Assembly (NCBI GenBank): GCA_963762565.1
Contig: CAVXLD010000005.1
Span: 512,001 to 576,000, forward strand
Direction of reading: 5' to 3'
Origin: an uncultured Verrucomicrobiae bacterium
Lineage (GTDB): Bacteria > Verrucomicrobiota > Verrucomicrobiia > Chthoniobacterales > JAFAMB01
Length of the DNA stretch: 64,000 nucleotides
Below are positions 1-64,000 of this stretch, one piece after another (within the stretch, counting starts at the first letter, position 1; each line of letters begins with the position of its first letter). The position numbers and the translations under genes were made by a program. The notes under the pieces are model-generated. The model saw nothing but the letters and a program-made list of their open reading frames with translations, searched no databases and was not told the DNA's origin.

Positions 1-720
1 GACCTTGGAATCAAGCTTGAAAACGTTTCACTGGAAGATCTCGGCCGCGCGAAGCGGGTGACGATCGACAAGGAAAATACGACGATCGTTGAGGGCGAGG
101 GACCTGGCAAAGATATTCAGGGTCGGGTTAGCCAGATCCGGCGGCAGATCGAGGAAACCACTTCGGACTACGATCGCGAGAAATTGCAGGAGCGTTTGGC
201 CAAGCTCGCCGGTGGTGTTGCCGTTGTCAGTGTCGGCGCGGCCACGGAGACCGAAATGAAGGAGAAGAAGGCCCGCGTGGAAGATGCCTTGCATGCGACT
301 CGCGCAGCCGTCGAAGAGGGTGTCCTTCCCGGTGGCGGTGTAGCTTACCTTCGGACTCAAAAGGCGCTCGATAACCTAAAATTGGAAGGTGATGAGGCCG
401 TTGGCGTTCAGATCGTTCGCCGCGCACTTGAGTATCCGACGCGCCAGCTGGCTGACAACGCTGGCCAGGAAGGCGCTTTGATCGTCCAGGAAGTCAAGAA
501 GCGCAGCGGCAATGAAGGGTACAACGTGGCGACCGGCGAATACCAAGACTTGGTGAAGGCCGGTGTCGTCGATCCGACCAAGGTGGTCCGCACGGCGCTT
601 CAGAACGCCGCCTCGATCGCCAGTCTCATGCTCAGCACAGAAGTATTGCTGACAGAGTCGCCTGAGAAACAAAAATCGGGTGCGGCTGGTCCGGGCGGCA
701 TGGGCGAGATGGATTACTAA
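1..720 (+). CDS. groEL: Chaperonin GroEL, 3' part (5' end outside window)
   Basis: Open from base 1 (DLGIKLENV); [39 protein letters not shown] tail. Confidence 0.98.
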
Positions 721-880
721 GCTGCACCATTGCAAGCTCTGTCCCGGTTTTCCGACGGGAATGTGTACGCTTTTAGACGCTTAACGCTTCTAAAAGCGTA
801 TTGTCGTTTCGTTTTCTCCTTTAGGTAAGATCTTTATCCCTGGCTGTGCCTTAGAGCTACCGGCGCCGTTGACCGAATCG

Positions 881-1010
881 ATCATACCGTCCCGCTGGGA
901 CGGGGCGCATCTTTATACCCATCCCAGGCAGTAAACTGCCTTGGGCTACCATCATTTAGTCCCCGCCCGCAACGCTTCGCGTAGCGATGCGGGCCGGGCC
1001 TACGGGACAA
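881..1010. repeat. REP-like palindrome cluster with a nested hairpin
   Basis: Hairpins CCGTCCC-GCT-GGGACGG (887-903) and CCCAGGCAG-TAAA-CTGCCTTGGG (923-945), plus a GTCCC...CCTACGGGAC unit interrupted by a separate GC-rich palindrome (962-998). Confidence 0.7.
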
Positions 1011-1230
1011 ACAGCTTCGCCGCTGATTCGCAACCCAGCAAACACGGGGTTTTTCAACAGCCCGCTCTAGGGTTACGGTACGTGCTCGGCCCTGGGAACG
1101 GCGGATCGCGGGGACGCGATCCCTCCCGGCGCTGGGCGTAACCCAGATGCCGCGCGAAAAAGTAAAAACAAAACTTGTGCGCTCGGAAAACACAGCGCGA
1201 CAATACAGCGATAGAAAGGAAATAGATTTA

Positions 1231-2684
1231 ATGTTCGGGCCAAGAACACTCTTTGACAAAGTTTGGGAACAGCACATGATCGCCGAGCCTGAAGGCGAGC
1301 CCACCCTCATTTACATCGATTTGCACCTGGTGCACGAAGTCACCAGCCCACAGGCCTTTGACGGCCTGCGCATGACGGGGCGCAAGCTGCGCCGTCCTGA
1401 TCGCCACCTTGCAACGGTGGATCACAATGTGCCTACGACCAGCGCGCAAGATCGGCTCTTCATTGCAGACCAGATTTCGGCCGCCCAGGTCAACGCCCTT
1501 CGGAAGAACTGCGCTGAGTTCGGCGTGGAGTTTTTCGATGTGCAGGATAGATCCCAAGGGATTGTCCACATGATCGGGCCCGAGTTGGGAGCGACCAAAC
1601 CCGGTATGACCATTGTCTGCGGCGACTCCCACACTTCCACCCATGGAGCCTTCGGTGCTCTTGCATTCGGCATCGGCACCAGCGAGGTCGAGCACGTCAT
1701 GGCCACCCAGACTCTTTCGCAGGATAAGCCAAAGACTTTCCGTATCACGGTCAATGGTGACCTTCCGTTCGGTGTCGCCGCTAAGGACATCATCCTGGAG
1801 ATCATCGGTCAGATTGGCACCGACGGAGCTGCAGGCTATGTCGTTGAGTATGCAGGCTCAACTATCCGCGCCCTCTCCATGGAAGGTCGCATGACCATCT
1901 GCAACATGAGTATCGAGGCCGGTGCACGCGCCGGTATGATTGCTCCGGACGAGACCACGTTCACCTACCTCCGGGGTCGTCGTTTCTCGCCCAAGGATGG
2001 AGCGTGGGAGGAGGCACTCGCCTACTGGCGCACGCTCCCTTCCGATCCGGGCGCTACCTACGACCGCGAACTGAATATCGACGCAACCGTGCTGGCACCA
2101 CGTGTCACTTGGGGCACTTCCCCCGGCATGGTCACATCCATTGAGGCGAGGGTTCCGTCCATCGAAGACGCAAGGAACGAAGCTGAGCGCAGGTCCTTTG
2201 AACGCGCCCTTGAGTACATGGACCTCAAGCCCGGTATGGCGATGGAGGAAATCAAGGTCGACGCCGTCTTCCTGGGCTCCTGTACCAACGCCCGAATCGA
2301 AGATCTCCGCGCCGCCGCCGCCGTCGTCCGCGGCAACCACATCGCCACCACGGTGCGCGCCATGGTGGTTCCTGGTTCCCAGGCGGTTAAACGCCAAGCA
2401 GAAGAGGAAGGTCTCGACGCCGTCTTCAAAGCTGCCGGCTTCGAATGGCGAGAGCCCGGATGCAGTATGTGCCTTGGCATGAACCCGGACATCCTTGCAC
2501 CCGGCGAGCGTTGCGCGAGCACATCCAATCGCAACTTCGAGGGCCGCCAAGGGCGCGGCGGCAGAACCCATCTCGTCTCTCCGGAAATGGCCGCAGCCGC
2601 AGCGCTCACCGGTCACCTCACTGACATTCGCAAGTGGAAGCGGAGCCATCGCAACCGGAACTTGCGCAAGGAGGACCACGCTAA
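1231..2684 (+). CDS. leuC: 3-isopropylmalate dehydratase large subunit. As sequenced it reads through to 2865; a 1-nt indel near 2645-2680 would restore a TAA at 2682-2684 overlapping the leuD ATG
   Basis: [65 protein letters not shown] upstream of ATG 1231. Confidence 0.95.
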
Positions 2685-3319
2685 TGCAGCCTATCAACAT
2701 CATCCGCTCCAAAGCCGTCCCGCTGCCGCTGCCCAATATCGATACGGACCAGATAATCCCGAAGCAGTTTCTCAAGCGCATCGAGCGCACCGGCTATGGC
2801 GACTTTCTCTTCTTCGACTGGCGCCGCATTCAGGAAGGGCCCCACACAGGCGAGCCCAATCCTGACTTCGTTCTCAACCGGCCGGAGTACCAGGGCGCCG
2901 AGATCCTCATCGCAGAGAAGAACTTCGCCTGCGGGTCCTCTCGCGAGCACGCGGCCTGGGCTCTGCGTCAGTATGGTTTCCTCGTGGTCATCGCACCAAC
3001 TTTTGCCGATATCTTCTCCTCCAATGCCGGTAAGAATGGCATTGTCCTCGTCCGCCTCTCGGAAGAACAGGTGCAGACACTGATTTCCCGCTCAACCGCT
3101 AAACCAGAGCGTCAGCTGACTGTTAGTCTCGAGGATCAGATCGTCACCGACACCGATGGGTTTAGCGCCCACTTCGACATTGATCCCTTCCGCAAATATT
3201 GTCTGCTGAACGGCCTCGACGACATCGGTCTTACCTTACGGCACGAGCACGAACTCGACACCTTTGAATCGAAGCACGATAAAGACTTTTGGTTCCTACC
3301 GAAAACAGGAAACGGATAG
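2684..3319 (+). CDS. leuD: 3-isopropylmalate dehydratase small subunit
   Basis: [48 protein letters not shown] upstream of ATG. Confidence 0.96.
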
Positions 3320-3323
3320 GCGC

Positions 3324-3551
3324 TTACTGAATCGTCCAGAGCGGAAACGGTTGCCCTGCTTTTAGGTGAGGATCTTCGTCGTAAACAAGATCAATCACAC
3401 CGTTGTGCGTGAAACCCGTGAACGGTTTGTTTTCTCCGAACTTTAAGGTGTAGAATGAGCCTCGATACCTCGGAAACCCGATTCGAACGATTACACGATA
3501 CCGGCCGCCTAGGTTATCGACAGCGACGACTTTTGCACCAATGGCGGTCAT
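3324..3551 (-). CDS. Small hypothetical protein (75 aa, beta-rich)
   Basis: Clean ATG ORF with protein-like composition, preceded by a copy of the 38-bp motif. Confidence 0.6.
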   Translation of the reverse strand: MTAIGAKVVAVDNLGGRYRVIVRIGFPRYRGSFYTLKFGENKPFTGFTHNGVIDLVYDEDPHLKAGQPFPLWTIQ

Positions 3552-3641
3552 TTTTGATACTTCTAGGTCGTAGCCTCAGTCGAGTGAGGGATCCGGCATA
3601 GGAGTCACGGTGAGTCTCACCCGGTGCAATCGCTAGCACGC

Positions 3642-3679
3642 ATACTCTTTTTGACGCGTTACCGTTGTCTTTGCGTATG
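3642..3679 (-). promoter_or_regulatory. 38-bp LysR-like operator copy
   Basis: Minus strand CATAC GCAAAGACA ACGGTAAC GCGTCAAAAAGA GTAT. Confidence 0.7.
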
Positions 3680-4315
3680 ACAAAAGCTGTCAGGAACAAA
3701 AAACTAGATCCCCCTGGTAACGCTTCGCTTGATGAGCTTCTGGGCTCAGTCAGTTAGTCGTCCAAAGCGGCAGGAGAGAGAGTCGGGGACACTCGCCTCT
3801 GACGCCGGCGAAGTCGAGCCCGATTCGATAGTTGGCGACGGTTGGCTGAAAACGTGCTAGATTCGGTCAGTTCTAGAATCTCGATTCTACGCGGTTCTCT
3901 TAAAAGCTGCACACGTGGCCAAGCGTTAAATCCACGCCGATCGAAATCCTCGGGAACCGAAAGAGAGGAAACTATATGATAGCAAGGCAGAGAGGAGAGG
4001 GTGCGCATCTGTTAGATGCGTTATGGCTCCGTACGTTAGGTGACCTTCCCAATCTCAGAAGGCTCGGCTTTCAGTGCCGGAGCATCGGCCAGAAGATTGC
4101 GGAACACGAGATTTCGGAAATGATTCAGTATTTAGAAGAGAGCAAGACAAAAAGAAAAAATGACAGGAGCTGGGAAGCCAGTGTCCTGTCCGGTAAATAA
4201 CATAGCTTTAGTCGGGCCACTGCCGGATCAGTTGGTACCGCGGCTGTCGGACCCAGCGCTCGCGCGGGGATCCCGACGTCGCCAGGCTTTGAGGGTGGTT
4301 AGCGCTCGAACAAGG

Positions 4316-4528
4316 CTATCGTATGTTTTTTCGCTTCGATTTCAGCGACATAGTGAGAAGGACCCCAAGCGCGAATCCAGCTGCGGCGGAGATGAAAATC
4401 AAAACGGCGTGGGGCATTGCGACGGTTGTATTCAGTAGATGCGTTTCTACCGGCTCCGTGTTTTGGATGACGAGGATTGCTACCAAAATGGCCAAGACTG
4501 ATGCAGCGATGATCTTTAGGTTGCGCAT
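4316..4528 (-). CDS. LapA/DUF1049-family small membrane protein
   Basis: MRNLKIIAASVLAILVAILVIQNTEPVETHLL, second TM helix, basic tail. Confidence 0.8.
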   Translation of the reverse strand: MRNLKIIAASVLAILVAILVIQNTEPVETHLLNTTVAMPHAVLIFISAAAGFALGVLLTMSLKSKRKNIR

Positions 4529-4725
4529 GGGGTTATGATCGATGACTTGAAGCGACCGCGCCAAACGGAAAAATTGTAACCTTGGAGTTCCATAGCAACC
4601 CTTACTCCGAATTACGTCACCGGCATAGCCATAGCGATGGGTGCCGGTCTCTGCTTCGGTACGATCGCACAAGCAGATGATCTTCAATCTACTGCTCGGC
4701 TGGCCCGCCCGAGAGTGTTCTTCGT

Positions 4726-4769
4726 CAGACTCAAAGGCAACAGTAACTCATCGATAACAGTATAGGAGA
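4726..4769 (+). promoter_or_regulatory. 38-bp LysR-like operator copy followed by AGGAGA
   Basis: CAGAC TCAAAGGCA ACAGTAAC TCATCGATAACA GTAT AGGAGA. Confidence 0.7.
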
Positions 4770-4798
4770 AGTTGACGCAGCGGGTCGACCCTAGCTGT

Positions 4799-4945
4799 GT
4801 GCTTTGGACAATAGCCATTATTTTAATTGTGCTCTGGGCCTTAGGCCTATTCACTCACGTTGCAGGCGGACTGATTCACGTACTCTTAGTCATCGCCATC
4901 ATTGTGATCGTGGTCAACCTGGTCCGCGGGCGTCGAATACTGTGA
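4799..4945 (+). CDS. lmo0937-family small membrane protein (48 aa, below the ORF-track cutoff)
   Basis: Manual translation MLWTIAIILIVLWALGLFTHVAGGLIHVLLVIAIIVIVVNLVRGRRIL. Confidence 0.85.
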   Translation: MLWTIAIILIVLWALGLFTHVAGGLIHVLLVIAIIVIVVNLVRGRRIL

Positions 4946-5022
4946 CTGATTGAACTGCGCGCTTCTACATCTTCCAAGCTTGGAGGCGGCAGTGAACCTG
5001 ATCCTCGGAGATCCGGTAGTCG

Positions 5023-6843
5023 ATGCCAAACAACTTAGTGTCTGAAAAGCCGATCGAACTGGGGAGGTTAATCCAGGTAGCATACCTGGTTGTCATTCTC
5101 TCGGCCTTGGCTTGGGCCAAGGAGCTATTGCTGCCCCTAATTCTAGCAATTCTGATCAGCTTTTTGTTAGCGCCCGTTGTGTCTCGCCTGGAACGTTGGA
5201 GGTTTCCTCGCGCAGTGGCCGTTCTTAGCGTCGTCGCCATTGGCTTCGCCCTGATCGGAGGCCTCTGCTCGACGCTTTCATTAGAGGGTCTGGATCTGGT
5301 TAACTCTCTGCCCAAGTACCGAGATAATATTCATGCCAGATGGGCGGCCATTCAGCGGGGGCCGCCTGGCCCACTCAATCTGGCACTTAGCAATGTTAAC
5401 GCGCTGATTACCGATCTAGGTAAAGTGACGGCATCCAAAGGCGTTCAACAGCCGGAGGTAACCAAGGTTCAGATTGTTAGCGGTGCCGACAATGTCCTTG
5501 CAATTGTGAAGAATAGCTTGACGCCGGTGGCGGGTCCGATCGGAGAATTCGCTTTGATCGTCGTGCTCGTGGTTTTTATGCTTTTAGAGCGAAACCGACT
5601 CCGCCTTCGGTTTCTTCGTTTGATTGGACACTCGCGGGTGGCGACGACCAACCTGGCTGTGGATGAGGTCGGATCCAAACTAAGCCGTTTTCTATTGGGT
5701 CAGTTGCTGGTGAACACTGGATATGCCTTGCTGCTTGGGCTTGGGCTTTTTCTGATCGGTATACCGAACGCGCTGCTCTGGGCAGTTCTGACGCTGATAT
5801 TGCGGTTTTTGCCTTACGTCGGTCTCTGGATATCTGCGTTTTTTCCTTTGCTATTATCTATTGCCATTTCCACAGGCTGGAAGGAGCCGATACTGACTCT
5901 GGCTCTCTATGGGTCTCTGGAAGTACTGACTAACAATTTTGTAGAACCTTTTGTCTTAGGCCATAGCACCGGAATGTCACCACTGGCCATAATCGTATCC
6001 GCCTTATTCTGGACGTGGCTTTGGGGGCCGATCGGTTTGTTGCTCGCCACACCCCTCACCGCTTGCCTGGTAGTGTTAGGTCGCTATTTTCCGGCATTCA
6101 ATGTCTGCAGTGTCTTGTTAGCGGCAGAGCCACCCTCCTCATCGGAAACACAATTCATTCTTCTCCTTACGGAAAACCGCCTTTCAGAGGCCAAAGCACT
6201 CCTGCAGGCATTGGGAGGGATGCAACTTTCAGTAGGAATCGCCGAAGGACTCATTTTGCCGACGCTCCGGGCGATTGAAAACGATCTCTATCCGAGAACT
6301 AATGAAACAAAATCTCGGATTTATGCGCAGCTGCGCGAACTGATTGAGGAAATGAGTGTCGAGGGCTCAACGGAATTGGAGCCGGCGCCGGAGCCATCAA
6401 CGCCTAAGCAGTCCGGAACGGCGATTGTGCCGTTCATGGGCGAAGGTGACGAAATTGTGGGGAGAGTTATCGCGCGCTTGCTGGCTGCTAAAGGGATCGA
6501 CTCGGATTTGTTATCCTGGCGAACTCTTCGGGCGGAGAAGGTGGAACGTCTGAAGGAATTAAGACCCCTTTGGATTTTGCTCTCCGCGATTGAGTCAAGA
6601 TCGGTACTTACTGTTGGTAGAATGGCGAGTTCCATTAAGCGTGAGCTACCCGATGCTCTGATTCTTGTCGGCCTTTGGAGCCTGCCAACTGAAGGCGCCG
6701 CGCGATGGGTAAAAAGAATCAAGAGGTCTTCCGGAAGCACTCTTTACACGAATATCGATCAGACAGTTGAAGGGATTGCTTCCCGCGTTCCTCAAGTGAG
6801 TGATAAGCTCCCGATCGGCCCGGAAAACACGACACAAGAGTGA
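5023..6843 (+). CDS. AI-2E family transporter with C-terminal soluble extension
   Basis: Multiple TM helices; ILRFLPYVG, NNFVEPFVLGHSTGMSPL, FWTWLWGPIGLLLATPLT. Confidence 0.9.
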   Translation: MPNNLVSEKPIELGRLIQVAYLVVILSALAWAKELLLPLILAILISFLLAPVVSRLERWRFPRAVAVLSVVAIGFALIGGLCSTLSLEGLDLVNSLPKYRDNIHARWAAIQRGPPGPLNLALSNVNALITDLGKVTASKGVQQPEVTKVQIVSGADNVLAIVKNSLTPVAGPIGEFALIVVLVVFMLLERNRLRLRFLRLIGHSRVATTNLAVDEVGSKLSRFLLGQLLVNTGYALLLGLGLFLIGIPNALLWAVLTLILRFLPYVGLWISAFFPLLLSIAISTGWKEPILTLALYGSLEVLTNNFVEPFVLGHSTGMSPLAIIVSALFWTWLWGPIGLLLATPLTACLVVLGRYFPAFNVCSVLLAAEPPSSSETQFILLLTENRLSEAKALLQALGGMQLSVGIAEGLILPTLRAIENDLYPRTNETKSRIYAQLRELIEEMSVEGSTELEPAPEPSTPKQSGTAIVPFMGEGDEIVGRVIARLLAAKGIDSDLLSWRTLRAEKVERLKELRPLWILLSAIESRSVLTVGRMASSIKRELPDALILVGLWSLPTEGAARWVKRIKRSSGSTLYTNIDQTVEGIASRVPQVSDKLPIGPENTTQE

Positions 6844-6858
6844 TCGAATTTCACTCGG

Positions 6859-6930
6859 CTAAGAGATTTTGGATTGGATCATCGCTTTTTGTTCTCGGGC
6901 GATATCTTCGAGCGTGACAATACCGACCAT
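6859..6930 (-). pseudogene. Possible CBS-domain C-terminal remnant
   Basis: MVGIVTLEDIAR resembles the CBS motif LVGIVSLxDI; only about 24 codons. Confidence 0.3.
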
Positions 6931-7066
6931 TCGCTTTTCACGAGTTCGATTGCTTTCCGTTATTAACAAGGTATGATCCGTATGAGGATCTTTCTGTTGC
7001 TCGGGTGATTCAGGGAATTCTGGACGAAGCGATGGCCTAAGCTCGGGCGGACAGGCCTGAGCACTA

Positions 7067-7969
7067 ATGAAACTTCGCCACCTGGAATACTTTGTCGCTG
7101 CTGCTGAAGAGCTGAATTTTACCCACGCGGCCGGTCGACTACACGTGTCGCAACCTCCCTTCAGCAAACAAATCCAGGATCTCGAGGGCGAGCTCGGAGT
7201 CAACCTGTTCCAGCGAGAACGCAAGGGGGTGGCGCTCACCGCGGCTGGAAAAGCATTTTTGATTGACGCGCGCGGGATCTTGGAATCCTGCGATCTGGCA
7301 GTGAAAAAAGCCCAACGCATCAATCGAGGAGAGCTGGGAGAGTTGACGGTCGGTCATATGGCGGCTCTGACCTATGATTTTCTCGGGCAAACCCTTGAGC
7401 GTTGGCAGAAGGTTTCGCCCGGAATCGTCGTTGACTGTGTAGAGATGGACCCGGAAACCCAAGAACGTGCGCTGCTAGACGGGCGCATCGCGGTGGGCAT
7501 CTTAGTCCTACTCAGCGATCGGCCGATCCTAGAATTGTTGAGAGTTCAGCAGCTGGTCCAGCATCCAGTCACGGTCGCATTGCCAAAATCCCACCCGCAA
7601 GCGGTCCTGCCGGACATCCCTTTGCCGGTCCTCAAAGAGGAACCTTTCATTGGGTTAAATAGAATGTACCCCGCGTACGGCAGTTGGCTGCAGACCGTCT
7701 GCCAACAAGGAGGGTTCAAACCACGCATTGTGAGGGAAGCAGACGGGGCGGCCAGTGCGCTCGCTATGGTTGCGGCTGGCTTTGGTGTCGCCTTGGTCAG
7801 CGAGCCAATCAAAAAGTTTCCGGCTAGACAGGTTGTTTTTAAAGATCTGGTGGCGCCAAAACCTGTAAAAATACCGCTCGGGGCTGTGTGGAAGAAAAAC
7901 GGGCTCTATTCAGAAGTCGTCTCTAAGTTCGTGGCCACTTTGAGCCAAGTCTGCGCCGCGATTGCCTGA
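7067..7969 (+). CDS. LysR-family transcriptional regulator (BenM/CatR/AlsR-like)
   Basis: MKLRHLEYFVAAAEELNFTHAAGRLHVSQPPFSKQIQDLE HTH; 300 aa. Confidence 0.96.
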   Translation: MKLRHLEYFVAAAEELNFTHAAGRLHVSQPPFSKQIQDLEGELGVNLFQRERKGVALTAAGKAFLIDARGILESCDLAVKKAQRINRGELGELTVGHMAALTYDFLGQTLERWQKVSPGIVVDCVEMDPETQERALLDGRIAVGILVLLSDRPILELLRVQQLVQHPVTVALPKSHPQAVLPDIPLPVLKEEPFIGLNRMYPAYGSWLQTVCQQGGFKPRIVREADGAASALAMVAAGFGVALVSEPIKKFPARQVVFKDLVAPKPVKIPLGAVWKKNGLYSEVVSKFVATLSQVCAAIA

Positions 7970-8064
7970 GTGGAACAGGTTCAGGGCGGGTATGGCTGAT
8001 TCACCTCCGTCTGCGCGGGTTAGATCTTTCCGATTCTGGTTTCGGTCGGGTGCTCGACTTTTGC

Positions 8065-8108
8065 CATACGCTAAAGCCACAGCAACGCTTCGAGAGCGGT
8101 ATAGGAGA
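8065..8108 (+). promoter_or_regulatory. 38-bp LysR-like operator copy followed by AGGAGA
   Basis: CATAC GCTAAAGCC ACAGCAAC GCTTCGAGAGCG GTAT AGGAGA. Confidence 0.75.
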
Positions 8109-8201
8109 TGCGCATGAATGAGGGCGAGGTTCATAATGCCGGGCAACCGATAGCGGCACTCGGATCTATCTCCGAACTGATTCTCAGCCAAAGGCACATC
8201 T

Positions 8202-8921
8202 ATGTTACGAAGCGTTAAACAGCTCTACGGGAAAGCACTCGGCACGGCTGAAGGTGAAATCGGCCATGTGAAGGACTTCTATTTTAATGATCAACACTGG
8301 GTGGTTCGGTATGTCATCGCGAACACGGGTTCCTGCCTATCAGGGCGAACAGTGCTGATCTCTCCCCATGCCTTCGGTGACTTTCATCAGGACGGCGATT
8401 GCCTGCTCGTTAATCTGACTCGAGAACAGATTAAAAACAGCCCGGCCATTGATTCGCACAAGCCAGTCTCGCGACAATATGAAGAGGAGTATTACCGTTA
8501 TTATGGATGGCCGTTCTACTGGGAGGGATGCGGCATGTGGGGCGCGGGCGGGGCTCCATCGAGCTATCTAATGCCGCGTGAGGAAGAAATCGGCGGTAAC
8601 GACCACGATCGCGACGATCCTCATCTGCGAAGCACACAAGCTCTTAGCGGCTACCACATCGAAACCAGCGAAGGAGCGATTGGTCGCGTCACTGATTTTA
8701 TGATGGATGAGAAGAGCTGGGAGATTCGGCACCTGGTCGTCGAGACCGGCCATTGGTTTTCCGGCAAAGAGATCGCAATCTCACCGAAACAGATTGACCG
8801 CATCAGCTTCGAAGAATCCAAGGTGTTTGTGAAGGTAACCAAGGAAGCCATCCTGGAATCACCGGAGTACCACGTACCCCGGCTGGCCGCCGCGTATCAC
8901 GATACGCGAAATTTCGATTAA
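8202..8921 (+). CDS. Tandem PRC-barrel domain protein
   Basis: GEIGHVKDFYFNDQHWVVRY and GAIGRVTDFMMDEKSWEIRHLVV repeats; YYGWPFYW; DPHLRS. Confidence 0.9.
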   Translation: MLRSVKQLYGKALGTAEGEIGHVKDFYFNDQHWVVRYVIANTGSCLSGRTVLISPHAFGDFHQDGDCLLVNLTREQIKNSPAIDSHKPVSRQYEEEYYRYYGWPFYWEGCGMWGAGGAPSSYLMPREEEIGGNDHDRDDPHLRSTQALSGYHIETSEGAIGRVTDFMMDEKSWEIRHLVVETGHWFSGKEIAISPKQIDRISFEESKVFVKVTKEAILESPEYHVPRLAAAYHDTRNFD

Positions 8922-8961
8922 GCAATTCTAACAGACTAAGCATCGGACCGGGCGATCAGAT

Positions 8962-9080
8962 TCTCCTATACTGTTGTCGACGCGTTACCGTTTCGTTTAA
9001 GTGTGGGAAAGAACTGTTCGTCGGCCGGATTGTCAGCATACCAAAGAGCAATCAGAACACTTCGAAAAGGGTATAAGAGA
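8962..9080. promoter_or_regulatory. Back-to-back pair of 38-bp operator copies (8968-9005 minus, 9037-9074 plus)
   Basis: Minus CACAC TTAAACGAA ACGGTAAC GCGTCGACAACA GTAT AGGAGA; plus CATAC CAAAGAGCA ATCAGAAC ACTTCGAAAAGG GTAT AAGAGA. Confidence 0.7.
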
Positions 9081-9275
9081 AGCTCAAGACTCGGAGTAGG
9101 TTTTGTTGCGCATTTGGGCGGGGACAAGTGGGACTTAGGCAAGGCTCGCGCAGCGAACTCTTCGCTAACGAGGGGAAAGACTTTGCTCGCGACGGAGGTT
9201 TACCTCGCTCGGAGCAGATGAACGCTGGTGCTGCGCAACAAAACAGCTCCGATCGAGGGGCAAACTACGGAGATA

Positions 9276-10205
9276 ATGGAAGTGAACCAAAACAGGCCTC
9301 TTACAACGCTAATCTTTATTGTTATTGTGGGCGTCGGCGCAGCATTGGCCTACGCCATGCACATAATCGGCGCCGACTTGGGAGCCGCCGGGATTGGATT
9401 CGGCGCTCTTATACTGGCCCTGGTCGCTGCTTCCGCGATTCGGGTTGCTAATCAATGGGATAGGGCCGTGATATTGCGTCTGGGCAAATTCCACTCACTT
9501 AAGGGGCCGGGACTGTTCTTTATGATTCCCGTCGTCGATGTGATTCCTTATCGGATCGACACGCGTGTCATCACGACTGGTTTCAAGGCGGAAAAGACTC
9601 TGACCAAGGACACGGTGCCAGTGGACGTCGACGCCGTGCTGTTTTGGAAAGTGTTGGACCCAAAGAAGGCGGCGCTGGATGTAGCAGACTATCAAAGCGC
9701 GATAAGTTGGGCCTCCCAAACCGCCCTGCGCGATGTGATCGGTAAGACAATGCTTTCGGACATGCTGGAAGGTCGGGACAAAATTAGCGGCGTGTTGCAG
9801 AAGATCATTGATGAGCGCACCGAACCATGGGGCATCAATGTGATTTCAGTTGAGGTGAAGGATGTCTTGATCCCCTCAGCCTTGGAGAATGCGATGTCGA
9901 TGCAGGCCCAAGCGGAAAGAGAGCGTCAGGCCCGAGTGATTCTGGGTGACTCAGAGCGACAGGTGGCGGAGAAGTTTGCCGAAGCTGGCAAGACCTACGA
10001 ACACAATCCGGTGGCCTTCCATTTGCGGGCCATGAACATGCTTTATGAGGGTTTGAAGCAGAATTCCACGATCGTAATCGTTCCAAGTACCGCCGTAGAA
10101 AGCATGCAACTCGGGGGGCTTGCCGGGTTAACCGCGCTGACCATGGGATTAGGCCAGGAACGCGCCAACGGACAGAAGGAAGCCGAACTCAAGAGAGAAA
10201 CATGA
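9276..10205 (+). CDS. SPFH/stomatin (slipin) family protein
   Basis: RAVILRLGK, LTKDTVPVDVDAV, QTALRDVIG, QAQAERERQAR; start could instead be GTG 9228. Confidence 0.93.
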   Translation: MEVNQNRPLTTLIFIVIVGVGAALAYAMHIIGADLGAAGIGFGALILALVAASAIRVANQWDRAVILRLGKFHSLKGPGLFFMIPVVDVIPYRIDTRVITTGFKAEKTLTKDTVPVDVDAVLFWKVLDPKKAALDVADYQSAISWASQTALRDVIGKTMLSDMLEGRDKISGVLQKIIDERTEPWGINVISVEVKDVLIPSALENAMSMQAQAERERQARVILGDSERQVAEKFAEAGKTYEHNPVAFHLRAMNMLYEGLKQNSTIVIVPSTAVESMQLGGLAGLTALTMGLGQERANGQKEAELKRET

Positions 10206-10279
10206 TCTAAACGGATATCTGTGAAATTAACTTTCAATACTAACCAAAGACGGATTGCAGAATGAGGAAGGATTGATCC

Positions 10280-11479
10280 ACGAAACCAACTAACCAACGG
10301 ATTCTGACGATCAATGGCGGCTCTTCCAGCATCAAGTTCGCGATGTTCGAAACCGGTGAATCGCTCCGACGGATTTTGGAGGGTGAGATTGAACGGATTG
10401 GACTGCCGGACGCCACCTTGCGGGTGAAAGGCCAGAACCAGGCGGACAACTTTTCGCGGTTAGTAAGTGCGCCGGATCACACGGCGGCAGTGGGTGCTCT
10501 GATGGATTGGATCGAGGAACGCGGCGGGAGTGATGGGTTGACCGCGGTGGGGCATCGCGTAGTGCATGGCGGGCCAAAGTATAGCGAGCCGCAGCGAATC
10601 AATGCGGAAATGGTTGAAGAACTGCACCGGCTGAGTCCATTCGATCCTGAGCATCTGCCGGAAGAGATCCTGTTGACGGAGGCGTTCCATCGCCGATTTC
10701 CTGACTTGCCCCAGGTGGCGTGTTTCGACACGGGTTTTCACCATGACTTGCCGCGCGTGGCGCAACTGTTGCCCATCCCGCGCCGGTACGAGGCGCAAGG
10801 CGTACGAAGGTATGGGTTTCACGGGTTGTCTTATGCGTTTCTCATCGGAGAACTTGCTCGTTTGGCCGGAACGGAAGCGGCCCAGGGCAGGGTCATCCTT
10901 GCCCACCTCGGCAATGGCGCGAGTCTGGCGGCGGTGCGTGACGGCAAATCGGTGGACACCAGCATGAGTTTCACTCCGACCGCCGGGGTGCCGATGAGCA
11001 CTCGTTCAGGTGACCTCGATCCCGGGCTGATTTGGTATCTGGCGCGCACTGAAAAAATGAGTGCGAAGCAATTCAATGAAATGGTTAATTTCCAATCCGG
11101 GTTGCTCGGTGTCTCGGAGACCAGCGCGGACATGCGTGACTTGCTCGATTGTGAAACGAGGGACGTTCGGGCTGCTGAAGCGATCGCGCTGTTTTGTTAC
11201 CAGGTCAAGAAATGGATCGGCGCATTCGCGGCGGCGTTGGGCGGACTAGACACGCTGGTTTTCGCCGGCGGCATCGGAGAGAATGCGCCAACGGTCCGCA
11301 CCCGGATCTGCGACGGACTCGGATTCCTCGGTATCGAACTCGATCAAAAACGCAACGTGGCAAACGCGGGCGTGATTTCCTCGGAAACCAGTAGGATCCC
11401 TGTGAGGGTCATTCGGACGAACGAAGAATGGGTGATCGCGAGCATGGTCTGCCGCGTTTTGGGTCTAACAATTGAATAA
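10280..11479 (+). CDS. ackA: Acetate/propionate kinase
   Basis: [13 protein letters not shown] lies in frame upstream of the tracked [46 protein letters not shown]. Confidence 0.95.
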
Positions 11480-11484
11480 GAAGC

Positions 11485-13917
11485 ATGATCATGACAACAA
11501 GCCAAATGAATGTAACGGATAAGCCGCTAACCCCGGAACGGTTCGAGAAGCGAGATAAGCCGTTGACCCCGGAGCTGCTCGGGAAGATGAACGCCTATTG
11601 GCGCGCCGCGAACTATCTCTCGGTTGGCCAGATCTATCTTTACGACAATGCGCTGCTGAAGCGGCCTCTCACACTCGCGGATGTGAAGCACATGTTGCTC
11701 GGACACTGGGGAACGACTCCCGGGCAGAACTTCATTTACGTGCATTTGAACCGGGTCATCAAGAAATACGATCTCGACATGATTTACGTGTCGGGCCCTG
11801 GCCACGGCGGCCCGGCGGTCGTGGGCAACACTTACCTCGAGGGCACTTACAGCGAAATTTATCCCAATATCAGCCAGGACGAGGCCGGGCTGCGGAAGCT
11901 CTTCATCCAGTTTTCGTTTCCTGGGGGAATTCCGAGCCATGCATCGCCGGAGACCCCTGGGTCAATCCATGAGGGAGGCGAACTTGGCTATTCACTCAGC
12001 CATTCATTCGGGGCAGTGTTCGACAATCCCAATCTGATTGTTGCCTGCGTCGTCGGCGATGGCGAGGCAGAAACGGGACCGCTGGCGACCGCGTGGCATT
12101 CCAACAAGTTTCTCAATCCGGCCAGCGACGGCGCGGTGTTGCCGATCCTGCATCTGAACGGCTACAAGATTTCCAACCCAACCCTCCTCGCGCGTATTAC
12201 CCGTGAGGAATTGGAGCAGTTGCTCCGCGGCTACGGTTGGACGCCCTACTTCGTAGAGGGCCACGACCCCGAGCTGATGCATGAGGCCATGGCCGCGACG
12301 CTCGACACGGCGGTGGAGCAGATTAAAAAAATCCAACAGGACGCTCGCTTCAACGACAACTTCGCGCGTCCTCGCTGGCCGATGATCGTCCTGAATTCAC
12401 CCAAAGGCTGGACCGGGCCGAAGACCGTTGATGGCCTGCAGGTTGAAGGCACCTTCCGTTCTCACCAGGTGCCGATCTCCGATCCTGCCGCCCATCCCGA
12501 ACACCTCAAGCTTTTGGAAGACTGGTTGAGGAGCTACCGGCCGGAGGAACTCTTCGATGAGCAGGGGCGACTGAAACCGGAATTGGCCGACCTTGCGCCC
12601 AAAGGGGAACGGCGCATGGGCGCGAATCCTCACGCCAATGGTGGTATTCTTCTGCGCGACCTGCGGATGCCGGACTTCCGCGACTATGCGGTCGACGTGT
12701 CCACCCCAGGAGTGCGCGGTATCGGTGATACCCACGTGCTCGGGGCTTTTCTGCGAGATGTAGCGAAGCTGAATAGCGATCAACGGAATTTCCGGGTCTT
12801 TGGCCCTGACGAAACGCTCTCCAACGGCTTGGAATCCCTCTTTGAAGTGACCAACCGCCAATGGGAAGCCACAACGGTGCGAAACGACGAATTTCTCGCG
12901 CCGACGGGGCGGGTGATGGAAATGCTCAGCGAGCACCAATGCGAGGGCTGGCTTGAAGGCTACCTGCTCACTGGGCGGCATGGATTGTTCAACTGTTACG
13001 AGGCGTTTATCCACATCGTCGATTCGATGTTCAATCAGCACGCCAAGTGGTTGAAGGTGACGTCGCACTTGCCGTGGCGGCGGAAGATCTCCTCATTGAA
13101 TTACCTTCTGGCCTCCCATGTCTGGCGCCAGGATCACAACGGTTTCACCCACCAAGATCCCGGTTTTATTGACCACGTCGTGAACAAGAAGGCCGAGGTT
13201 GTGCGGGTTTACCTTCCGCCGGATGCCAACTGTTTGCTATCGGTGATGGACCACTGCCTGCGCAGCCGTCATTACGTCAACGTCGTGGTCGCGGGCAAAC
13301 ATCCGGCGCCCCAGTGGCTGACCATGGACGCCGCCGTCAAGCACTGCACTGAAGGCATCGGCATCTGGCAATGGGCCAGCAACGATCAGGCGACTGCACC
13401 CGACGTGGTCATGGCCTGCTGTGGCGACGTGCCTACGCTGGAGACACTAGCCGCTGTCTCTATTATGCGCGAGCATCTACCCGACCTGAAAATTCGGGTG
13501 GTCAACGTCGTCGACCTCATGAAGCTGCAGCCGCACACCGAGCATCCGCACGGGTTAAGTGACATGGATTTTGACGCACTCTTCACCAAGGACAAGCCGG
13601 TCATCTTCGCCTTCCATGCTTACCCGTCACTGATCCACCAGTTGACCTACCGCCGCACTAACCACGACAACATCCACGTCCGCGGCTACAAAGAAGAGGG
13701 CACCATCACTACGCCTTTCGATATGACGGTGCTGAACGATCTGGACCGCTTCCATCTGGTGATGGACACCATCGACCGCGTGCCGGAGACCGGCGAAAAG
13801 GGCATCTACCTCAGGCAGCAGCTCAAGGACAAGCTAGTCGAGCATAAGCACTACATCGACAAGCACGGCCAAGACTTGCCGGAAATTCGGGACTGGAAGT
13901 GGAGCAACCCCAAGTGA
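11485..13917 (+). CDS. xfp: Xylulose-5-P/fructose-6-P phosphoketolase
   Basis: [53 protein letters not shown]. Confidence 0.97.
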
Positions 13918-13990
13918 GTGTCCGAGAGCTTGTTCACACCGTTGAGAAGTTGCTGGCCTGCGAGCTATGAACCCGAAATCCGAATTTGAG

Positions 13991-14119
13991 ATCCGCAGAT
14001 TACACAGATTAGAACAATGTTTGGAAAGCGATACCGGCAAAACTTTGCGGTGCTCGAGTCCAGGCTGTCTTCGTGCTGCGTAACTCACTAAATCTGTGTA
14101 ATCTGCGTAATCTGTGGAT
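13991..14119. repeat. Miniature inverted-repeat element built from 9-mer units
   Basis: ATCCGCAGATTACACAGATT ... AATCTGTGT-AATCTGCGT-AATCTGTGG-AT. Confidence 0.7.
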
Positions 14120-14141
14120 TAACCCTTCTTTGGGATCTGGG

Positions 14142-15137
14142 ATGAATCGAATACCTCTCTATCCACTTCGATTCGAACCCATCTATCAGTATCGACTTTG
14201 GGGTGGCCGGCGTTTAGCCAATCTGCTCTCCGCTCCACTGCCGGAGGAGGGTTCGATTGGCGAAGCTTGGGTACTTAGTGACCGCGATGACCATCCTAGC
14301 CTCGTCGCTGACGGACCGCTCAAAGGAACTACTATCGCGCAATTGTTGGACCAATCGCCGAAGCAGTTAATGGGAAGACTGGCCGGGCGCTTTCCTCGGT
14401 TCCCTCTGCTCCTAAAGTTTCTCGACGTGAGTAAAACGCTCTCGGTTCAGGTGCATCCCTCGGACGCAAATATCGATCTTATTCCACCGGGCGAGACCGG
14501 GAAGACCGAAGCATGGGTTGTGCTGGAAGCGGAGCGGGAAAGCCGTATCTACGCAGGCCTGAAGCCAGGCAATACGGCAGAAACTCTGCGTGGGGCGATC
14601 ACCAATGGAACCCTGGAGGACAATCTGGCGAGTTTCACGCCAAAGCCTGGCGACGGTATCTTGGTACGATCGGGTACCGTTCACTCGTTAAGCGACGTCG
14701 TGGTTTTTGAAGCTCAAGAGAACAGCGACGTGACGTTTCGTCTCTACGACTGGGACCACGTCGATCCCAAGACCGGGCAGCGTCGGCCTCTGCAAGTTGA
14801 TCAAGCGCTGGCTTGCATTGATTTTACGCAAGGCGCCGTCGGTCCGGTTGCACCGGTAGTAGAGAAATTCAAGGGGCACAAGCGAGAGCGGCTCGTTCTC
14901 TGTGAACATTTCGGCGTGTGGCGAATCGGCGGAGAAGCCCCGTTTACAGTCGGCCAGGCGGAAACGCCGCGTGTGCTCGTCTGCATTGACGGCGAAGGTC
15001 GGTTGGAGCACGGCGGCGTCAACTATGGCTTCGATAGAGGAGACGTTTTGCTTTTGCCGGCCGTCGTCGGCGCCTGTTCCTGCCGGCCGCTCGTAGAAGT
15101 TAGTTTGCTGGAAATTTCGCTACCGGAGGCTTCATAA
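14142..15137 (+). CDS. manA: Class I mannose-6-phosphate isomerase
   Basis: RLWGGRRL, IGEAW, FPLLLKFLD, LSVQVHP, GKTEAW, GTVHS, QENSDVTFRLYDW. Confidence 0.93.
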   Translation: MNRIPLYPLRFEPIYQYRLWGGRRLANLLSAPLPEEGSIGEAWVLSDRDDHPSLVADGPLKGTTIAQLLDQSPKQLMGRLAGRFPRFPLLLKFLDVSKTLSVQVHPSDANIDLIPPGETGKTEAWVVLEAERESRIYAGLKPGNTAETLRGAITNGTLEDNLASFTPKPGDGILVRSGTVHSLSDVVVFEAQENSDVTFRLYDWDHVDPKTGQRRPLQVDQALACIDFTQGAVGPVAPVVEKFKGHKRERLVLCEHFGVWRIGGEAPFTVGQAETPRVLVCIDGEGRLEHGGVNYGFDRGDVLLLPAVVGACSCRPLVEVSLLEISLPEAS

Positions 15138-15141
15138 GCTT

Positions 15142-15891
15142 TTGAAAAAGCTCATTGTTTTTGATCTGGACGGCACGCTTGCCGAAAGCAAGTCATCCCT
15201 CGATGCCGAGATGGCGAGGCTGCTCAATGCTCTTCTCGGGACTGTGAAGGTGTCCGTTATATCAGGCGGCAACTGGTCGCAATTTGAAAAGCAAGTCCTC
15301 GCCAATCTTTCCGATGACGAGCGCTTGAAGAATCTGTCTCTCCTCCCTACGTGCGGAACAAAGTTTTACCAATATGAATCGGGTTGGAAAAAACTTTATT
15401 CTGAGGATTTCACCGACCAAGAGAAAAAGAAGATTGTTAGCTCATTGAAGCAGGCAACCGGGTCGCCGGACCTCAAGCCCGAACAAACTTGGGGAGATAG
15501 GATTGAAGACCGGGGAAGCCAAATCACGTTCTCTGGATTAGGACAACAGGCTCCCCTCGAAGAAAAGAAGAAGTGGGATCCTGATTTCATTAAGCGCAAG
15601 AAAATAAAGGGAGTTCTTGATAAGCTGATCCCTGAATTTTCTGTGCGCCTGGGTGGGGCGACCTCGATTGACGTTACCAAGCCTGGAATCGACAAAGGCT
15701 ATGGGATACGAAAACTCAGGGACGTACTAGGCGTTGGTATTCCGGAGATGATTTTTGTCGGAGACGCTGTGTTCCCCGGTGGGAACGACTATCCGGCCAA
15801 GGAAGCCGGCGCGTTGTCTATAGAGGTCAAAGATCCTCATGAAACGAAGCGGGTGATTGAAGCCATCGTCGCTTGTCTGGAGGCAAGTTGA
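15142..15891 (+). CDS. HAD-IIB hydrolase, eukaryote-type phosphomannomutase-like
   Basis: FDLDGTL, IEDRGSQITFS, GGATSIDV, GIDKGY, FVGDAVFPGGNDYP. Confidence 0.85.
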   Translation: MKKLIVFDLDGTLAESKSSLDAEMARLLNALLGTVKVSVISGGNWSQFEKQVLANLSDDERLKNLSLLPTCGTKFYQYESGWKKLYSEDFTDQEKKKIVSSLKQATGSPDLKPEQTWGDRIEDRGSQITFSGLGQQAPLEEKKKWDPDFIKRKKIKGVLDKLIPEFSVRLGGATSIDVTKPGIDKGYGIRKLRDVLGVGIPEMIFVGDAVFPGGNDYPAKEAGALSIEVKDPHETKRVIEAIVACLEAS

Positions 15892-17000
15892 TGATCGGCT
15901 TTCAATTACAGCGCTTGGGAATGCTAATGGAGCCGGAGCCCGGCAATCCACAGGAAGTCGAAGGTGTATTGAATCCGGGAGCTGTTCGTGGCCCCGATGG
16001 ACAGCTTTACCTGTTTCCGCGGCTTGTCGCGCGCGGCAATTATTCGCGTATCGGCATAGCCAGAGTTCAGTTCAATAAAGCTGGCGACCCCTGCGGAGTG
16101 GAGCGGCTCGGAATTGCACTTGAGCCCGAGGCCGATTACGAGCGGCGATCTGACGGTAGCGGTGGCTGCGAGGATCCGCGCATCACGTTCGTGGAACCTC
16201 TCGAGCGCTACGTGATGGTTTACGCGGCGCTTTCGTCTATCGGTCCCCGAATTGCCCTGGCCATCTCGGAGGATTTATTTCACTGGAAGCGACTGGGGCT
16301 CGCGACCTTTGCTACGTACGACGGCATCGATTTCGTCCACGTGGACAATAAGGATGCCAGCCTCTTCCCTGTCGCCATTGCCAATCATGCCGGAAAAATG
16401 CAGCTAGCTCTACTCCATCGGCCCCTTTTTCCCGGTACTCGTCCCGAGCAAACCGCCTGCCACGAAGGGCCCCACGAAGTGGATCTCGACCATGAAAGCA
16501 TCTGGATTTCCTATTGTCCGATGCCTTCCGCGGGCATCGAACCACAGCACCTTGGTCTGTTTAACTCGCATCATCGGCTGGCCGCTCCGATTGCTCCTTG
16601 GGCACGCCTGAAAATCGGCGCAGGGACTCCTCCCATTCTGACCCGGCACGGCTGGATGATCATTTACCACGGCGTAACCGAGATCGCGGGTTCGACTAGC
16701 GGCGGACATCATCTTTGCTACTCGGCGGGTGTGATGGTGCTCTCAGAAAAACATCCCCGCGAGATTCGCTATCGTTCGGCAGAGCCGGTATTGACGCCAG
16801 TGCTTCCGCAAGAATGCAGCGGAACCATTGCCAACGTCGTGTTCCCCACCGGTATCGACCGCCGCGACGATATCGGTTCGCCGGACCGCTTCGACGTTTA
16901 CTACGGCATGGCCGATAACCGAATCGGTGTGGCGCGTCTCGATGTGCCGAATTGCTTGCCAGCGGGAGGAATCGGCGCCCAGCCGAAAGCCAAGATGTAA
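15891..17000 (+). CDS. GH130-family beta-mannoside phosphorylase/glycosidase
   Basis: GVLNPG, GCEDPRIT, DNKDASLFP, LLHRP, KIGAGTPP, IYHGV, NVVFPTG, YYGMADNRIG. Confidence 0.88.
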   Translation: MIGFQLQRLGMLMEPEPGNPQEVEGVLNPGAVRGPDGQLYLFPRLVARGNYSRIGIARVQFNKAGDPCGVERLGIALEPEADYERRSDGSGGCEDPRITFVEPLERYVMVYAALSSIGPRIALAISEDLFHWKRLGLATFATYDGIDFVHVDNKDASLFPVAIANHAGKMQLALLHRPLFPGTRPEQTACHEGPHEVDLDHESIWISYCPMPSAGIEPQHLGLFNSHHRLAAPIAPWARLKIGAGTPPILTRHGWMIIYHGVTEIAGSTSGGHHLCYSAGVMVLSEKHPREIRYRSAEPVLTPVLPQECSGTIANVVFPTGIDRRDDIGSPDRFDVYYGMADNRIGVARLDVPNCLPAGGIGAQPKAKM

Positions 17001-17038
17001 CGCGCCCGATTTCGAAAAACTCAAAGCCAAAATAGATT

Positions 17039-19717
17039 ATGAAAACAAATACCGACCAACCCGCGGTATCCGTAGAATCGAAGCCAAAGGCTAGCGAGTC
17101 GAAGCCGGGATCGAAGCCCGCTGCGAAGGAGGATTTGAAATCCCTGCCCATGCCGGAGGTGGAGAAAAAATTGGGGTCGTCGCCGGACGGTCTCACCCAA
17201 GCCGAAGCGCAGAAACGGCTGACCCAATATGGGCCTAACGAGATCAAAGAAAAGAAAACCAATCCGCTCCTGAAATTCCTCTCCTATTTTTGGGGTCCCA
17301 TCCCGTGGATGATCGAAGTGGCCGTGATTCTGTCGGGCGTCGTCGGGCACTGGCCGGATTTTTTCATCATCCTCCTTTTGCTTGTTGCCAACGCTGTAGT
17401 CGGATTCTGGGAAGAACGCGAGGCGGGAAATGCCATTGCCGCCCTGAAGGCTCAACTGGCGATCAATGCGCGGGTGAAACGTGATGGGCAGTCGATTACC
17501 CTTCCGGCGCGTGAGTTAGTGCCGGGTGACGTCATCCACGTGCGCTTGGGTGACGTTGTGCCGGCGGATGCGCGTTTGCTCGCGGGCGATCCGATGGAGG
17601 TGGATCAGTCCGCGCTGACGGGAGAATCGTTGCCTGCCGAGCGCAAATCGGGCGAGGCAGTGTTTTCCGGTTCGATCATTCGTCAGGGTGAAATCGACGC
17701 ACTGGTCTATGCCACGGGCGCAAACACCTACTTCGGCAAGACGGCGCAACTGGTGCAAGAGGCGCACACTGTCAGCCATTTTCAAAAGGCCGTGTTGAAG
17801 ATTGGCAATTACCTGATCATCCTCGCGGTGGCTCTGGTGGCGGTGATTATTGTCGTCGCCATCTTCCGCGGCGATCCGATCCTCAGCACGTTGCAGTTCG
17901 CTTTGGTGCTGACCGTGGCGGCGATTCCCGTGGCGATGCCGACGGTGTTATCGGTGACGATGGCAGTCGGCGCGCGCCTACTCGCCAAGAAACAGGCGAT
18001 TGTGAGCCGGTTGGTGGCGATCGAGGAATTGGCGGGTGTGGACGTCCTTTGCTCGGACAAGACCGGCACCCTGACCCAGAACAAGCTGACGCTGGGCGAT
18101 CCGTTCGGCGTGAACAATATTCCCGTCGAGCAAGTCATCCTCAATGCCGCGCTGGCGTCGCGCGCGGACAATAACGACACCATTGATCTTGCCGTTTTGG
18201 GCGGCCTGAAAAACAAGCAGGCGCTAAAGGGTTATCAGGTGCTCCATTTCCAGCCATTCGATCCGGTGCATAAACGCGCCGAAGCGAGCATCAAAGCCGC
18301 GGATGGAAAGACGTTCAAAGTGGCGAAGGGCGCGCCGCAGGTGATTTTGGAATTGTCGGCCAATGCCGCGCAGGTGAAGTCCGCCGTCGACACGGCGGTC
18401 AATGAATTCGCAGCGCGCGGCTTTCGTTCGTTGGGCGTGGCGCGCGCTGAGGGAGAAGGTAAATGGCAGTTTCTTGGTGTGTTGCCCCTCTTCGATCCGC
18501 CACGGGAAGATGCCAAGGCAACCATCGCGACCGCGCGACAGATGGGCGTAAAGGTCAAAATGGTTACGGGCGATGCACTGGCCATCGCCCAGGAAACCGC
18601 CAAGAAATTAGGGATGGGCACAGCCATTCTCGATGCCGGCGGCCTTGGCGACGTTAAGCATCAAGAGAGTAAGGCGGTGGGCGAGTCCATCGAAAAGGCC
18701 GACGGTTTCGCCCAGGTGTTCCCTGAACACAAGTTCCACATTGTGGATGTCCTGCAAAAACTCGGCCACATCGTCGGCATGACGGGTGACGGGGTGAATG
18801 ACGCTCCCGCCCTGAAAAAAGCAGACTGCGGCATCGCCGTTTCAGGCGCGACGGACGCGGCGCGTGCGGCGGCGGCTGTCGTGCTGATGACGCCGGGTCT
18901 GTCGGTGATTATTGATGCGATCAAGGAGAGCCGGAGAATTTTCCAGCGGATGAACAGCTACGCGATCTACCGAATCGCGGAAACGCTGAGGGTGCTGTTC
19001 TTTATGACCCTCGCAATCCTGGTTTTTAACTTTTATCCATTGACGGCGGTGATGATCGTGATGCTGGCTTTACTCAATGACGGCGCCATCCTATCCATTG
19101 CCTATGACAATGTTCATTACAAGGATCAGCCCGAGTCGTGGAACATGCGCATGGTGTTGGGGATATCCACGGTGCTGGGCGTCATCGGTGTCGTCTCCGC
19201 CTTCGGCTTGTTTTATCTCGGCGAGCGAGTCTTTCATCTTGACCGCGCGCACATCCAGACGCTGATGTATTTGAAGCTGTCGGTGGCGGGACATCTCACG
19301 ATCTTTCTTACTCGCACACGCGGTCCATTCTGGTCGATCCGTCCCGCGCGAATTTTATGGGTAGCGGTGCTTGGAACGCAAATCGTTGCGACATTGATCG
19401 CCGTCTATGGGCTGTTTATGACTCCCCTCGGTTGGGGTTGGGCACTGTTCGTTTGGGGCTATGCTCTGGTTTGGTTTCTTTTGAATGACCGGGTGAAGCT
19501 GCTCGCATATCGGATTTTGGATCCCGCCAAAGCCAAGATTGATCCTGCCGAAACTAAGATTGATCCGCCCAAAGCCAAGACGCCGTCCGATTTGACGCCG
19601 CAGATCGCCACGCGAGCCTATGCGCTCTATGAGCGGGCAGGCCACCGTGATGGTCACGCAGTTCAGGACTGGGGTGAAGCGGAGCGGGAGATTCGTAAAG
19701 ATGAGTCCCGCAAATGA
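17039..19717 (+). CDS. Type IIIA proton-efflux P-type ATPase with C-terminal DUF2934-like module
   Basis: TGES, IPVAMP, CSDKTGTLT, KGAP, MTGDGVNDAPALK, LLNDG; tail QIATRAYALYERAGHRDGHAVQDWGEAEREI. Confidence 0.93.
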   Translation: MKTNTDQPAVSVESKPKASESKPGSKPAAKEDLKSLPMPEVEKKLGSSPDGLTQAEAQKRLTQYGPNEIKEKKTNPLLKFLSYFWGPIPWMIEVAVILSGVVGHWPDFFIILLLLVANAVVGFWEEREAGNAIAALKAQLAINARVKRDGQSITLPARELVPGDVIHVRLGDVVPADARLLAGDPMEVDQSALTGESLPAERKSGEAVFSGSIIRQGEIDALVYATGANTYFGKTAQLVQEAHTVSHFQKAVLKIGNYLIILAVALVAVIIVVAIFRGDPILSTLQFALVLTVAAIPVAMPTVLSVTMAVGARLLAKKQAIVSRLVAIEELAGVDVLCSDKTGTLTQNKLTLGDPFGVNNIPVEQVILNAALASRADNNDTIDLAVLGGLKNKQALKGYQVLHFQPFDPVHKRAEASIKAADGKTFKVAKGAPQVILELSANAAQVKSAVDTAVNEFAARGFRSLGVARAEGEGKWQFLGVLPLFDPPREDAKATIATARQMGVKVKMVTGDALAIAQETAKKLGMGTAILDAGGLGDVKHQESKAVGESIEKADGFAQVFPEHKFHIVDVLQKLGHIVGMTGDGVNDAPALKKADCGIAVSGATDAARAAAAVVLMTPGLSVIIDAIKESRRIFQRMNSYAIYRIAETLRVLFFMTLAILVFNFYPLTAVMIVMLALLNDGAILSIAYDNVHYKDQPESWNMRMVLGISTVLGVIGVVSAFGLFYLGERVFHLDRAHIQTLMYLKLSVAGHLTIFLTRTRGPFWSIRPARILWVAVLGTQIVATLIAVYGLFMTPLGWGWALFVWGYALVWFLLNDRVKLLAYRILDPAKAKIDPAETKIDPPKAKTPSDLTPQIATRAYALYERAGHRDGHAVQDWGEAEREIRKDESRK

Positions 19718-19746
19718 ACCGAGGCTAATCGCGCGGCCAGGCCAAT

Positions 19747-20628
19747 GTGAAATATAGCGAACTGTTCCAAGTAAAGCCGGGCAGCGAAGTCCGGCTGAAG
19801 AAGATCAATCCTGACTCCACCGAACACACGAAGAAGAAATCGGCGGTCAAACAAGTTGAGAAACTCGACGGGAAACTGCGCGAACTGCAATATCTTCTCT
19901 ACGCTGAGAACAAGCGCTCCCTGCTAATTTGCCTGCAGGCGCTGGATGCCGCCGGCAAGGACGGAACCATCAACCACGTCCTTGGCTCGATGAACCCGCA
20001 GGGCGCGCGCGTCCATGGATTCAAAACGCCCACCGCAGAGGAGGCCCAGCATGACTTCCTCTGGCGCATCGAGCAGCAGGTGCCCAAGAACGGCGAGGTC
20101 GTCATCTTCAATCGCTCCCACTATGAGGACGTTCTTGTGGTGCGTGTGCACCAGCTTGTTCCCAAGGAAGTCTGGAAAGGGCGCTACGAGGCGATCAATG
20201 ATTTCGAAAAGAACCTTTTCGAGAATGGTACGCGCATCCTCAAGTTCTTCTTACACATCAGCCCGGAGGAGCAGCTCCTACGCTTCCGTCAGCGTCTCGA
20301 TGACCCCGCCCGGCAATGGAAGATCAGTGAAAACGACTATGCGGAGCGGGAATTGTGGGACGATTACATCTCCGCCTACGAAGAGGCCATTCGCAAAACG
20401 AGCATGAAGCACGCGCCCTGGTTCATCATCCCAGCAAACAACAAATGGTTCCGTAATCTCGCCGTTGCGAGGATCGTCGCGGAGACACTCGAGTCGCTCG
20501 GCATGAACTTCCCCGATCCGACGGTTAATCTTAAGGAAATCGCGCGCAAATACCATCGCACCGAGCTCGAAGAAGAGAAGAAGATTGGAAAGTCAAAATG
20601 GAAGCAGCTGACAGGAGAGGGGGGTTGA
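19747..20628 (+). CDS. ppk2: Polyphosphate kinase 2 family (class III-like)
   Basis: QALDAAGKDGTI, HDFLWR, FNRSHYEDVLVVRVH, APWFIIPANNKW. Confidence 0.93.
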   Translation: MKYSELFQVKPGSEVRLKKINPDSTEHTKKKSAVKQVEKLDGKLRELQYLLYAENKRSLLICLQALDAAGKDGTINHVLGSMNPQGARVHGFKTPTAEEAQHDFLWRIEQQVPKNGEVVIFNRSHYEDVLVVRVHQLVPKEVWKGRYEAINDFEKNLFENGTRILKFFLHISPEEQLLRFRQRLDDPARQWKISENDYAERELWDDYISAYEEAIRKTSMKHAPWFIIPANNKWFRNLAVARIVAETLESLGMNFPDPTVNLKEIARKYHRTELEEEKKIGKSKWKQLTGEGG

Positions 20629-21263
20629 GGTTAAAACTATATTTTCTGCGTCACGGGGAGACGACTTATAGTGAGACAGGCGCTTACTGCGGGGATCTGG
20701 ATCCTGAGTTAACTTCTGAAGGGGCTCAGATGGCGAGAGCGTTTGCAGATGCCTATCGTTCAATAGCCTGGACCGCGGTTTATGTCAGTCCGATGAAACG
20801 CACGATCGCCACCGCAAAGCCTCTGTGCGACGCTCTGGGCTTGGAGATGCAACTGCGAGACGGGCTCAAAGAAATCCGCTACGGGAAGTGGGAAGATAAG
20901 TCAGTCGACTTTGTGAAACAGCACTACTGGGATGATTACGTCCACTGGCTGGCTGAACCGGCTTGGAATCCGCCTACCGGGGGTGAAACCTCTGTCGAGA
21001 TTTCCAGTCGAGCGTCGCTGGTGGTCACAGAGATACAGGAAAGGTATGCCCATGGCGATGTCTTAGTTGTGTCTCACAAAGCCACGATCCGAATTCTTCT
21101 CTGTAGCCTACTAGGCATTGATCTAGGGCGTTATCGCGATCGCATCGAAATGTTAGCTGGTTCGGTTAGCATAGTCAGGTTCGACGTACATGGTCCCTTA
21201 CTAGAGGTTTTGGGTAATCGCGTATATATGGGCGAAGAGCTATGTGCTCGGCCAGGCGCCTAA
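20625..21263 (+). CDS. Histidine phosphatase (phosphoglycerate mutase family)
   Basis: LRHGET, SPMKRT, LKEIRYGKWE, VVSHKAT. Confidence 0.9.
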   Translation: MRLKLYFLRHGETTYSETGAYCGDLDPELTSEGAQMARAFADAYRSIAWTAVYVSPMKRTIATAKPLCDALGLEMQLRDGLKEIRYGKWEDKSVDFVKQHYWDDYVHWLAEPAWNPPTGGETSVEISSRASLVVTEIQERYAHGDVLVVSHKATIRILLCSLLGIDLGRYRDRIEMLAGSVSIVRFDVHGPLLEVLGNRVYMGEELCARPGA

Positions 21264-21336
21264 CCCCCCCGCAAAAACAGTAATGGAGAAGCGGATGAAT
21301 CAGAGAGAAACCAACCAGGAGGATACCTAATTTTAG

Positions 21337-22804
21337 GTGTCAAGTCGTGTGGACTCCGTATCCCCTTTTCGCAAAAAGCTTCGCATCTATTTCATCGGCT
21401 TGACGGCCGCGCTTGCTGGTCTGCTATTCGGATTAGACGTTGGCGTCATTTCCGGGGCACTGCCTTTTTTGAAGAATGATTTTAAGCTGTCGATTGGAGC
21501 AGAAGGAGCTGTGGTTAGCGCCCTGCTGTGGGGAGCAGTGATTGGAACGCTGATGAGCGGAATGCTCTCGAACTACCTTGGGCGCCGTAAAACGATCCTT
21601 GATCAGCTGCAGTGGTCTTCGCCGTGGGTTCGATCCTCTGTTCAATTTCAGCTTCAGAGCATCTTGCTAATCGGCGCCCGCTTGTTTCTTGGTTTCGCCG
21701 TGGGCGTAGCGTCGTTCGAAGCGCCGCTCTATATCTCCGAAATTTCTCCGAAGAAGGTGCGCGGCTCACTTATTTCGATGTATCAGCTAATGATCACCAT
21801 CGGAATCCTGCTTGCGTTTCTAAGCAACACTTGGCTCGCGACCTATTTTACGTTTCAAGGAAAGACTGGCGGCCACTGGCGCCTTATGCTCGGTATAATT
21901 TCTATTCCGGCCGTGATAATGTTCGTGGGCGTACTCTTCCTGCCCGAAAGCCCGCGGTGGCTGTTCTTAAAAGGTTTCAAAGCTCGCGGCGTGGCTGTGT
22001 TAGAGGGAATGCATCTTGATGAGGCCGAGATCGCCGAGCAGGTCAAAGAAATCGAGGACAACTTGAAAGTTAAACAAGAGTGGATTTGAGATGTTCAAGA
22101 CCAATCCCAACTTCCGCCGCGTCATTGGCCTTGGGATTGGACTTCAGATTATCCAGCAGCTTACCGGCATCAATGTGGTGATGTATTTTGCGCCGACGAT
22201 TTTCAAGATTGCGGGATTCGCCACCACGAGTGGTGAAATGTGGGGAACGGTGATCATCGGAATAACCAACTTGCTTGCGACATTCATCGCGATTGGGTTT
22301 GTCGACAAACTGGGCCGGAAGCCGATCATGTACGCAGGTTTTGTTACCATGGGCGTCGCCATGATTGCTGTGGGAACGCTCTTCAACCTGGGGGTAGAAA
22401 AAAATCCCGAGCTTGGTTATTTCGCCATCGTTGCGTTGCTGGTCTTCATTATTGGTTTTGCAATGAGCGCCGGGCCAATCATCTGGGTGATCTGCTCGGA
22501 AATTTACCCACTTGAGGGCCGCGACCTCGGAGTGACCTTCAGCACCGCGACAAACTGGATTGCCAACGGCATCGTGGGTATGACGTTCCTCTTGCTCCTC
22601 GCCGGGTTCGGTAACGGCAATACATTTCTCCTCTATGGCGCGCTGAATATCCTGTTTATCATTTTCTTCGTGATCTTCGTTCCGGAGACGAAGGGTGTGT
22701 CGCTGGAGAAGATCGAAGCGAATCTTCTGTCGGGTCTACCGTTGAGGCAGATCGGGCGATCGGGGGCTGGCGTTGCCGGCTTGACTCAAAGATTATCCCA
22801 CTAG
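21337..22804 (+). CDS. Sugar porter MFS transporter (GalP/AraE-like), frameshifted near 21600-21660 and 22080
   Basis: LAGLLFGLDVGVISGAL, PLYISEISPKKVRG, PESPRWL, QQLTGINVVMYFAP, PETKGVSLE. Confidence 0.9.
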
Positions 22805-22920
22805 TCTCGGCATTGATTTTGGCGGCACCAGCATTTAGCGCCGCAAATTCTTTGGGGTGAGATAGCCCAAAGCGCTCTGCGGGCCCGCACTTCGTTTTAT
22901 TCGGCTTCGTCACGGTTCCC

Positions 22921-25335
22921 TTAGTTGGCGATCTTTTCGATTGGCGCCAATTTGAACCGGAGGTCATCCTCCTGCCCTCGGTTGATACTCGCGATTCGGG
23001 AGGTTGGGGAGTTGCTGACTGAGCGTGGGCCGTCGGCGGACCATGCTGGGGCTCCTGACCTTTTGGTTTCTCTAACGAGGACCGCTTCGGCTCGATTCAT
23101 CTCGGCCAGCGCGAACTGGAAAGCAAGGGTGGATTCGGCTCCTTGGTTTTGGTTAACCCGATCGGGATGCAAAGCGTCGCGACAGCCACCCGTGCTCGAA
23201 TCGTAGAGTGGCTGCCCGAGATCGTTGCGACCAAGAAACCACTCGAAGCAGCGGCGCGCCGCCCGGTGCCAAGTCGCATCCCGAGTCAGCGAGTACGCTT
23301 CCACGCAGGCGGCAATCATGGCGTGGGCTTCCAACGGTTGCTGATCGAAGCGGGCGCGTTCGTTGCCCCGGGTCCAGAAACCATTGCTGCCGATCGGCGC
23401 GAAATGGCCCGCGTTCGGCCTTTTGCTGCTCCACCAGCCAGCGGAGCGATCGCAATCCAATGTCGACGACGTCACCTCGGGAGGTCCAGTATCCACTGAG
23501 GATCATCGCCTGGGAAAGTTTCGCGTTATCGTAAGTCGCTACAGGCTCAAACCACACCCAATCATCCGAGGAATTATGTCGAAACAGCTCGACCAAGCGG
23601 TTGGTTAGAACTTCGCGCAATTGATTGGCACTTCGATCGCCGGAGAAGGCGCGCAGATATTCCTGAATGGCGAGTAGCGCAAACGCCCAGGCTCTCGGTG
23701 AACTGAAATTCTCGACTGTCGGGAGTCCGCGTTGGAACAAAAGTGCGCAAAGATTACGGTGTCCTTCGTTTTTGGAGCGGCCCAGCGCCGTGCCGGCAGC
23801 CCAAAGCGCGCGTGCGTGGCTGTCCTCCGAACCCTCGCGTTCCAGCCATTGCCGCTGATGGCTCATGAAATTTCGAAAACGGCAGCTTTCTTGATCAAAA
23901 GCGTGCCACAAGAACGCGAGGTAAATGCTCGCCAAGTGTTCGAATTGCTGCTGCGTGACACGACTCGTCGTTTCCTCCAGCAGCAAGGTCAGGATAAAAG
24001 CACGCGCGTTGTCGTCCGTGCAGTAGCCTTCTGCAAAGTTCGGCACGTTGAAGATCGCATGCTGAAAAATGCCGGTGTTATCGGTCATCCGAAGCAGGTG
24101 ATCCAGCTTCAGTGGCGGCAACTGGTAGGGGCGATTGTCCAGGGTTCGAACGGCGAACGCCTTTCGTGGAGGACACGCTCAAACTTGCCCGCGCGCGTTC
24201 GAAGCTTTCCATGTGGCGCTGGGCGACCACCGGCCAGATCATCCCACGTCCCAGTTTCCATGCTCTTTTGCGCGTCGCCGTCATCAGGACCGGATCGGAA
24301 AGAAATCGATTCACCCCCTCAGCGATCGCCTTGCGGATTCGCGAACGGCACCAGGATGCCGCGCTCGTTCGCCAGCAACTCCTTCGCATGCCAGTAGGGT
24401 GTGGAAATGACTGCTTTGCCAGCGCCGAAACGTGTAGGCCAGCGTGCCGGAAGTAATCTGGGATTCGTTGAGATAAGGCGTGATATAGATGTCGGCGGCG
24501 CCAATGAATTCTTTCAATTCCTCCAGCGTCACAAATCGATTGTAGAAGATGACGTTGCGGTGCCACAGCAACGATCCTCCGCGAGGCGCTCCAGCTTGAG
24601 CCGATAGGATCTCTCCGTCGCGCGCGATAAGATTCGGGTGGGTTGCGCCCAGAATGATATAAACCACATTCGGATGTTGCTGCGAGAATCGCCGGCAGCG
24701 CTTCAATGACATACTCGATTCCTTTGTTAGGCGAGAGCAGGCCAAACGTCAGCAGCACGGTTTTTCCCTCCACTCCAAACTGATCTTTGTTAAAATTGGA
24801 TCGATGAAGGGGATGTCCGGTATGCCATGCGGAATCACGTCAATCTTCTCTGGCGCGATGCCATAGATTTCCTCGAGGAAATCGTTTGCCTCGGTCGGCC
24901 ATCACAATGAAGCGGTTCGAGAGTTCATCGAGCTGCTTCATCACCGCCCGCTGATCCGGATTCGGCTCGCGCAGCACGGTGTGCAACGTCGTTACCACCG
25001 GCATATGGACGTCGCGCAAGAGAGCCAGAAGATGGCTGCCGGCAGGCCCGCCGTAGATGCCGAACTCGTGCTGGACCGAAACGACCTCGACGTTGTTGAT
25101 GTTCAGGAAGTCGGCCGCGCGGCGATAGGAATCGAGTTCCTTTTCGTCGATTTCAAATCGGATCCGAGCCGGATAGTCATAGCCTTCAGGTCGATCATTG
25201 ACCGCGCCCACGATGCACTCGGCATTGCGGGAATTCCGCCGCCATCGCTTCGCAGATATCGGAGGTGAAGGTGGCAATGCCGCACTGGCGCGGAAGATGA
25301 TCCCCGAGGAAGGCTATTTGTGTGATGGGCGGCAT
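22921..25335 (-). CDS. GT4 glycosyltransferase fused to a C-terminal alpha-helical glycosidase-like domain; split by several frameshifts
   Basis: Fragments [98 protein letters not shown]. Confidence 0.88.
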
Positions 25336-25587
25336 CGTTTAGTTAGGCGAACGGAGACGGATCCAGCGCAATTGTCATCGGGACCTCACAAATCCGGACA
25401 GTGAATGCCCATGGCCTCGAAGAGAGCGCGTGGGGCGATAGAACCAACCAGAAAAGCAGTGCATTTGTCATACGGCCTTCCCCGCGGTCATTCCTGCCAA
25501 AGTCACGCACGCGCGGTCGAGCTAGCGAATTCATCCCATAGGAGAGCACGAGTCCGGCAGTATGAGTTTTGCCCGGATCCGTTGGCT

Positions 25588-25631
25588 TCTCCAATACGCT
25601 TACCGAAGTGTTACTGTCGCTTTTGCGTATG
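25588..25631 (-). promoter_or_regulatory. 38-bp LysR-like operator copy upstream of the GT4 fusion
   Basis: Minus CATAC GCAAAAGCG ACAGTAAC ACTTCGGTAAGC GTAT TGGAGA. Confidence 0.75.
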
Positions 25632-25767
25632 GCGACTCCGGGGAAACGGGGCAGTATCCAAGTCTCCGAGTTCTGAGCTTTCTCTTGCCGTTATCAGATC
25701 CGTCGACTTTGCTCTTCGTGGTAAATGCTACACCGGTTCCTAAAACACACCTACTGGGTCCGATTAC

Positions 25768-25920
25768 CTAGCGAGGGTTAGTACGAAGAGATCTTGAATA
25801 CTGATGCTGGAATCTACGGAGGTGGCGAGCATCGATCAAAGCTCCTCGAAAAGCGAGCGACGAAGCTCGGATGACGTTTTCCAATTCCCGCACTTTGGTT
25901 CCGGGGGTGCTGATAACATC
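25768..25920 (-). pseudogene. Remnant of a sigma54-dependent activator AAA+ lid region
   Basis: Manual translation PGTKVRELENVIRASSLAFRGALIDARHL resembles WPGNVRELENVIERA...I...L. Confidence 0.55.
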
Positions 25921-25944
25921 CGCGGTTCCATTTAGTGGGTTGGG

Positions 25945-26214
25945 TTAGACTGTAACGGGCTTTGGGCTAGGGCTCCCGAGACACAGCTCATGGCCTAGAA
26001 AATGAAAATCTGGACCGTCGTTGTCGGGGTAAAGCTCCAGCCGGACCAGCACCCCAAGACGCCCGTTATCCACAAAGTAGGCGGTTACGGTTCCGGCTCC
26101 GACATCAGCCAAGGGCTGTACGCGCTCGCCGATATCTGGGACGGAGGACACGCCGGACCAACGAGCTTCTTTACGAAGCTTTGCGGGATCAGGCAGAAAC
26201 CGAAAATATTGCAT
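25945..26214 (-). CDS. Hypothetical protein
   Basis: 89-aa ATG ORF with GGAG upstream, co-directional with the DUF932 gene. Confidence 0.5.
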   Translation of the reverse strand: MQYFRFLPDPAKLRKEARWSGVSSVPDIGERVQPLADVGAGTVTAYFVDNGRLGVLVRLELYPDNDGPDFHFLGHELCLGSPSPKPVTV

Positions 26215-26275
26215 AGCGATTTTGGCTCCAAGGTTTCGGGGGAGGGTTTGATCCGCTCCCCCGTTGGATGAATTT

Positions 26276-27130
26276 TTATTGTGCTCCGCGGTTTCGAAGT
26301 ACCTCGGCCATTTCCCAGAGGGCCTTGTTGAGTTTCATATCCTCATCGATGCCCTTGATTGCCCTGCTCTTGGGCATCCGGCTACCGTCCGGGCGGCGGC
26401 GGGAACGGTCACGCTGACCACCGCGAATGATGTTTTCTTGGACGCAGTTCAACGTGGTCCAAAGATCTTTGGCTCCGTCTCCATAACGTCTTGGATTAAG
26501 GAGCATGGAGGGACTTACCGGGGCTTTCGTGAGGTCTTCCCAGCGATAAGCCGCCGCGCCAGTGGCGAGAGCTAGCTGTTCGGCATCGGTCAAAATGCGA
26601 TCTTGAAAGAGCTGCACTTTGTTCATGATGTCAGGGACAGCAGTGAGGACTTTGAAAGAAGCCTCGATAACGGAGTCGGGATTGAACCCGGAATGTTTGA
26701 TTGAGATCCGCTGGAAGGTGCCATCGGAAACGACCATGCCGTTGGTGCACACCAACCGAAACAGACCGCAATGAAGCTGGTAAGCGCTGCTTTTATCGTG
26801 ACTGTTCACCAGAACGACCTCGGGCCGGACTTGGTTCTTTTCCCAGGTCTGGAGATGCTCAACCCGAGCAAACCGGACAACGTGTTTCTGGAAGCCGCGC
26901 CGTGCTTCAGTTCGAATGCTCTGCTCTTGTGCGCGTACGGGAACCCAACCATTTTCGCGCATCCCGTTGAGAATGGAGGAAGTAGGAAGAAAACTGTACC
27001 TTTCCGAAACGCCTTCGATTGGTTGGGAAGCGAAAACACTGGGAGCAAAACGGCGCATTTCATCATCAGAAATTGCTACCGTTCCAGGGACTGTTGATCT
27101 GGTGGAGTTATTGTTTAGTGCGGTACTCAT
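26276..27130 (-). CDS. DUF932-family plasmid/ICE protein
   Basis: APSVFA, SERYSFLPT, FQKHVVRF, LVNSHDKSSAYQL, GLFRLVCTNGMVV, DLWTTLNCVQENIIRGG, LNKALW. Confidence 0.92.
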   Translation of the reverse strand: MSTALNNNSTRSTVPGTVAISDDEMRRFAPSVFASQPIEGVSERYSFLPTSSILNGMRENGWVPVRAQEQSIRTEARRGFQKHVVRFARVEHLQTWEKNQVRPEVVLVNSHDKSSAYQLHCGLFRLVCTNGMVVSDGTFQRISIKHSGFNPDSVIEASFKVLTAVPDIMNKVQLFQDRILTDAEQLALATGAAAYRWEDLTKAPVSPSMLLNPRRYGDGAKDLWTTLNCVQENIIRGGQRDRSRRRPDGSRMPKSRAIKGIDEDMKLNKALWEMAEVLRNRGAQ

Positions 27131-27209
27131 GTTAGTCGATTTGGTTAGTTGGTTCTGTGAGCCGCAGCAGAGAGGCGAGGCTTTGGGAGCTGCCGGAGTT
27201 TTTTCGACG

Positions 27210-27262
27210 TTCGGTTTCGGTCGAAAAAGTATGCTGGGCATATTTTTCGAACCGAAAGCGAA
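27210..27262 (-). promoter_or_regulatory. Long imperfect hairpin upstream of DUF932 (Frpo/ssi-like candidate)
   Basis: TTCGGTTTCGGTCGAAAAAGTATGC-TGG-GCATATTTTTCGAACCGAAAGCGAA. Confidence 0.5.
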
Positions 27263-27686
27263 GCGCTAGCAGAGCGACCCGCGGAAGAAGGCCTGGAAGG
27301 GCAAGAGCCGCGAGGAACGAGACGGGTTGAGGATTTAAATAGAGGGGACCCCCGAGGCTTGGCGAGAGAGTGGGCGCCGGCTGTTTAAGCCGCAGACGGT
27401 ACTCTTGCGCTGGAGAGGCCTCCGCGGGGGCGGAAGCAGATCTGGCGATGGCCAGACACTTGGTACAGGAGTGGTTTTAGGCGAACCTGGGTGCGCCTAG
27501 GAGAAAGAGGAAGGAGAGACCGCTTTGGGGCTCGACGGGGAGAAAGACTTTTCTCCCGAAACAACTGAAACGTGGAGCACCAAGGTCGAGCAGGTTGGTT
27601 ACGGCTCAATGGAGGACGACAAATCACTCGTCTGCAAAGCCAAGAAGATGGCGACGGAACGAGCATGTAAGCCTCATACACGCTCA

Positions 27687-28322
27687 TCAATGTCCGTGAG
27701 GTGAGGTAGTGGAAGGCACCCATTGCGGATCTTCAGCGACAGCGTGGGAGGACTTGGAGCGCGGTAAAGATAGGGCGAAGACAACCGGGAGAACCATCGC
27801 GGCCGCAACTAAGAGCCAGGCTTTGGCGTTAACCTTTGGATGCTTAATCCAGTGAACCGGAAAACTGGACTCTGCCAACGCGGCCGTGGTCATGCTCCCC
27901 CCATTTAACTTGAGGATATTCCAGGTAACGCTCTGAGCACCCGAAAGATTTAGCGTTCTGTCGTCCAGGAGCTGCCACCGGGCACTTGTGCGAAGCTTCT
28001 GCTCAGAATCAGCAGCTGTTTCTTTAGTTTGAATCTCAGCATTGCCATCGGGATCCAGACGCAGAGTTGTCTGGAGTCGGACACCGTTAAGCGTTACGTG
28101 CGACGTCCATTTCCCCGGTAGAGTTTTGTGCGGGTCACGTTTGCGGACGACAAAAACGAACGCGGGGATTACGATTGCTATCAGTCCGTAGGTGATGAAA
28201 TCCCAAGGCGTAAACGGAATCGCGCTTAGCTCTTTGGGGTCGTTGATTGCTTCCAACGTCACGCCGAAGACGAACAGGCTCGTTAGACCGAGGCCTGAAA
28301 GCGCCAAGCATCCATGCTTCAT
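27687..28322 (-). CDS. Hypothetical membrane protein
   Basis: Two N-terminal and one C-terminal hydrophobic segments around a beta-rich domain; operonic spacing. Confidence 0.7.
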   Translation of the reverse strand: MKHGCLALSGLGLTSLFVFGVTLEAINDPKELSAIPFTPWDFITYGLIAIVIPAFVFVVRKRDPHKTLPGKWTSHVTLNGVRLQTTLRLDPDGNAEIQTKETAADSEQKLRTSARWQLLDDRTLNLSGAQSVTWNILKLNGGSMTTAALAESSFPVHWIKHPKVNAKAWLLVAAAMVLPVVFALSLPRSKSSHAVAEDPQWVPSTTSPHGH

Positions 28323-28337
28323 TGAGAGTGCATGATA

Positions 28338-28871
28338 TCAGACATCGCTCGTGACGGCGATGGTTTTTCTGGCGTGCTGCTCTGTTACCTGTGTTGAACC
28401 CTTAAGATACGGACGAATCTTGCTGATGACGTCATCACCAGCCTCAAAAGCTGCTTTGACTGTCTCGCGGATCTGGATTCTTCGAGATGCAGGCAAATCG
28501 AGCGATTTAGCCACCTGCTCCGCCGCCGCCTCAGCGGTAATTTTTTTGCCAGCCACGCCGGCGCGAAGGAGTTCGATAGCTGCCTCGGGCGGAGTAGCGG
28601 TTCCGCCCAAGACTGCTACGTGCGCCTTAGGGTACGCTTCGTCCTGACCGTAATGCCGGTAAGGGCCGATCTCTCGCTTTGCAACTTCGATATATGAGCG
28701 CAAATCCGTAAGTGTCTTGTCCAGAGCGCGCAGATTTTCCCAACGCTCTTCGTTAACCCGGACTTGCTTTTGGCTCTGCTCCTGCAATTTCCGTGCGAGC
28801 CTGATCAACGAGTCGGCAAGCTCGGCGCTTTGTTTAATTAGTCTTTCGATCTCTTGTATTTCCTCGGTCAT
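28338..28871 (-). CDS. Hypothetical coiled-coil protein
   Basis: 177-aa helical ORF directly downstream of the coupling protein. Confidence 0.7.
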   Translation of the reverse strand: MTEEIQEIERLIKQSAELADSLIRLARKLQEQSQKQVRVNEERWENLRALDKTLTDLRSYIEVAKREIGPYRHYGQDEAYPKAHVAVLGGTATPPEAAIELLRAGVAGKKITAEAAAEQVAKSLDLPASRRIQIRETVKAAFEAGDDVISKIRPYLKGSTQVTEQHARKTIAVTSDV

Positions 28872-28912
28872 AAGGTTTGTATTTTGCGATTGTCTTCAGT
28901 CAATTGGGCTTT

Positions 28913-30487
28913 CTATTGCTCTCGCGGTCTACGGATCTCGGCTCCAGTCAGCATCTTCAGGTAGGTGCGCTTGAACTGACCTGGTCGGCCGGCATGAACA
29001 AGAACAGCCCGATAAAGCGGCATTTCCCGGAGTCGGAACGGGTGGCACTTATAGTCTTCGGTGTCTTGATAGGAATATGTGACGCCTCGACTTCCAACCG
29101 AGCGGCTGCGTTTCTTTACGATTTTCTTTCCAATGAAAGCGGCGCTCTGTTTCGCGCACTCTTCGTCTGCAGCCCGAAAGATCATCCGGTTGCGTAAGTT
29201 GAGAACAAGGACATTGGCTTGGTCTTTGTTGGCGTGCGGCGGTAACAGAGAAACATAGCTCTGAGTCAGCACAATTAGGGCGACTTTGGCTTCGCGGATT
29301 TTACCTGAGACGGAGTAGTCGCTCATGCCGCCGACAGATGATGTGACCACGTCCTGGAATTCTTCGCCGACCAGGACCAGGAGATTCTTTTTCCAAAAGG
29401 CGAGCGGATCGCACGCTTTGAGATCGAGGCGACGCAGGCCATGCTGATAGAAGAGCAACTTCAGGATCGAGAAAACGTATTTGCGCTCGTGTGCGTACTC
29501 TTCGCTGATTGAAAGGCAGATCTTCTTGCCTTGGTCGACCTGATCGATGGAGATAGTATCGGGCTCCTCTGAACAGAACACTTCGGCAACAGCCGGCTGC
29601 TGATACGGAGCCAGGAAATTGCCGATCGTTCCGAGCTCACCTTCGCTCTGGCCTTCACTTTTGAGATTCAAGTAGAATGTCTCGAAGTGTTGGACCAGCG
29701 GTAAGAGTTCCTGCGCCCGCGGATGCTCAGCGACAGTATCCAACGTGTTCTTTAGGTGGTCCTTGTTGGCCAGGAGATTATACGCGGTACGCAGATTGAA
29801 CGGAAGCTCCAGAGCGCGCATCAGCTCTAGGCAACGGGCGATATGTTCCATGGCGCGCTGATTGAAAAAATCGGAGTTGCCAGCGGCGCTGCCTGCTCGG
29901 TGAGCGGCGTGGGTATCCACAATCATTTGCGCGTAAGTGCTGCAGGGGACGCGTGGATTACCGATAAGATTGAACCGTGCCGGGGGATAATCCTGGAGCC
30001 GTTCTTCCGGAGACCTGATCCGCAGGACGGCGAGTTCGTCGGGCCGGCCGGCCGCGTTCATCATGATCTGCACAGTGCGCCAGTAGACGCCCTTGGGATC
30101 AAGGATGAGCGCTCCCCATTGCGGATAATGTTCAGTGAGTGAGATTAACAGCCTGTTGAGGCCCGAACTCGTCTTGCCGGCGCCGGTGTCGCCGGTGATC
30201 AGCCAATGCGTACAAAACTCTTCGATGTCCCATTTCCAGGGTCCGATCTGACAGACGATCTGGTGAGAGTCGTAGATGATGGGAGACTTCCTGCTGTCGC
30301 CGTCTCTCACGATGCGTCTCGGACGCCTGGCACGGGAATTGGGCGAAATATCAACAAGCAGGACAGCCCCAGTAATCGCCAGGACGAAAATGCCAGCATC
30401 GTAGTAGTAGGGCAGACTTGAATTAGAAGTGTACCAAAGACCGGCCGCTGCGGCGACGGCCAGCGAAATGAGAGCAACTAATCGCAT
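28913..30487 (-). CDS. Type IV coupling protein (VirD4/TraD-like)
   Basis: Two N-terminal TM helices, Walker A ITGDTGAGKT, ILDPKG, variant Walker B LVGEEFQ, IREAK...LTQSY; TGATG coupling to the upstream gene. Confidence 0.85.
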   Translation of the reverse strand: MRLVALISLAVAAAAGLWYTSNSSLPYYYDAGIFVLAITGAVLLVDISPNSRARRPRRIVRDGDSRKSPIIYDSHQIVCQIGPWKWDIEEFCTHWLITGDTGAGKTSSGLNRLLISLTEHYPQWGALILDPKGVYWRTVQIMMNAAGRPDELAVLRIRSPEERLQDYPPARFNLIGNPRVPCSTYAQMIVDTHAAHRAGSAAGNSDFFNQRAMEHIARCLELMRALELPFNLRTAYNLLANKDHLKNTLDTVAEHPRAQELLPLVQHFETFYLNLKSEGQSEGELGTIGNFLAPYQQPAVAEVFCSEEPDTISIDQVDQGKKICLSISEEYAHERKYVFSILKLLFYQHGLRRLDLKACDPLAFWKKNLLVLVGEEFQDVVTSSVGGMSDYSVSGKIREAKVALIVLTQSYVSLLPPHANKDQANVLVLNLRNRMIFRAADEECAKQSAAFIGKKIVKKRSRSVGSRGVTYSYQDTEDYKCHPFRLREMPLYRAVLVHAGRPGQFKRTYLKMLTGAEIRRPREQ

Positions 30488-31104
30488 CACTGGAGCACGT
30501 TGATAGAGTACTTGCCATCGGTGCACCGAGGATAATAAAGGGACACGCCGTTGGTCCCCTGCAAGCGTAGTACGGTGTCGCCAGACAGGTTGTCTCGTTC
30601 GACAGAGACACGGATGCCAGTATCAAGGAATGCCTTCAGGTTCTCGAGGTGCTCTCTGATGTAATCAGGCTGCAAGCGAGCGATGGCGTCCTTGGTTCTG
30701 GCTGCGACATGTTCGTAAATAGTCTTCTGGATAGCGTGATGATCATTCCAGACAAAACAGGCTCCGCCGGCAAAACAGAGGATGCCGAGTCCAACAATAA
30801 CGAGTAGATGACGAGGCCGGGTCTTTATCAGGCGTTGGTTAACATTAAAGGCGCGCAGTGCACTGAGATGTTCCGCGTGTAACGCCTTCAGCTCAGCTGC
30901 GAGTTGAGCCTGAGCGTGCTCGACGGCATCACTAACGCGTTTGGGAAGTTGTTCCGTATAGAGACTCAAGAATCCCATCGCTTCGACGATCCGCAGAAGC
31001 TCTGGGTTATGATCACCGTATTCTTTCAGTTGCCTCGATAGGCGCAGGAAGTCTTCTTTACGCTCCTGCGGTACCAGTTGTTCAAGCTGGTCGTAAATGT
31101 CCAT
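30487..31104 (-). CDS. Membrane-anchored mobilisation accessory protein (TraM/StbC-like by position)
   Basis: Helical N-terminus plus one TM helix; third gene of the oriT-divergent operon. Confidence 0.6.
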   Translation of the reverse strand: MDIYDQLEQLVPQERKEDFLRLSRQLKEYGDHNPELLRIVEAMGFLSLYTEQLPKRVSDAVEHAQAQLAAELKALHAEHLSALRAFNVNQRLIKTRPRHLLVIVGLGILCFAGGACFVWNDHHAIQKTIYEHVAARTKDAIARLQPDYIREHLENLKAFLDTGIRVSVERDNLSGDTVLRLQGTNGVSLYYPRCTDGKYSINVLQ

Positions 31105-31106
31105 CG

Positions 31107-31850
31107 TTATGCCACGGCGGCTTCGGTCTGGTCCGATGGCAATAGAATGTGAGACACCGATTCGAAGGCGTCATAGGCTTCCTGTTGATAACGCCGACCT
31201 TGAACAATGCGGGTCAGCGAATGAAACCAATCGACCGAGTGGCGCCGGTTGATCACCTTTTCAAGCGTCAGGTGGTTCGCTCTGAGCATATCCTCGAAGT
31301 CAGGGTTACGGTTTTGCAGGGCGATAATTGCCGGTGCTGTCCGTGTGACAAATTCCTGTACCTCGGGTGCCGTGCACCAGGCGTCGAAACCTGAGCCGCG
31401 CACGAGCTCGTTTAGAACAATCAGATAGCGAACTCGGCTGCCAAGGTGGTACGCCCAGCTCAGCACCGATGCTACTGAGCCTGGATCTTTAGTCACGATG
31501 CCGATCGAAGTCACATCGGCGAACTCGCCAACGATTTGCGCTGTTCGATCAAACCAGGAAAACGTCTCCGCGCCCGAGCCTGCTCCCTGGTCAGCAATTA
31601 CGATCGTACCGGGCGTTTCAAGGAAATGGAAAACCCTGTCCAGAGAGTCAGGGGCGCGGATGTCGATCTTTTGCGCTTCGGGATAAAAGCTCTGGAAACT
31701 GGACTTCTCCCGATTCTCACTGTCGAAGTCGAGCAGCACGGGATCGAATCCCTTGGTCCTTATCCAGCCGGTGAGAGCGGCGATAACAGTGGTCTTCCCA
31801 ACGCCTCCTTTACCGCCTTGAGTGAATAGTATCTGTGATCGTTGTGTCAT
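31107..31850 (-). CDS. ParA/MinD-type P-loop ATPase (StbB/TraL/VirC1-like)
   Basis: QGGKGGVGKTT, LLDFDSEN, IADQGAGS. Confidence 0.8.
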   Translation of the reverse strand: MTQRSQILFTQGGKGGVGKTTVIAALTGWIRTKGFDPVLLDFDSENREKSSFQSFYPEAQKIDIRAPDSLDRVFHFLETPGTIVIADQGAGSGAETFSWFDRTAQIVGEFADVTSIGIVTKDPGSVASVLSWAYHLGSRVRYLIVLNELVRGSGFDAWCTAPEVQEFVTRTAPAIIALQNRNPDFEDMLRANHLTLEKVINRRHSVDWFHSLTRIVQGRRYQQEAYDAFESVSHILLPSDQTEAAVA

Positions 31851-32259
31851 TAGAACTCCTTTGGTGTGTAGTTGATCCCCTTCTCTGGGGTCCAGGTCGT
31901 GAAGATTGGGTCGTGCTTACGCTGTTTGATTGGCATTACAGAAATTGGTTGGTCGTCGGGTTTCGGGTTGTTCAGGCGAGACTTTCGTGGCGGTGTGAGT
32001 ACGATCTATTTGCGATGGGCCTTCGGTCCCGGTCGATCGGCTGATCTTCGAAGCCCAGTGGCAGCTTTCTCGGCTGGACCGCGCGTTTGAAGAAATCGAT
32101 ACACGTTTGAGGGCGCAATTTTAATTCCATGCGTTGCTTGTTAGATGAGCTGCGATCTCTCTGCCACGTGCGTCTTGCCCTCCGCATCGCGCGGATCTCG
32201 TCAAGATGAGGTAGTAAGAGGCTGCGCCAGGGACGAGGCGGCAATTGATCCTCAGTCAT
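31850..32259 (-). CDS. Small DNA-binding mobilisation protein (StbA/TraK-like by position), frameshifted
   Basis: RSLLLPHLDEIRAMRRARRTW HTH-like start; a shifted frame ends ...GINYTPKEF-TAA overlapping the next ATG. Confidence 0.55.
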
Positions 32260-32271
32260 AAGCAGTATCAC

Positions 32272-32682
32272 AGAGATACTGATCTCAACCTTGAGATCGC
32301 AAGTGAAAACTATTGCCGCTCGTTACCGAGTCGTTGACGTAGATCGTTACCGTTTTTGCGCTGTGACAGACGCAAGAAGCAGCAATGAGGAGCAACAAGT
32401 GCGACAACGACGAGCACAAAGTCGTCACGGTGTGTAATCGGTTGTTGACGCTCTAGTGCACAGTAGGTATCTCAAGAGATACGAAAGGGCCTAACGGAGT
32501 TAGGGGCATGTGCGACATTTAAAGATCGAGCGAAGCGAGTCCTCATTTTGACTCCCGAAGGGGACTAATGACCGCGAAGCGGTGCACCTCTTCGGGGCGG
32601 AGAATCGTAGATAGTTAACTGCGAAAATATACGAAACTGACTAACTCGGGGTAGACAGTTGCGTATCAGATAGAGACACTAA
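32272..32682. other. Probable oriT / divergent promoter region
   Basis: Non-coding gap between relaxase and accessory operon; repeats CGTTACCG x2 and GTTGACG x2; hairpin GTATCTC-AA-GAGATAC (32467-32482). Confidence 0.55.
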
Positions 32683-35600
32683 GTGATGGTTGGTAAGGTA
32701 GTGCACACATCAGCGGCGGAGTTGGTGCGTTATCACGAGCAACATCTTTCTAACGGGGACTATCATTTGGAGGAGGGGAAGGTCCGGGGTGAATTCATCG
32801 GAGGTTTGGCAGACGAGTGGGGACTAAGCGGCGAGGCAATTCTTAAAGGGGATCCAAGGTTTCGAGCGTTCGCCAAATTGGATATCTGCTCGTTGAGCGG
32901 GAGGAAGCTGCAACGACCACGAAAGTCCGAACGTCAGGCGATCGAGTTTGCATACTCGGCTCCAAAATCGGTGAGCATCGCGGCCGTTAATGATCCGCGA
33001 ATCGCAGTAGAGATGTCGGCATCGATTAGAGAAGGAGCTAAAGTGGTTCGAGCGCTTTGCCTGTTGTCGGGACCGACGCGGAGAATTGTACAATTCCGAG
33101 GCGACGCGAAGAACCGGCAAAATGCTGGCCGCCGCGTTCGTACACGAAACATCTCGGGCGAAAGATCCCTCGCTGCACATGCATGTGCTGATCGCGAACG
33201 TCACCGTCGATCCGGAGCGAAACGAAGCGCTGGCCATGAGCTATGGCGAAATGTTTGAGATGCGTAAGACCCTGGATGCACGTATCCATAACAATTTTGC
33301 TCGGAGGCTGAGCAGCTTGGGATACACGGTGGAAGTAGCGGAGCATGGTTTTCGGCTACGAGATATTCCGGCCCCGATCGAAGAGATCTACTCGGTTCGC
33401 AACAAAGAAATCGCTACGGCCAAAGAGTTGCTTAGGGAGGGGTACACGGTCCAGCAGTTGGGGGATGCTCTTCGCGATCGGCCGGTGAAGGAAAAGAGCG
33501 AGCTGTGGGTTTCTGGAAGGATTCGCGAGTTTTTGGGTGCCCCTAAGCTTCCTTCGGATCGAAGCATTGATGAACATGATCTGAATGAACAGGCCTGGCT
33601 GGTAACGCGCCGGCCGAAAGAGATAGCCACGACAGCCGAGCTGAAGGCAACCGTCGAAGCGACATTCCGGGAAAGCGGATTTGAGATGTTTGTCGCGCCC
33701 GAAGCTCGCAGTGAGCCGGCGGTGAGCATGGGTTTGGAAAAAGTGATCAACCAGGGCGTTGCGGCAGTGTTCGAGCGGGAATCAATTGTGCGTGTAGATC
33801 AATTGGTGGGTGAGATCGTCCGCTTGGCGCCTGGTCAGGCAGCCAATTCGCAAATTGAGGCGGCGCTTAAAGAGAATGGCGAATTTGTGCGAAAGAAGAT
33901 TGGTGACCATGAGATGATCACGACCCGCGCAATCGTCGCTGAGGAGGAGGCGATCATTAACGGAGTGAAGGCCGGCACAGGAAAGAAAGCCGCGTTGATC
34001 GCGCGACGCTGAGTACCGGACGCCGGATGAGCTCGGGGTCACGTACGACGGATTGGCGAGGATCGTAACAAACGCTCGCGCGAGAGGTGAAGAGATGACG
34101 AGCGGGCTTGCTGCGCTATGGCTGCAACAGCATGAAGCGGTCAACAAATACGTAATGACCTCGACCGACCGATTCTTGAACATTCGCGGCGGTGCAGGCG
34201 TCGGGAAAACCTATTTTATGGAAAGATTAGTCCGGGCCTCGCTTGATGCAGGCCGCCCGGTTGCTCTGGTCGCTCCATACGGTGAACAGAGCCGGGTAAC
34301 GCTGCGGTCAGAAGCCGAAAGGCTAAGCAGACCAGATGTAGCGGCGGCGTTTCGCGAGGCCAATACGGTTGCGTGGCTCTTGAACAAAACGCGTTTTAGC
34401 GCTGAATTCCGGGAATCGCTGCGGGGAGCCGATATTTACGTTGATGAAGCATCACTTTTGGACAACCAGACGATGCTCGAGCTGGTGAGTTTAGCGAACG
34501 ACATTGATGCGCGAGTTATCTTCCAGGGCGATACGCAACAGCTCCCGGCTGTGGGCCGCGGCCAACCACTAGCGATGTTGGAAAGAGAACTCGGGTTCGG
34601 GATGCACGTCGGACGAATCAACGTTACCCGGCGCCAACTAAAGCTGGAAGATAAGCGGGTAGCACAAGAGCTATCGAGTGGAGACGCTGCTCGGTTCAGC
34701 TCTGCGATCGAAACTCTGATCGAGCGCGGTGCGGTCCGCCGCGGCGGAATCACCGAGGCCGTAGCATGCCATTCTGGCTAACAGAAACGCGAAAAGGCCT
34801 GTAGAAACGATTGTGTTATCGTCTACTCACCGTGTTGCCGAGAAAGTTTCCGAGAAGCTCCATGAGGCTTACAAAGCGGCGAGGCCAGAGCTGAAAATGG
34901 CGCAAATTGCGGCATTCAAGGTGAGGCCGTTGCAATCCGCGGAATTGCTTTCCACAGCTAGTTACCGGCCAGGTGAGATGATCGAATACCGTCCGGACGA
35001 TCAAAAGTGGGCGCGGCTCGCCGAGGTCCAGGAAGTAACCGCCGAAGGAGTGAAAATCAAAGGCCAGCTTAAGGGCGCCCGAGAGCTCGTTCCCTTCAAC
35101 AACGTGAACGCGGTTTACGAAAAAGCGATTCTCGAACGGGGGCCCGGCGAGGCCTTGCTGCTGACTCAGAAGATCAAAGCCGATGGGAAAGTGTACGAGA
35201 ACGGTTCACGGCAAATGATCGCTGCCATAGAGCGGGACCAAATGCGTTTCGAGTCTGGCCTGGAATTAAAACTTGATGACGGCCGGGTTCGTCAAGGCGA
35301 CGCAGTAACGACTTACAAAGCGCAAGGGGCAAGCAAAACGGAAATGATCCGCGTGGAGGATAACCGGTCCTTAGCGGCGATGGCTAACCGCGAGGACTTG
35401 CACGTCGCATTTACGCGGCACCGGGCTGGCGCTCGGATGTATGTGCAAGATATCAACGTGTTGCGGCGGGTGGCTAACCGATCGCTCATCAAAGACACCA
35501 CGGCGCGCGACCTCGAAACGCGAAACATCGAAGCAGTACTAGGGCGACTCGAAGAGGCAGTGAGGCAGGCAGTGATCCACGCCAAGAAGCTCGTAACTGC

Positions 35601-35712
35601 TCCACTGAGGAGCGCAGAGCGAATCCGCGAGCTGCGGATTAAGAAACGCCGGGAGAAAGCGCGGTCTCAACGACGACAGGAGAACCGCGGCGCCGAGATG
35701 GCAACTGTATGA
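32683..35712 (+). CDS. MOBF (TrwC/TraI-like) relaxase-helicase, frameshifted near 33030, 34005 and 34770
   Basis: YSAPKSVS, FVHETSRAKDPSLHMHVLIAN (HUH), YSVRNKEI, GGAGVGKT, VDEASLL, GDTQQLPAVGRG, TTYKAQGAS, VAFTRHR. Confidence 0.93.
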
Positions 35713-36002
35713 AAGAAGGTCTCGAAGTAGATGCCAGGCCTCTGCTTTTGACAATCGGTGCGTCGCGGTTAAAGAGTGTTCTTATGAACACTTATCCTTC
35801 TTTGCATCCAAAGCCGGATTTCGATGCTTTCTATTGCGCGTATATCAAAGACGATGCGGCAAAAGAACCAATCACGACTGGTGAATCGATACCGGCAATT
35901 ATCGCCAAGGCGGCCGAAAAGACTGGTCGGCCACGGGGCGACTTCGAAGTCGAAGAGATCAGCCGCGAGCGACACGAGAAGCTCAAGCAGTTCCTTTTTT
36001 AG
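35709..36002 (+). CDS. Hypothetical protein
   Basis: ORF overlapping the relaxase stop (ATGA); true start may be internal. Confidence 0.5.
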   Translation: MKEGLEVDARPLLLTIGASRLKSVLMNTYPSLHPKPDFDAFYCAYIKDDAAKEPITTGESIPAIIAKAAEKTGRPRGDFEVEEISRERHEKLKQFLF

Positions 36003-36148
36003 GGGGCAAATAGAGTCCGCTGAGCAATTCCACTTCGACCTGGCAGCCGGTATATGCTGCCAGGTTGCTTTGCAGATGGTCGATTTGTGACGCGGTGTCG
36101 TTGTAGGGGCGCTGAATCGTGCCATGATCGGTAAATACAGCAAGCTAG

Positions 36149-36293
36149 CTATATGATCAGTAATGGACTTGGATTATTGCGCGAAACGACTAGCAATAAA
36201 TGCTTCCTCGCCCTACTGAGAGCGACGTAAAGGAGACACCGCGCATCCGGCTTGTCCGGGAAGGTTGCAGCATCAACAGGCATATCAAAAACG
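36149..36293 (-). pseudogene. C-terminal fragment of a UvrD/SF1 helicase
   Basis: IVFDMP...LLYVALSRARKHLLLV (motif VI). Confidence 0.7.
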
Positions 36294-36701
36294 ATGAAAA
36301 AAGCAGCCGCTTTGCAACAGTTCTTTGCCAGAAACCCCCGCACCAAATTTCCTCAATCAACAGGAGAAAGCATCTTATCCGCTTTAGAAATAGTGGTTAA
36401 GACAGCAGACATAACCGAAGAGGACTATGGCGGGGTATCGTACATAAAAGGAAACATTGGAGCTAAGCACCAAACCAAAGCTTCGCTATTGCAGCGGATC
36501 TCTGAGTTAAAAAACCAAGTAAAACGAGAAAGATCGTCTAACGGTAGTCTATGCGAGCTCTGCCTCAGAGGTGTCTCTACCTGCCTTGACCGAGAACAGG
36601 TACCCCAAATTGACGTACGAGAATTAGATGACGTTCTTGACGCAATAATCAGGGACATAGTCCACGAGGGAGACCAAACGCTCTTAAACCAGCTGAGCTA
36701 A
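36294..36701 (+). CDS. Unknown protein, paralogue of 50692-51117
   Basis: Shared blocks AAALQQFFAR, LSALEIVVKTADITEEDYGGV, CxxCLRGVSTCLDREQVPQ. Confidence 0.75.
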   Translation: MKKAAALQQFFARNPRTKFPQSTGESILSALEIVVKTADITEEDYGGVSYIKGNIGAKHQTKASLLQRISELKNQVKRERSSNGSLCELCLRGVSTCLDREQVPQIDVRELDDVLDAIIRDIVHEGDQTLLNQLS

Positions 36702-36965
36702 AGCAAAACTTATATCGGATCTCTACGAAATCCCACCAGTCGACAGCTAATAACTATCGACTTATACCGGTTTGCCCGATGCTGAACTCTGGAGACTGGT
36801 GTCTTCAAATCAAGGTGGTTTGTCTCGGCCTAGCGTTTGCCAGCCTCGGTATTACTTTTATCGGCGAGACGTGACCCTAAGGATTGCTGCCGATCCACAG
36901 TTTGATAAGACAGAACGCGAAGCGCCATTCCAGCTCGCTGCCTTGACTGCGAGGCCGATGCGCGT

Positions 36966-38667
36966 TCAGGCGTAAGTTCTGAGGACCTCGTGCACGCCCT
37001 CGACCGCCATGCCGCCTTCGCCCACTGCGGCGGCGCAGCGTTTCACCGAGCCGGAGCGCACGTCGCCCGCGGCAAAGATGCCCGGCCGGCTCGTCTCCAG
37101 CGGCCCTGGCGAACGGCTCATCGCCTTTCCACGCGGGCGCGTCGGCGACCGCGTGGCCGGTTTTGATGAAGCCCTTTTCATCGCGCTCGATCTCGGGCGG
37201 CAGCCAGGCGGTGCATGGCTTTGCGCCGATCATGGAAAAGACGGCCGGCGTCTGCACGGTGCGCCGTTCGTGCGTCTGCGTGTTTTCCAGCTCGACAGCT
37301 TCGAGAACCTTCCCGCCCATCATTTTCCGGATCTCGGTGTGCGCTAGAATTTCGATGTTCTCCTTCGCCTCGACGCGGCGCGAGAGATAGCTCGACATGC
37401 TTTTGGCGAGACCTTCGCCGCGGATCACCAGCAGCACTTTCTCCGCGCCTTCGGAAAGAAACATCGCGGCCTGCCCCGCCGAGTTGCCGCCGCCGGCGAC
37501 GATCACCGTCGAGCCGCGGCAGAGCTTGCCCTTCCCGCGCCGTGGCAGCGTAGTAAACGCCGGAGCCTTCGAAGTTCTCGCGCCCCTCGGCCTCCAGACG
37601 ATGGTAATCCGCGCCCGTGGCGATGATGACGCACTTCGCGCAGCAGGGTGGCGTTGCAGCCCTCGACTTGCAGGCTCGCGCGGTGCTCGCCCTCGGTGAA
37701 TGCGAGCGAGAGCGCCTGCGCGGGCGTGGAAAACTTCGCGCCGAAACGATAGGCCTGAAGCTGCGCGCCGTAAGTCAGATCGCCGCCGCTGATGCCGGTG
37801 GGAAAGCCGAAAAAATTCTCGATCAGCGAGGAGGATCCGGCTTGTCCGCCCGGCGCGTAGCTTTCCAGAACCACGGTCTTCAGCCCTTCGGATGCGGCAT
37901 AAACCGCGGCGGCAAGACCGGCCGGACCCGCGCCGACGATGGCGAGGTCGCAGGTGATTTCGCTCTCCTCCTCGCTGCGCCAGCGGCCGGAGCAGCCCGG
38001 CGACCCGCGCGACTTCGCGCAGCGACGGGCGCCGCAGCGGCATGCCATTCGCCGTGATCAGCGCGGGCAAATCGCGACTCGCCAGGTGCAAGCGTTCGCA
38101 TAAGGCGCGCCCGTCTTCGCTTTGAAAGTCGATCAATCGGTGCGGGATGTGATTTTTGTCGAGAAAATCGTCGAGTTGCCGGCCGTCCCGCGAGCCATCC
38201 TGCGCGACGATGCGCAGCCCGGCAAACTCGCGGTCGCGCTTCAGCCGCTGCCGGCGCATGATGAACGCGCGCACGATCGGCTCGCTGACGCCCGGCAGTT
38301 CCGCGAGCGCCTGGCGAAGCCTGTCTGCGGGCACTTCCAGAATTTCGCTCTCATCCGCTTTGCCTCGCGCGCTGGCCAGCGCCGCGGTGCCCATGAGCAT
38401 CGCCACGTCCCCGATGAAATCGCGCGGGCCTGCAGTCGCGAGGATTTGCTCTTGCCCGTCGCGCGACTCGAAGACTTCCAGCTCGCCGCGCAGGACCACC
38501 GTCAGCCCGAGATCGCGCTGGCCCGCTTTGTAGACCAGTTCGCCGCGCCGCACGATGCGGCGCGCGCCGAGCGGCTCCAGCATGGCGAGCTGCCGGTCAT
38601 CGAGCTTCGGAAAGGCGATGCTCTCCGTATCGCGGTAGAATTGCTCGTCTTCGTCGAGTTCGGTCAT
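36966..38667 (-). CDS. cNMP-binding domain / thioredoxin-reductase-type FAD oxidoreductase, frameshifted
   Basis: [80 protein letters not shown]. Confidence 0.9.
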
Positions 38668-38882
38668 AAGCGGATTCGTTAGAGGGCAATGCTCAGGCTT
38701 CGCCCCGTCCTTTTGAGGCAAAGCATCTTGGCCAGTAGCGGAGCATAGCGCGTCGGGACGAGCAGCTACAAGGTCGAGTCTTCGTATCCCTTTCTTAAGT
38801 TTCTCCCCAGATTGCCGGTAGTAATTGTGACAAGTCGGCGGTAGGTGACCTCGAGCTCACGATGGAGTTGAACCATGACCCC

Positions 38883-39833
38883 TCAACGTGAAGAACCGAC
38901 AAAGCCTCGGACCAATGCGGCGATCTCATCTGCAGCCGTGTCCAATGCGAAATGACCGGCGTCGAGAACGTGAACTTGGGCGTTCGGCACATCGCGGCGA
39001 TAGGCTTCCGGCTCCGAGAGGTCGAACGAGAGGTCATATTTGCCCCAGATCACCAGCAGGCGCGGCTGCTTCTCGCGCATCCAGGCCTGCCACTTCGGGT
39101 AGGCGTCGACGTTCGTGCGGTAGTCGTAGAAGAGGTCGCTTTGAATGTCGGCCTGGCCGGGCTGGTTGAGAAAGGCAAATTCATCGGTCCAGAGATCCGG
39201 GTCATAGCGTTCCACGTTGGGATCGTTCCCGACATGGCGCGTCCGCGTCGTCGCCAGCGACAGGAGATTTGTGCGAAGCGCGCTTTCGTTGGCAGCGCGA
39301 TCGGCCCAAAAGGCCCGCCGCGTCTTCCAATTCGCCCCCAGGCCTTCGTTGTGCGCCACGGCGTCCTGGACGATGAGAGCCTCGATCCGGTCCGGATGGG
39401 CCAAGGCCATGCGAAAACCCACGGGGCCGCCGTAATCCTGCATGTAAAGCGTGTAGCGCGAGAGCCCGAGCGCTTCGGTGAAGTGATTCATGATCTCGGC
39501 GTAGTGATCGAACGTATACGCGAATTTTTTCGGGTCCGGCCAGTCGCTGTGTCCGAAGCCCGGGTAATCGGGCGCGACAAGGTGATAGCGATCGGAAAGC
39601 CGAGCGAAGAGAGGCTCGAACATCCGCGATGAAGAGGGAAGTCCGTGCAGCAGGAGAAGCGTCGGCGCGTCTTTCGGGCCGGCCTCTCTGTAAAAGATGG
39701 AGAGCCCATCGATCTGTGTCGTGCGATAAAAAGTCGGGTGTTCCATGGGACGTTCTTTTCCTTGGGCTTGGGCCAGCAATTGAAATGATGCGAGCATCAC
39801 TGAAAACAGTGACGCCAGGCGGGATACCTGCAT
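38883..39833 (-). CDS. Alpha/beta hydrolase (start uncertain; possible signal peptide)
   Basis: LLLHGLPSSS, APDYPGFGHS, QDYGGPVG, LDAGHFALD. Confidence 0.92.
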   Translation of the reverse strand: MQVSRLASLFSVMLASFQLLAQAQGKERPMEHPTFYRTTQIDGLSIFYREAGPKDAPTLLLLHGLPSSSRMFEPLFARLSDRYHLVAPDYPGFGHSDWPDPKKFAYTFDHYAEIMNHFTEALGLSRYTLYMQDYGGPVGFRMALAHPDRIEALIVQDAVAHNEGLGANWKTRRAFWADRAANESALRTNLLSLATTRTRHVGNDPNVERYDPDLWTDEFAFLNQPGQADIQSDLFYDYRTNVDAYPKWQAWMREKQPRLLVIWGKYDLSFDLSEPEAYRRDVPNAQVHVLDAGHFALDTAADEIAALVRGFVGSSR

Positions 39834-40011
39834 GCCTCGGATCCAACCGGGCGAGCTGAAAAAGGGCATTGTTTGACTCCGCTTATGCAGGATTGCGGAC
39901 CAGCGCTCGGTTGGTCGGTGAAGCGCAGGTTTGTCCTCGGAACCGCAGGTGTTCCCGAGTCCGACCCCTGCACCCGGCTCTTGCGATGCCTCTGTTGCGT
40001 TCATTGATTTG

Positions 40012-40745
40012 CTATCGTTGTACAGGGGTCGCTCCGAGTTTCTTGGCGAGAGAAACCGCTAAGCGGCCTTCTGCGCGAATAGCTGCAGAAGCGCTTGGGC
40101 GGCGGCAGTCGATGATGCGGGATTTTGCCCGGTAATCGAGACGACCATCGACGACGGCAAAGCTCTGCCAATCTGCTGCTTTTTCGTAGAGGCCGCCCAG
40201 TCTCTTCAGCTCATCCTCGACCAGGAACGGCACAACCTTGGTGAGATTCACTGCTTCCTCTTCACCATTGGTGAAACCCGTCACACGCTTACCCTTCACA
40301 ATCGGCGCGCCCTGGTAGGTCACCCGATGGAAGCACGCCGGTGAATGGCAGACGGCAGCGACCGGCTTGCCGGAATTGTAGAAAGACTCGATCAAGGCGA
40401 TTGAATCGGGATTATCGACAAGGTCCCACATGGGGCCGTGCCCGCCCACGTAGAATACCGTGTCGAAATCTTCCGCCTTCATATCGGCAAGCTTAACCGT
40501 CTGGGAAAGCGCCTTTTGCGCTGCTGGTCCTGCTTGAACCGCGACATCGCGGGGGTCTGATTTTCCGGCAGGTCGCTCTTTGGATCGATCGGCGGCTGCC
40601 CGCCTTTCGGTGAGGCGAGCGTGAGGTCGACGCCTGCGTCCCTGAACACAAAGTAAGGGGCGGCGAATTCTTCCAGCCAGAAGCCCGTCTTGCGGCCAGT
40701 GTTGCCCAGTTGATCGTGGGATGTCAGTACCATTAGTATTCTCAT
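40012..40745 (-). CDS. DJ-1/PfpI (Hsp31-like) protein, frameshifted
   Basis: LTSHDQLGNTGRKTGFWLEE, GGHGPMWDL, AVCHSP, VTGFTNGEE. Confidence 0.92.
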
Positions 40746-40785
40746 GCTTCTCCTTTGCTTTTTTATCGGACGTTCCGGCACCGGC

Positions 40786-41202
40786 TTAGACCAGGTTTAT
40801 CTCAACGGGGATGTTGCCCTGTGTAGCTTTCGAATAGGGACAGGTCTGATGCGCTGCGTGCACCAGAGCCTCAGCCACTTCGTGGTCCACGCCGGGGAAG
40901 CTGACGTTGAGACGAGCTTGCAGGGAGTAACCGTCGTCAGACGTACATAGATCGACTTCAGCGTCGATCGCCACGTCGGCGGGCCTCACCTTCATTTTGG
41001 CGGCCTCAATTTTGATGGCGCTGAGGAAACATGCCGACCAACCCACGGCTAACAGCTGCTCAGGGTTGGTGCCCGTGCCCGGACCACCAGGTAATGATAG
41101 CCTAACGTCCAGCCGCCCGTCACTGGTGCGAGAGGCACCGCCGTCGCGACCGCCGGTAGTATGGGTTTTGGCTGTGTAGATTACTTTTTTAATTTCAGTC
41201 AT
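40786..41202 (-). CDS. ohr: Organic hydroperoxide resistance protein
   Basis: GGRDG, TNPEQLLAVGWSACF, AHQTCPYSKA. Confidence 0.93.
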   Translation of the reverse strand: MTEIKKVIYTAKTHTTGGRDGGASRTSDGRLDVRLSLPGGPGTGTNPEQLLAVGWSACFLSAIKIEAAKMKVRPADVAIDAEVDLCTSDDGYSLQARLNVSFPGVDHEVAEALVHAAHQTCPYSKATQGNIPVEINLV

Positions 41203-41249
41203 AATAAGGTTCTTTTTTGATTCGAAACACGATCAATCAGACACCTCAG

Positions 41250-42092
41250 CTAGCTAACTGACCCACATGGTATCCGAGGCGATTTTCGACATCCCCCGGC
41301 TTGTGGAAGCCGCGCGCCATCAGCGCTTTGATTCCATCCTGGGCGGCGGGTCGCCCGAGCGAAGCGATGCACGCATCCCACCCGGCGCCGAGTTCGACGT
41401 CCGGCGGCAGGCTGGTGTTGACGAGGCGCTTGGTATTGGCGATCGCCCATTTGTCGAACGCTGGCGATCCGGGTCGCGAGCGCCTCGACGAACGCGTCCA
41501 GCTCGGCGTCCGGCAGGGCGCGATTAACGTAGCCGTAGGCCTCGGCCTGGTCTCCCCGGATATCTTCCGAGCTCAAGAGCACCTCAAGGGCGCGGTTTCG
41601 GCCGATGAGTTGGGGCAGCCGGGCCATGGGGCCGCCGCCGGCGACCATCCCCACGCCCACCTCCCATTGCGAGATGATGGCCTTTTCGCGGCTGGCGAAA
41701 CTCATGTCGCAGGCGAGCGTGATCTCACTGCCGTTGCCCGTCGCCCGGCCGCGGATGAGGGCGATGGAGACAACCGGCAAGCGGGTCAGACGCACGAGAA
41801 AGTCCGGCCAGGGCGGCAAGCCTGTCGGACCAGCCGGCATTGAGGTCAGGTCCTCCAGCTTGGCCAGGAAATCGGAGTGATTCAGGAAGTAGTCGTCGAC
41901 CGCGCTGTCGAAGACCACGACCCTGACATGCTCGTCGGCCTCCAGAGCGTTGATGACTTCCTGGAACTGCCGGACCATTTCCGGTCCCATCACGTTGATC
42001 GGCGGGTTGTCGATCGTGACACGCCAATAGGCGGGCGACCGCCGGGTCAGGCGAAGCTGTGCGGTTTTCGTAGATGCGTTCATTGTTGTCAT
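41250..42092 (-). CDS. Enoyl-CoA hydratase/isomerase family protein (3' frameshift near 41460)
   Basis: RVTIDNPPIN, IRGRATGNGSE, QWEVGVG, GRNRALEVLL. Confidence 0.9.
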   Translation of the reverse strand: MTTMNASTKTAQLRLTRRSPAYWRVTIDNPPINVMGPEMVRQFQEVINALEADEHVRVVVFDSAVDDYFLNHSDFLAKLEDLTSMPAGPTGLPPWPDFLVRLTRLPVVSIALIRGRATGNGSEITLACDMSFASREKAIISQWEVGVGMVAGGGPMARLPQLIGRNRALEVLLSSEDIRGDQAEAYGYVNRALPDAELDAFVEALATRIASVRQMGDRQYQAPRQHQPAAGRRTRRRVGCVHRFARATRRPGWNQSADGARLPQAGGCRKSPRIPCGSVS

Positions 42093-42163
42093 TGGATTCT
42101 CCTTTGTATGTGTGAGTGTTCAGAAACGGGTTGATTGTCCTTAACGTTTTCTTGAAGTCTGGA

Positions 42164-42679
42164 TTATTTGTTCGTCGCCTGGAGTTGGTTAATTACTGCC
42201 GCGCCGGCCTTGCTGACGATCTCGTCCTGGGAATCCGTGCCTCCCGAACAGCCGATTGCGCCGATAATCGCTCCCTGCTCGATCAGTGGAATGCCACCGC
42301 GAGACGCGATAACTCCATCGAACGCGAGCAGATAGTTGAGATGCATCAGATTGATGCCGTCCTCGAAGATCTTGGTTGGGCGCCGGAAGGTCGCGGCTGC
42401 TCGCGCCTTGTGTTCCGCAATCTGAATTGAGGCAAGCATCGCGCCATCCATTCGTTGGAAGGCAACCAAGTTGCCCCCGGAATCGGCCACTGCTACGTTC
42501 ATCTTCCAATTCCGCCGCTTCGCCTCTGCCACGGCGGCGTGAATAACTGCTTGAGCTCGGGCTAGTGATATCGGGAGCCCATAGGGCACATCGAATGGCA
42601 TTTCGTCCGGGACGGCATCAAGAGGATTCGACGCCGCGGGCCTTGATTCATTGGCGAGTTCTGTTTTATCGCTTGGCAT
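42164..42679 (-). CDS. GlcG/HbpS heme-binding protein
   Basis: VAVADSGGNLVAFQRMDGA, IAEHKARAA, GGIPL, GAIGCSGG. Confidence 0.92.
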   Translation of the reverse strand: MPSDKTELANESRPAASNPLDAVPDEMPFDVPYGLPISLARAQAVIHAAVAEAKRRNWKMNVAVADSGGNLVAFQRMDGAMLASIQIAEHKARAAATFRRPTKIFEDGINLMHLNYLLAFDGVIASRGGIPLIEQGAIIGAIGCSGGTDSQDEIVSKAGAAVINQLQATNK

Positions 42680-42860
42680 ATTATTTTCCTTCGAGGGGTC
42701 GGGAAGTTGTCTTGAAAATGACGCGCACTGGCGGCAATGCCTGGCCCAGCGCGGGATTTGATCGTAATGTTTTCGAATTGAGAATGGGGCCCTGGAACAG
42801 TTTTTGCAGCAGTGAGGTTAGTTAGGTGCCGATCTTAGAGTTGCACTGGCAACGTCATAG

Positions 42861-43005
42861 AACAGGTTGCATGCCAATCCGTAATTGTTGCTACTTTCTT
42901 CCTCGGCGAAGCGGGAATTGGGCAGAGAATACGATTAAGCAAATCTCAGTACGAAGTTTCGGTCAGTTATGCTTTCCGTTTGATAGAGTCCGAAATGCTG
43001 AACTA
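42861..43005 (-). promoter_or_regulatory. Duplicated regulatory block, copy 1 (sigma54-like promoter plus upstream boxes)
   Basis: Minus TTGGCATGCAACCTGTT; boxes GTACGAAGTTTCGG and TCCGAAATGCTGAACTA; homologous to 45145-45285. Confidence 0.65.
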
Positions 43006-43141
43006 GCCGGGGCATGTTGTGAAATGGGTACATGGAGGCGGAAACGCCGATGGCCGCTTAGTCTAGCGGACAATGAAAAATCGGTGCTGATTTCACACTC
43101 TTCGCAAACGGTTTCAGTGACATTTTCCTGCGAGCTTACTC

Positions 43142-44164
43142 TCAGTTCTCCATCATAAGAACAGCGCGAAAGCGCACCTTGCCGCTGTTCATGCGTTCGT
43201 AAGCGTCGGCCACGCGGCTAAATGGAAATTTCTCGATCATGGGATGTACATCGCTCAGTGCACTGAATTCCAATGTGTCCTGAGAGTCCCTGGCGGTGCC
43301 GGAATACCAGCCCAAGATTTGCCGGCGGCCCATTATCAACGGAAACACGCTAACGGTGAGCGGATCGTTGGGCGCGGCCGGAATTAGGAGATTGCCGTTT
43401 ATACCCAGTCCGCCGACTACGTCAGAGATTGCCTTCGCGCTTGGCGCCGTTGCCAAAATCACGCGCGCACCGCCAAGCTTCTGCAGTTCACCCACCGTAT
43501 CGACGGCAGACGAATCGACGTAGTGATGTGCGCCGAGTTTTTTTGCGAGCGGTTCTATGTCTTTGCCGCGTCCGAGAGCAATGGTTTTAAATCCCATTTT
43601 GCGGGCGTACTGCACACCGAGATGCCCGAGACCGCCAATTCCCTGCACCGCGACGACGTCACCAGGACGTGCGCCGGAGTTACGAAGGGCGTTGAAGACC
43701 GTCACGCCCGCGCACATGAATGGTCCGGCTTCTTCCGCCGGTAATTGGTCGGGAATCGCTGCGAGTGTTTCCGCGGGTACGACGACGTATTCGGCGTAAC
43801 CCCCGTCGTAGTCGATACCTGTCACCTTTCGATTAACGCACATTGCGAAATCCCCATGTCGACACTCATCGCATACGAAATCATGGCCACCGTGCCAGCC
43901 GACGCCCACCCGATCGCCTATTTTCCAGGTCGTGACCCCCTCTCCCAGAGCGTTAAGATGGCCAGCGATTTCGTGGCCCGGGACGCGTGGATATTGCAGG
44001 GCCGGCCACAGGCCTTCTTTTACAAAGATATCGCTATGGCAGACTCCACAAGCCTCGACCTTTAGGCGAACCTGGCCCGGGCCCGGTTCGGGAATATCGC
44101 GTTCAACCAACTCGAAATTCCCACCCGGCTTGCTAATCTGAGCGACTTTCATTTTCGTATTCAT
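43142..44164 (-). CDS. Zinc-dependent alcohol dehydrogenase
   Basis: CGVCHSD, PGHE, CDECRHG...C, CAGVTVFN, GIGGLGHLG. Confidence 0.95.
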   Translation of the reverse strand: MNTKMKVAQISKPGGNFELVERDIPEPGPGQVRLKVEACGVCHSDIFVKEGLWPALQYPRVPGHEIAGHLNALGEGVTTWKIGDRVGVGWHGGHDFVCDECRHGDFAMCVNRKVTGIDYDGGYAEYVVVPAETLAAIPDQLPAEEAGPFMCAGVTVFNALRNSGARPGDVVAVQGIGGLGHLGVQYARKMGFKTIALGRGKDIEPLAKKLGAHHYVDSSAVDTVGELQKLGGARVILATAPSAKAISDVVGGLGINGNLLIPAAPNDPLTVSVFPLIMGRRQILGWYSGTARDSQDTLEFSALSDVHPMIEKFPFSRVADAYERMNSGKVRFRAVLMMEN

Positions 44165-44267
44165 GACGAGTTTAGTGACTAACCTTTCTTGTCTAACTTT
44201 TGAGAAAAAGAGATCGATCCAATTACTTCATATGTTAAGTTGACTGCAGCCGTAGGAGCTCTGATTA

Positions 44268-45116
44268 CTAGTCTGATGCCGCACCTATCTGGCCCACATA
44301 ATATCCCAGGCGAGTTTCGACATCGCCGGGCTGGTGGAAGCCGCGCTGCATTAATGCCTTGAATCTCGTTTGATGAGCAGGGCGGTTAATCGAAGCCGCA
44401 AAAGCGGCCCATTCAGGCACGATCTCGGCGTCGCTTGGCAGGCTAGCGATATTGACTAGACGCTTTGTTTCCGCGATGGCCCATTTGTCGAAGGAAGCAA
44501 TCCGGATAGAAAGCGCCTCGACAAAGGAGTCTAGCTCTGCGTCCGGGAAAGCCCGATTAACATAGCCATAGCGTTCGGCGAGGTCGCCTGAAATATCGTC
44601 TGCTCCAAGCAGTACTTCTAACGCACGTCCTCTGCCTATGAGCCGGGGTAGTCGTGCCATGGGGCCGCCGCCTGGAACTAAACCGGCACCGACCTCCCAT
44701 TGTGATAAGATTGCCTTTTCCCGGCTCGCAAACCGCATATCGCTAGCGAGCGCGAGCTCGCTTCCGACCCCGGTAGCGCGCCCGCGAATCGAGGCGATGG
44801 ATACAACCGGAGCGCGGCTCAGCCGTGCCAGCATGTCGGGAAGCGGCTGCAGACCTGTCTCGCCAGAAGACAAAGATGTCTGGTCTTCCGGCTTTGCCAG
44901 GAAATCCCAGTGCGTTAGAAAGAAGCCTTCAACCGCGCTGTCAAAAACCACAACCTTTACCCGCTCATCAGTTTCGACTTTGGATATAACTTCATTAAGT
45001 TGGGAGAGGTTCTTCGGGCCGAAGATGTTTAGAGGCGGCAGGTTAAAAGTAACTCGCCAATAAGCTGGCGAGCGTTGTTCAAGACGGATCTGCTTGGTAG
45101 TAGTTATGTCGCTCAT
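44268..45116 (-). CDS. Enoyl-CoA hydratase/isomerase family protein, paralogue of 41250-42092
   Basis: RSPAYWRVT, IRGRATGVGSE, QWEVGAG, GRGRALEVLL. Confidence 0.9.
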   Translation of the reverse strand: MSDITTTKQIRLEQRSPAYWRVTFNLPPLNIFGPKNLSQLNEVISKVETDERVKVVVFDSAVEGFFLTHWDFLAKPEDQTSLSSGETGLQPLPDMLARLSRAPVVSIASIRGRATGVGSELALASDMRFASREKAILSQWEVGAGLVPGGGPMARLPRLIGRGRALEVLLGADDISGDLAERYGYVNRAFPDAELDSFVEALSIRIASFDKWAIAETKRLVNIASLPSDAEIVPEWAAFAASINRPAHQTRFKALMQRGFHQPGDVETRLGYYVGQIGAASD

Positions 45117-45144
45117 GTTTGTCTCAGTGCTTGGACCCTCCTTT

Positions 45145-45285
45145 AACAGGTTGCATGCCAACCTCTGCTTGTTGCTACTTCGCCCGGCGATCAGGCAGTT
45201 ATGCAGAGAATACTCGTTAGCAAATCTTGGTACGAAGTTTCGGAACCTCGGATTTTAGGTTGACCAAATCCGAAATGTCGAACTA
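45145..45285 (-). promoter_or_regulatory. Duplicated regulatory block, copy 2
   Basis: Minus TTGGCATGCAACCTGTT; boxes GTACGAAGTTTCGG and TCCGAAATGTCGAACTA. Confidence 0.65.
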
Positions 45286-45396
45286 ACCAAGCAGAACCTG
45301 TCTGCCATAGTTTAGCCGCGACGAAGGCTGGGTTTCAAGATAGTCCAACAAACTGTTGAAAAAGGCGTGAGTTTCTGACTGGGTGGGTCAGGCGTA

Positions 45397-46815
45397 TTAG
45401 ATGAGAGTGAAACAGAATGTAGTTCCCGGGCCATTGTTGGGCTGAGCGATGAGCTGTCCTCCATGGTTGTTGATGATCGAGCGGCTGATCGAAAGGCCCA
45501 TACCCATGCCATTGGTTTTCGTCGTGTAAAACGGCTGAAAGATCGATTCCAGCTTCTCTTGCTCAATGCCAACTCCGTTATCTTTTACTTCTACTCGGAG
45601 ACCCCCAGATTCGGGACGGGTCAGGATGATTAGCTCTCTTGGTCGATCGAGGACGTCGGCCAACGCATCGGCTGCGTTTAAGATAAGGTTGAGGAGAACC
45701 TGCTGGAGCTGAACAGAATCGCCTTGAACGATGGGAAGTCGCTCGGATAAGTCCATTGTGAGCAAGACATGATTCCTATCGAGCTCGTGCCGTACTAACG
45801 ACACAATTCCTTCCACGACTTCATTTATCTTAAGGGATGTCTTTTCCCCCCCGCTTGCCTTGAAGAAATTGCGCAGTCGCAAAATCACGTCACGAGCTCG
45901 TTGACCGTCCCTGATCATTCGTTCGATGGACTGACGTACCTCCTCAAGATTTTGGGAACAAGATTCGCCGCCAGCCAGCCATCGGAGACAGGCATTTCCA
46001 TTCGTCAAGACGCCGGAAAGCGGTTGGTTTACCTCGTGCGCGATCGTCGCCGCCAGCCCACCCATAGTTGTGATTCTGCTAATTCGCGCGAGGTCGTGCT
46101 GGGCTTTCCGAAGAGATTCTTCAGTCTGTTTCCGCTGGCTCATCTCCGAAAGAACGCGATTGTTGGCTTCGATTTGTTGCGCCACTGCCACCTGGAGTGA
46201 GGCCGTTCGCTCGTCAACCAAGCGTTCTAGCTCCTCTCGGCGTTTCGCTTCCGTATAGATAATCTCCAGATGCAATTCGACGATGTCCCGGAACTGGGTG
46301 ATTAAGCGTTTGTACTTCTCAGAATATGAATTCGTTTTGCAATCGAAAACGCACATAGTCCCGAAAGGCCTCCCGTCAGGCCAACGAATGAGATATCCCA
46401 GATAGGATATCAGATTCAGGCTGACCTGCGGATTGTTTCTCCACGCCTCATCAAAGAGCGCGTTGGGAACCAACAGCTCGTGATTCTTGGTAACAACCGT
46501 TTCGCAATAGAGGCCAGAGTTCCAAAATTGCTGGCAGTCTCCACGATGGTAAGGATTTCCCTCCGTGCCGCTCGAGACAAAAACGTGTATCTCCTCACCC
46601 ACGATCCGCGTGATCAGAGCTGCGGGCACATCGAGCATCTCCGCCATCAGATTCACAATATTTTGCCACTTTTCCAAAATTGTGTCTGGAATCGGTGGTT
46701 CCGGATGATGGCCTTGCGAAAGCAAAACGTCGTTCCGGCTTTCCTGACTTGACAATTCGTCGCCAATTACAAAGACGAGAGGATTTTTCTCATTCGGTAG
46801 ATTGCTGGCATTCAC
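45397..46815 (-). CDS. Cytoplasmic GAF sensor histidine kinase (NodV/FixL-type core)
   Basis: GLYCETVV, YLGYLIRWPDGRPFGTMC, IAHEVNQPL, QQVLLNLILNA, DNGVG, GMGMGLSISRSI. Confidence 0.93.
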   Translation of the reverse strand: MNASNLPNEKNPLVFVIGDELSSQESRNDVLLSQGHHPEPPIPDTILEKWQNIVNLMAEMLDVPAALITRIVGEEIHVFVSSGTEGNPYHRGDCQQFWNSGLYCETVVTKNHELLVPNALFDEAWRNNPQVSLNLISYLGYLIRWPDGRPFGTMCVFDCKTNSYSEKYKRLITQFRDIVELHLEIIYTEAKRREELERLVDERTASLQVAVAQQIEANNRVLSEMSQRKQTEESLRKAQHDLARISRITTMGGLAATIAHEVNQPLSGVLTNGNACLRWLAGGESCSQNLEEVRQSIERMIRDGQRARDVILRLRNFFKASGGEKTSLKINEVVEGIVSLVRHELDRNHVLLTMDLSERLPIVQGDSVQLQQVLLNLILNAADALADVLDRPRELIILTRPESGGLRVEVKDNGVGIEQEKLESIFQPFYTTKTNGMGMGLSISRSIINNHGGQLIAQPNNGPGTTFCFTLI

Positions 46816-46917
46816 GGTTACTCCTTTGCCTTACAAATCAGACGCCAGGAGTGATCGGAGTTCTATTGGACCTTGGTCCAAGAACGCTACGACGTAGGGC
46901 TCAACATCGCCTAGCTC

Positions 46918-48591
46918 TCAGCCGCCTGTCCTTTGGGTGTGCGCCGGCAACACGAACTGGAAGGTTGCGCCAAGACCCGCATTCGGCGTTGCCCATAGTC
47001 GTCCACCATGCGCTTCCACGATAGAACGACTGATGGCCAAACCCATACCCATGCCTTCCGCTTTTGTTGTGTAAAAGGCTTCGAAAAGCTTCGGCTGGTC
47101 CTGCGCCGACAGGCCGACACCTGAGTCCGTCACGGCGATCTGAACGAACGCCTTGCCCTCCGAGAGATGCGACTGTGCCTCGATAGCGAGATGCCGGCAG
47201 TCTTCTGGAACTTGGTGCATCGCCTCCATGGCGTTTATCACCAGGTTCAATAATACCTGCTGTAGCTGGATCCTGTCCCCCCTGACCGGGGGCAGATTGT
47301 CGGATAAAACGGCTTTAAGTACGATGCGGCGTCCATTTAACTCACGTCGAATTAACGGCAAGATGTCAGCGACCAGGTCCTTGACCTCCAAAACCACCGT
47401 CTCAGGAACGGCCTTCTTCGAAAGCGCCCGAATCTGCGTAATGATAGCGCTCGCTCGATTGGCATCATCTACAATCTCCGACAAGGCGGTGGCGATGTCG
47501 GTTACGTCAGCGGACCCGGTTGTGATAAGTCTTAGGCACGCATTTCCATAATTAACGATTGCTCCAAGTGGCTGATTAATCTCATGGGCGATCGAGGCGG
47601 TTATCTCGCCCATCGTCATAATTCGCGTTATATGGGCCAGTTCAGCCTCTCTCGAGCGCAGCTCTTCTTGCGCTTGCTTTAGCTCCGTGATGTCCGTGGC
47701 GATACCACAAATCGCGTACGGCTCGTTGACTTGATCGCGCAGCAGAAATTTAACGACGACATAGTAACGGGCGCCTAGCCTCGATGGCACAACTTCTTCA
47801 AACTGCAAAGGCCCACCGGTTTCCATGACTTGCCGATCGTTAGCTCTCAGCGTTTCGGCCACATCATGCGGGTGAATGCTGAAATCGGTTTTACCTCGGA
47901 TTTGATCGCGTCCAATGTCAAAAAGGCGTTCATATTCGCGGTTGACTAGAACGTACCTGAGCTCCAGATCCTTGATGAAAACGAGTGCGGTTGTGTTGTC
48001 GACGATTGCTTGCAAACGCTGCTCGCTCACTCGAAGGGCCTCCTCCGATCGCTTGCGGTCCGTAACATCGCGTACGATGCCAGTGAAGAAATGCTTGTCT
48101 TTGCGCACGTCCTCGCCAAACGAGATCTCGATTGGGAATTCTCGACCGCTCTTGTGTAAGCCGACCAGTTCAACGGCTCTCCAGCGGATGTGCTTTTGAC
48201 CCGTGGTCAAATACCTCCTAAAAGAGGTCAGATGACTCTGTCGGAAACGCTCGGGCATGAGAACGGTAAGGTTTTTGTCCAGCATCTCGGCTGGCTCGTA
48301 GCCAAACATTTGCCCAGCGGCGGGATTTACGTACCGAATGGTGCTTTGGTCATCGATAGAAATGATCCCGTCTGAGGCCGCCTCCGCTAGAGTGTTGAAC
48401 CGGCTTTCGTTATCGGTCTCTTGCTCGAACTCGCCGCCGTGAGCAACCGTCTCTAGCTCATCGAGAACACTGGACAGGAGGTCGACAGCCTGCCGTACCC
48501 GGCTCTCGCTGCCGGGCGGGCCGAGCCCCGCCAGCTCCGACAGGCGCTGCCGGGCCGCCGCGATGCGCTCAATGGAGACTCTCCCCTTCAT
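46918..48591 (-). CDS. Double-PAS sensor histidine kinase
   Basis: Two PAS/PAC repeats; IAHEINQPL; GMGMGLAISRSIVEAHGG. Confidence 0.94.
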   Translation of the reverse strand: MKGRVSIERIAAARQRLSELAGLGPPGSESRVRQAVDLLSSVLDELETVAHGGEFEQETDNESRFNTLAEAASDGIISIDDQSTIRYVNPAAGQMFGYEPAEMLDKNLTVLMPERFRQSHLTSFRRYLTTGQKHIRWRAVELVGLHKSGREFPIEISFGEDVRKDKHFFTGIVRDVTDRKRSEEALRVSEQRLQAIVDNTTALVFIKDLELRYVLVNREYERLFDIGRDQIRGKTDFSIHPHDVAETLRANDRQVMETGGPLQFEEVVPSRLGARYYVVVKFLLRDQVNEPYAICGIATDITELKQAQEELRSREAELAHITRIMTMGEITASIAHEINQPLGAIVNYGNACLRLITTGSADVTDIATALSEIVDDANRASAIITQIRALSKKAVPETVVLEVKDLVADILPLIRRELNGRRIVLKAVLSDNLPPVRGDRIQLQQVLLNLVINAMEAMHQVPEDCRHLAIEAQSHLSEGKAFVQIAVTDSGVGLSAQDQPKLFEAFYTTKAEGMGMGLAISRSIVEAHGGRLWATPNAGLGATFQFVLPAHTQRTGG

Positions 48592-48688
48592 TCAAACCTT
48601 GTCTGGCCCAAGAAAATACGCCAGGCGGTTTCTGCAAGCCAAATCATTTCTCCCATCAGCAGCTGCCGGTCGCATGTAGGAGCGATCC

Positions 48689-48728
48689 AGCCTAGGACCA
48701 AAGTCCAATAGCCTAGGACCAAAGTCCA
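48689..48728 (+). promoter_or_regulatory. Tandem 19-bp direct repeat with 21-bp period; probable response-regulator site
   Basis: AGCCTAGGACCAAAGTCCA x2; related site at 46863-46881 on the minus strand. Confidence 0.7.
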
Positions 48729-48795
48729 TCCGGTAACAGGCTATCGCGTGCGCTATTGTGCAACCCTGAAGAAGTCTATAAATCGAACAATCAAA

Positions 48796-49200
48796 GTGCC
48801 GAATAATAGCGCCAACCCAACCGCCCCGTTGGTTTGCATAGTGGACGACGACTCCTCGATGGCAGACTCGACCCGATTCCTTGTCCGCTCTTTTGGCTTC
48901 AGGGCAGAAGCCTTTCTGTCTGCTCAGCAGTTTCTGGATTCAGGCCTGGTCGAAGAGACGAAGTGCTTGATTCTAATCCTCGACCTGCGGATGCCCGGAA
49001 TTGACGGCTTGGAATTGCAACGAAATCTGGCAAGCGCTAACAAACGCATTCCGATCATTTTTATCTCTGCCCGTGCGACCGACCAGGAGCGGACAGAAGC
49101 CATCGCCGGAGGTGCCGTGGATTTCCTGTGCAAGCCGTTCAGAGAAGATGCATTGTTCAACGCACTCCAAGTAGCGTTGACTCAACGGAATTCAGGATAG
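48796..49200 (+). CDS. Single-domain response regulator
   Basis: IVDDD, LDLRMPGIDG, FISA, LCKPF. Confidence 0.92.
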   Translation: MPNNSANPTAPLVCIVDDDSSMADSTRFLVRSFGFRAEAFLSAQQFLDSGLVEETKCLILILDLRMPGIDGLELQRNLASANKRIPIIFISARATDQERTEAIAGGAVDFLCKPFREDALFNALQVALTQRNSG

Positions 49201-49279
49201 CTAAGAGCACAATTTTTTGGTAAGTGGCAGAGAGAAGATTTCTATTTGCTTCTGCAATTTGCTATCCTCAGCGCTAAAC

Positions 49280-49897
49280 GTGAAAGAGCCGGGAGATCCA
49301 TCGCTGGTGTTTGTCGTTGACGACGACAGCTCTTTTCGCAGATCCACTGAGTTTTTGATTCGGTCGGCTGGTTTAGACGCCCAAGGCTTCGGGTCGGCGG
49401 AGGAATTCTTGCGGAGTCATCGACCGGACGTGCCTTCGTGTCTAATACTCGATGTTCGGTTGCCGCATCTAAGTGGCCTAGACCTACAGCGGCAATTGTT
49501 CAAAATCGACGAACAAATCCCGATCATTTTCATTACCGGTCACGGTGACATCCCGATGACGGTCCAAGCCATGAAGTCCGGCGCGGCTGAATTTCTGACT
49601 AAGCCGTTCCGGGAACAGGAACTTTTAGACGCCGTCCGTCGAGCCATCGATTCTGACCGAGCTGCACGTTTGCGGCGGGCAAAGCTGGCGGATTTGCGCG
49701 GACGATATGAATCGCTCACGCCGCGCGAGCGTGAAGTAATGGGGCGGGTTGTACGGGGGATGCTCAACAAGCAGATCGCCGGCGAAATCGGTACCGCGGA
49801 AAAAACCGTGAAGGTGCATCGAGGCCACATCATGCAGAAAATGCAGGCAAAGTCTTTGGCCGAACTCGTGCAGATGAGTCAAAGGCTGCTCGGTTAA
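49280..49897 (+). CDS. FixJ/NodW-type response regulator (LuxR HTH)
   Basis: [46 protein letters not shown]. Confidence 0.95.
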
Positions 49898-50101
49898 CCT
49901 TGGGGTACGTATTTCGCTCATCGAAACCAGGCCGACGTCGCGGAGGTTTTCAACTCGTCGCTTAACTGCTTCTTCGGGAGAAGATGCTTTCTCCCTGTCG
50001 AGGCCCAAAGCGGTCTCTCCTTCCGCTCGCATCACCAATGACGTCTTAGCCACAGTGAGGGGGTTTTGATGATTACGTCCTACTCCTGCCTCGATTCAAA
50101 A

Positions 50102-50123
50102 AAGTGTCCAAGAAGTGTCCAAG
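50102..50123 (+). repeat. Tandem 11-bp repeat, candidate integrase arm-type sites
   Basis: AAGTGTCCAAG x2, about 55 bp from the att site. Confidence 0.5.
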
Positions 50124-50176
50124 CAAGTTGTATGAGCGAAGCTGAGCTTAATCGGTAAGTCCTTGACTATGAGGCT

Positions 50177-50224
50177 TGCACCCGGCAGGGCTCGAACCTG
50201 CAACCCTATGATCCGAAGTCATAG
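50177..50224 (-). other. att site: 3' half of tRNA-Arg(UCG), not a full tRNA
   Basis: Minus CTATGA-CTTCGGA-TCATAGGGTTGCAGGTTCGAGCCCTGCCGGGTGCA; anticodon arm and T arm present, D arm and 5' acceptor strand absent. Confidence 0.85.
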
Positions 50225-50691
50225 ACTGTAGAGTCGTGGCAGCCGTAAAAAAAAAGGCTGGTACTTCGATACTGATCACGCGGCCCGTGACGCGCGGGTC
50301 CACAGCACGCCGCGACGGAGGGCACGGCGTTGGGGAATGTCCATCGCTCGGCGCCAGGCGCTCCAAGGTCGCGGCCGGCAAAGGAGAAACGCCCGACTAA
50401 TGCGCCGCCCGGACAACCGATGTGAGAATAGATCGGAAGCGTCCTGAGTTGGGATGGTTAAGAATTTACGCGGCCAAGGGCCCCAGCGATGATTCAGTCG
50501 ATGGATGATGCATCGACAGGTAAATACCGATGAGCGCCTCCGGTCGTGGAAAGGTGAAAGTTGAAAGGAGCTAGGTCGTAGGAGAATCGCAAAAAATCGG
50601 AGGATCTTTATCCGGTTTTTTTGTTTTATAATTTGAGAGAACCTAGAAGTAGAATGACTGAGATGGCACAGCCACCGAGTGTCGAGGTAAC

Positions 50692-51117
50692 ATGAAATCA
50701 AAAACGGCAAAAAGAGCAGCCGCTTTGCAACAGTTCTTTGCCAGAAAAAGCGTCACTCACACCAAATTCTCTCAATCAATGGGAGAAAGCGTCCTATCTG
50801 CTTTAGAAATAGTGGTTAAGACAGCGGACATAACCGAAGAGGACTATGGCGGGGTATGGTACATAAAAGGAAACATTGGAGCAACGCACCAAACCAAAGC
50901 TTCGCTATTGGAACGGATCTCTGGGTTAAGAAACCAAGTAAAACAAGAAAGAGCGGCTGACGCTAGTCTATGCGACTTCTGCCTGCGAGGCGTATCTACC
51001 TGCCTTGACCGAGAACAGGTTCCGCAAACTAACATACAAGAACTGGAAGACGTGCTTGACGCAATACTTCGGGGTATAGCGCATGAGGCAGACGAAACGC
51101 TCTTAAGCCAGCTATAA
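50692..51117 (+). CDS. Unknown protein, paralogue of 36294-36701
   Basis: GAGGT upstream of ATG; conserved with the other copy. Confidence 0.8.
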   Translation: MKSKTAKRAAALQQFFARKSVTHTKFSQSMGESVLSALEIVVKTADITEEDYGGVWYIKGNIGATHQTKASLLERISGLRNQVKQERAADASLCDFCLRGVSTCLDREQVPQTNIQELEDVLDAILRGIAHEADETLLSQL

Positions 51118-51170
51118 GTCGAACAAAGGATTCAAACTCCCGACTTTCCATCTTCTGCGGCAGTGATTGG

Positions 51171-52233
51171 TCATTTCACGATTTTGAACTGCACCTCGGA
51201 ACGGAGCTCAATAGCGTTCAGTTCGTCGACAGCGACCAGCAGATGCTCTGCGAGCTCGGCGTCGGTGAATCCAAGCTCTGATCGATATGTTGAAAGAATT
51301 TCTGCCAGCAGAGTCGGCTGCTCTGGTTTTAGTTTATCGTCGTAGGGTTCACGCTCTTTCATTCCTTCCCGTGACATCTTTGCCCAGTAGTAACGTGCTG
51401 TTGATCTCGTAGATAGCCCCCATGGCCTCTGCGCGCTTGACAAGCGCCTGCATTGACACTCCCCAGTAAAGCTTCAGGCGGGCAAGGCGGTCCATGGACA
51501 AAGGTCTAAAACTTGATTCAATTTCCAAAGCGGGCGTCAAGAATTCTGCCGCAAACTGGAATGCCTCCCTGTTCTTGTTCGGGATCCGGCAGCGTGTTAC
51601 GGTGCATGATTAGATGACCAAGCTCGTGGACGATGGTCGTTCGCTGTCGCACGGCCGAAAGAGAACTATTAACGAAGATGACGGGAGTGCTGCCGACGAA
51701 CATGCTACAAGCGTCGATTTTCCTTGTTCCAAAATCCATAACCCAGACTACGACTCCCGCGTTTTCAACTAATTGGACCACTTTCTTGATGGGGCCCGGA
51801 GGAATTTTCCAATATCGGCGGAGCAGCCGCGCGATTTCAGCCGGTCCACCGGTCATTTCGTGAGGGTCAACAGATGGCAAACCCGGCGTATCGATTTCTG
51901 TGCTGGTTAAGACCTGTCTGACTCGGATCGTCGCAAGAGTTATCAAAGCCCAAAACCTTCTTTGGACCTGCGCAGGGATGCTGACGCGCTTTCTATATTG
52001 AACAAACGTTGGCGCTTCGATCGGTCCTTGATAGCGGAAAAAACTAACGGGCCTATTAAGGGCCTTTCCGAGGTTCTGTTCCAATTCTAGTGTGGGAGCC
52101 AATAAACCTGTCTCCAGCTTTGATAAGTTCCTTGGGTGATGCCCAGCTTTTCGGCCGAAGAACTCTTCTGGGTCTCACCGATTTCCTCGCGCGCTAAGAC
52201 CAGCATTTCAGGTCTTAGCGGCGCTTTCTCCAT
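51171..52233 (-). CDS. XRE HTH fused to ImmA/IrrE (M78) metallopeptidase, frameshifted
   Basis: MLVLAREE...EKLGITQG HTH; RQRTTIVHELGHLIMH (HExxH); LKLYWGVSMQAL. Confidence 0.88.
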
Positions 52234-52795
52234 CGGAGGGAACAATTCCTCCTTTGAGTCGAACTCTGCGAGGCGAGGGGGCAGTTTTGACATCGGTATC
52301 TCCAAATAGGTCCGGGGTAAGAAGCACGGATCGTTCTGTAATGTCGAGAAACCAATTGTTTTCGAGTGGGGTTTTTGGGTTAACGATGAAAAGGGAATAC
52401 CTTGTGTGGGATTCATTCGGACTATATCCCACGGTGAAGCGAGGATAATATATCAAACCGGGTAGTTCCTGTTGGCTGTCGAAAGCTATCGAAGTTTCAT
52501 TTGGACTGTTTATCGCATGCAGTTCCTCGTCCAATTTCTTGAATTGAATCACGGCCCAGTCCTCTAGGATGAAGAGCCTTCGCGTTCTGTATTCGTGTTC
52601 TTTGACCCCAGGCTGGTCGCGAAAAGACTCTCTGCCTACAATGACGGCTCGATTCTGTATTGCGGTGGCCCGATATCGCGAATCATCAAGCGGGTGCATG
52701 GCATGTCTGAAGTACCATTCCCACGCTTCCCTAAAACAATACCTAAACCATTCAACGTAAGGCTCGAACCGCCGATTTGCTTCGATCTCGGTCAT
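52208..52795 (-). CDS. Hypothetical protein overlapping the XRE-M78 gene; candidate toxin/effector
   Basis: 195-aa ORF containing IQFKKLD...NSPN...F..QQELPG...FTVGY; overlaps the next gene. Confidence 0.7.
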   Translation of the reverse strand: MTEIEANRRFEPYVEWFRYCFREAWEWYFRHAMHPLDDSRYRATAIQNRAVIVGRESFRDQPGVKEHEYRTRRLFILEDWAVIQFKKLDEELHAINSPNETSIAFDSQQELPGLIYYPRFTVGYSPNESHTRYSLFIVNPKTPLENNWFLDITERSVLLTPDLFGDTDVKTAPSPRRVRLKGGIVPSDGESAAKT

Positions 52796-53316
52796 GGTCT
52801 CGGGTTATACGCTGCTAGCGCGAAGCTGTCAAAACAATTGCGAAATATTCCCATAAATATTCCAAACAGGTGATTTGAATGGCCTCCGGACAAAAGACTG
52901 GAGGTTAAGCGGGGCCTCGATCCAGCTTATTTTTTTGTCCTGTGCTCCGGCAATCCGATGCCCTTGAATTTGTCTAAGGCACCCACGAACCTGGCCGTCG
53001 CTCAAGTCGTTGATTCAGTTAGTCGCTTGTAACGATACCCTTGGAATGAGCTCACGCGCGTTCCACATCGAGCTCATTTCGGCACTCAGAGGCGGTTAGA
53101 TTAATGCTCGCCAATTTCTTGAAGAAATTCCGGCCTGACGATCTTACCCGGCCCCGTTTGGGCGGCTTGCATATGAGCTTTTTTCTCGACCGACAGCACG
53201 CAGCCGTTTGTGATGATGTGCTGCTCGGCGATCGACTACCCGACCGCATGAAGCTTCGGCAGAACGAATTTGCTACAAGTATCGGACTCCCTAATCACGA
53301 TTCCCCGTCCCCTCGG

Positions 53317-54391
53317 CTAAAGTTTGGTGCCGGTTGGTCCGGAGTTCACCTGCTTCTCGAAGTCTGCAATACGCGCAAGGATTTCGTTTAGGCTTGGAGC
53401 CGCGCCGAAGATCATCCCTGACATGGCAGTGTAGTCGCGGGCCAAGGCAGCGGCCATATCCGGGTTCGGCGTAAGCGTGAATGATCCGGGAACAGCAGTC
53501 GCCAGGTTCAGATCCGGCACTGTTGAAGAACATCCGCGCATGCCGTACGCAATCCTCCGCTAGCTCAAAATCTCTGGCCTGCGTCCCGGCCGAGATTGGA
53601 GTCCAACAATCGAAAGACATCATAGTAATGGCGGGAAATCCGCTGACCGCCACCCCGCAGAGCGCCGCGTCGTTCGAACCATTGGCGCAAACCATGCAAA
53701 ATTATGGCCTTGTCCCAGAACGTCAGCGCGGCAACGACTGTGGTTATTCGGAAACGCTTAGCTCGATTCCCGCAAGATCGTCGGCGACATATGGGCGGAT
53801 GACAGATGGCCGATTTGGATCGAGCGCGGATTTCGCGCCAGACTCGATCTTCACGGCGGGCCGGATGTATCCGTCATCAGCCGCGGTGACCTTCGGGTAC
53901 CAGACCAGAAGGCTTTGCTGATCCGGGTCGTCCGCGTCAGCCTCGACCCGGCCGGCACTCGCATTCATTCCCGCTGCCTCGAGGGCTTCTGCGAGACGCT
54001 TCGCCACCTGCATGCGCATCGCGCCGTTTACATGGGCTTGGGCGGCCGCCTTGATCGCATCAAGCCGCTTACGCCGCTGCTTGCCGCTCAGTGCTTCGAG
54101 TTCCTCGACATTCGCCGCTTCTCCGAGATCGTCGCGAAAGATCGTAATGTCGATGTCTTCGGAAAAGCGCGAGATCAACCGGAAGGCCTTCGACAATGAC
54201 GTTCCGCCTTTGAATAACAAGACGGGGGCCGCCCGATCGGCGTCGTTGAATAGCGCGTCCAGCGTCCAAGCGACCCAGAAATCCTTTTCGATGTTCTGCT
54301 CCGGCGTGCCGAGTCGTTGGCCTGTGCCAAGAAAAGCGTCGCGACGATCAGCCGCCGTGGCCGACAGGAAGGCGTTGAAGGCGGGGTTCAC
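53317..54391 (-). CDS. abiEii: AbiEii-family nucleotidyltransferase toxin, frameshifted in the 3' half
   Basis: IEKDFWV, LFKGGTSLSKAFRLISRFSEDIDI, VKIESGAKS, HARMFFN, DYTAMSGMIFG. Confidence 0.9.
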
Positions 54392-55065
54392 TGCTGTCCC
54401 TTCTTCTGAGGTTTCGGCGGCTTGGTCTCCGGTGCGGCGGGCGCAGGGCATTCCAGCAGAGGCCGAGAAACGTCTGCATCCAGTCCGGCAGCTGGCTGAA
54501 TCCATCACGTAAATCTGCCGCGATGGCCGCGCCATGATCGGGATCCGCGAGGATCGCCGTAAGCCGGCGGGCTGATCCGGTCGTGGTCGCTGTCGATCAT
54601 GCTGCGCAGCCATTGCAGCGCCTGTACAAGACGCATCGCCGGGCTGCCTGCCCAATGCAGCCGGCTGGGGGCGGTCAGTTTGAAGGTGATGGTTTGAGCC
54701 CCGAGCTTGATCGGGCGTAAGCGCGCGTCGGTGTGAACGGAGATCTTGGCGGGCACCGCATCGGTCAGGCCTAGGTCATTTGCAGCGGTTAGACCATCGA
54801 CCAGCATACGCGCCTGGTCGCGCCGTGCGAGCGCGTCGATGACCCGATGCGGATCGGGATTGGTGGGCTTGCCCGTCAGTTTATTGGAGCGCGGCAGGTC
54901 ATAGAGGCCGCGCGTAATCCGGCGAATATTTCCGGCGGTGGTCATGCGTGAAAGCGCCTGGTCGATTGCGTCACGCGAGGCAAGGTCCAGGAAATCGGTA
55001 GGCGTCCAGACGCCGAACGGCGCCTGGGCCGCCATCCTCTTTTGGAGTTCGGTCTTGAGATCCAT
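54388..55065 (-). CDS. abiEi: AbiEi-type (DUF6088-like) antitoxin, frameshifted near 54560
   Basis: TPTDFLDLASRDAIDQALSR...IRRITRGLY, GLTAANDLGLTDAVPA; GTGA overlap with abiEii. Confidence 0.88.
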
Positions 55066-55075
55066 GGTCCGCGCT

Positions 55076-55148
55076 GTCAGAAAAACGTATACGCTCTTCT
55101 GACGGAAAAGTCCAGCGCCTGTCAGAAAATTGTAGACATGCTTCTGAC
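55076..55148. promoter_or_regulatory. Two 28-bp inverted-repeat operators upstream of abiEi
   Basis: GTCAGAA-N14-TTCTGAC at 55076-55103 and 55121-55148. Confidence 0.8.
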
Positions 55149-55713
55149 GCTATTAGGCGCGAGGCCGGAGCCCTCTCCGTGAGTTTAAAACTCACGGTCG
55201 GCGCAGCCATTACTAGCCATCGCCTGCACCTGTGTAGTCAGTCTACAGTCGGAAAGATTTTGAGAGCGCGCCGCATCCGTGAGCGAGCGAAATCCTAGTG
55301 TAACTCGTGCGGTCGAATCGCAATAGCGCGCAAACTGCTATGCCAAATAATTCGCAAAATGACAGGCACTCCTGATTATAGGCCCTTAAGATAACCGCTG
55401 CCTCGGCCCACCGAAACGGGAGCGTGGCGGCATTCTGGTTTCATGGGCACACTATGGGCTCCCACGAGGATCTTGATATTTTTGAGGAAGCAGTGTGCCA
55501 GCAATACAGAAAAATGGACGGCTTTGTAAGAACGAAAATCCAATCCTTCGACCCTCCAAGAGAACTTTGGCGAGCATGCCTCGGTGCGTCTAAACCCGTT
55601 CGCCCAGTTAATTCTTCGAGCAGGATTAACTGTTCAAGAATTGCCGAGAAGTGGCCGAGTCAACTCCAGCAGCGAGCTTCCTGGTTGCGGCGTAAATTAT
55701 TGAGGCTGAGCCG

Positions 55714-55760
55714 TGCACCCGGCAGGGCTCGAACCTGCACCCTATGATCCGAAAGTCATA
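55714..55760 (-). other. att site: second tRNA-Arg(UCG) 3' half, direct repeat of 50177-50224
   Basis: TGCACCCGGCAGGGCTCGAACCTGCA(A)CCCTATGATCCGAA(A)GTCATA; differs only by two A-run indels. Confidence 0.85.
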
Positions 55761-55819
55761 TCCTGCTGTGCCTTTGGCTGCCGCTGAGCCTGATCGTTTC
55801 ATTTCTTTATTCGCCGAAA

Positions 55820-57128
55820 TCACTTGGACGAACGCGGCAATTTACGTGATTTCTTTGACGCGAATAATCTCCCGAGGCCCGGCGTTACTCGCGCCCTTGA
55901 GTCGGTGTAGAAATTGTTGGTAACACTGATATCGGCGTGCCTCAGAGCCTTGCTGGCGGCATGGATGCCGTGCGCCTTATTGATCAGCGAACCGTATTCC
56001 TTCCGTAAGGTATGGAGTGGTTTTTGTGTGTTGACGCCTTTGCTGCGGAGCCAGGCGTTCAGGCTGTCAAAATGGGATTCGCACCTGTAATAGTCTCCCC
56101 TGGTGACGGTCTTGGGGATTCGGTCGGAGGGGATTACAAAGGTGCCTTTTGCTTTGTTCTGGTATTCTCTGAAGATCGACATCACTTCGGTATCCACCTG
56201 AATTTCACCTATCGAGTCTTGAGACTTTGGATGAAAGAATTGGGTTGGCTCGACCCGAATTGCGTTCTCCTTGAACCGAAATGCTGACCATTCCAGAAGG
56301 TCGATCTCCTTCCTTCTCAGGCCCGCAGCGACGCCGAGAAGAAAGATCATATAAACCGGCGGATCTGAGGGTCTGAGCTCTTTATTTGCCAGTTTGATCA
56401 GGTCGAGAACATTAAAGTTACTGCGGTACTTCATGCTCTGGCGCGGTTCGAATTCGACGCCATCGAAAGGCAAAGGAGAGGGCAGGCTGAGTGGCAGTTG
56501 CCGAAGGACCTTTCGGCGAAAAGAGGCTGCGCGATCGCCGGAGAAGTGTGTTCACGGAGATCCGCGCTTTGCGAAGAGCTAGCGGGTCATCCCCGGCCGC
56601 CGCAAGGAATGATTGTTTCCATTCCTGGATCTTGGCGGGAGTGATTTCGCTGAGACAGATTCCGTGGATCTTAGCTAACCATTCGTCCCGGCCGCCGGAT
56701 TGGTAATCGAATTTTGCCGGGTCAGTGGCGAGTCCGAAGAGGTCGGCGACGACTTTCCGGAACGCAATTGCGTACCCTTCGATTGTGGATCGGCTCGTGC
56801 AGACGCTGAATACCGCGTCAAGAAAGGAACCGACCGTAATTTCGGAAGTATCTGCTGCCGGCGCAGATTGAGACCTCGCCTTATACCTTGCAAGCGTCAG
56901 GGGCCAACCGTTGACGGTGAGGAACAGGAATATGTCTCGCGCCTTTGCTGCCGCGGCCGCTCTGTTTGGGGTACCGAGCTGGAAAAAAGCCCGTTTTCCC
57001 TGAAACTGGACCCGTGCGTACCATTCCTTGGTCAATCGACGTTGGCCATCTACGATGTACGGTTGCCGGAAAACTGCGCTCTGCCAGAACCGGATATCGG
57101 TTTTTGGAAAGTGGCTAAGATTTTTCAT
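55820..57128 (-). CDS. Tyrosine recombinase/integrase, frameshifted near 56510
   Basis: GLRRKEI, HTLRKEYGS, LRHADISVTNNFY (R, H-x-x-R, H, Y); N-terminal arm-binding-like WYARVQFQGKR. Confidence 0.93.
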
Positions 57129-57142
57129 TTCTTAGCCACTTT
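57108..57142. promoter_or_regulatory. Perfect 13-bp inverted repeat around the integrase start codon
   Basis: AAAGTGGCTAAGA-TTTTTCATT-TCTTAGCCACTTT. Confidence 0.65.
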
Positions 57143-57280
57143 TTTGGTTCATCCCTGGACCGTTTTGACCTTTCATGAGCCGGTGCCGCAAATGATAGAG
57201 TGGCTCTAAAAGCGTGTCCAGGAGCCAATCGACGGCTCATAGCAGCTCATATCGGATCACAGAAATCGGGGGAGCCATAC

Positions 57281-57323
57281 ACTCTTAATCACTGGGTTGT
57301 AGGTTCGATTCCTACACGGTGCA
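57281..57323 (+). other. att site: 3' half of tRNA-Lys(CUU), not a full tRNA
   Basis: ACTCTTAATCACTGGGTTGTAGGTTCGATTCCTACACGGTGCA; upstream sequence gives no D arm or acceptor pairing. Confidence 0.8.
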
Positions 57324-57377
57324 TGCTTCAGTATCAGGGAGTTAGCGACAAAGTCGTTGAGACCTCTTTGTGCCGTC

Positions 57378-57782
57378 TTAGCCAATTTTGAACGTTGGAT
57401 GAGAACCGCCCCACGTGCCCCAATCCGATTCTTGCCCCAACCCGGCGGCTTCAAGACTTTCGTTCCTAAATTGAATCGCCGTACGAATCTGCCTGTAAGC
57501 TTGATACTGAGTTGGACCACCTACATAGGCCTGATTGTTAGTTGCGTCCGGGAAAACGTAGTAGGTCTTCCCGTCTTTCCGGATCAGCGTTACTCGATCA
57601 GAGGGAAGTTCTTTAAGTCTTTGTTGCTGCGCGGCCGTACGGGGGACGATCGCTTTGAAGCCTGCGGCGATTAGAAACCTCTCTTGGTTCCGCGTCTCCC
57701 TCTGCGTCATGGTGCAGCTAACTGCCAGTGCTAAAAGCGCGATGGCGCCGATGAGATTGAATCCGGTGAATATATGTTTCAT
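57378..57782 (-). CDS. Small lipoprotein of unknown function
   Basis: Signal peptide with LAVSC lipobox; GGGGA upstream. Confidence 0.75.
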   Translation of the reverse strand: MKHIFTGFNLIGAIALLALAVSCTMTQRETRNQERFLIAAGFKAIVPRTAAQQQRLKELPSDRVTLIRKDGKTYYVFPDATNNQAYVGGPTQYQAYRQIRTAIQFRNESLEAAGLGQESDWGTWGGSHPTFKIG

Positions 57783-58237
57783 GCTTTCCCCTTTTTTATT
57801 GGTTAGTTATTTGGTCCGGTTAGTTACCTTTTGATGGTGTGACTCGCGTTGTCGCTGGGTATTGGGTTTTGCCTATTCCGCGCTAGCTCTAAATCGTTCC
57901 CAAAAAGGGCGAGCGACCCTTTCGCAACAATCACGCACCGGAACCCATGCGGCGCAGGGCCGCATAAGCGCCGCCACCCGCGTAGTTAGCGCCGGTGCAT
58001 TTGCGCGAGATCCATCAACCGGCCGAAGGTCCGTAAGTCGGCGTGATAGAGGAGTCATAGTTTCAATAAAGCCACAAGTTTCCAGTGCGGACAGCCCTTC
58101 AGCAACGCTTCAGACTTCGGCGCCTATCAATGTGTAGCAAGACTATCCCGTTCAATTGCTAACAAAGCCGCAAGGCTGCCCAAAACCGATTGACACCGCG
58201 ATGTCAAGTCACTATCCGTTGTGGGTGGCGGTGTACG

Positions 58238-59032
58238 ATGCTATCCTCCCCGAATCACTTGCCGCTTCCTGCGGCTGTCCTCGACGCCGGTCTCCGAGAC
58301 CGCGAACATCTCCGCCACCTGTTACTTGCGCATCCATCAGTGGATCTTAAAGCTGAACTCTCGGCGCTTGCGGAGGTTAGAGAGACCATCGAATCAATTT
58401 CTTTGCGCCTTTTGTTCTGCGACCTGGGAGACGATCCAGCGCAGATCTTCGCTTGGCTCGGCAACAGACCGCCGACCCTGGACGTGATTCTCATGACCAA
58501 AGAGGAAAAATGGGCTGCTCGCGCGTTCGAGGTGGACGCTTTGGATTTTCTCTTAAAGCCGTTGTCGAAGGAGCAACTGAACCGCAGTCTTCGCCGGTTG
58601 TTACGGCTGGACTGGTCCAGCAATGTTAGCGCCGCACCGGCGGAGCGAGCGTTTGTGCCTTTCGAACGCGGACGGCGTTTGGTGTCGGTTGATGAAATTT
58701 GTGCGATTCAAGCGGTCGGAAATTACACGCGGATTCTTTTTGCGGACGGCACCACCGAGGTTGCGCTGCGCCCGCTGCGGCGATGGGAGGAGACACTCCC
58801 CAAGAATAGCTTTTTGCGGATTCATCGATCAACACTCGCCAATACCAAGCGCGTGCGGCGGATTGAGATGACCGGGAAAGGTGACGAATGCTGGGCTGAG
58901 GTTGACGGCATCACGGAAAGACTTGCCGTCAGCAGGAGATCTTTGGGGGGGGTTCGCGCGGTTTTGAGTATGACCGAGTCAAAAACGGCTCGATTCGCCT
59001 TTAGCGGAGGTCAATTAAGCACGCCGCTTTAG
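58238..59032 (+). CDS. LytTR-family response regulator with a degenerate receiver domain
   Basis: LLFCDL, AFEVDALDFLLKP, IQAVGNYT, FLRIHRSTLAN, LAVSRR. Confidence 0.9.
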   Translation: MLSSPNHLPLPAAVLDAGLRDREHLRHLLLAHPSVDLKAELSALAEVRETIESISLRLLFCDLGDDPAQIFAWLGNRPPTLDVILMTKEEKWAARAFEVDALDFLLKPLSKEQLNRSLRRLLRLDWSSNVSAAPAERAFVPFERGRRLVSVDEICAIQAVGNYTRILFADGTTEVALRPLRRWEETLPKNSFLRIHRSTLANTKRVRRIEMTGKGDECWAEVDGITERLAVSRRSLGGVRAVLSMTESKTARFAFSGGQLSTPL

Positions 59033-59037
59033 ATACC

Positions 59038-60162
59038 GTGAGCCAACCGTCCCCCAGACAGAACCTCTTCCGAGAAGCGGCCCTCGCCAAGATTCGCTCG
59101 CCGGAACAGCTCGACGCGTTGCTTCCAATTACTTCGCCTTTGGGCTGGTTGGCTTTATTGACGTCGGCCATCGCGCTGGGCGTCCTCATATTCTGGGCCT
59201 TTTTCGGCATGATCGTTCGCACCGCGACAGGCCAAGGCATTATTGTCCGTAATAGCGAATCGGGCCTCAGCTCGGTCGTCGGCCAAGGATCGGGGCTAGT
59301 CTCCGAAGTCCTCATAAAGCCCGGTGACAGTGTGCAAGCAGGTCAGGTCATGTTTTACTTGGATCTCACCCCGCTCAAGCAGCAGTTGGCCAGCGCCGAA
59401 AGCACGATGGAAAGTCTTCTGGCCCAAGATGCTAACCAAGCCAAGGACGAATCGGATAGGATCAAGACCTTACAAGAAAAATTGGCAAACCAGCAGAGCC
59501 TCTATGACCAAGGTCTCCTGACGAAAAGTCAGATCCTGGATACGAAGAACGCCATTTACGACGTCCAGGCGCGCCAGTATTCCCGGAACCAACAGATATC
59601 CGATCAGAGAGCCAGGATTCGGGATCTTGAACTTCGTCTGATACAAGAAGGAACGATTCGCTCCGTTCGTGCCGGGCAAGTGATCGAGGTCCAAGTCGGA
59701 CTTGGTGATTTCATCCAGCCCGGGCGAGTGCTTGCGCGTATGGAAGGTCTTTCCGGTGACCGGGGAGCTCTGGTTTTTGTGCCAGCGAATGAAGGTAAGA
59801 ACATCAAGACCGGCATGACGATCCGGATCTCGCCATCCACCGTAAAACCAGAGGAATACGGTTATATCCAGGGCAAGGTTAAAAGTGTCTCCTCTTACCC
59901 GGTGACCAGAGATGAGATGATGTTCTACCTGCAGAATGAAGTACTGGTCAATCGCCTGCTTCAAAGCGGCGAGACGATTTCTGTAGCGGCGACCTTGGAA
60001 TCGGATCCCAGCACCCCGAGCGGGCTACGCTGGTCTTCCTCCGAGGGTCCCGATCTTCCGGTGGAAGGTGGAACGGTATGCAGCGCCTCGGTTGTACTGG
60101 CACGGCAGCGCCCCATCACTTTGCTGGTTCCATTTCTCAAAAAGCAGCTGGGTCTGTATTAA
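59038..60162 (+). CDS. NHLP bacteriocin system secretion protein (HlyD-like)
   Basis: LFREAALAKIRSPEQLD, SPSTVKPEEYGYIQG, TPSGLRWSSSEGP, RPITLLVP. Confidence 0.92.
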   Translation: MSQPSPRQNLFREAALAKIRSPEQLDALLPITSPLGWLALLTSAIALGVLIFWAFFGMIVRTATGQGIIVRNSESGLSSVVGQGSGLVSEVLIKPGDSVQAGQVMFYLDLTPLKQQLASAESTMESLLAQDANQAKDESDRIKTLQEKLANQQSLYDQGLLTKSQILDTKNAIYDVQARQYSRNQQISDQRARIRDLELRLIQEGTIRSVRAGQVIEVQVGLGDFIQPGRVLARMEGLSGDRGALVFVPANEGKNIKTGMTIRISPSTVKPEEYGYIQGKVKSVSSYPVTRDEMMFYLQNEVLVNRLLQSGETISVAATLESDPSTPSGLRWSSSEGPDLPVEGGTVCSASVVLARQRPITLLVPFLKKQLGLY

Positions 60163-62330
60163 TGGCGATTCGTCTACCGAACCGGCGCGTGCGCACCCCG
60201 ACGGTGATCCAAATGGAAGCTGTCGAATGCGGCGCGGCGGCACTGGCCATCGTGCTTGGCCACTATGGTCGAATTGTTCCGCTCGAGCAGTTGCGCGAGG
60301 AATGCGGCGTGTCACGCGACGGAAGCAGGGCGCTGAACGTCATTAAAGCAGCCACGCGTTACGGTCTGGAGTCAAAAGGCTTTAAGTACGATATCGGGAA
60401 GCTGGCCAAAGTGCGGTTGCCGGCCATCTTGTTCTGGAATTTTAATCACTTTGTCGTGCTGGACGGTATCAGCGGGCACGGCAAAGTCTTCCACATTAAC
60501 GACCCAGCCCGAGGCCGCCGAAAAGTCCACGCCGACGAGTTCAACGACAGTTATACAGGCATAGTTCTGACTTTTCAGCCGACTCCGGAATTTCGAAAAG
60601 GGGGCCGCAGACCCAGCACGCTGAGGTTTCTCGGTGCACGGCTGCAAAAGAGCCGCACCGCCTTCGTCTATGCGTTTCTTTGCGCACTGCTGCTGGTAAT
60701 TCCCGGTCTCATCATCCCGGCGTTTATGCGGGTTTTCATCGATGATTATCTGGTTGGCTCAGAAAAGACCTGGATCCGCCCGCTCCTTGCCGGAATGGCC
60801 GCTGTTCTGCTTCTGCAGATGCTCCTCACGGCGCTTCAGCAATATTGCCTGCTGCGTTTTCGAGAGAAGCTCTCACTGGCAGGCTCTGGCCGTTTCCTTA
60901 AGCATATTTTGCGGCTACCGATGCGCTACTTTTCCCAGAGGTTCGCCGGCGAGATCGGTTCCCGGCTTCCTCTTAATGATGAGGTGGCGGGGGTGGTCGG
61001 GGGGCAGCTCGCGAAAATCTCGTTGGATCTGGTGCTAGTGGTTTTCTTTGCCGTCTTGATGTTTTTGTATGACCCGGTCCTCGCCACAATCTGTGTAGGC
61101 GTGGCGCTGATCAACGCAGCGATTGTCCAAATCGTAGGCCGAGCCCGCGCCGACAAGAATCGGATTGCAACTCAGCACTATGGAAAGATGACCGGCACGT
61201 CGATCAACGGTCTTCAGATGATCGAGACGTTAAAGGCGAGCGGAGGAGAAGATGAATTCTTTGGACGTTGGGCGGGGTATCAAGCCCAGTATCTAGCTGA
61301 AAAACAAGCACTGCTTACCTTTTCGCAATATATTATGACGGTCCCGACGGTGCTCAACGCCATGAGCACGACGATCGTCCTGGCGGTGGGCGCTTTCCGG
61401 ATCATGGACGGCAGCATTACCTTGGGAACCTTTGTGGCGTTTCAGGCGTTAGCCGGCCAATTCGCGGGTCCATTGAATAGCTTGATCCAATTTGCCAATA
61501 ACCTTCAGATGTTAGCTGCGAACATCACCCGCATCAATGACGTATTCCAGGCGCCGGAGGATCCCATCTACGCGGCGCAACCGGATACGGCTAAGTTTGC
61601 ATCCGTTTCCAGTCTCAGCGGGCGACTAGAGCTTATCGATGTCACGTTCGGCTATTCTCCCCTTGAGAGACCGCTGATCGAAAATTTTAGCCTGAGCCTT
61701 TCACCCGGTTCTCGAGTGGCGCTGGTTGGCGGCAGCGGCAGCGGTAAATCCACCATCGCTAAGCTCGCCTCGGGGCTCTATCGGCCTTGGAGGGGCGAAG
61801 TCCGATTCGACGGCTATACGATCGATGAAATTCCGAGGGACCTCTTTGCGATTTCCGTGGCCATGGTAGACCAGGATGTCATCTTAATTTCGGGTTCAGT
61901 AAAAGACAATCTCACCCTGTGGAACGCCTCAGTGCCCGAACAGGCGATCCACCGGGCGTGCGACTATGCCGGAATCGCTCACGTCATCGCCTCGCGCAGC
62001 GGCGGCTATCAGAGCGAGCTTGGTGAAGGCGGGGGCAATCTTAGCGGCGGGGAACGCCAACGTTTGGAGATCGCTCGCGCCCTGGTGCACAGTCCCAGCC
62101 TTCTGATTCTTGATGAAGCGACCAGTGCTTTGGATGCCACCACCGAGATGGTAATCGATCAAAACCTGCGCCGGAGCGGCTGCGCCTGTTTAATCGTGGC
62201 ACACCGGCTAAGCACGATCCGGGATGCTGACGAAATCATCGTGATGGACGCTGGCAAGATCGTCGAGCGGGGAGTGTTCGAGGAATTACACGCCCGAAGA
62301 GGCAGCCTATTTCGCTTGATGGAACAATGA
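60162..62330 (+). CDS. NHLP-family ABC exporter with C39 peptidase
   Basis: TPTVIQMEAVECGAAAL, CGVSRDGS, FWNFNHFVV, GGSGSGKST, LSGGERQR, LDEATSALD. Confidence 0.95.
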   Translation: MAIRLPNRRVRTPTVIQMEAVECGAAALAIVLGHYGRIVPLEQLREECGVSRDGSRALNVIKAATRYGLESKGFKYDIGKLAKVRLPAILFWNFNHFVVLDGISGHGKVFHINDPARGRRKVHADEFNDSYTGIVLTFQPTPEFRKGGRRPSTLRFLGARLQKSRTAFVYAFLCALLLVIPGLIIPAFMRVFIDDYLVGSEKTWIRPLLAGMAAVLLLQMLLTALQQYCLLRFREKLSLAGSGRFLKHILRLPMRYFSQRFAGEIGSRLPLNDEVAGVVGGQLAKISLDLVLVVFFAVLMFLYDPVLATICVGVALINAAIVQIVGRARADKNRIATQHYGKMTGTSINGLQMIETLKASGGEDEFFGRWAGYQAQYLAEKQALLTFSQYIMTVPTVLNAMSTTIVLAVGAFRIMDGSITLGTFVAFQALAGQFAGPLNSLIQFANNLQMLAANITRINDVFQAPEDPIYAAQPDTAKFASVSSLSGRLELIDVTFGYSPLERPLIENFSLSLSPGSRVALVGGSGSGKSTIAKLASGLYRPWRGEVRFDGYTIDEIPRDLFAISVAMVDQDVILISGSVKDNLTLWNASVPEQAIHRACDYAGIAHVIASRSGGYQSELGEGGGNLSGGERQRLEIARALVHSPSLLILDEATSALDATTEMVIDQNLRRSGCACLIVAHRLSTIRDADEIIVMDAGKIVERGVFEELHARRGSLFRLMEQ

Positions 62331-64000
62331 GCGCCGAAGCCCACGCATCGACCGGTATCGCTTTGTCTGGAAGCCATATCTTGAGTCTGGGCGAGACGAC
62401 GAGCCGCATTTTACAGGTCTCGAAAGGCGCTCTGGAGTTGTTCCTGGTTTTGGGAGAGCCAGGGGTAGACGCCAGGCGTCAACACCTGGCCACGGTCTCA
62501 GAAGGAAAGTCGTGCTTCGATGTTGGATTTAACTTATCAGACGCTGGTTTTACTATCTTAGTCACTGGCCAGCCTGGAACCGTCGTTCAGCTGGTAGAAA
62601 TGGACCAGCTCGACCGTCAGGAGCTCTCAGTACGATTAGGCGAGTGGCTAACCACCTTCGTTCACGGAATCTCCAAGCTGGTCAACGATGAGAGGGAGCT
62701 GCACCGTTCCGCGAAGCCGGGTCCTCTTGGGCCGATGGCAGCCGGGGAAATTTTAGGCATACCACAGGGTGTTTGCTGGTGGAGCGCCGATGGTGCGGAG
62801 GCGACGTATTTAGGCCTGGAAACTCTGCGACTCCGGTATGTCCCTTTGGTCTCGCGTGGTTGGGTCATCATCTCCAGACCGATCCCCTCTTCCCAGATCC
62901 TGGACAGTGACGAGTTTTTGGAATTAGCCGACTGGCAATCGGAGGTTGCTGCCGCGCACGATTTCCTTAGTAAAGTCATTCGCAGCGCATTGGCTAAACA
63001 GGAAGCAAAAGCGCGAGAAACGGCGGCTGAGCGATCGCAACTTCGCCAGGCAGCCGAGGATGGCGGATGGCAAGACATCGCCACCGTTCTTTCCGGCTCT
63101 CGGGAGGGGCGGTCTGCGCTGCGGTCTGCGCCCGGTGGATCTTCGGTGGGAGTCGCCTTTCAGCGCGTAGCCACCCTTCTGGGCGCGGAATTGCGATCGA
63201 TGCCAACGCTGGTCAAAGGCGGTAGCGCTTCCGCTATGGTCGGACTGTTAGCGCGAGAGGCCCAACTGCGCTGGAGAGATGTGCTGTTGACCGGGCGCTG
63301 GTTCACTCGTGACCACGGCCCAATGATTGGCTTTCTGTCGGCCTCGGATGAAGCAGTTGCCCTTTTGCCGAAGGGATCGGCCCGCTATCAAATGGTACGA
63401 GCAGACGGCACCAGAGTCCGGGTGAACGCTGCCACGGTTGGGCAGTTGCGGCCCTCAGCCATTTCGCTTTACCGCACCTTGCCATCCCGAAGCCTGGGAA
63501 TGAAGGATGTCATTCGATTCACAGCCAGGGGAAGCGCTCGCGACCTGGTGATGATCGTCACGATGATTGTCATCACCGGGCTGCTAGGCATGCTCACACC
63601 GATGGTAACCGCCAGAATCTACGATGTCATCATCCCCCAGTCAGAGCGTACCCAGATGACGCAGATCGCGCTCATTCTGATCAGCGCAGCAATTATCAAA
63701 TGTCTCTACGAGCTCGTTCGGGCCGTCTCTTTGCTACGAGTCGAAAACCGGGCACATGCCCACTTGGAAGCTGCGATCTGGGACCGGTTGCTTCGACTTC
63801 CGACGGGTTTCTTTCGAAAATTCACGGCCGGCGATCTTGCCAACCGCGCGCAGGGCATCACCACCGCTCATCAACTGCTTTCTTCAACGGGGACCACGAT
63901 TCTGTTTATCCTGCCCGCCGCCCTGTTCAACCTCATCGTAATGTTCTTTTACAGTGCGCCTTTGGCTCTCTGGGGGCTGGGAATTGCGCTGATAGGAACT
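62327..64000 (+). CDS. NHLP-family ABC exporter permease/ATPase subunit (runs off window, absent from ORF track)
   Basis: ATGA overlap with the previous gene; start and end segments are in the same frame, with LYRTLP, IIPQSER, AAIWDRLLRLPTGFFRKFTAGDLANR. Confidence 0.9.
   Translation, partial: MSAEAHASTGIALSGSHILSLGETTSRILQVSKGALELFLVLGEPGVDARRQHLATVSEGKSCFDVGFNLSDAGFTILVTGQPGTVVQLVEMDQLDRQELSVRLGEWLTTFVHGISKLVNDERELHRSAKPGPLGPMAAGEILGIPQGVCWWSADGAEATYLGLETLRLRYVPLVSRGWVIISRPIPSSQILDSDEFLELADWQSEVAAAHDFLSKVIRSALAKQEAKARETAAERSQLRQAAEDGGWQDIATVLSGSREGRSALRSAPGGSSVGVAFQRVATLLGAELRSMPTLVKGGSASAMVGLLAREAQLRWRDVLLTGRWFTRDHGPMIGFLSASDEAVALLPKGSARYQMVRADGTRVRVNAATVGQLRPSAISLYRTLPSRSLGMKDVIRFTARGSARDLVMIVTMIVITGLLGMLTPMVTARIYDVIIPQSERTQMTQIALILISAAIIKCLYELVRAVSLLRVENRAHAHLEAAIWDRLLRLPTGFFRKFTAGDLANRAQGITTAHQLLSSTGTTILFILPAALFNLIVMFFYSAPLALWGLGIALIGT

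Follow-up and report, generated by a model that had tools for sequence, protein, structure and literature searches.

Which protein reads the sequence element that recurs between the genes of this Chthoniobacterales bacterium, and what does the element do? An earlier note on the stretch analysed here (the window, 64,000 nucleotides of contig CAVXLD010000005.1) had described a 38-bp operator repeated over 25 kb, and had assigned it to the LysR-type regulator encoded at 7067..7969. The six clear copies were recovered: they align without gaps and are all intergenic, and five of them point at a gene start, the exception being the copy at 8968(-), which points towards the end of the PRC-barrel gene, antisense to it. 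The literal pattern proposed for the operator retrieves five copies with 0-1 mismatches (0.05 expected, from 100 dinucleotide shuffles), whereas the copy at 9037 needs 4 mismatches, yet scores 42 bits by matrix. The limits set to the element had to be abandoned. Conservation reaches position 67, and sites are found genome-wide, so that the regulon is not local to the window. A matrix scan at a threshold of at least 22 bits gave 30 sites in the genome against 0 with 5 column-shuffled matrices. The genome carries 33 copies of the element, 26 of which lie within two islands, each with a LysR gene of its own.

The proposed division into two 15-bp boxes, 22 bp apart, in the geometry of LysR-type regulators, was found in the elements of the genome itself and in those of its relatives; a variant that is 1 bp longer occurs at the LysR gene. 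Downstream of the boxes A63 (27 of 30 own-genome sites, 92 of 96 sites of relatives) and T67 (24 of 30 and 77 of 96, respectively) are conserved, which suggests a sigma-70-like -11A/-7T signature with a predicted +1 near position 74. With the start so placed, the boxes are centred at predicted positions -65 and -43. The core carries TGGAGA or GGGAGA at the -35 position and CGAnnnT at -10. The AGGAGA that had been included in the tail of the motif corresponds to this -35 position, and its reading as a ribosome site is ruled out (ATG at position 50 in 6 of 87 sites). Start codons could be matched by pattern in 64 cases; in 63 the codon falls on the predicted +1 or beyond it, and for three the distance is +1 to +4. 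It is likely that the 67-base repeat represents an entire promoter that depends on an activator. A generic scan for promoters and terminators performed at chance level. As a housekeeping-promoter control, TTG-N19-TAnnnT was found to be 1.8-fold enriched upstream of 2338 genes, and GAnnnT was likewise enriched (1.6-fold), at all spacings. Among soil metatranscriptome contigs (three runs, word share <0.1) none extends over the operator of the DUF5670 copy; some begin at most 16 bases from the predicted start, others continue with sequence that is unrelated, and a start cannot in any case be read off a contig.

Within the window (Table 1) the AI-2E family transporter gene is probably co-transcribed from the promoter at 4726, and the element at 8939..9005 is a putative orphan or antisense promoter. 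The same-strand run at 10285..22804 contains no further element and may be co-transcribed from the element at 9037. The suggestion that ackA and xfp belong to the regulon gained support from the adjacency of the SPFH gene and ackA in two metagenome loci, and from the presence of xfp directly behind a site in two relatives. An intact 763-aa paralogue of the GT4 fusion is encoded 33 kb upstream. For the small membrane proteins listed earlier as targets two corrections apply: no site is oriented like the LapA-like gene, and the protein of 75 aa at 3324..3551 matches no membrane family, Pfam and NCBIfam searches having returned no match.

Two weaker copies had also been reported. The one at 764-801 is a real half-element, whose centre and box 2 score 21.9 bits, a level met at only 29 places genome-wide, but a full operator it is not, and it is missing behind groEL in all 7 relatives examined. 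The one at 6938-6975(-) scores -26 bits in that register, its CATAC being the reverse of the -10 box of the LysR gene. The true remnant of box 1 lies 11-12 bases from this register, fused to the tail of a CBS-domain gene. Only box 1 is left of the divergent operator at this LysR copy, a deletion having taken most of the CBS-domain gene along with the core promoter and box 2.

Table 1. Elements and genes of the window, with predicted promoter features
Feature	Position	Strand	Remarks
Half-element: inverted box 2, then centre and box 2	764..801	+	No core promoter; hairpin possible after groEL
75-aa protein, no known family	3324..3551	-	Behind a site in several relatives too
Full 67-bp element	3613..3679	-	64 bits; box 1 3664-3678, box 2 3642-3656
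-10-like box of element 3613..3679	3613-3618	-	-10-like GAGACT; predicted start 3606
Full element	4726..4792	+	63 bits; boxes 4727-4741, 4749-4763
-10-like box of element 4726..4792	4787-4792	+	-10-like GACCCT; predicted start 4799 = GTG of following gene
lmo0937/DUF5670 small membrane protein	4799..4945	+	
AI-2E family transporter	5023..6843	+	
Last codons of CBS-domain gene, deletion remnant	6880..6946	-	Relatives keep intact LysR-CBS divergent pair
Surviving box 1 of divergent operator before LysR gene	6944..6964	-	
Predicted LysR promoter	6950..6977	+	TTGCTT-16-TATGAT; -35 inside box 1, opposite strand
LysR-type regulator, candidate activator	7067..7969	+	Recognition helix SQPPFSKQ
Full element before PRC-barrel gene	8065..8131	+	60 bits; predicted start 8138
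PRC-barrel domain protein	8202..8921	+	
Full element without own gene	8939..9005	-	60 bits; antisense into PRC-barrel gene end
Full element before SPFH gene	9037..9103	+	54 bits; predicted start 9110
SPFH/Band 7 protein	9276..10205	+	
Same-strand run	10285..22804	+	ackA, xfp, PMI, HAD/PMM, GH130, P-type ATPase, PPK2, histidine phosphatase, sugar porter
GT4 glycosyltransferase fusion	22921..25335	-	Several frameshifted pieces in assembly
Full element before GT4 fusion gene	25565..25631	-	73 bits; predicted start 25558

The element and the island LysR share their distribution. The LysR orthologue is present in 11 of the 22 family genomes, as many as have the motif, and a screen of 178 further genomes of the order yielded neither. 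Among 42 family relatives, 20 of the 21 genomes with at least 3 sites carry a LysR orthologue or a fragment of one (as these kin are not independent, the co-occurrence does not amount to a statistical test); the exception is G213 (75% complete), where the orthologue was not found. A phylum-wide search, in which at most 5 candidates were scored per genome, detected the orthologue in none of 400 other genomes. An exact-pattern scan of 185,579 species genomes returned 61 distinct loci, 44 of them from Verrucomicrobia. Fifteen of the other 17 have no downstream core and look like chance, and the remaining two are a Terriglobia contig end and an unclassified contig that is 87-96% identical to the island.

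The protein at 7067..7969 matches the Pfam families HTH_1 and LysR_substrate, both above cut-off, and a second copy on another contig is 81% identical and has the same recognition helix. The earlier assignment is supported to the extent that this LysR subfamily is the best candidate. A full site is found at 101 and 998 bases, respectively, from the two island LysR genes, and the remaining 14 LysR matches of the genome are more than 44 kb from a site or on site-free contigs. Among 141 orthologues, residues S28-Q35 are each unchanged in 140-141. A site is present at every one of the 80 metagenome LysR loci. In 58 of the 70 that offer room for it, a divergent site precedes the LysR start by 80-135 bases, and the -35/-10 pattern predicted for the LysR gene, whose -35 overlaps the divergent site, occurs in 68 of 78; in LysR clades at 57-71% the divergent site is degenerate.

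We consider it probable that the island LysR activates a family of promoters, binding as a tetramer on both boxes and governing some thirty mostly stress-related transcription units. Bound to box 1 at the predicted -65 and box 2 at the predicted -43, the tetramer would recruit RNA polymerase to the weak core, so that these units would be switched on together. Box 1 overlaps the -35 of the divergent LysR gene, which would lead to self-repression. The targets form a stress-type gene set, as had been claimed: they encode Hsp20, USP, a DUF892 ferritin-like protein, N-ATPase, P-type ATPases, phosphoketolase-acetate kinase, PPK2 and a desaturase. Such a set is suggestive of low oxygen, acid or energy stress as the signal.

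The operators of BenM and CatM of Acinetobacter baylyi, and those of CbnR, CatR and ClcR, have ATAC and GTAT half-sites in common with the element (for BenM/CatM, PMC6628147, PMC11495319). They likewise contain two adjacent 15-bp sites, the second beside the -35, and the regulator gene is transcribed divergently from a promoter that overlaps site 1. CbnR and BenM are among the solved structures closest to the island LysR, and the QPP recognition helix is identical to that of CbnR at H26-P31. Four further LysR paralogues in the genome also have a QPP helix, so that the binder cannot be picked out by its helix only. The claim of BenM/CatR-type half-sites stands for the outer ones (ATAC in 45 and GTAT in 58 of 62 elements), whereas neither box is the full ATAC-N7-GTAT dyad. 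The right half of box 1 reads CAAC (22/62) or CAAT (12/62), with GTAT outside the eight commonest words, and T-N11-A is found in 49 of 62 first boxes and 29 of 62 second boxes. Here the inner half-sites and the spacer make a conserved word of their own: G18, A20, A21 and C22, together with C24 and T26, are conserved to the same degree as the half-sites. Since the anchor site of a LysR protein is normally its most symmetric site, a box 1 without dyad counts against a plain BenM reading, as do the conserved spacer, C24 and T26, which the BenM consensus leaves unexplained. Arg34, which gives BenM its specificity, is a lysine in the island LysR (140 of 141 orthologues), T100 of CbnR is an alanine, and the few catabolic operons of the BenM/CatM type contrast with the number of targets proposed here. 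The NCBIfam models of BenM and CatM gave only 112 and 104 bits, against cut-offs of 600 and 580. The best NCBIfam scores were those for AlsR (227 bits, and 238 for the other copy; cut-off 430) and CidR (149 bits; cut-off 415), which are acetate- or acid-responsive LysR proteins. The targets here include an acetate-forming pathway and ion-pumping ATPases, in line with this likeness; both family scores are far under the cut-offs.

The GcvA, MetR, IlvY, OxyR and CynR promoters likewise have two 15-bp repeats, 22 bp apart, at about -65 and -43, as far as the available part of PMC5002191 describes them; the values it gives for gcvB and ilvC fit the box centres exactly, for a start that was itself deduced from A63/T67 and the start-codon positions. 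According to the same text the site of oxidised OxyR covers four half-sites that are arranged in this geometry; OxyR, too, is a stress regulator with many targets. These systems differ in half-site sequence, and in our element no clear third box was seen at -34 and the starts are predicted. In low-oxygen stress islands such as the lxa locus of Burkholderia cenocepacia (PMC12973609), USP, Hsp20 and further stress genes are likewise clustered and have one motif in common. For lxa, control by the Crp/Fnr protein FixK (TGAT-N6-ATCA) is proposed; its gene content overlaps only partly with ours, and the shared element here is LysR-like.

A co-travelling XRE regulator, encoded outside the window, is a rival candidate for binding the element. 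Its gene is present in 19 of the 21 motif-rich genomes, about as good a co-occurrence as that of LysR, and within 1.5 kb of LysR in 22 of 26 loci, in three different arrangements; a same-strand site lies at most 1.1 kb upstream of 28 of 36 XRE copies. Between them, the two copies in the genome have LysR, DUF5662, desaturase and CsrA as neighbours. By sequence and fold (model pLDDT 68; best Foldseek E 0.002) the nearest solved structures are C.AhdI, C.BclI and C.Esp1396I, controller proteins of restriction-modification systems, which bind 35-bp two-dimer operators according to the available text of PMC2504287. Alone or with LysR, such a protein might bind the 37-bp motif as two dimers, activating or repressing, and the conserved centre and core spacer are indeed not accounted for by the LysR consensus. 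We nevertheless regard this as unlikely. The C-box GACT-N3-AGTC (one mismatch) occurs in only 4 of 62 elements (shuffle mean 2.5, maximum 6), and no endonuclease or methyltransferase gene lies beside the two XRE copies of the source genome. The XRE recognition helix varies (Arg at position 37 in 34 of 38, Ser at position 38 in 28 of 38), whereas the motif does not. The XRE gene holds the divergent position in only 40 of 70 metagenome loci, and the divergent site keeps about -103 from the LysR start where other genes replace it; moreover, 8 of the 36 XRE copies have no upstream site. Unlike the controller proteins, the XRE protein has four invariant cysteines (C33, C56, C59 and C64, in 38 of 38). 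Its gene is itself a target, and the protein probably acts as second-tier or feedback regulator. The island LysR also has invariant cysteines (C75, C124, C212 and C296), and it is conceivable, though doubtful, that the two regulators form a thiol switch of a general or low-oxygen stress regulon, LysR activating and XRE feeding back on the conserved core. If true, this switch would fill the role that FixK, DosR or sigma-B has in other bacteria.

It appears improbable that an alternative sigma factor, for example a short RpoD-like paralogue, reads the core at 39-67 together with LysR, or that such a factor has its promoter in the 38-bp part itself. The genome does encode two short RpoD-like sigma factors with QSIKR instead of QAITR in region 2.4, the -10 region is C-G-A in 52 of 87 non-redundant sites and not a mixture of non-T bases, and positions 7-11 and 25-32 are similar to a sigma-28 promoter whose spacer is one to two bases short. 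However, the C-G-A bias is explicable if the promoters descend from one another or from a common source, the 16 sigma hits read, of 33, included no recognisable FliA-like protein, and the rarity of a start codon after GGAG argues against a start near position 39. At a low threshold the core alone gave 35 matches outside known sites (16-22 with shuffled matrices), and the single strong hit was another full site. An independent class of sigma promoters is unsupported, the core not being found apart from the upstream boxes beyond shuffled-matrix level.

A site-specific recombination site, or a small mobile repeat that shuffles island gene cassettes, is very hard to credit. In its favour, the 37-bp motif is a pseudo-palindrome around 7 conserved central bp, relatives differ strongly in gene order, two rearrangement junctions fall inside the element, and an integrative element adjoins the island. 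But 51 site pairs with the same downstream leader and different upstream context are 84% identical in box 1 (background 64%), identity declining gradually upstream with no crossover at the central spacer, which largely refutes this reading, and the sites aim at gene starts, form back-to-back pairs and show neither Rfam match nor base-pair covariation. A structured RNA was likewise rejected, as the top mutual-information pairs are not base pairs and the sole Rfam hit is irrelevant (E 0.38).

A LysR-activated promoter family would belong to a well-known class of mechanism, and the surprise is in that respect moderate. Our literature searches, whose coverage extended to few subscription papers and to no supplements, found no description of this regulon. 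More than 100 natural sites, in which the inner half-sites are degenerate and the spacer is conserved, provide unusual data on how a tetramer reads DNA. By the 67-base signature, stress genes can be picked out in every genome of the family, among them many without an assigned function, and the regulon yields a candidate master activator together with a candidate feedback regulator. Chthoniobacterales are abundant in soil and their gene regulation is almost wholly undescribed; the proposed regulon, if true, would reveal in this little-studied lineage a circuit of stress control that has not been described before.

The six clear copies of the element that the earlier note had reported in the window, starting at 3642(-), 4726(+), 8065(+), 8968(-), 9037(+) and 25594(-), were all confirmed there and align without gaps. 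Five of them match the literal pattern with at most one mismatch (mean expectation 0.05 in 100 shuffles), and the copy at 9037, missed in this way, scores 42 bits by matrix. A matrix seeded with these six sites and iterated over the genome (6.1 Mb, 15 contigs) found 30 sites of at least 22 bits, versus 0 for five column-shuffled matrices, and with a 67-column matrix 33 sites scored at least 25 bits, 26 of which lie in two islands (C3 1-31 kb and C5 496-538 kb). A weaker sub-class outside the islands, CATAC-NCAAAAGCT...CAATACATAT-TGGAGGG, may belong to the island LysR or to a paralogous one. One of two palindromic double-box-2 variants, that on C3, is kept in the relatives G128, G168 and G218, with a core on one side, and upstream of the LysR gene in loci L155 and L142 two elements are joined end to end via a common GTATAC. 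A 46-bit copy at a contig end in a Terriglobia bin (L032) reflects either misbinning or transfer.

The two weaker copies fared differently. Alignment with the upstream regions of paralogous and related LysR genes showed that the one proposed at 6938-6975 is in the wrong register: its CATAC is the -10 box of the LysR gene itself in reverse. Box 1 is still present at 6949-6963, and the sequence after it is the 3' end of a CBS reading frame; since the divergent LysR-CBS pair is intact in close relatives, most of the CBS gene has been lost from the window by deletion, along with box 2 and the core. The copy at 764-801 consists of a genuine centre and box 2 on the right (21.9 bits, a score reached at 29 places in the genome) and an inverted box 2 on the left, with no core behind them. 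This half-element is absent behind groEL in all seven relatives examined, and is therefore a local remnant that may also serve as a hairpin. The adjacent groEL-leuC gap contains short, REP-like palindromic repeats with many copies in this and related genomes.

Conservation in the element runs from a T-rich flank through ATAC (2-5), AAA (8-10), GTAAC (18-22), C24, T26, GTAT (35-38) and GGAGAA (40-45) to C61, G62, A63 and T67, its end. A63 is present at 27 and T67 at 24 of the genome's own 30 sites; among 96 sites of relatives the counts are 92 and 77, and among 36 non-redundant sites from metagenomes the shares are 94% and 81%. An A at -11 and a T at -7 are marks of the sigma-70-type -10 box. 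Read in this way, A63 and T67 would place +1 near position 74, with GGAGA in the place of the -35 sequence and the boxes centred on -65/-43, and we infer that the element is a whole promoter. The predicted box centres match those reported for gcvB and ilvC (-65 and -43; oxyS and cynT have -66/-44) in the available part of PMC5002191. Start codons located by family patterns lie at or 3' of the predicted +1 in 63 of 64 cases, three of them at +1 to +4; the sole exception is a pattern mismatch. A role of GGAG as ribosome site was rejected.

The distribution of the element follows that of the LysR. Its orthologues form a single clade (100/100), separate from nine paralogues; across a sample of the order, 11 of 22 family genomes have the orthologue and 11 have the motif, against 0 of 178 others for either, and the four discordant genomes are explained by fragmentary orthologues or by a site located at the LysR gene. 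Relatives of the genome are labelled Chthoniobacterales or Verrucomicrobiae. Among all 42 family relatives, searched with a fixed-length pattern allowing two mismatches (reversed pattern: 0-1 matches per genome), 21 have at least three sites, 20 of these with an orthologue or fragment; nine have one or two, with an orthologue in two and a broken copy in one; and 12 have none, two of which hold an orthologue and, by gapped scoring, a 1-bp longer site. The force of this comparison is limited by kinship and incomplete assemblies. The C3 island ends with another LysR gene, 81% identical, which has a site on the opposite strand 101 bases upstream. All 80 metagenome LysR loci contain a site, which is divergent and 80-135 bases before the LysR start in 58 of 70 loci with room; in 68 of 78 the predicted LysR -35 falls within box 1, an arrangement known from self-repressing members of the family (PMC11495319).

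Not all features of the element fit a BenM-type operator. The outer half-sites agree with the BenM/CatM (ATAC-N7-GTAT; PMC6628147) and CatR/ClcR (PMC6449761) consensus, as far as the available parts of these sources go, but the inner ones differ (box 1 ends in CAAC/CAAT, box 2 starts with CTTC/CGTC) and the spacer is conserved. The LysR shares H26-P31 with CbnR but carries F32-S33-K34, three residues that are the same in 140-141 of 141 sequences, and scores below the cut-off of all named families (best AlsR, 227 vs 430 bits). In its mode of action the element appears to resemble a two-box LysR promoter, but it cannot be classed as a BenM-type operator.

A serious rival is that a small XRE protein, whose nearest known relatives are the controller proteins C.AhdI and C.BclI, binds the element, alone or together with the LysR. 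Its gene is present in 19 of 21 motif-rich genomes and absent from the window; most relatives have it next to the LysR, with 22 of 26 LysR copies no more than 1.5 kb away from it, and 28 of 36 XRE copies stand behind a site. However, the element lacks a C-box as defined in the available part of PMC2504287, the recognition helix is variable, and the divergent site is kept at the LysR where the XRE, found in 40 of 70 loci, has been replaced. The four XRE cysteines are invariant in 38 of 38 copies, as nearly are C75, C124 and C212 (139-141/141) and C296 (36/36) of the LysR; thiol sensing is a lead only, and part of these residues may serve a structural purpose. Dual dependence on the LysR and a short RpoD-like sigma factor is possible, given a consistent G at -12 of the predicted core promoter; the genome encodes two such factors, both with a Lys in region 2.4 where E. 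coli has T440. An independent alternative-sigma promoter class and a structured RNA are unsupported, and a recombination site is excluded, there being no crossover at the element centre; the promoter moves whole together with its gene.

Locations of the features discussed (C, contigs of the genome; L001 and L002, loci of C3)
Feature	Location	Strand	Remark
XRE gene	C3:29602-29856 (= L002:15600-15857)	minus	C.AhdI-like
XRE gene	C3:26662-26916 (= L002:12669-12917)	minus	C.AhdI-like
LysR gene	window 7067-7969	plus	
Short RpoD-like sigma factors	C12:378116-378982; C13:71509-72399		
Weaker sub-class sites	C4:107884; C4:108329; C1:1135070; C1:1145343; C3:500643		
Palindromic variants	C3:28861-28897; window 765-801		double box 2
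N-ATPase-type operon	L001:2006-8647		complete; atpD first, AtpR subunit
CsrA gene	L002:12265-12510		target of element
REP-like repeats	window 945-1140		
Acetate kinase start	window 10285-10287		apparent ACG
leuC	window 1147-2865		frameshifted
Sugar porter	window 21337-22804		frameshifted
GT4 fusion	window 22921-25335		frameshifted
Integrative conjugative or mobilisable element	window 25900-57130		adjoins island; DUF932, coupling protein, relaxase pieces, tyrosine integrase

The promoter family is real and family-restricted, and most likely represents a large LysR regulon; its architecture is known, its sites show unusual features, and a partner regulator is conserved alongside it. The literature searched, which left out most subscription papers, yielded no description of it, and a look-up by XRE sequence returned nothing.

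Genes behind sites in the genome encode DUF5670, PRC-barrel, SPFH, GT4 fusion, N-ATPase, P-type ATPase, Hsp20, CsrA, CBS, AraC, SDR and deaminase proteins and many small unknown ones. Recurrent first genes at 163 sites from relatives and fetched loci of this genome are XRE (20), desaturase (9), DUF2147 (9), F420-dependent-type oxidoreductase (8) and DUF5670 (6), then USP, L,D-transpeptidase and GT4 (4 each) and Hsp20, xfp and atpD (2 each). The complete N-ATPase-type operon (Table) stands behind an element, as in one relative. Co-transcription of SPFH with ackA-xfp is plausible from the shared strand, the short gap and their adjacency in two other loci. The acetate kinase gene apparently starts with ACG after a good ribosome site, as in metagenome loci L142 and L143, so that an assembly error is excluded; it is either a non-canonical start or a weakened gene. 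Frameshifts interrupt several other genes besides leuC, the sugar porter and the GT4 fusion, and probably reflect decay or errors of long-read assembly. The target set partially resembles the low-oxygen lxa locus, for which FixK has been proposed as regulator (available part of PMC12973609), and the signal may be low oxygen, acid or energy stress. CsrA as a target would tie the regulon to translational control.

Follow-up and report, generated by a model that had tools for sequence, protein, structure and literature searches.

The window analysed here is a stretch of 64,000 nucleotides of DNA from an uncultured Verrucomicrobiae bacterium, in which positions 55714-57323 hold a tyrosine integrase gene flanked by 3' fragments of two tRNAs, tRNA-Arg(UCG) and tRNA-Lys(CUU) (Table 1). 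Both fragments had been noticed in a preliminary description, and both are real. Using BLAST against the genome's tRNAs, the Arg(UCG) 3' half was placed on the minus strand, beginning 55 nt past the integrase stop codon, while the Lys(CUU) 3' half lies on the plus strand about 150 nt from the integrase ATG and ends in GGTGCA. ARAGORN identified no tRNA genes within the window, which agrees with the earlier statement that neither parent tRNA is present there.

The C-terminal ORF of the integrase matches Pfam PF00589, the tyrosine recombinase/phage integrase domain (E = 2.1e-10; 41.1 bits against a cut-off of 27.1). Across ten homologs, R289/R290, H390, R393 and H415 are invariant and Y425 is nearly so, and the R, HxxR, H and Y residues occupy the same columns in the window's C-terminal ORF. 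The reading frame is interrupted by one extra base at about 56511-56514; intact homologs measure 435-470 aa. This base (56511 or 56514) is absent from the covering contigs of four of four runs, including X20 (98-99% identical), and could have arisen by true mutation or through an error in the assembly; no run in the search contained more than 37% of the sampled words. When the whole genome was searched for this integrase family, no further member was found.

Table 1. Features of the integrase module and the adjoining DNA, in window coordinates.
Feature	Position	Strand	Remarks
Conjugative-element genes deeper in the island	23153-35712		
DUF932 gene	26276-27241		
T4 coupling protein gene	28913-30526		
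ParA gene	31107-31850		
TrwC relaxase gene	33086-35712		split
Tandem arm-type repeats CTTGGACACT x2	50103-50123	minus	P' arm following A2
Second tRNA-Arg(UCG) copy, A2	50177-50243	minus	direct orientation to A1; cleaner; 5.5 kb away
Integrase-less segment, 5.5 kb	50244-55607	minus	between the two Arg copies
ImmA/IrrE peptidase gene	51518-52102		in 5.5-kb segment; Pfam
AbiEii gene	53744-54655		in 5.5-kb segment; Pfam
DUF6088/AbiEi-like gene	54505-55065		in 5.5-kb segment; Pfam
P' arm of the element attached at the proposed pad	55608-55713	minus	tandem arm-type repeats CTCGGCCACTT / CTCGGCAATT at 55639-55659
tRNA-Arg(UCG) 3' fragment, A1	55714-55764	minus	proposed landing-pad core; co-oriented with integrase; matched to tRNA of relatives
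Spacer X	55765-55819	minus	stop codon to Arg core; conserved in close relatives
Integrase gene (whole)	55820-57128	minus	split by one extra base
Integrase C-terminal ORF, 217 aa	55820-56473	minus	catalytic domain; stop codon 55820-55822; Pfam PF00589
Integrase N-terminal ORF, 236 aa	56418-57128	minus	arm-binding and core-binding part; ATG at 57128
Integrase frameshift site	56505-56520	minus	one base more than intact relatives; alignment with L149
Arm-type 10-mer CTTAGCCACT, inverted pair	57110-57119; 57131-57140	minus; plus	brackets integrase start codon
P arm	57129-57277		integrase start to Lys core; same arm left of all three Lys fragments
tRNA-Lys(CUU) 3' fragment	57278-57323	plus	own att core and identity block; 57281-57323 identical (43/43) to tRNA positions 31-73
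Degenerate P'-type arm motif CTTAGCCAAT	57377-57386	plus	outside Lys fragment

The tRNA-Lys(CUU) att site

The Lys fragment of the window is the third and last downstream of an intact tRNA-Lys(CUU) gene, which is located 170 kb upstream on the same strand (C5:398885-398957, +); two more direct copies lie between them (C5:449527-449572 and 480291-480337). An intact gene at this distance, together with the two intervening fragments, identifies an island array. The arrangement corresponds to an Islander tDNA island, whose definition requires an intact tDNA and its 3' fragment to share replicon and orientation, to enclose an integrase and to delimit 2-200 kb: here the fragments follow the tRNA at 449.5, 480.3 and 569.3 kb (+), the integrase lies at 567.8-569.1 kb and the span is 170 kb. 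The array includes a conjugative backbone, two-component systems and defence genes.

From its sequence context, Lys(CUU) is probably the window integrase's own specificity, with an own att half-site, composed of the P arm and the tRNA-Lys 3' identity block, that lies upstream of the gene and is divergent from it. This assignment is based on the intact tRNA-Lys(CUU) and the three direct fragments, with their common P arm, on an integrase remnant of 36 aa beside the fragment f1, and on the motif CTTAGCCACT, found at +65 past the intact tRNA-Lys as well as at the start of the integrase gene. P arms of different integrase sublineages are homologous to one another. The window half-site would represent the far junction of a 170-kb array inserted into tRNA-Lys(CUU). 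A tblastx comparison of the array's right flank with the tRNA-Lys loci of relatives yielded no match, and the sole match within the genus was a multi-copy 134-aa ORF.

The tRNA-Arg(UCG) core and the DNA beyond it

The Arg fragment A1 covers the relatives' tRNA-Arg(UCG) from its anticodon stem through to its 3' end. It differs from the tRNA by an extra T (giving an 8-nt anticodon loop), by the loss of one T from the variable loop and by one substitution; with its frameshifted integrase and these three changes in the pad core, the window's copy of the module is decayed. In close relatives the same core is 100% identical to tRNA-Arg(UCG) positions 24-74. The split integrase, the three differences in the Arg fragment and the second, cleaner Arg copy had been overlooked in the preliminary description. 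Spacer X, between stop codon and core, is also found in L149, L152, L158, L164, L165, L195, L203 and L204; it corresponds to no tRNA 5' half and to no P arm, and no homology was seen when it was compared with P arms.

Of the two parent genes named in the preliminary description, that for tRNA-Lys(CUU) could be located, but the 15-contig assembly contains no intact tRNA-Arg(UCG), only the two 3' copies, and Arg(UCG) forms no Islander pair. As this assembly is 93.7% complete and also lacks tRNA-Tyr, the absence of tRNA-Arg(UCG) from the organism is not proven. The gene is missing from its native locus (C12:~479 kb), where no tRNA-Arg 5' half is left, and neither G020 nor G022 yielded an ordinary 74-nt tRNA-Arg(UCG) copy.

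The DNA past A1 begins with a P' arm. Window positions 55608-55760, comprising this arm and part of A1, share 92.9% identity over 154 bp with G023:C212, in which the matching arm abuts homologs of the ParA and T4CP genes found at 28935-31758 of the window. In the second copy, A2, the loop is the canonical one of 7 nt and the tRNA-like 5' part is degenerate; this copy scores 23.4 bits against the Rfam tRNA model, below the gathering score of 29. A2 and its following arm are 89% identical to the arm that is located directly at the L195 pad, so that, compared with L195, an additional 5.5-kb segment is inserted at the pad of the window. A1 and A2 are in direct orientation, 5.5 kb apart with no integrase between them, as in accretion or CIME-like structures, and direct Arg pairs enclosing integrase-less cargo are also seen in L158 and L166-168. 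Two integrase-less segments lie behind the Arg core in the window. For the conjugative element, neither an integrase of its own (within the family searched) nor a third Arg copy was found in the genome. An Arg array in G012 was also examined; it has no integrase and is not related to the conjugative genes of the window.

Recurrence of the module

At least six contigs from soil metagenomes carry the 1.6-kb block delimited by the Lys and Arg 3' ends, at roughly 95-96% identity, and the DNA flanking it on either side is unrelated. The window's locus is 95-96% identical to L149, L152, L165, L204 and L158, bounded exactly by the Lys and Arg 3' ends, and 95.7% identical to L195 up to the Arg 3' end, the upstream side of L195 being cut by the contig end. 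Homology outside the module ends within about 25 bp. The junctions are bridged by contigs of other soil runs (X3 record 25, 55664-55940; X1 record 7, 57128-57300). Since the same arrangement is found in independent contigs and its junctions are bridged, it is the product neither of chance nor of misassembly, which had been raised as grounds for dismissing it. A soil-Verrucomicrobiota clade of tyrosine integrases has a conserved 1.6-kb integration module, of which positions 55714-57323 are one copy. Among near-identical modules (95-98% identical), the core and spacer X are conserved while the sequence past the Arg 3' end differs, which points to recent recombination at the Arg core.

We surveyed 164 distinct integrase loci, grouped by identity to the G020 integrase (at least 65%, 50-65% and below 50%), using a reference set of 70 tRNAs to detect fragments. 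In these counts, which include near-duplicate contigs, an antisense tRNA 3' fragment was found within 450 bp upstream at 12/14, 16/20 and 40/64 loci of the three groups, respectively, and the intact tRNA, where visible, was located 4-6 kb downstream and antisense (L067, L091, L105 and L114). To judge from this layout, the family's own att site is the divergent upstream fragment. A co-oriented fragment within 450 bp past the stop codon was found at 13/27 and 10/36 loci in the two closer groups, compared with 0/73 in the rest; the two-tRNA sandwich is clade-specific and recurrent. The upstream/downstream pairs observed were Lys/Arg(UCG) (nine), Arg(UCG)/Lys (two) and Arg(ACG)/Gln (one), with the mirror arrangement of Arg upstream and Lys downstream, like the Arg(ACG)/Gln pair, belonging to related sublineages. 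Among the 13 loci in which identity reached 65% or more and both flanks could be seen, 9 had both tRNAs in the same geometry; the close homologs therefore do not associate with one tRNA only, as the preliminary description had envisaged they might. At L148, a 96%-identical integrase has no spacer or pad. Ancestral adjacency of the Lys and Arg(UCG) genes was considered and rejected: in five relatives with long contigs the two lie on different contigs or megabases apart. The close Lys-Arg pairs of G022 and G010 involve Arg fragments, not genes.

Arm-type motifs

The inverted CTTAGCCACT pair at the integrase start is shared by L149, L152, L153, L165 and L156. In modules with CTTAGCCACT at this position the pad is followed by CTTGGACACT or CTCGGCCACT arms. 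Conversely, the Arg-specific integrases L178 and L173 have CTTGGACACT at their start, and the Lys pad of L178 leads into CTTAGCCACT arms. Arm motifs do not map strictly onto tRNA types: CTTAGCCACT is the motif of L167 (Arg-ACG), CTTGGACACT is that of L171 (Arg-ACG) as well as of L192/L197 (Lys), and the Gln pad of L166/L167 is followed by a motif resembling the module's own. No arm motif was detected in the scanned stretch after 9 of 24 pads (including L153, L155, L158, L163 and L190; L164 is cut by the contig end). The geometry and conservation of the module, its boundaries at the two tRNA 3' ends, its variable flanks and its arm motifs are all directly visible in these comparisons.

A proposed landing pad and its alternatives

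Taken together, we consider it somewhat probable that the Arg core is a portable attB-like landing pad, into which Arg-specific elements insert and at which they stack. The module would carry a second, foreign att core, copied from tRNA-Arg(UCG), right after the integrase stop codon, and circular Arg(UCG)-specific elements would recombine with it by means of an integrase, encoded by themselves or acting in trans, that has a different arm-type motif. Such recombination would cause the DNA beyond the core to be replaced and stacked, the newest insert lying closest to the integrase; both the recombination at the pad and the enzyme responsible are features that we infer from sequence. In the window, the stack would consist of the 5.5-kb AbiE/ImmA segment, nearest to the integrase, and then the second Arg copy leading into cargo and conjugation genes. 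An element carrying a landing pad for other islands is also the best supported of the three options in the preliminary description: the module is conserved including its spacer and Arg core, the DNA past the core is variable, the arm repeats there are mostly not the integrase's own, and integrase-less Arg-bounded segments are stacked behind.

Several observations count against a landing pad. No empty pad was seen among the loci, and no second integrase was found at E<=1e-10 within 5 kb on either side of the metagenome loci. The elements at pads are all integrase-less or long, and the genome has no other integrase of the family. To these can be added the 9 of 24 pads with no detected arm motif, the imperfect link between arm motif and tRNA, the padless L148, and a spacer that resembles neither a tRNA 5' half nor a P arm.

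An alternative that we regard as unlikely is that one integrase uses both cores, either entering tRNA-Lys(CUU) or tRNA-Arg(UCG) or using the Arg core to capture cassettes that lack an integrase, in the way that attI serves an integron integrase. This would be consistent with the inheritance of the Arg core and spacer with the integrase gene, with segments behind pads that have no integrases, and with the single family integrase in the genome. In addition, the pattern TGA-CT....A-TCA is common to the Lys and Arg(UCG) anticodon arms, and apparently to those of Arg(ACG) and Gln in the sequences compared, so that one core-binding specificity could serve all of them, with the partner chosen by overlap identity. 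However, the arms adjacent to the pad mostly bear a motif other than that bracketing the integrase start, a mismatch that disfavours the dual-specificity integrase put forward at the outset. Furthermore, the spacer is just 55-85 nt long among modules and is devoid of arm-type motifs, and direct Lys repeats, in the window's own array and in L165, place the body of the element on the pad side. No locus has an intact tRNA-Arg at the predicted position, a weak point as the contigs are short.

More doubtful still is the idea of a passive fossil, in which the Arg core would be a relic of a former specificity, a module swap or the seam of nested decayed islands, with no present function. Decay is evident in the window copy (the frameshift and three core changes), and these genomes abound in integrase-less remnants and mixed tRNA fragments (for example C1:1068712-1069086), among them a 6.7-kb integrase-less Arg element in G012 and Gln and Arg fragments in G004; specificity also switches often along the integrase tree. 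Yet a functionless relic is difficult to square with close relatives in which the pad core still matches tRNA-Arg(UCG) 24-74 at every position, with the spacer kept and the DNA beyond variable, or with the analogous pads for other tRNA pairs, including the reciprocal one, that arose in sister lineages.

Finally, an inversion or translocation between Lys and Arg islands (including one like that of polypartite ICEs), or an assembly artefact, is very improbable, and the inversion proposed in the preliminary description can be rejected. In its favour, the fragments are mutually inverted and share 19/25 bases in their T-arm/acceptor parts, a third, inverted Arg copy lies 145 kb away from the Arg array of G017, and the native tRNA-Arg locus is empty in the window's genome. 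Against it, neither core is a Lys/Arg hybrid, the identical arrangement is found in many independent contigs as well as in the genomes of relatives, both junctions are spanned by contigs from other runs, the native locus retains no tRNA-Arg 5' half, and the genome has one family integrase against the three recombinases reported for tripartite ICEs (PMC5882170).

Comparison with known systems

The titles and abstracts covered by our literature search describe no integrase flanked by att cores of two tRNAs. In integrons, a recombination site is fixed beside the integrase gene and leads into a series of cargo units that lack an integrase and are each delimited by such a site; the defining parts are an IntI-type integrase, an attI site upstream of a divergent intI, and attC-bounded cassettes. 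The likeness of the window module to this system is a functional analogy only, and the module does not have the layout of an integron: its integrase, which has arm-type sites, belongs to the phage/island type; the recombination site is downstream of the gene and points the same way, where attI is upstream and divergent; tRNA 3' halves with P' arm repeats take the place of attC hairpins; and the units are kilobases long with several genes.

The module shares with Islander class A islands, which have a tyrosine integrase and an anticodon-centred attP, the PF00589 domain, an attP whose tRNA part runs from the anticodon arm to the 3' end, and an intact tRNA with displaced 3' fragments in direct orientation and in tandem arrays (PMC4383910). 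It differs from them in its conserved second core, which comes from a different tRNA, follows the stop codon, is co-oriented with the integrase and faces away from the own core. Islander filters match each fragment to its own tDNA (PMC4383910), and a two-tRNA arrangement would go unreported.

ICE/IME accretion, CIMEs and phage-ICE tandems likewise feature integrase-less segments in direct att repeats beside an integrase-bearing element, and incoming elements that exploit resident att sites (PMC5704250, PMC7563491, PMC13651849). In the known cases the att specificity is the same as that of the resident, whereas the window has a docking site from another tRNA, built into the integrase module. 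The tripartite ICEs of Mesorhizobium resemble the window in having regions bounded by att sites of different targets, with several specificities in one composite; they are reported to need three recombinases and chromosomal inversions (PMC5882170), whereas the window's genome, searched for this family, has one family integrase, hybrid sites are absent and only one gene lies between the two cores, which sets it outside the polypartite ICEs. IMEs and satellites nested in ICE or prophage genes provide a further precedent for one mobile element serving as the target of another; in the known examples the incoming element enters a protein gene of its host element (PMC5704250, PMC10111431), in contrast to a mimic of a chromosomal tRNA attB.

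Implications

As sister sublineages have the reciprocal pad (an Arg-specific integrase with a Lys pad), the two kinds of element could nest mutually. It is conceivable, and we suggest it tentatively, that Lys- and Arg-specific families each keep a mimic of the other's chromosomal attB behind the integrase gene. If so, the families could insert into one another, and likewise into the Gln and Arg-ACG variants, irrespective of host tRNA genes, and would travel along on each other's excision and assemble large composite islands. In the boldest form of reciprocal pads, the adjacent integrase would capture integrase-less defence-gene units, making the locus an integron-like platform of tRNA-derived sites.

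Island finders and current models assume a single att specificity per integrase module. The modules also represent naturally paired attB/attP sets from uncultured soil Verrucomicrobiota that are usable in recombination assays. Landing pads would permit integration in hosts that have no target tRNA gene, such as one with an assembly like this one, in which no intact tRNA-Arg(UCG) is present, and foreign pads would explain the clusters of unrelated tRNA fragments in island-rich genomes. A conserved foreign att core behind the integrase would supply a simple mechanism for composite islands, and the module may in this way help to explain how large composite genomic islands are built.

The integrase gene and its two tRNA fragments

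The preliminary description placed the integrase between 3′ fragments of two different tRNAs, with neither parent gene in the window. Both points were borne out: the tRNA-Lys(CUU) and tRNA-Arg(UCG) fragments flank the gene as described, and ARAGORN calls no tRNA gene in the window. Relative to tRNA-Arg(UCG), the Arg fragment next to the integrase (A1) has one extra T in the anticodon loop, lacks one T in the variable loop and carries one substitution; the missing T was seen again in a comparison with contigs from sequencing runs, as a base inserted at 55738. The Rfam tRNA model spans both A1 and a second Arg copy (A2) end to end, at scores below the gathering threshold (19.9 bits for A1 and 23.4 for A2, versus 29).

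Integrase halves and tRNA fragments in the window
Feature	Position	Strand	Remarks
Integrase N-terminal ORF	57128-56418	minus	236 aa; overlaps second ORF
Integrase C-terminal ORF	56473-55820	minus	217 aa; PF00589 match
tRNA-Lys(CUU) 3′ fragment	57281-57323	plus	identical to positions 31-73 of the source genome's tRNA-Lys(CUU)
tRNA-Arg(UCG) 3′ fragment, A1	55714-55764	minus	anticodon stem onward, compared with the intact gene in relatives
Second Arg copy, A2	50177-50243	minus	normal anticodon loop

Alignment with intact homologues of 437-452 aa identified the two ORFs as the halves of a single integrase, whose frame is interrupted between ...SLFSPK and VLRQL...; the second half matches PF00589 (E 2.1e-10, 41.1 bits, cut-off 27.1). 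Compared with the intact gene of locus L149 (95.9% identical; L-numbers denote integrase loci from relatives' genomes and metagenomes), the window gene contains one surplus base. Since the base is missing in 4 of 4 soil or related runs with contigs across this position, among them X20 with pieces of 98-99% identity to the window, the frameshift may reflect either a mutation specific to the strain or an error of assembly. The window's own copy of the module is decayed. In a tree of 74 proteins its integrase is sister to that of a relative, G020 (SH-aLRT 99), and the records with related integrases are labelled Verrucomicrobiota. The source genome comprises 6.1 Mb in 15 contigs, the window being C5:512001-576000. 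An MFS sugar transporter (window 21337-22804) and a TrwC-type relaxase (33086-35712) are also broken, into two and three ORFs respectively, so that either further island genes besides the integrase are broken or the assembly has indel errors.

The integrase's own attachment site

Integrase relatives were collected from 43 genomes of the family (19 with a match), from a species-genome collection (80 loci) and from metagenomes (80 loci, using an alignment of the closest relatives as query); the 190 loci entering the tally gave 164 distinct integrase loci with a match once identical modules were merged. Of the loci with at least 65% identity to the G020 integrase, 12 of 14 have an antisense tRNA 3′ fragment no more than 450 bp upstream of the integrase start, as do 16 of 20 at 50-65% and 40 of 64 below 50%; the fragments derive from tRNAs for Phe, Arg(ACG), Arg(UCG), Lys, Thr, Gln, Met, Leu, Ala or Trp. 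Where the locus includes an intact tRNA (L067, L091, L105, L114), it lies 4-6 kb downstream of the integrase, antisense. Taken together, these data identify the divergent upstream fragment, Lys in the window, as the integrase's own att site. In one relative (G017:C8:171114-187490; L142/L143), a 16-kb prophage-like element with a terminase and a family A DNA polymerase is bounded by an intact tRNA-Arg(UCG) and a fragment of this tRNA, and a 465-aa family integrase is present in canonical geometry; a third, inverted Arg copy lies 145 kb away.

A conserved module with a second tRNA core

Among loci with at least 65% identity, 13 of 27 have a fragment of a different tRNA, co-oriented with the integrase, no further than 450 bp past its stop; this fragment is hereafter called the pad. 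It was present in 10 of 36 loci at 50-65% and in none of 73 below 50%. The possibility that homologous integrases associate with only one of the two tRNAs did not hold: among loci with both flanks visible, nine combine Lys upstream with Arg(UCG) downstream (the window's own and some near-duplicates counted), two show the mirror pair of Arg(UCG) upstream and Lys downstream, and one pairs Arg(ACG) upstream with Gln downstream. The same Lys-like/integrase/Arg layout, with an intact 452-aa gene, occurs in G020 (contig C8), which was left out of the tally because ARAGORN takes its pad for a 70-nt tRNA and the filter drops the locus.

Between its Lys and Arg 3′ ends, the window module is 95-96% identical to those of L149, L152, L165, L204 and L158, and up to the Arg 3′ end 95.7% identical to that of L195, whose upstream side ends with the contig. 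Homology ends within about 25 bp beyond either side; the 55-nt spacer between stop and Arg core is kept in these relatives, and the sequence past the Arg 3′ end is contig-specific. Independent contigs span both module junctions and neither core is a Lys/Arg hybrid, which excludes misassembly and a one-off inversion between two islands, both raised in the preliminary description. In metagenome locus L148, integrase DNA 96% identical to the window's diverges exactly from the stop codon; the spacer and Arg core are absent, and the Lys core is reduced to 19 nt.

Parent tRNA genes and the Lys array

The strand that bears the window's Lys fragment also carries the intact tRNA-Lys(CUU), 170 kb further upstream at C5:398885-398957 (+). 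Two more Lys 3′ fragments lie at C5:449527-449572, adjoined by a 36-aa leftover of the integrase N-terminus, and at 480291-480337; all three fragments have the same P arm (att flank) on their left. Three Lys-type insertions, 50.6, 30.8 and 89 kb long, thus follow one another as a tandem array. A 134-aa ORF immediately outside the window's Lys fragment (57378-57782) recurs at C13:55534-55915 with 93% identity and in same-genus relatives with 85-89%, so what lies to the right of the array may be something other than its native flank. Adjoining the array, window 58190-62330 is a bacteriocin-type export locus, encoding a LytTR response regulator, an HlyD-family protein and a C39-peptidase ABC transporter.

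No full tRNA-Arg(UCG) was found among the 43 tRNAs that ARAGORN called in the source assembly (93.7% complete), from which tRNA-Tyr and Gly-GCC are likewise missing. The gene 5′ of tRNA-Arg(UCG) in three same-genus relatives corresponds to C12:479064-479972, with no tRNA after it; in the tRNA's place, the region C12:477800-479972 has a GTGATTG-type tandem repeat and an ArsR-like gene. Of the 24 other family genomes searched, 16 contain the Arg pattern, frequently in several copies.

Arms and stacked segments behind the pad

The DNA after the tRNA 3′ ends is organised like the P′ arms of this family, with a tandem 10-mer pair about 55-80 nt past the tRNA end. An inverted CTTAGCCACT pair surrounds the integrase start in the window, L149, L152, L153, L165 and L156, and CTTAGCCACT also lies at +65 after intact tRNA-Lys. 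The arm after A1, however, carries CTCGGCCACTT / CTCGGCAATT rather than CTTAGCCACT, and that after A2 carries two copies of CTTGGACACT. This last motif recurs in the post-pad arms of close relatives (L149, L152, L154, L165, L195, L203, L204) and at the own start of the Arg(UCG)-specific integrases L178 and L173; the Lys pad of L178 is followed by CTTAGCCACT arms. The link between tRNA and motif is not strict (exceptions L167, L171, L192/L197), and no arm motif was detected in the stretch scanned after 9 of 24 listed pads. The pad-adjacent arm with part of A1 (window 55608-55760) is 92.9% identical over 154 bp to a contig of relative G023, in which homologues of the ParA and T4 coupling protein genes of window 28935-31758 directly adjoin the arm.

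A2 and its arm show 89% identity to the arm sited directly at the pad in L195, so that, compared with L195, the window has an additional 5.5-kb segment inserted at its pad. This segment encodes AbiEii, a DUF6088 protein and an ImmA/IrrE peptidase, and no integrase. Direct Arg copies also flank integrase-less cargo in L158 (a mechanosensitive channel gene) and L166-168 (a reverse transcriptase). No second family integrase was found in the source genome, nor in the metagenome loci at E<=1e-10 within 5 kb either side. Two metagenome relatives have att-bounded units with defence-type cargo: a TOTE conflict-system gene between two Lys fragments (L165:1650-4622) and a reverse transcriptase gene between two Arg fragments (L167:6843-8405).

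Other tRNA pieces were observed in the same comparisons. C1:1068712-1069086 of the source genome is another mixed att cluster, with an Arg-CCU 5′ piece and Arg-ACG and Lys-CUU 3′ pieces in under 400 bp. In L007 (G010:C181:1123-1970), a stretch of 850 bp holds tRNA-Gln(CUG), an Arg(UCG) fragment that has a P′ arm, and a complete tRNA-Lys(CUU); in L047 (G022:C32), 1.1 kb separates an intact tRNA-Lys from the Arg fragment after it, which ARAGORN reports as a 72-nt tRNA. A short repeat family of the source genome (e.g. C3:959130-959221) accounts for nearly all of the 409 genome-wide fragment matches listed by BLAST for this query set, one copy being miscalled by ARAGORN as a 92-nt tRNA-Ala(cgc), and separate repeat families of about 130 and 280 bp were seen in comparing relatives' loci with this genome.

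Interpretation

It is standard for islands to form tandem arrays at tRNA genes and for their attP sites to be centred on the anticodon, with 125 tandems among 3919 islands (PMC4383910). Accretion of ICEs, IMEs, CIMEs and phages at common att sites is already reported (PMC13651849, PMC5704250), as are tripartite ICEs with several att specificities and three recombinases (PMC5882170). Among the titles and abstracts listed by the literature searches, none reports a conserved integrase module with a second tRNA's att core, which is not proof of novelty.

The suggestion that the element carries a landing pad for other islands is the reading of the Arg core that fits best, judging from the sequence comparisons, although no empty pad was seen among the loci compared. 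Arg-specific circles would use the spacer-plus-core site like an attB for recombination, leaving the core and the circle's own P′ arm beside the integrase and shifting older inserts outward. Such a process would explain why the module ends sharply and keeps its spacer, why relatives have a perfect core, why the arms vary and bear foreign motifs, and why there are stacked integrase-less segments and mirror-image modules. Possibly the adjacent integrase itself acts at the pad, through a dual attP or as an integron-like platform, given that the targeted anticodon arms are alike and that the inserts carry no integrase. In view of the recent turnover past the conserved core, a fossil without function is the less likely reading. 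In our interpretation, a Lys(CUU)-specific element ends in this module, and its body begins with a foreign att core acting like a recombination hot spot.
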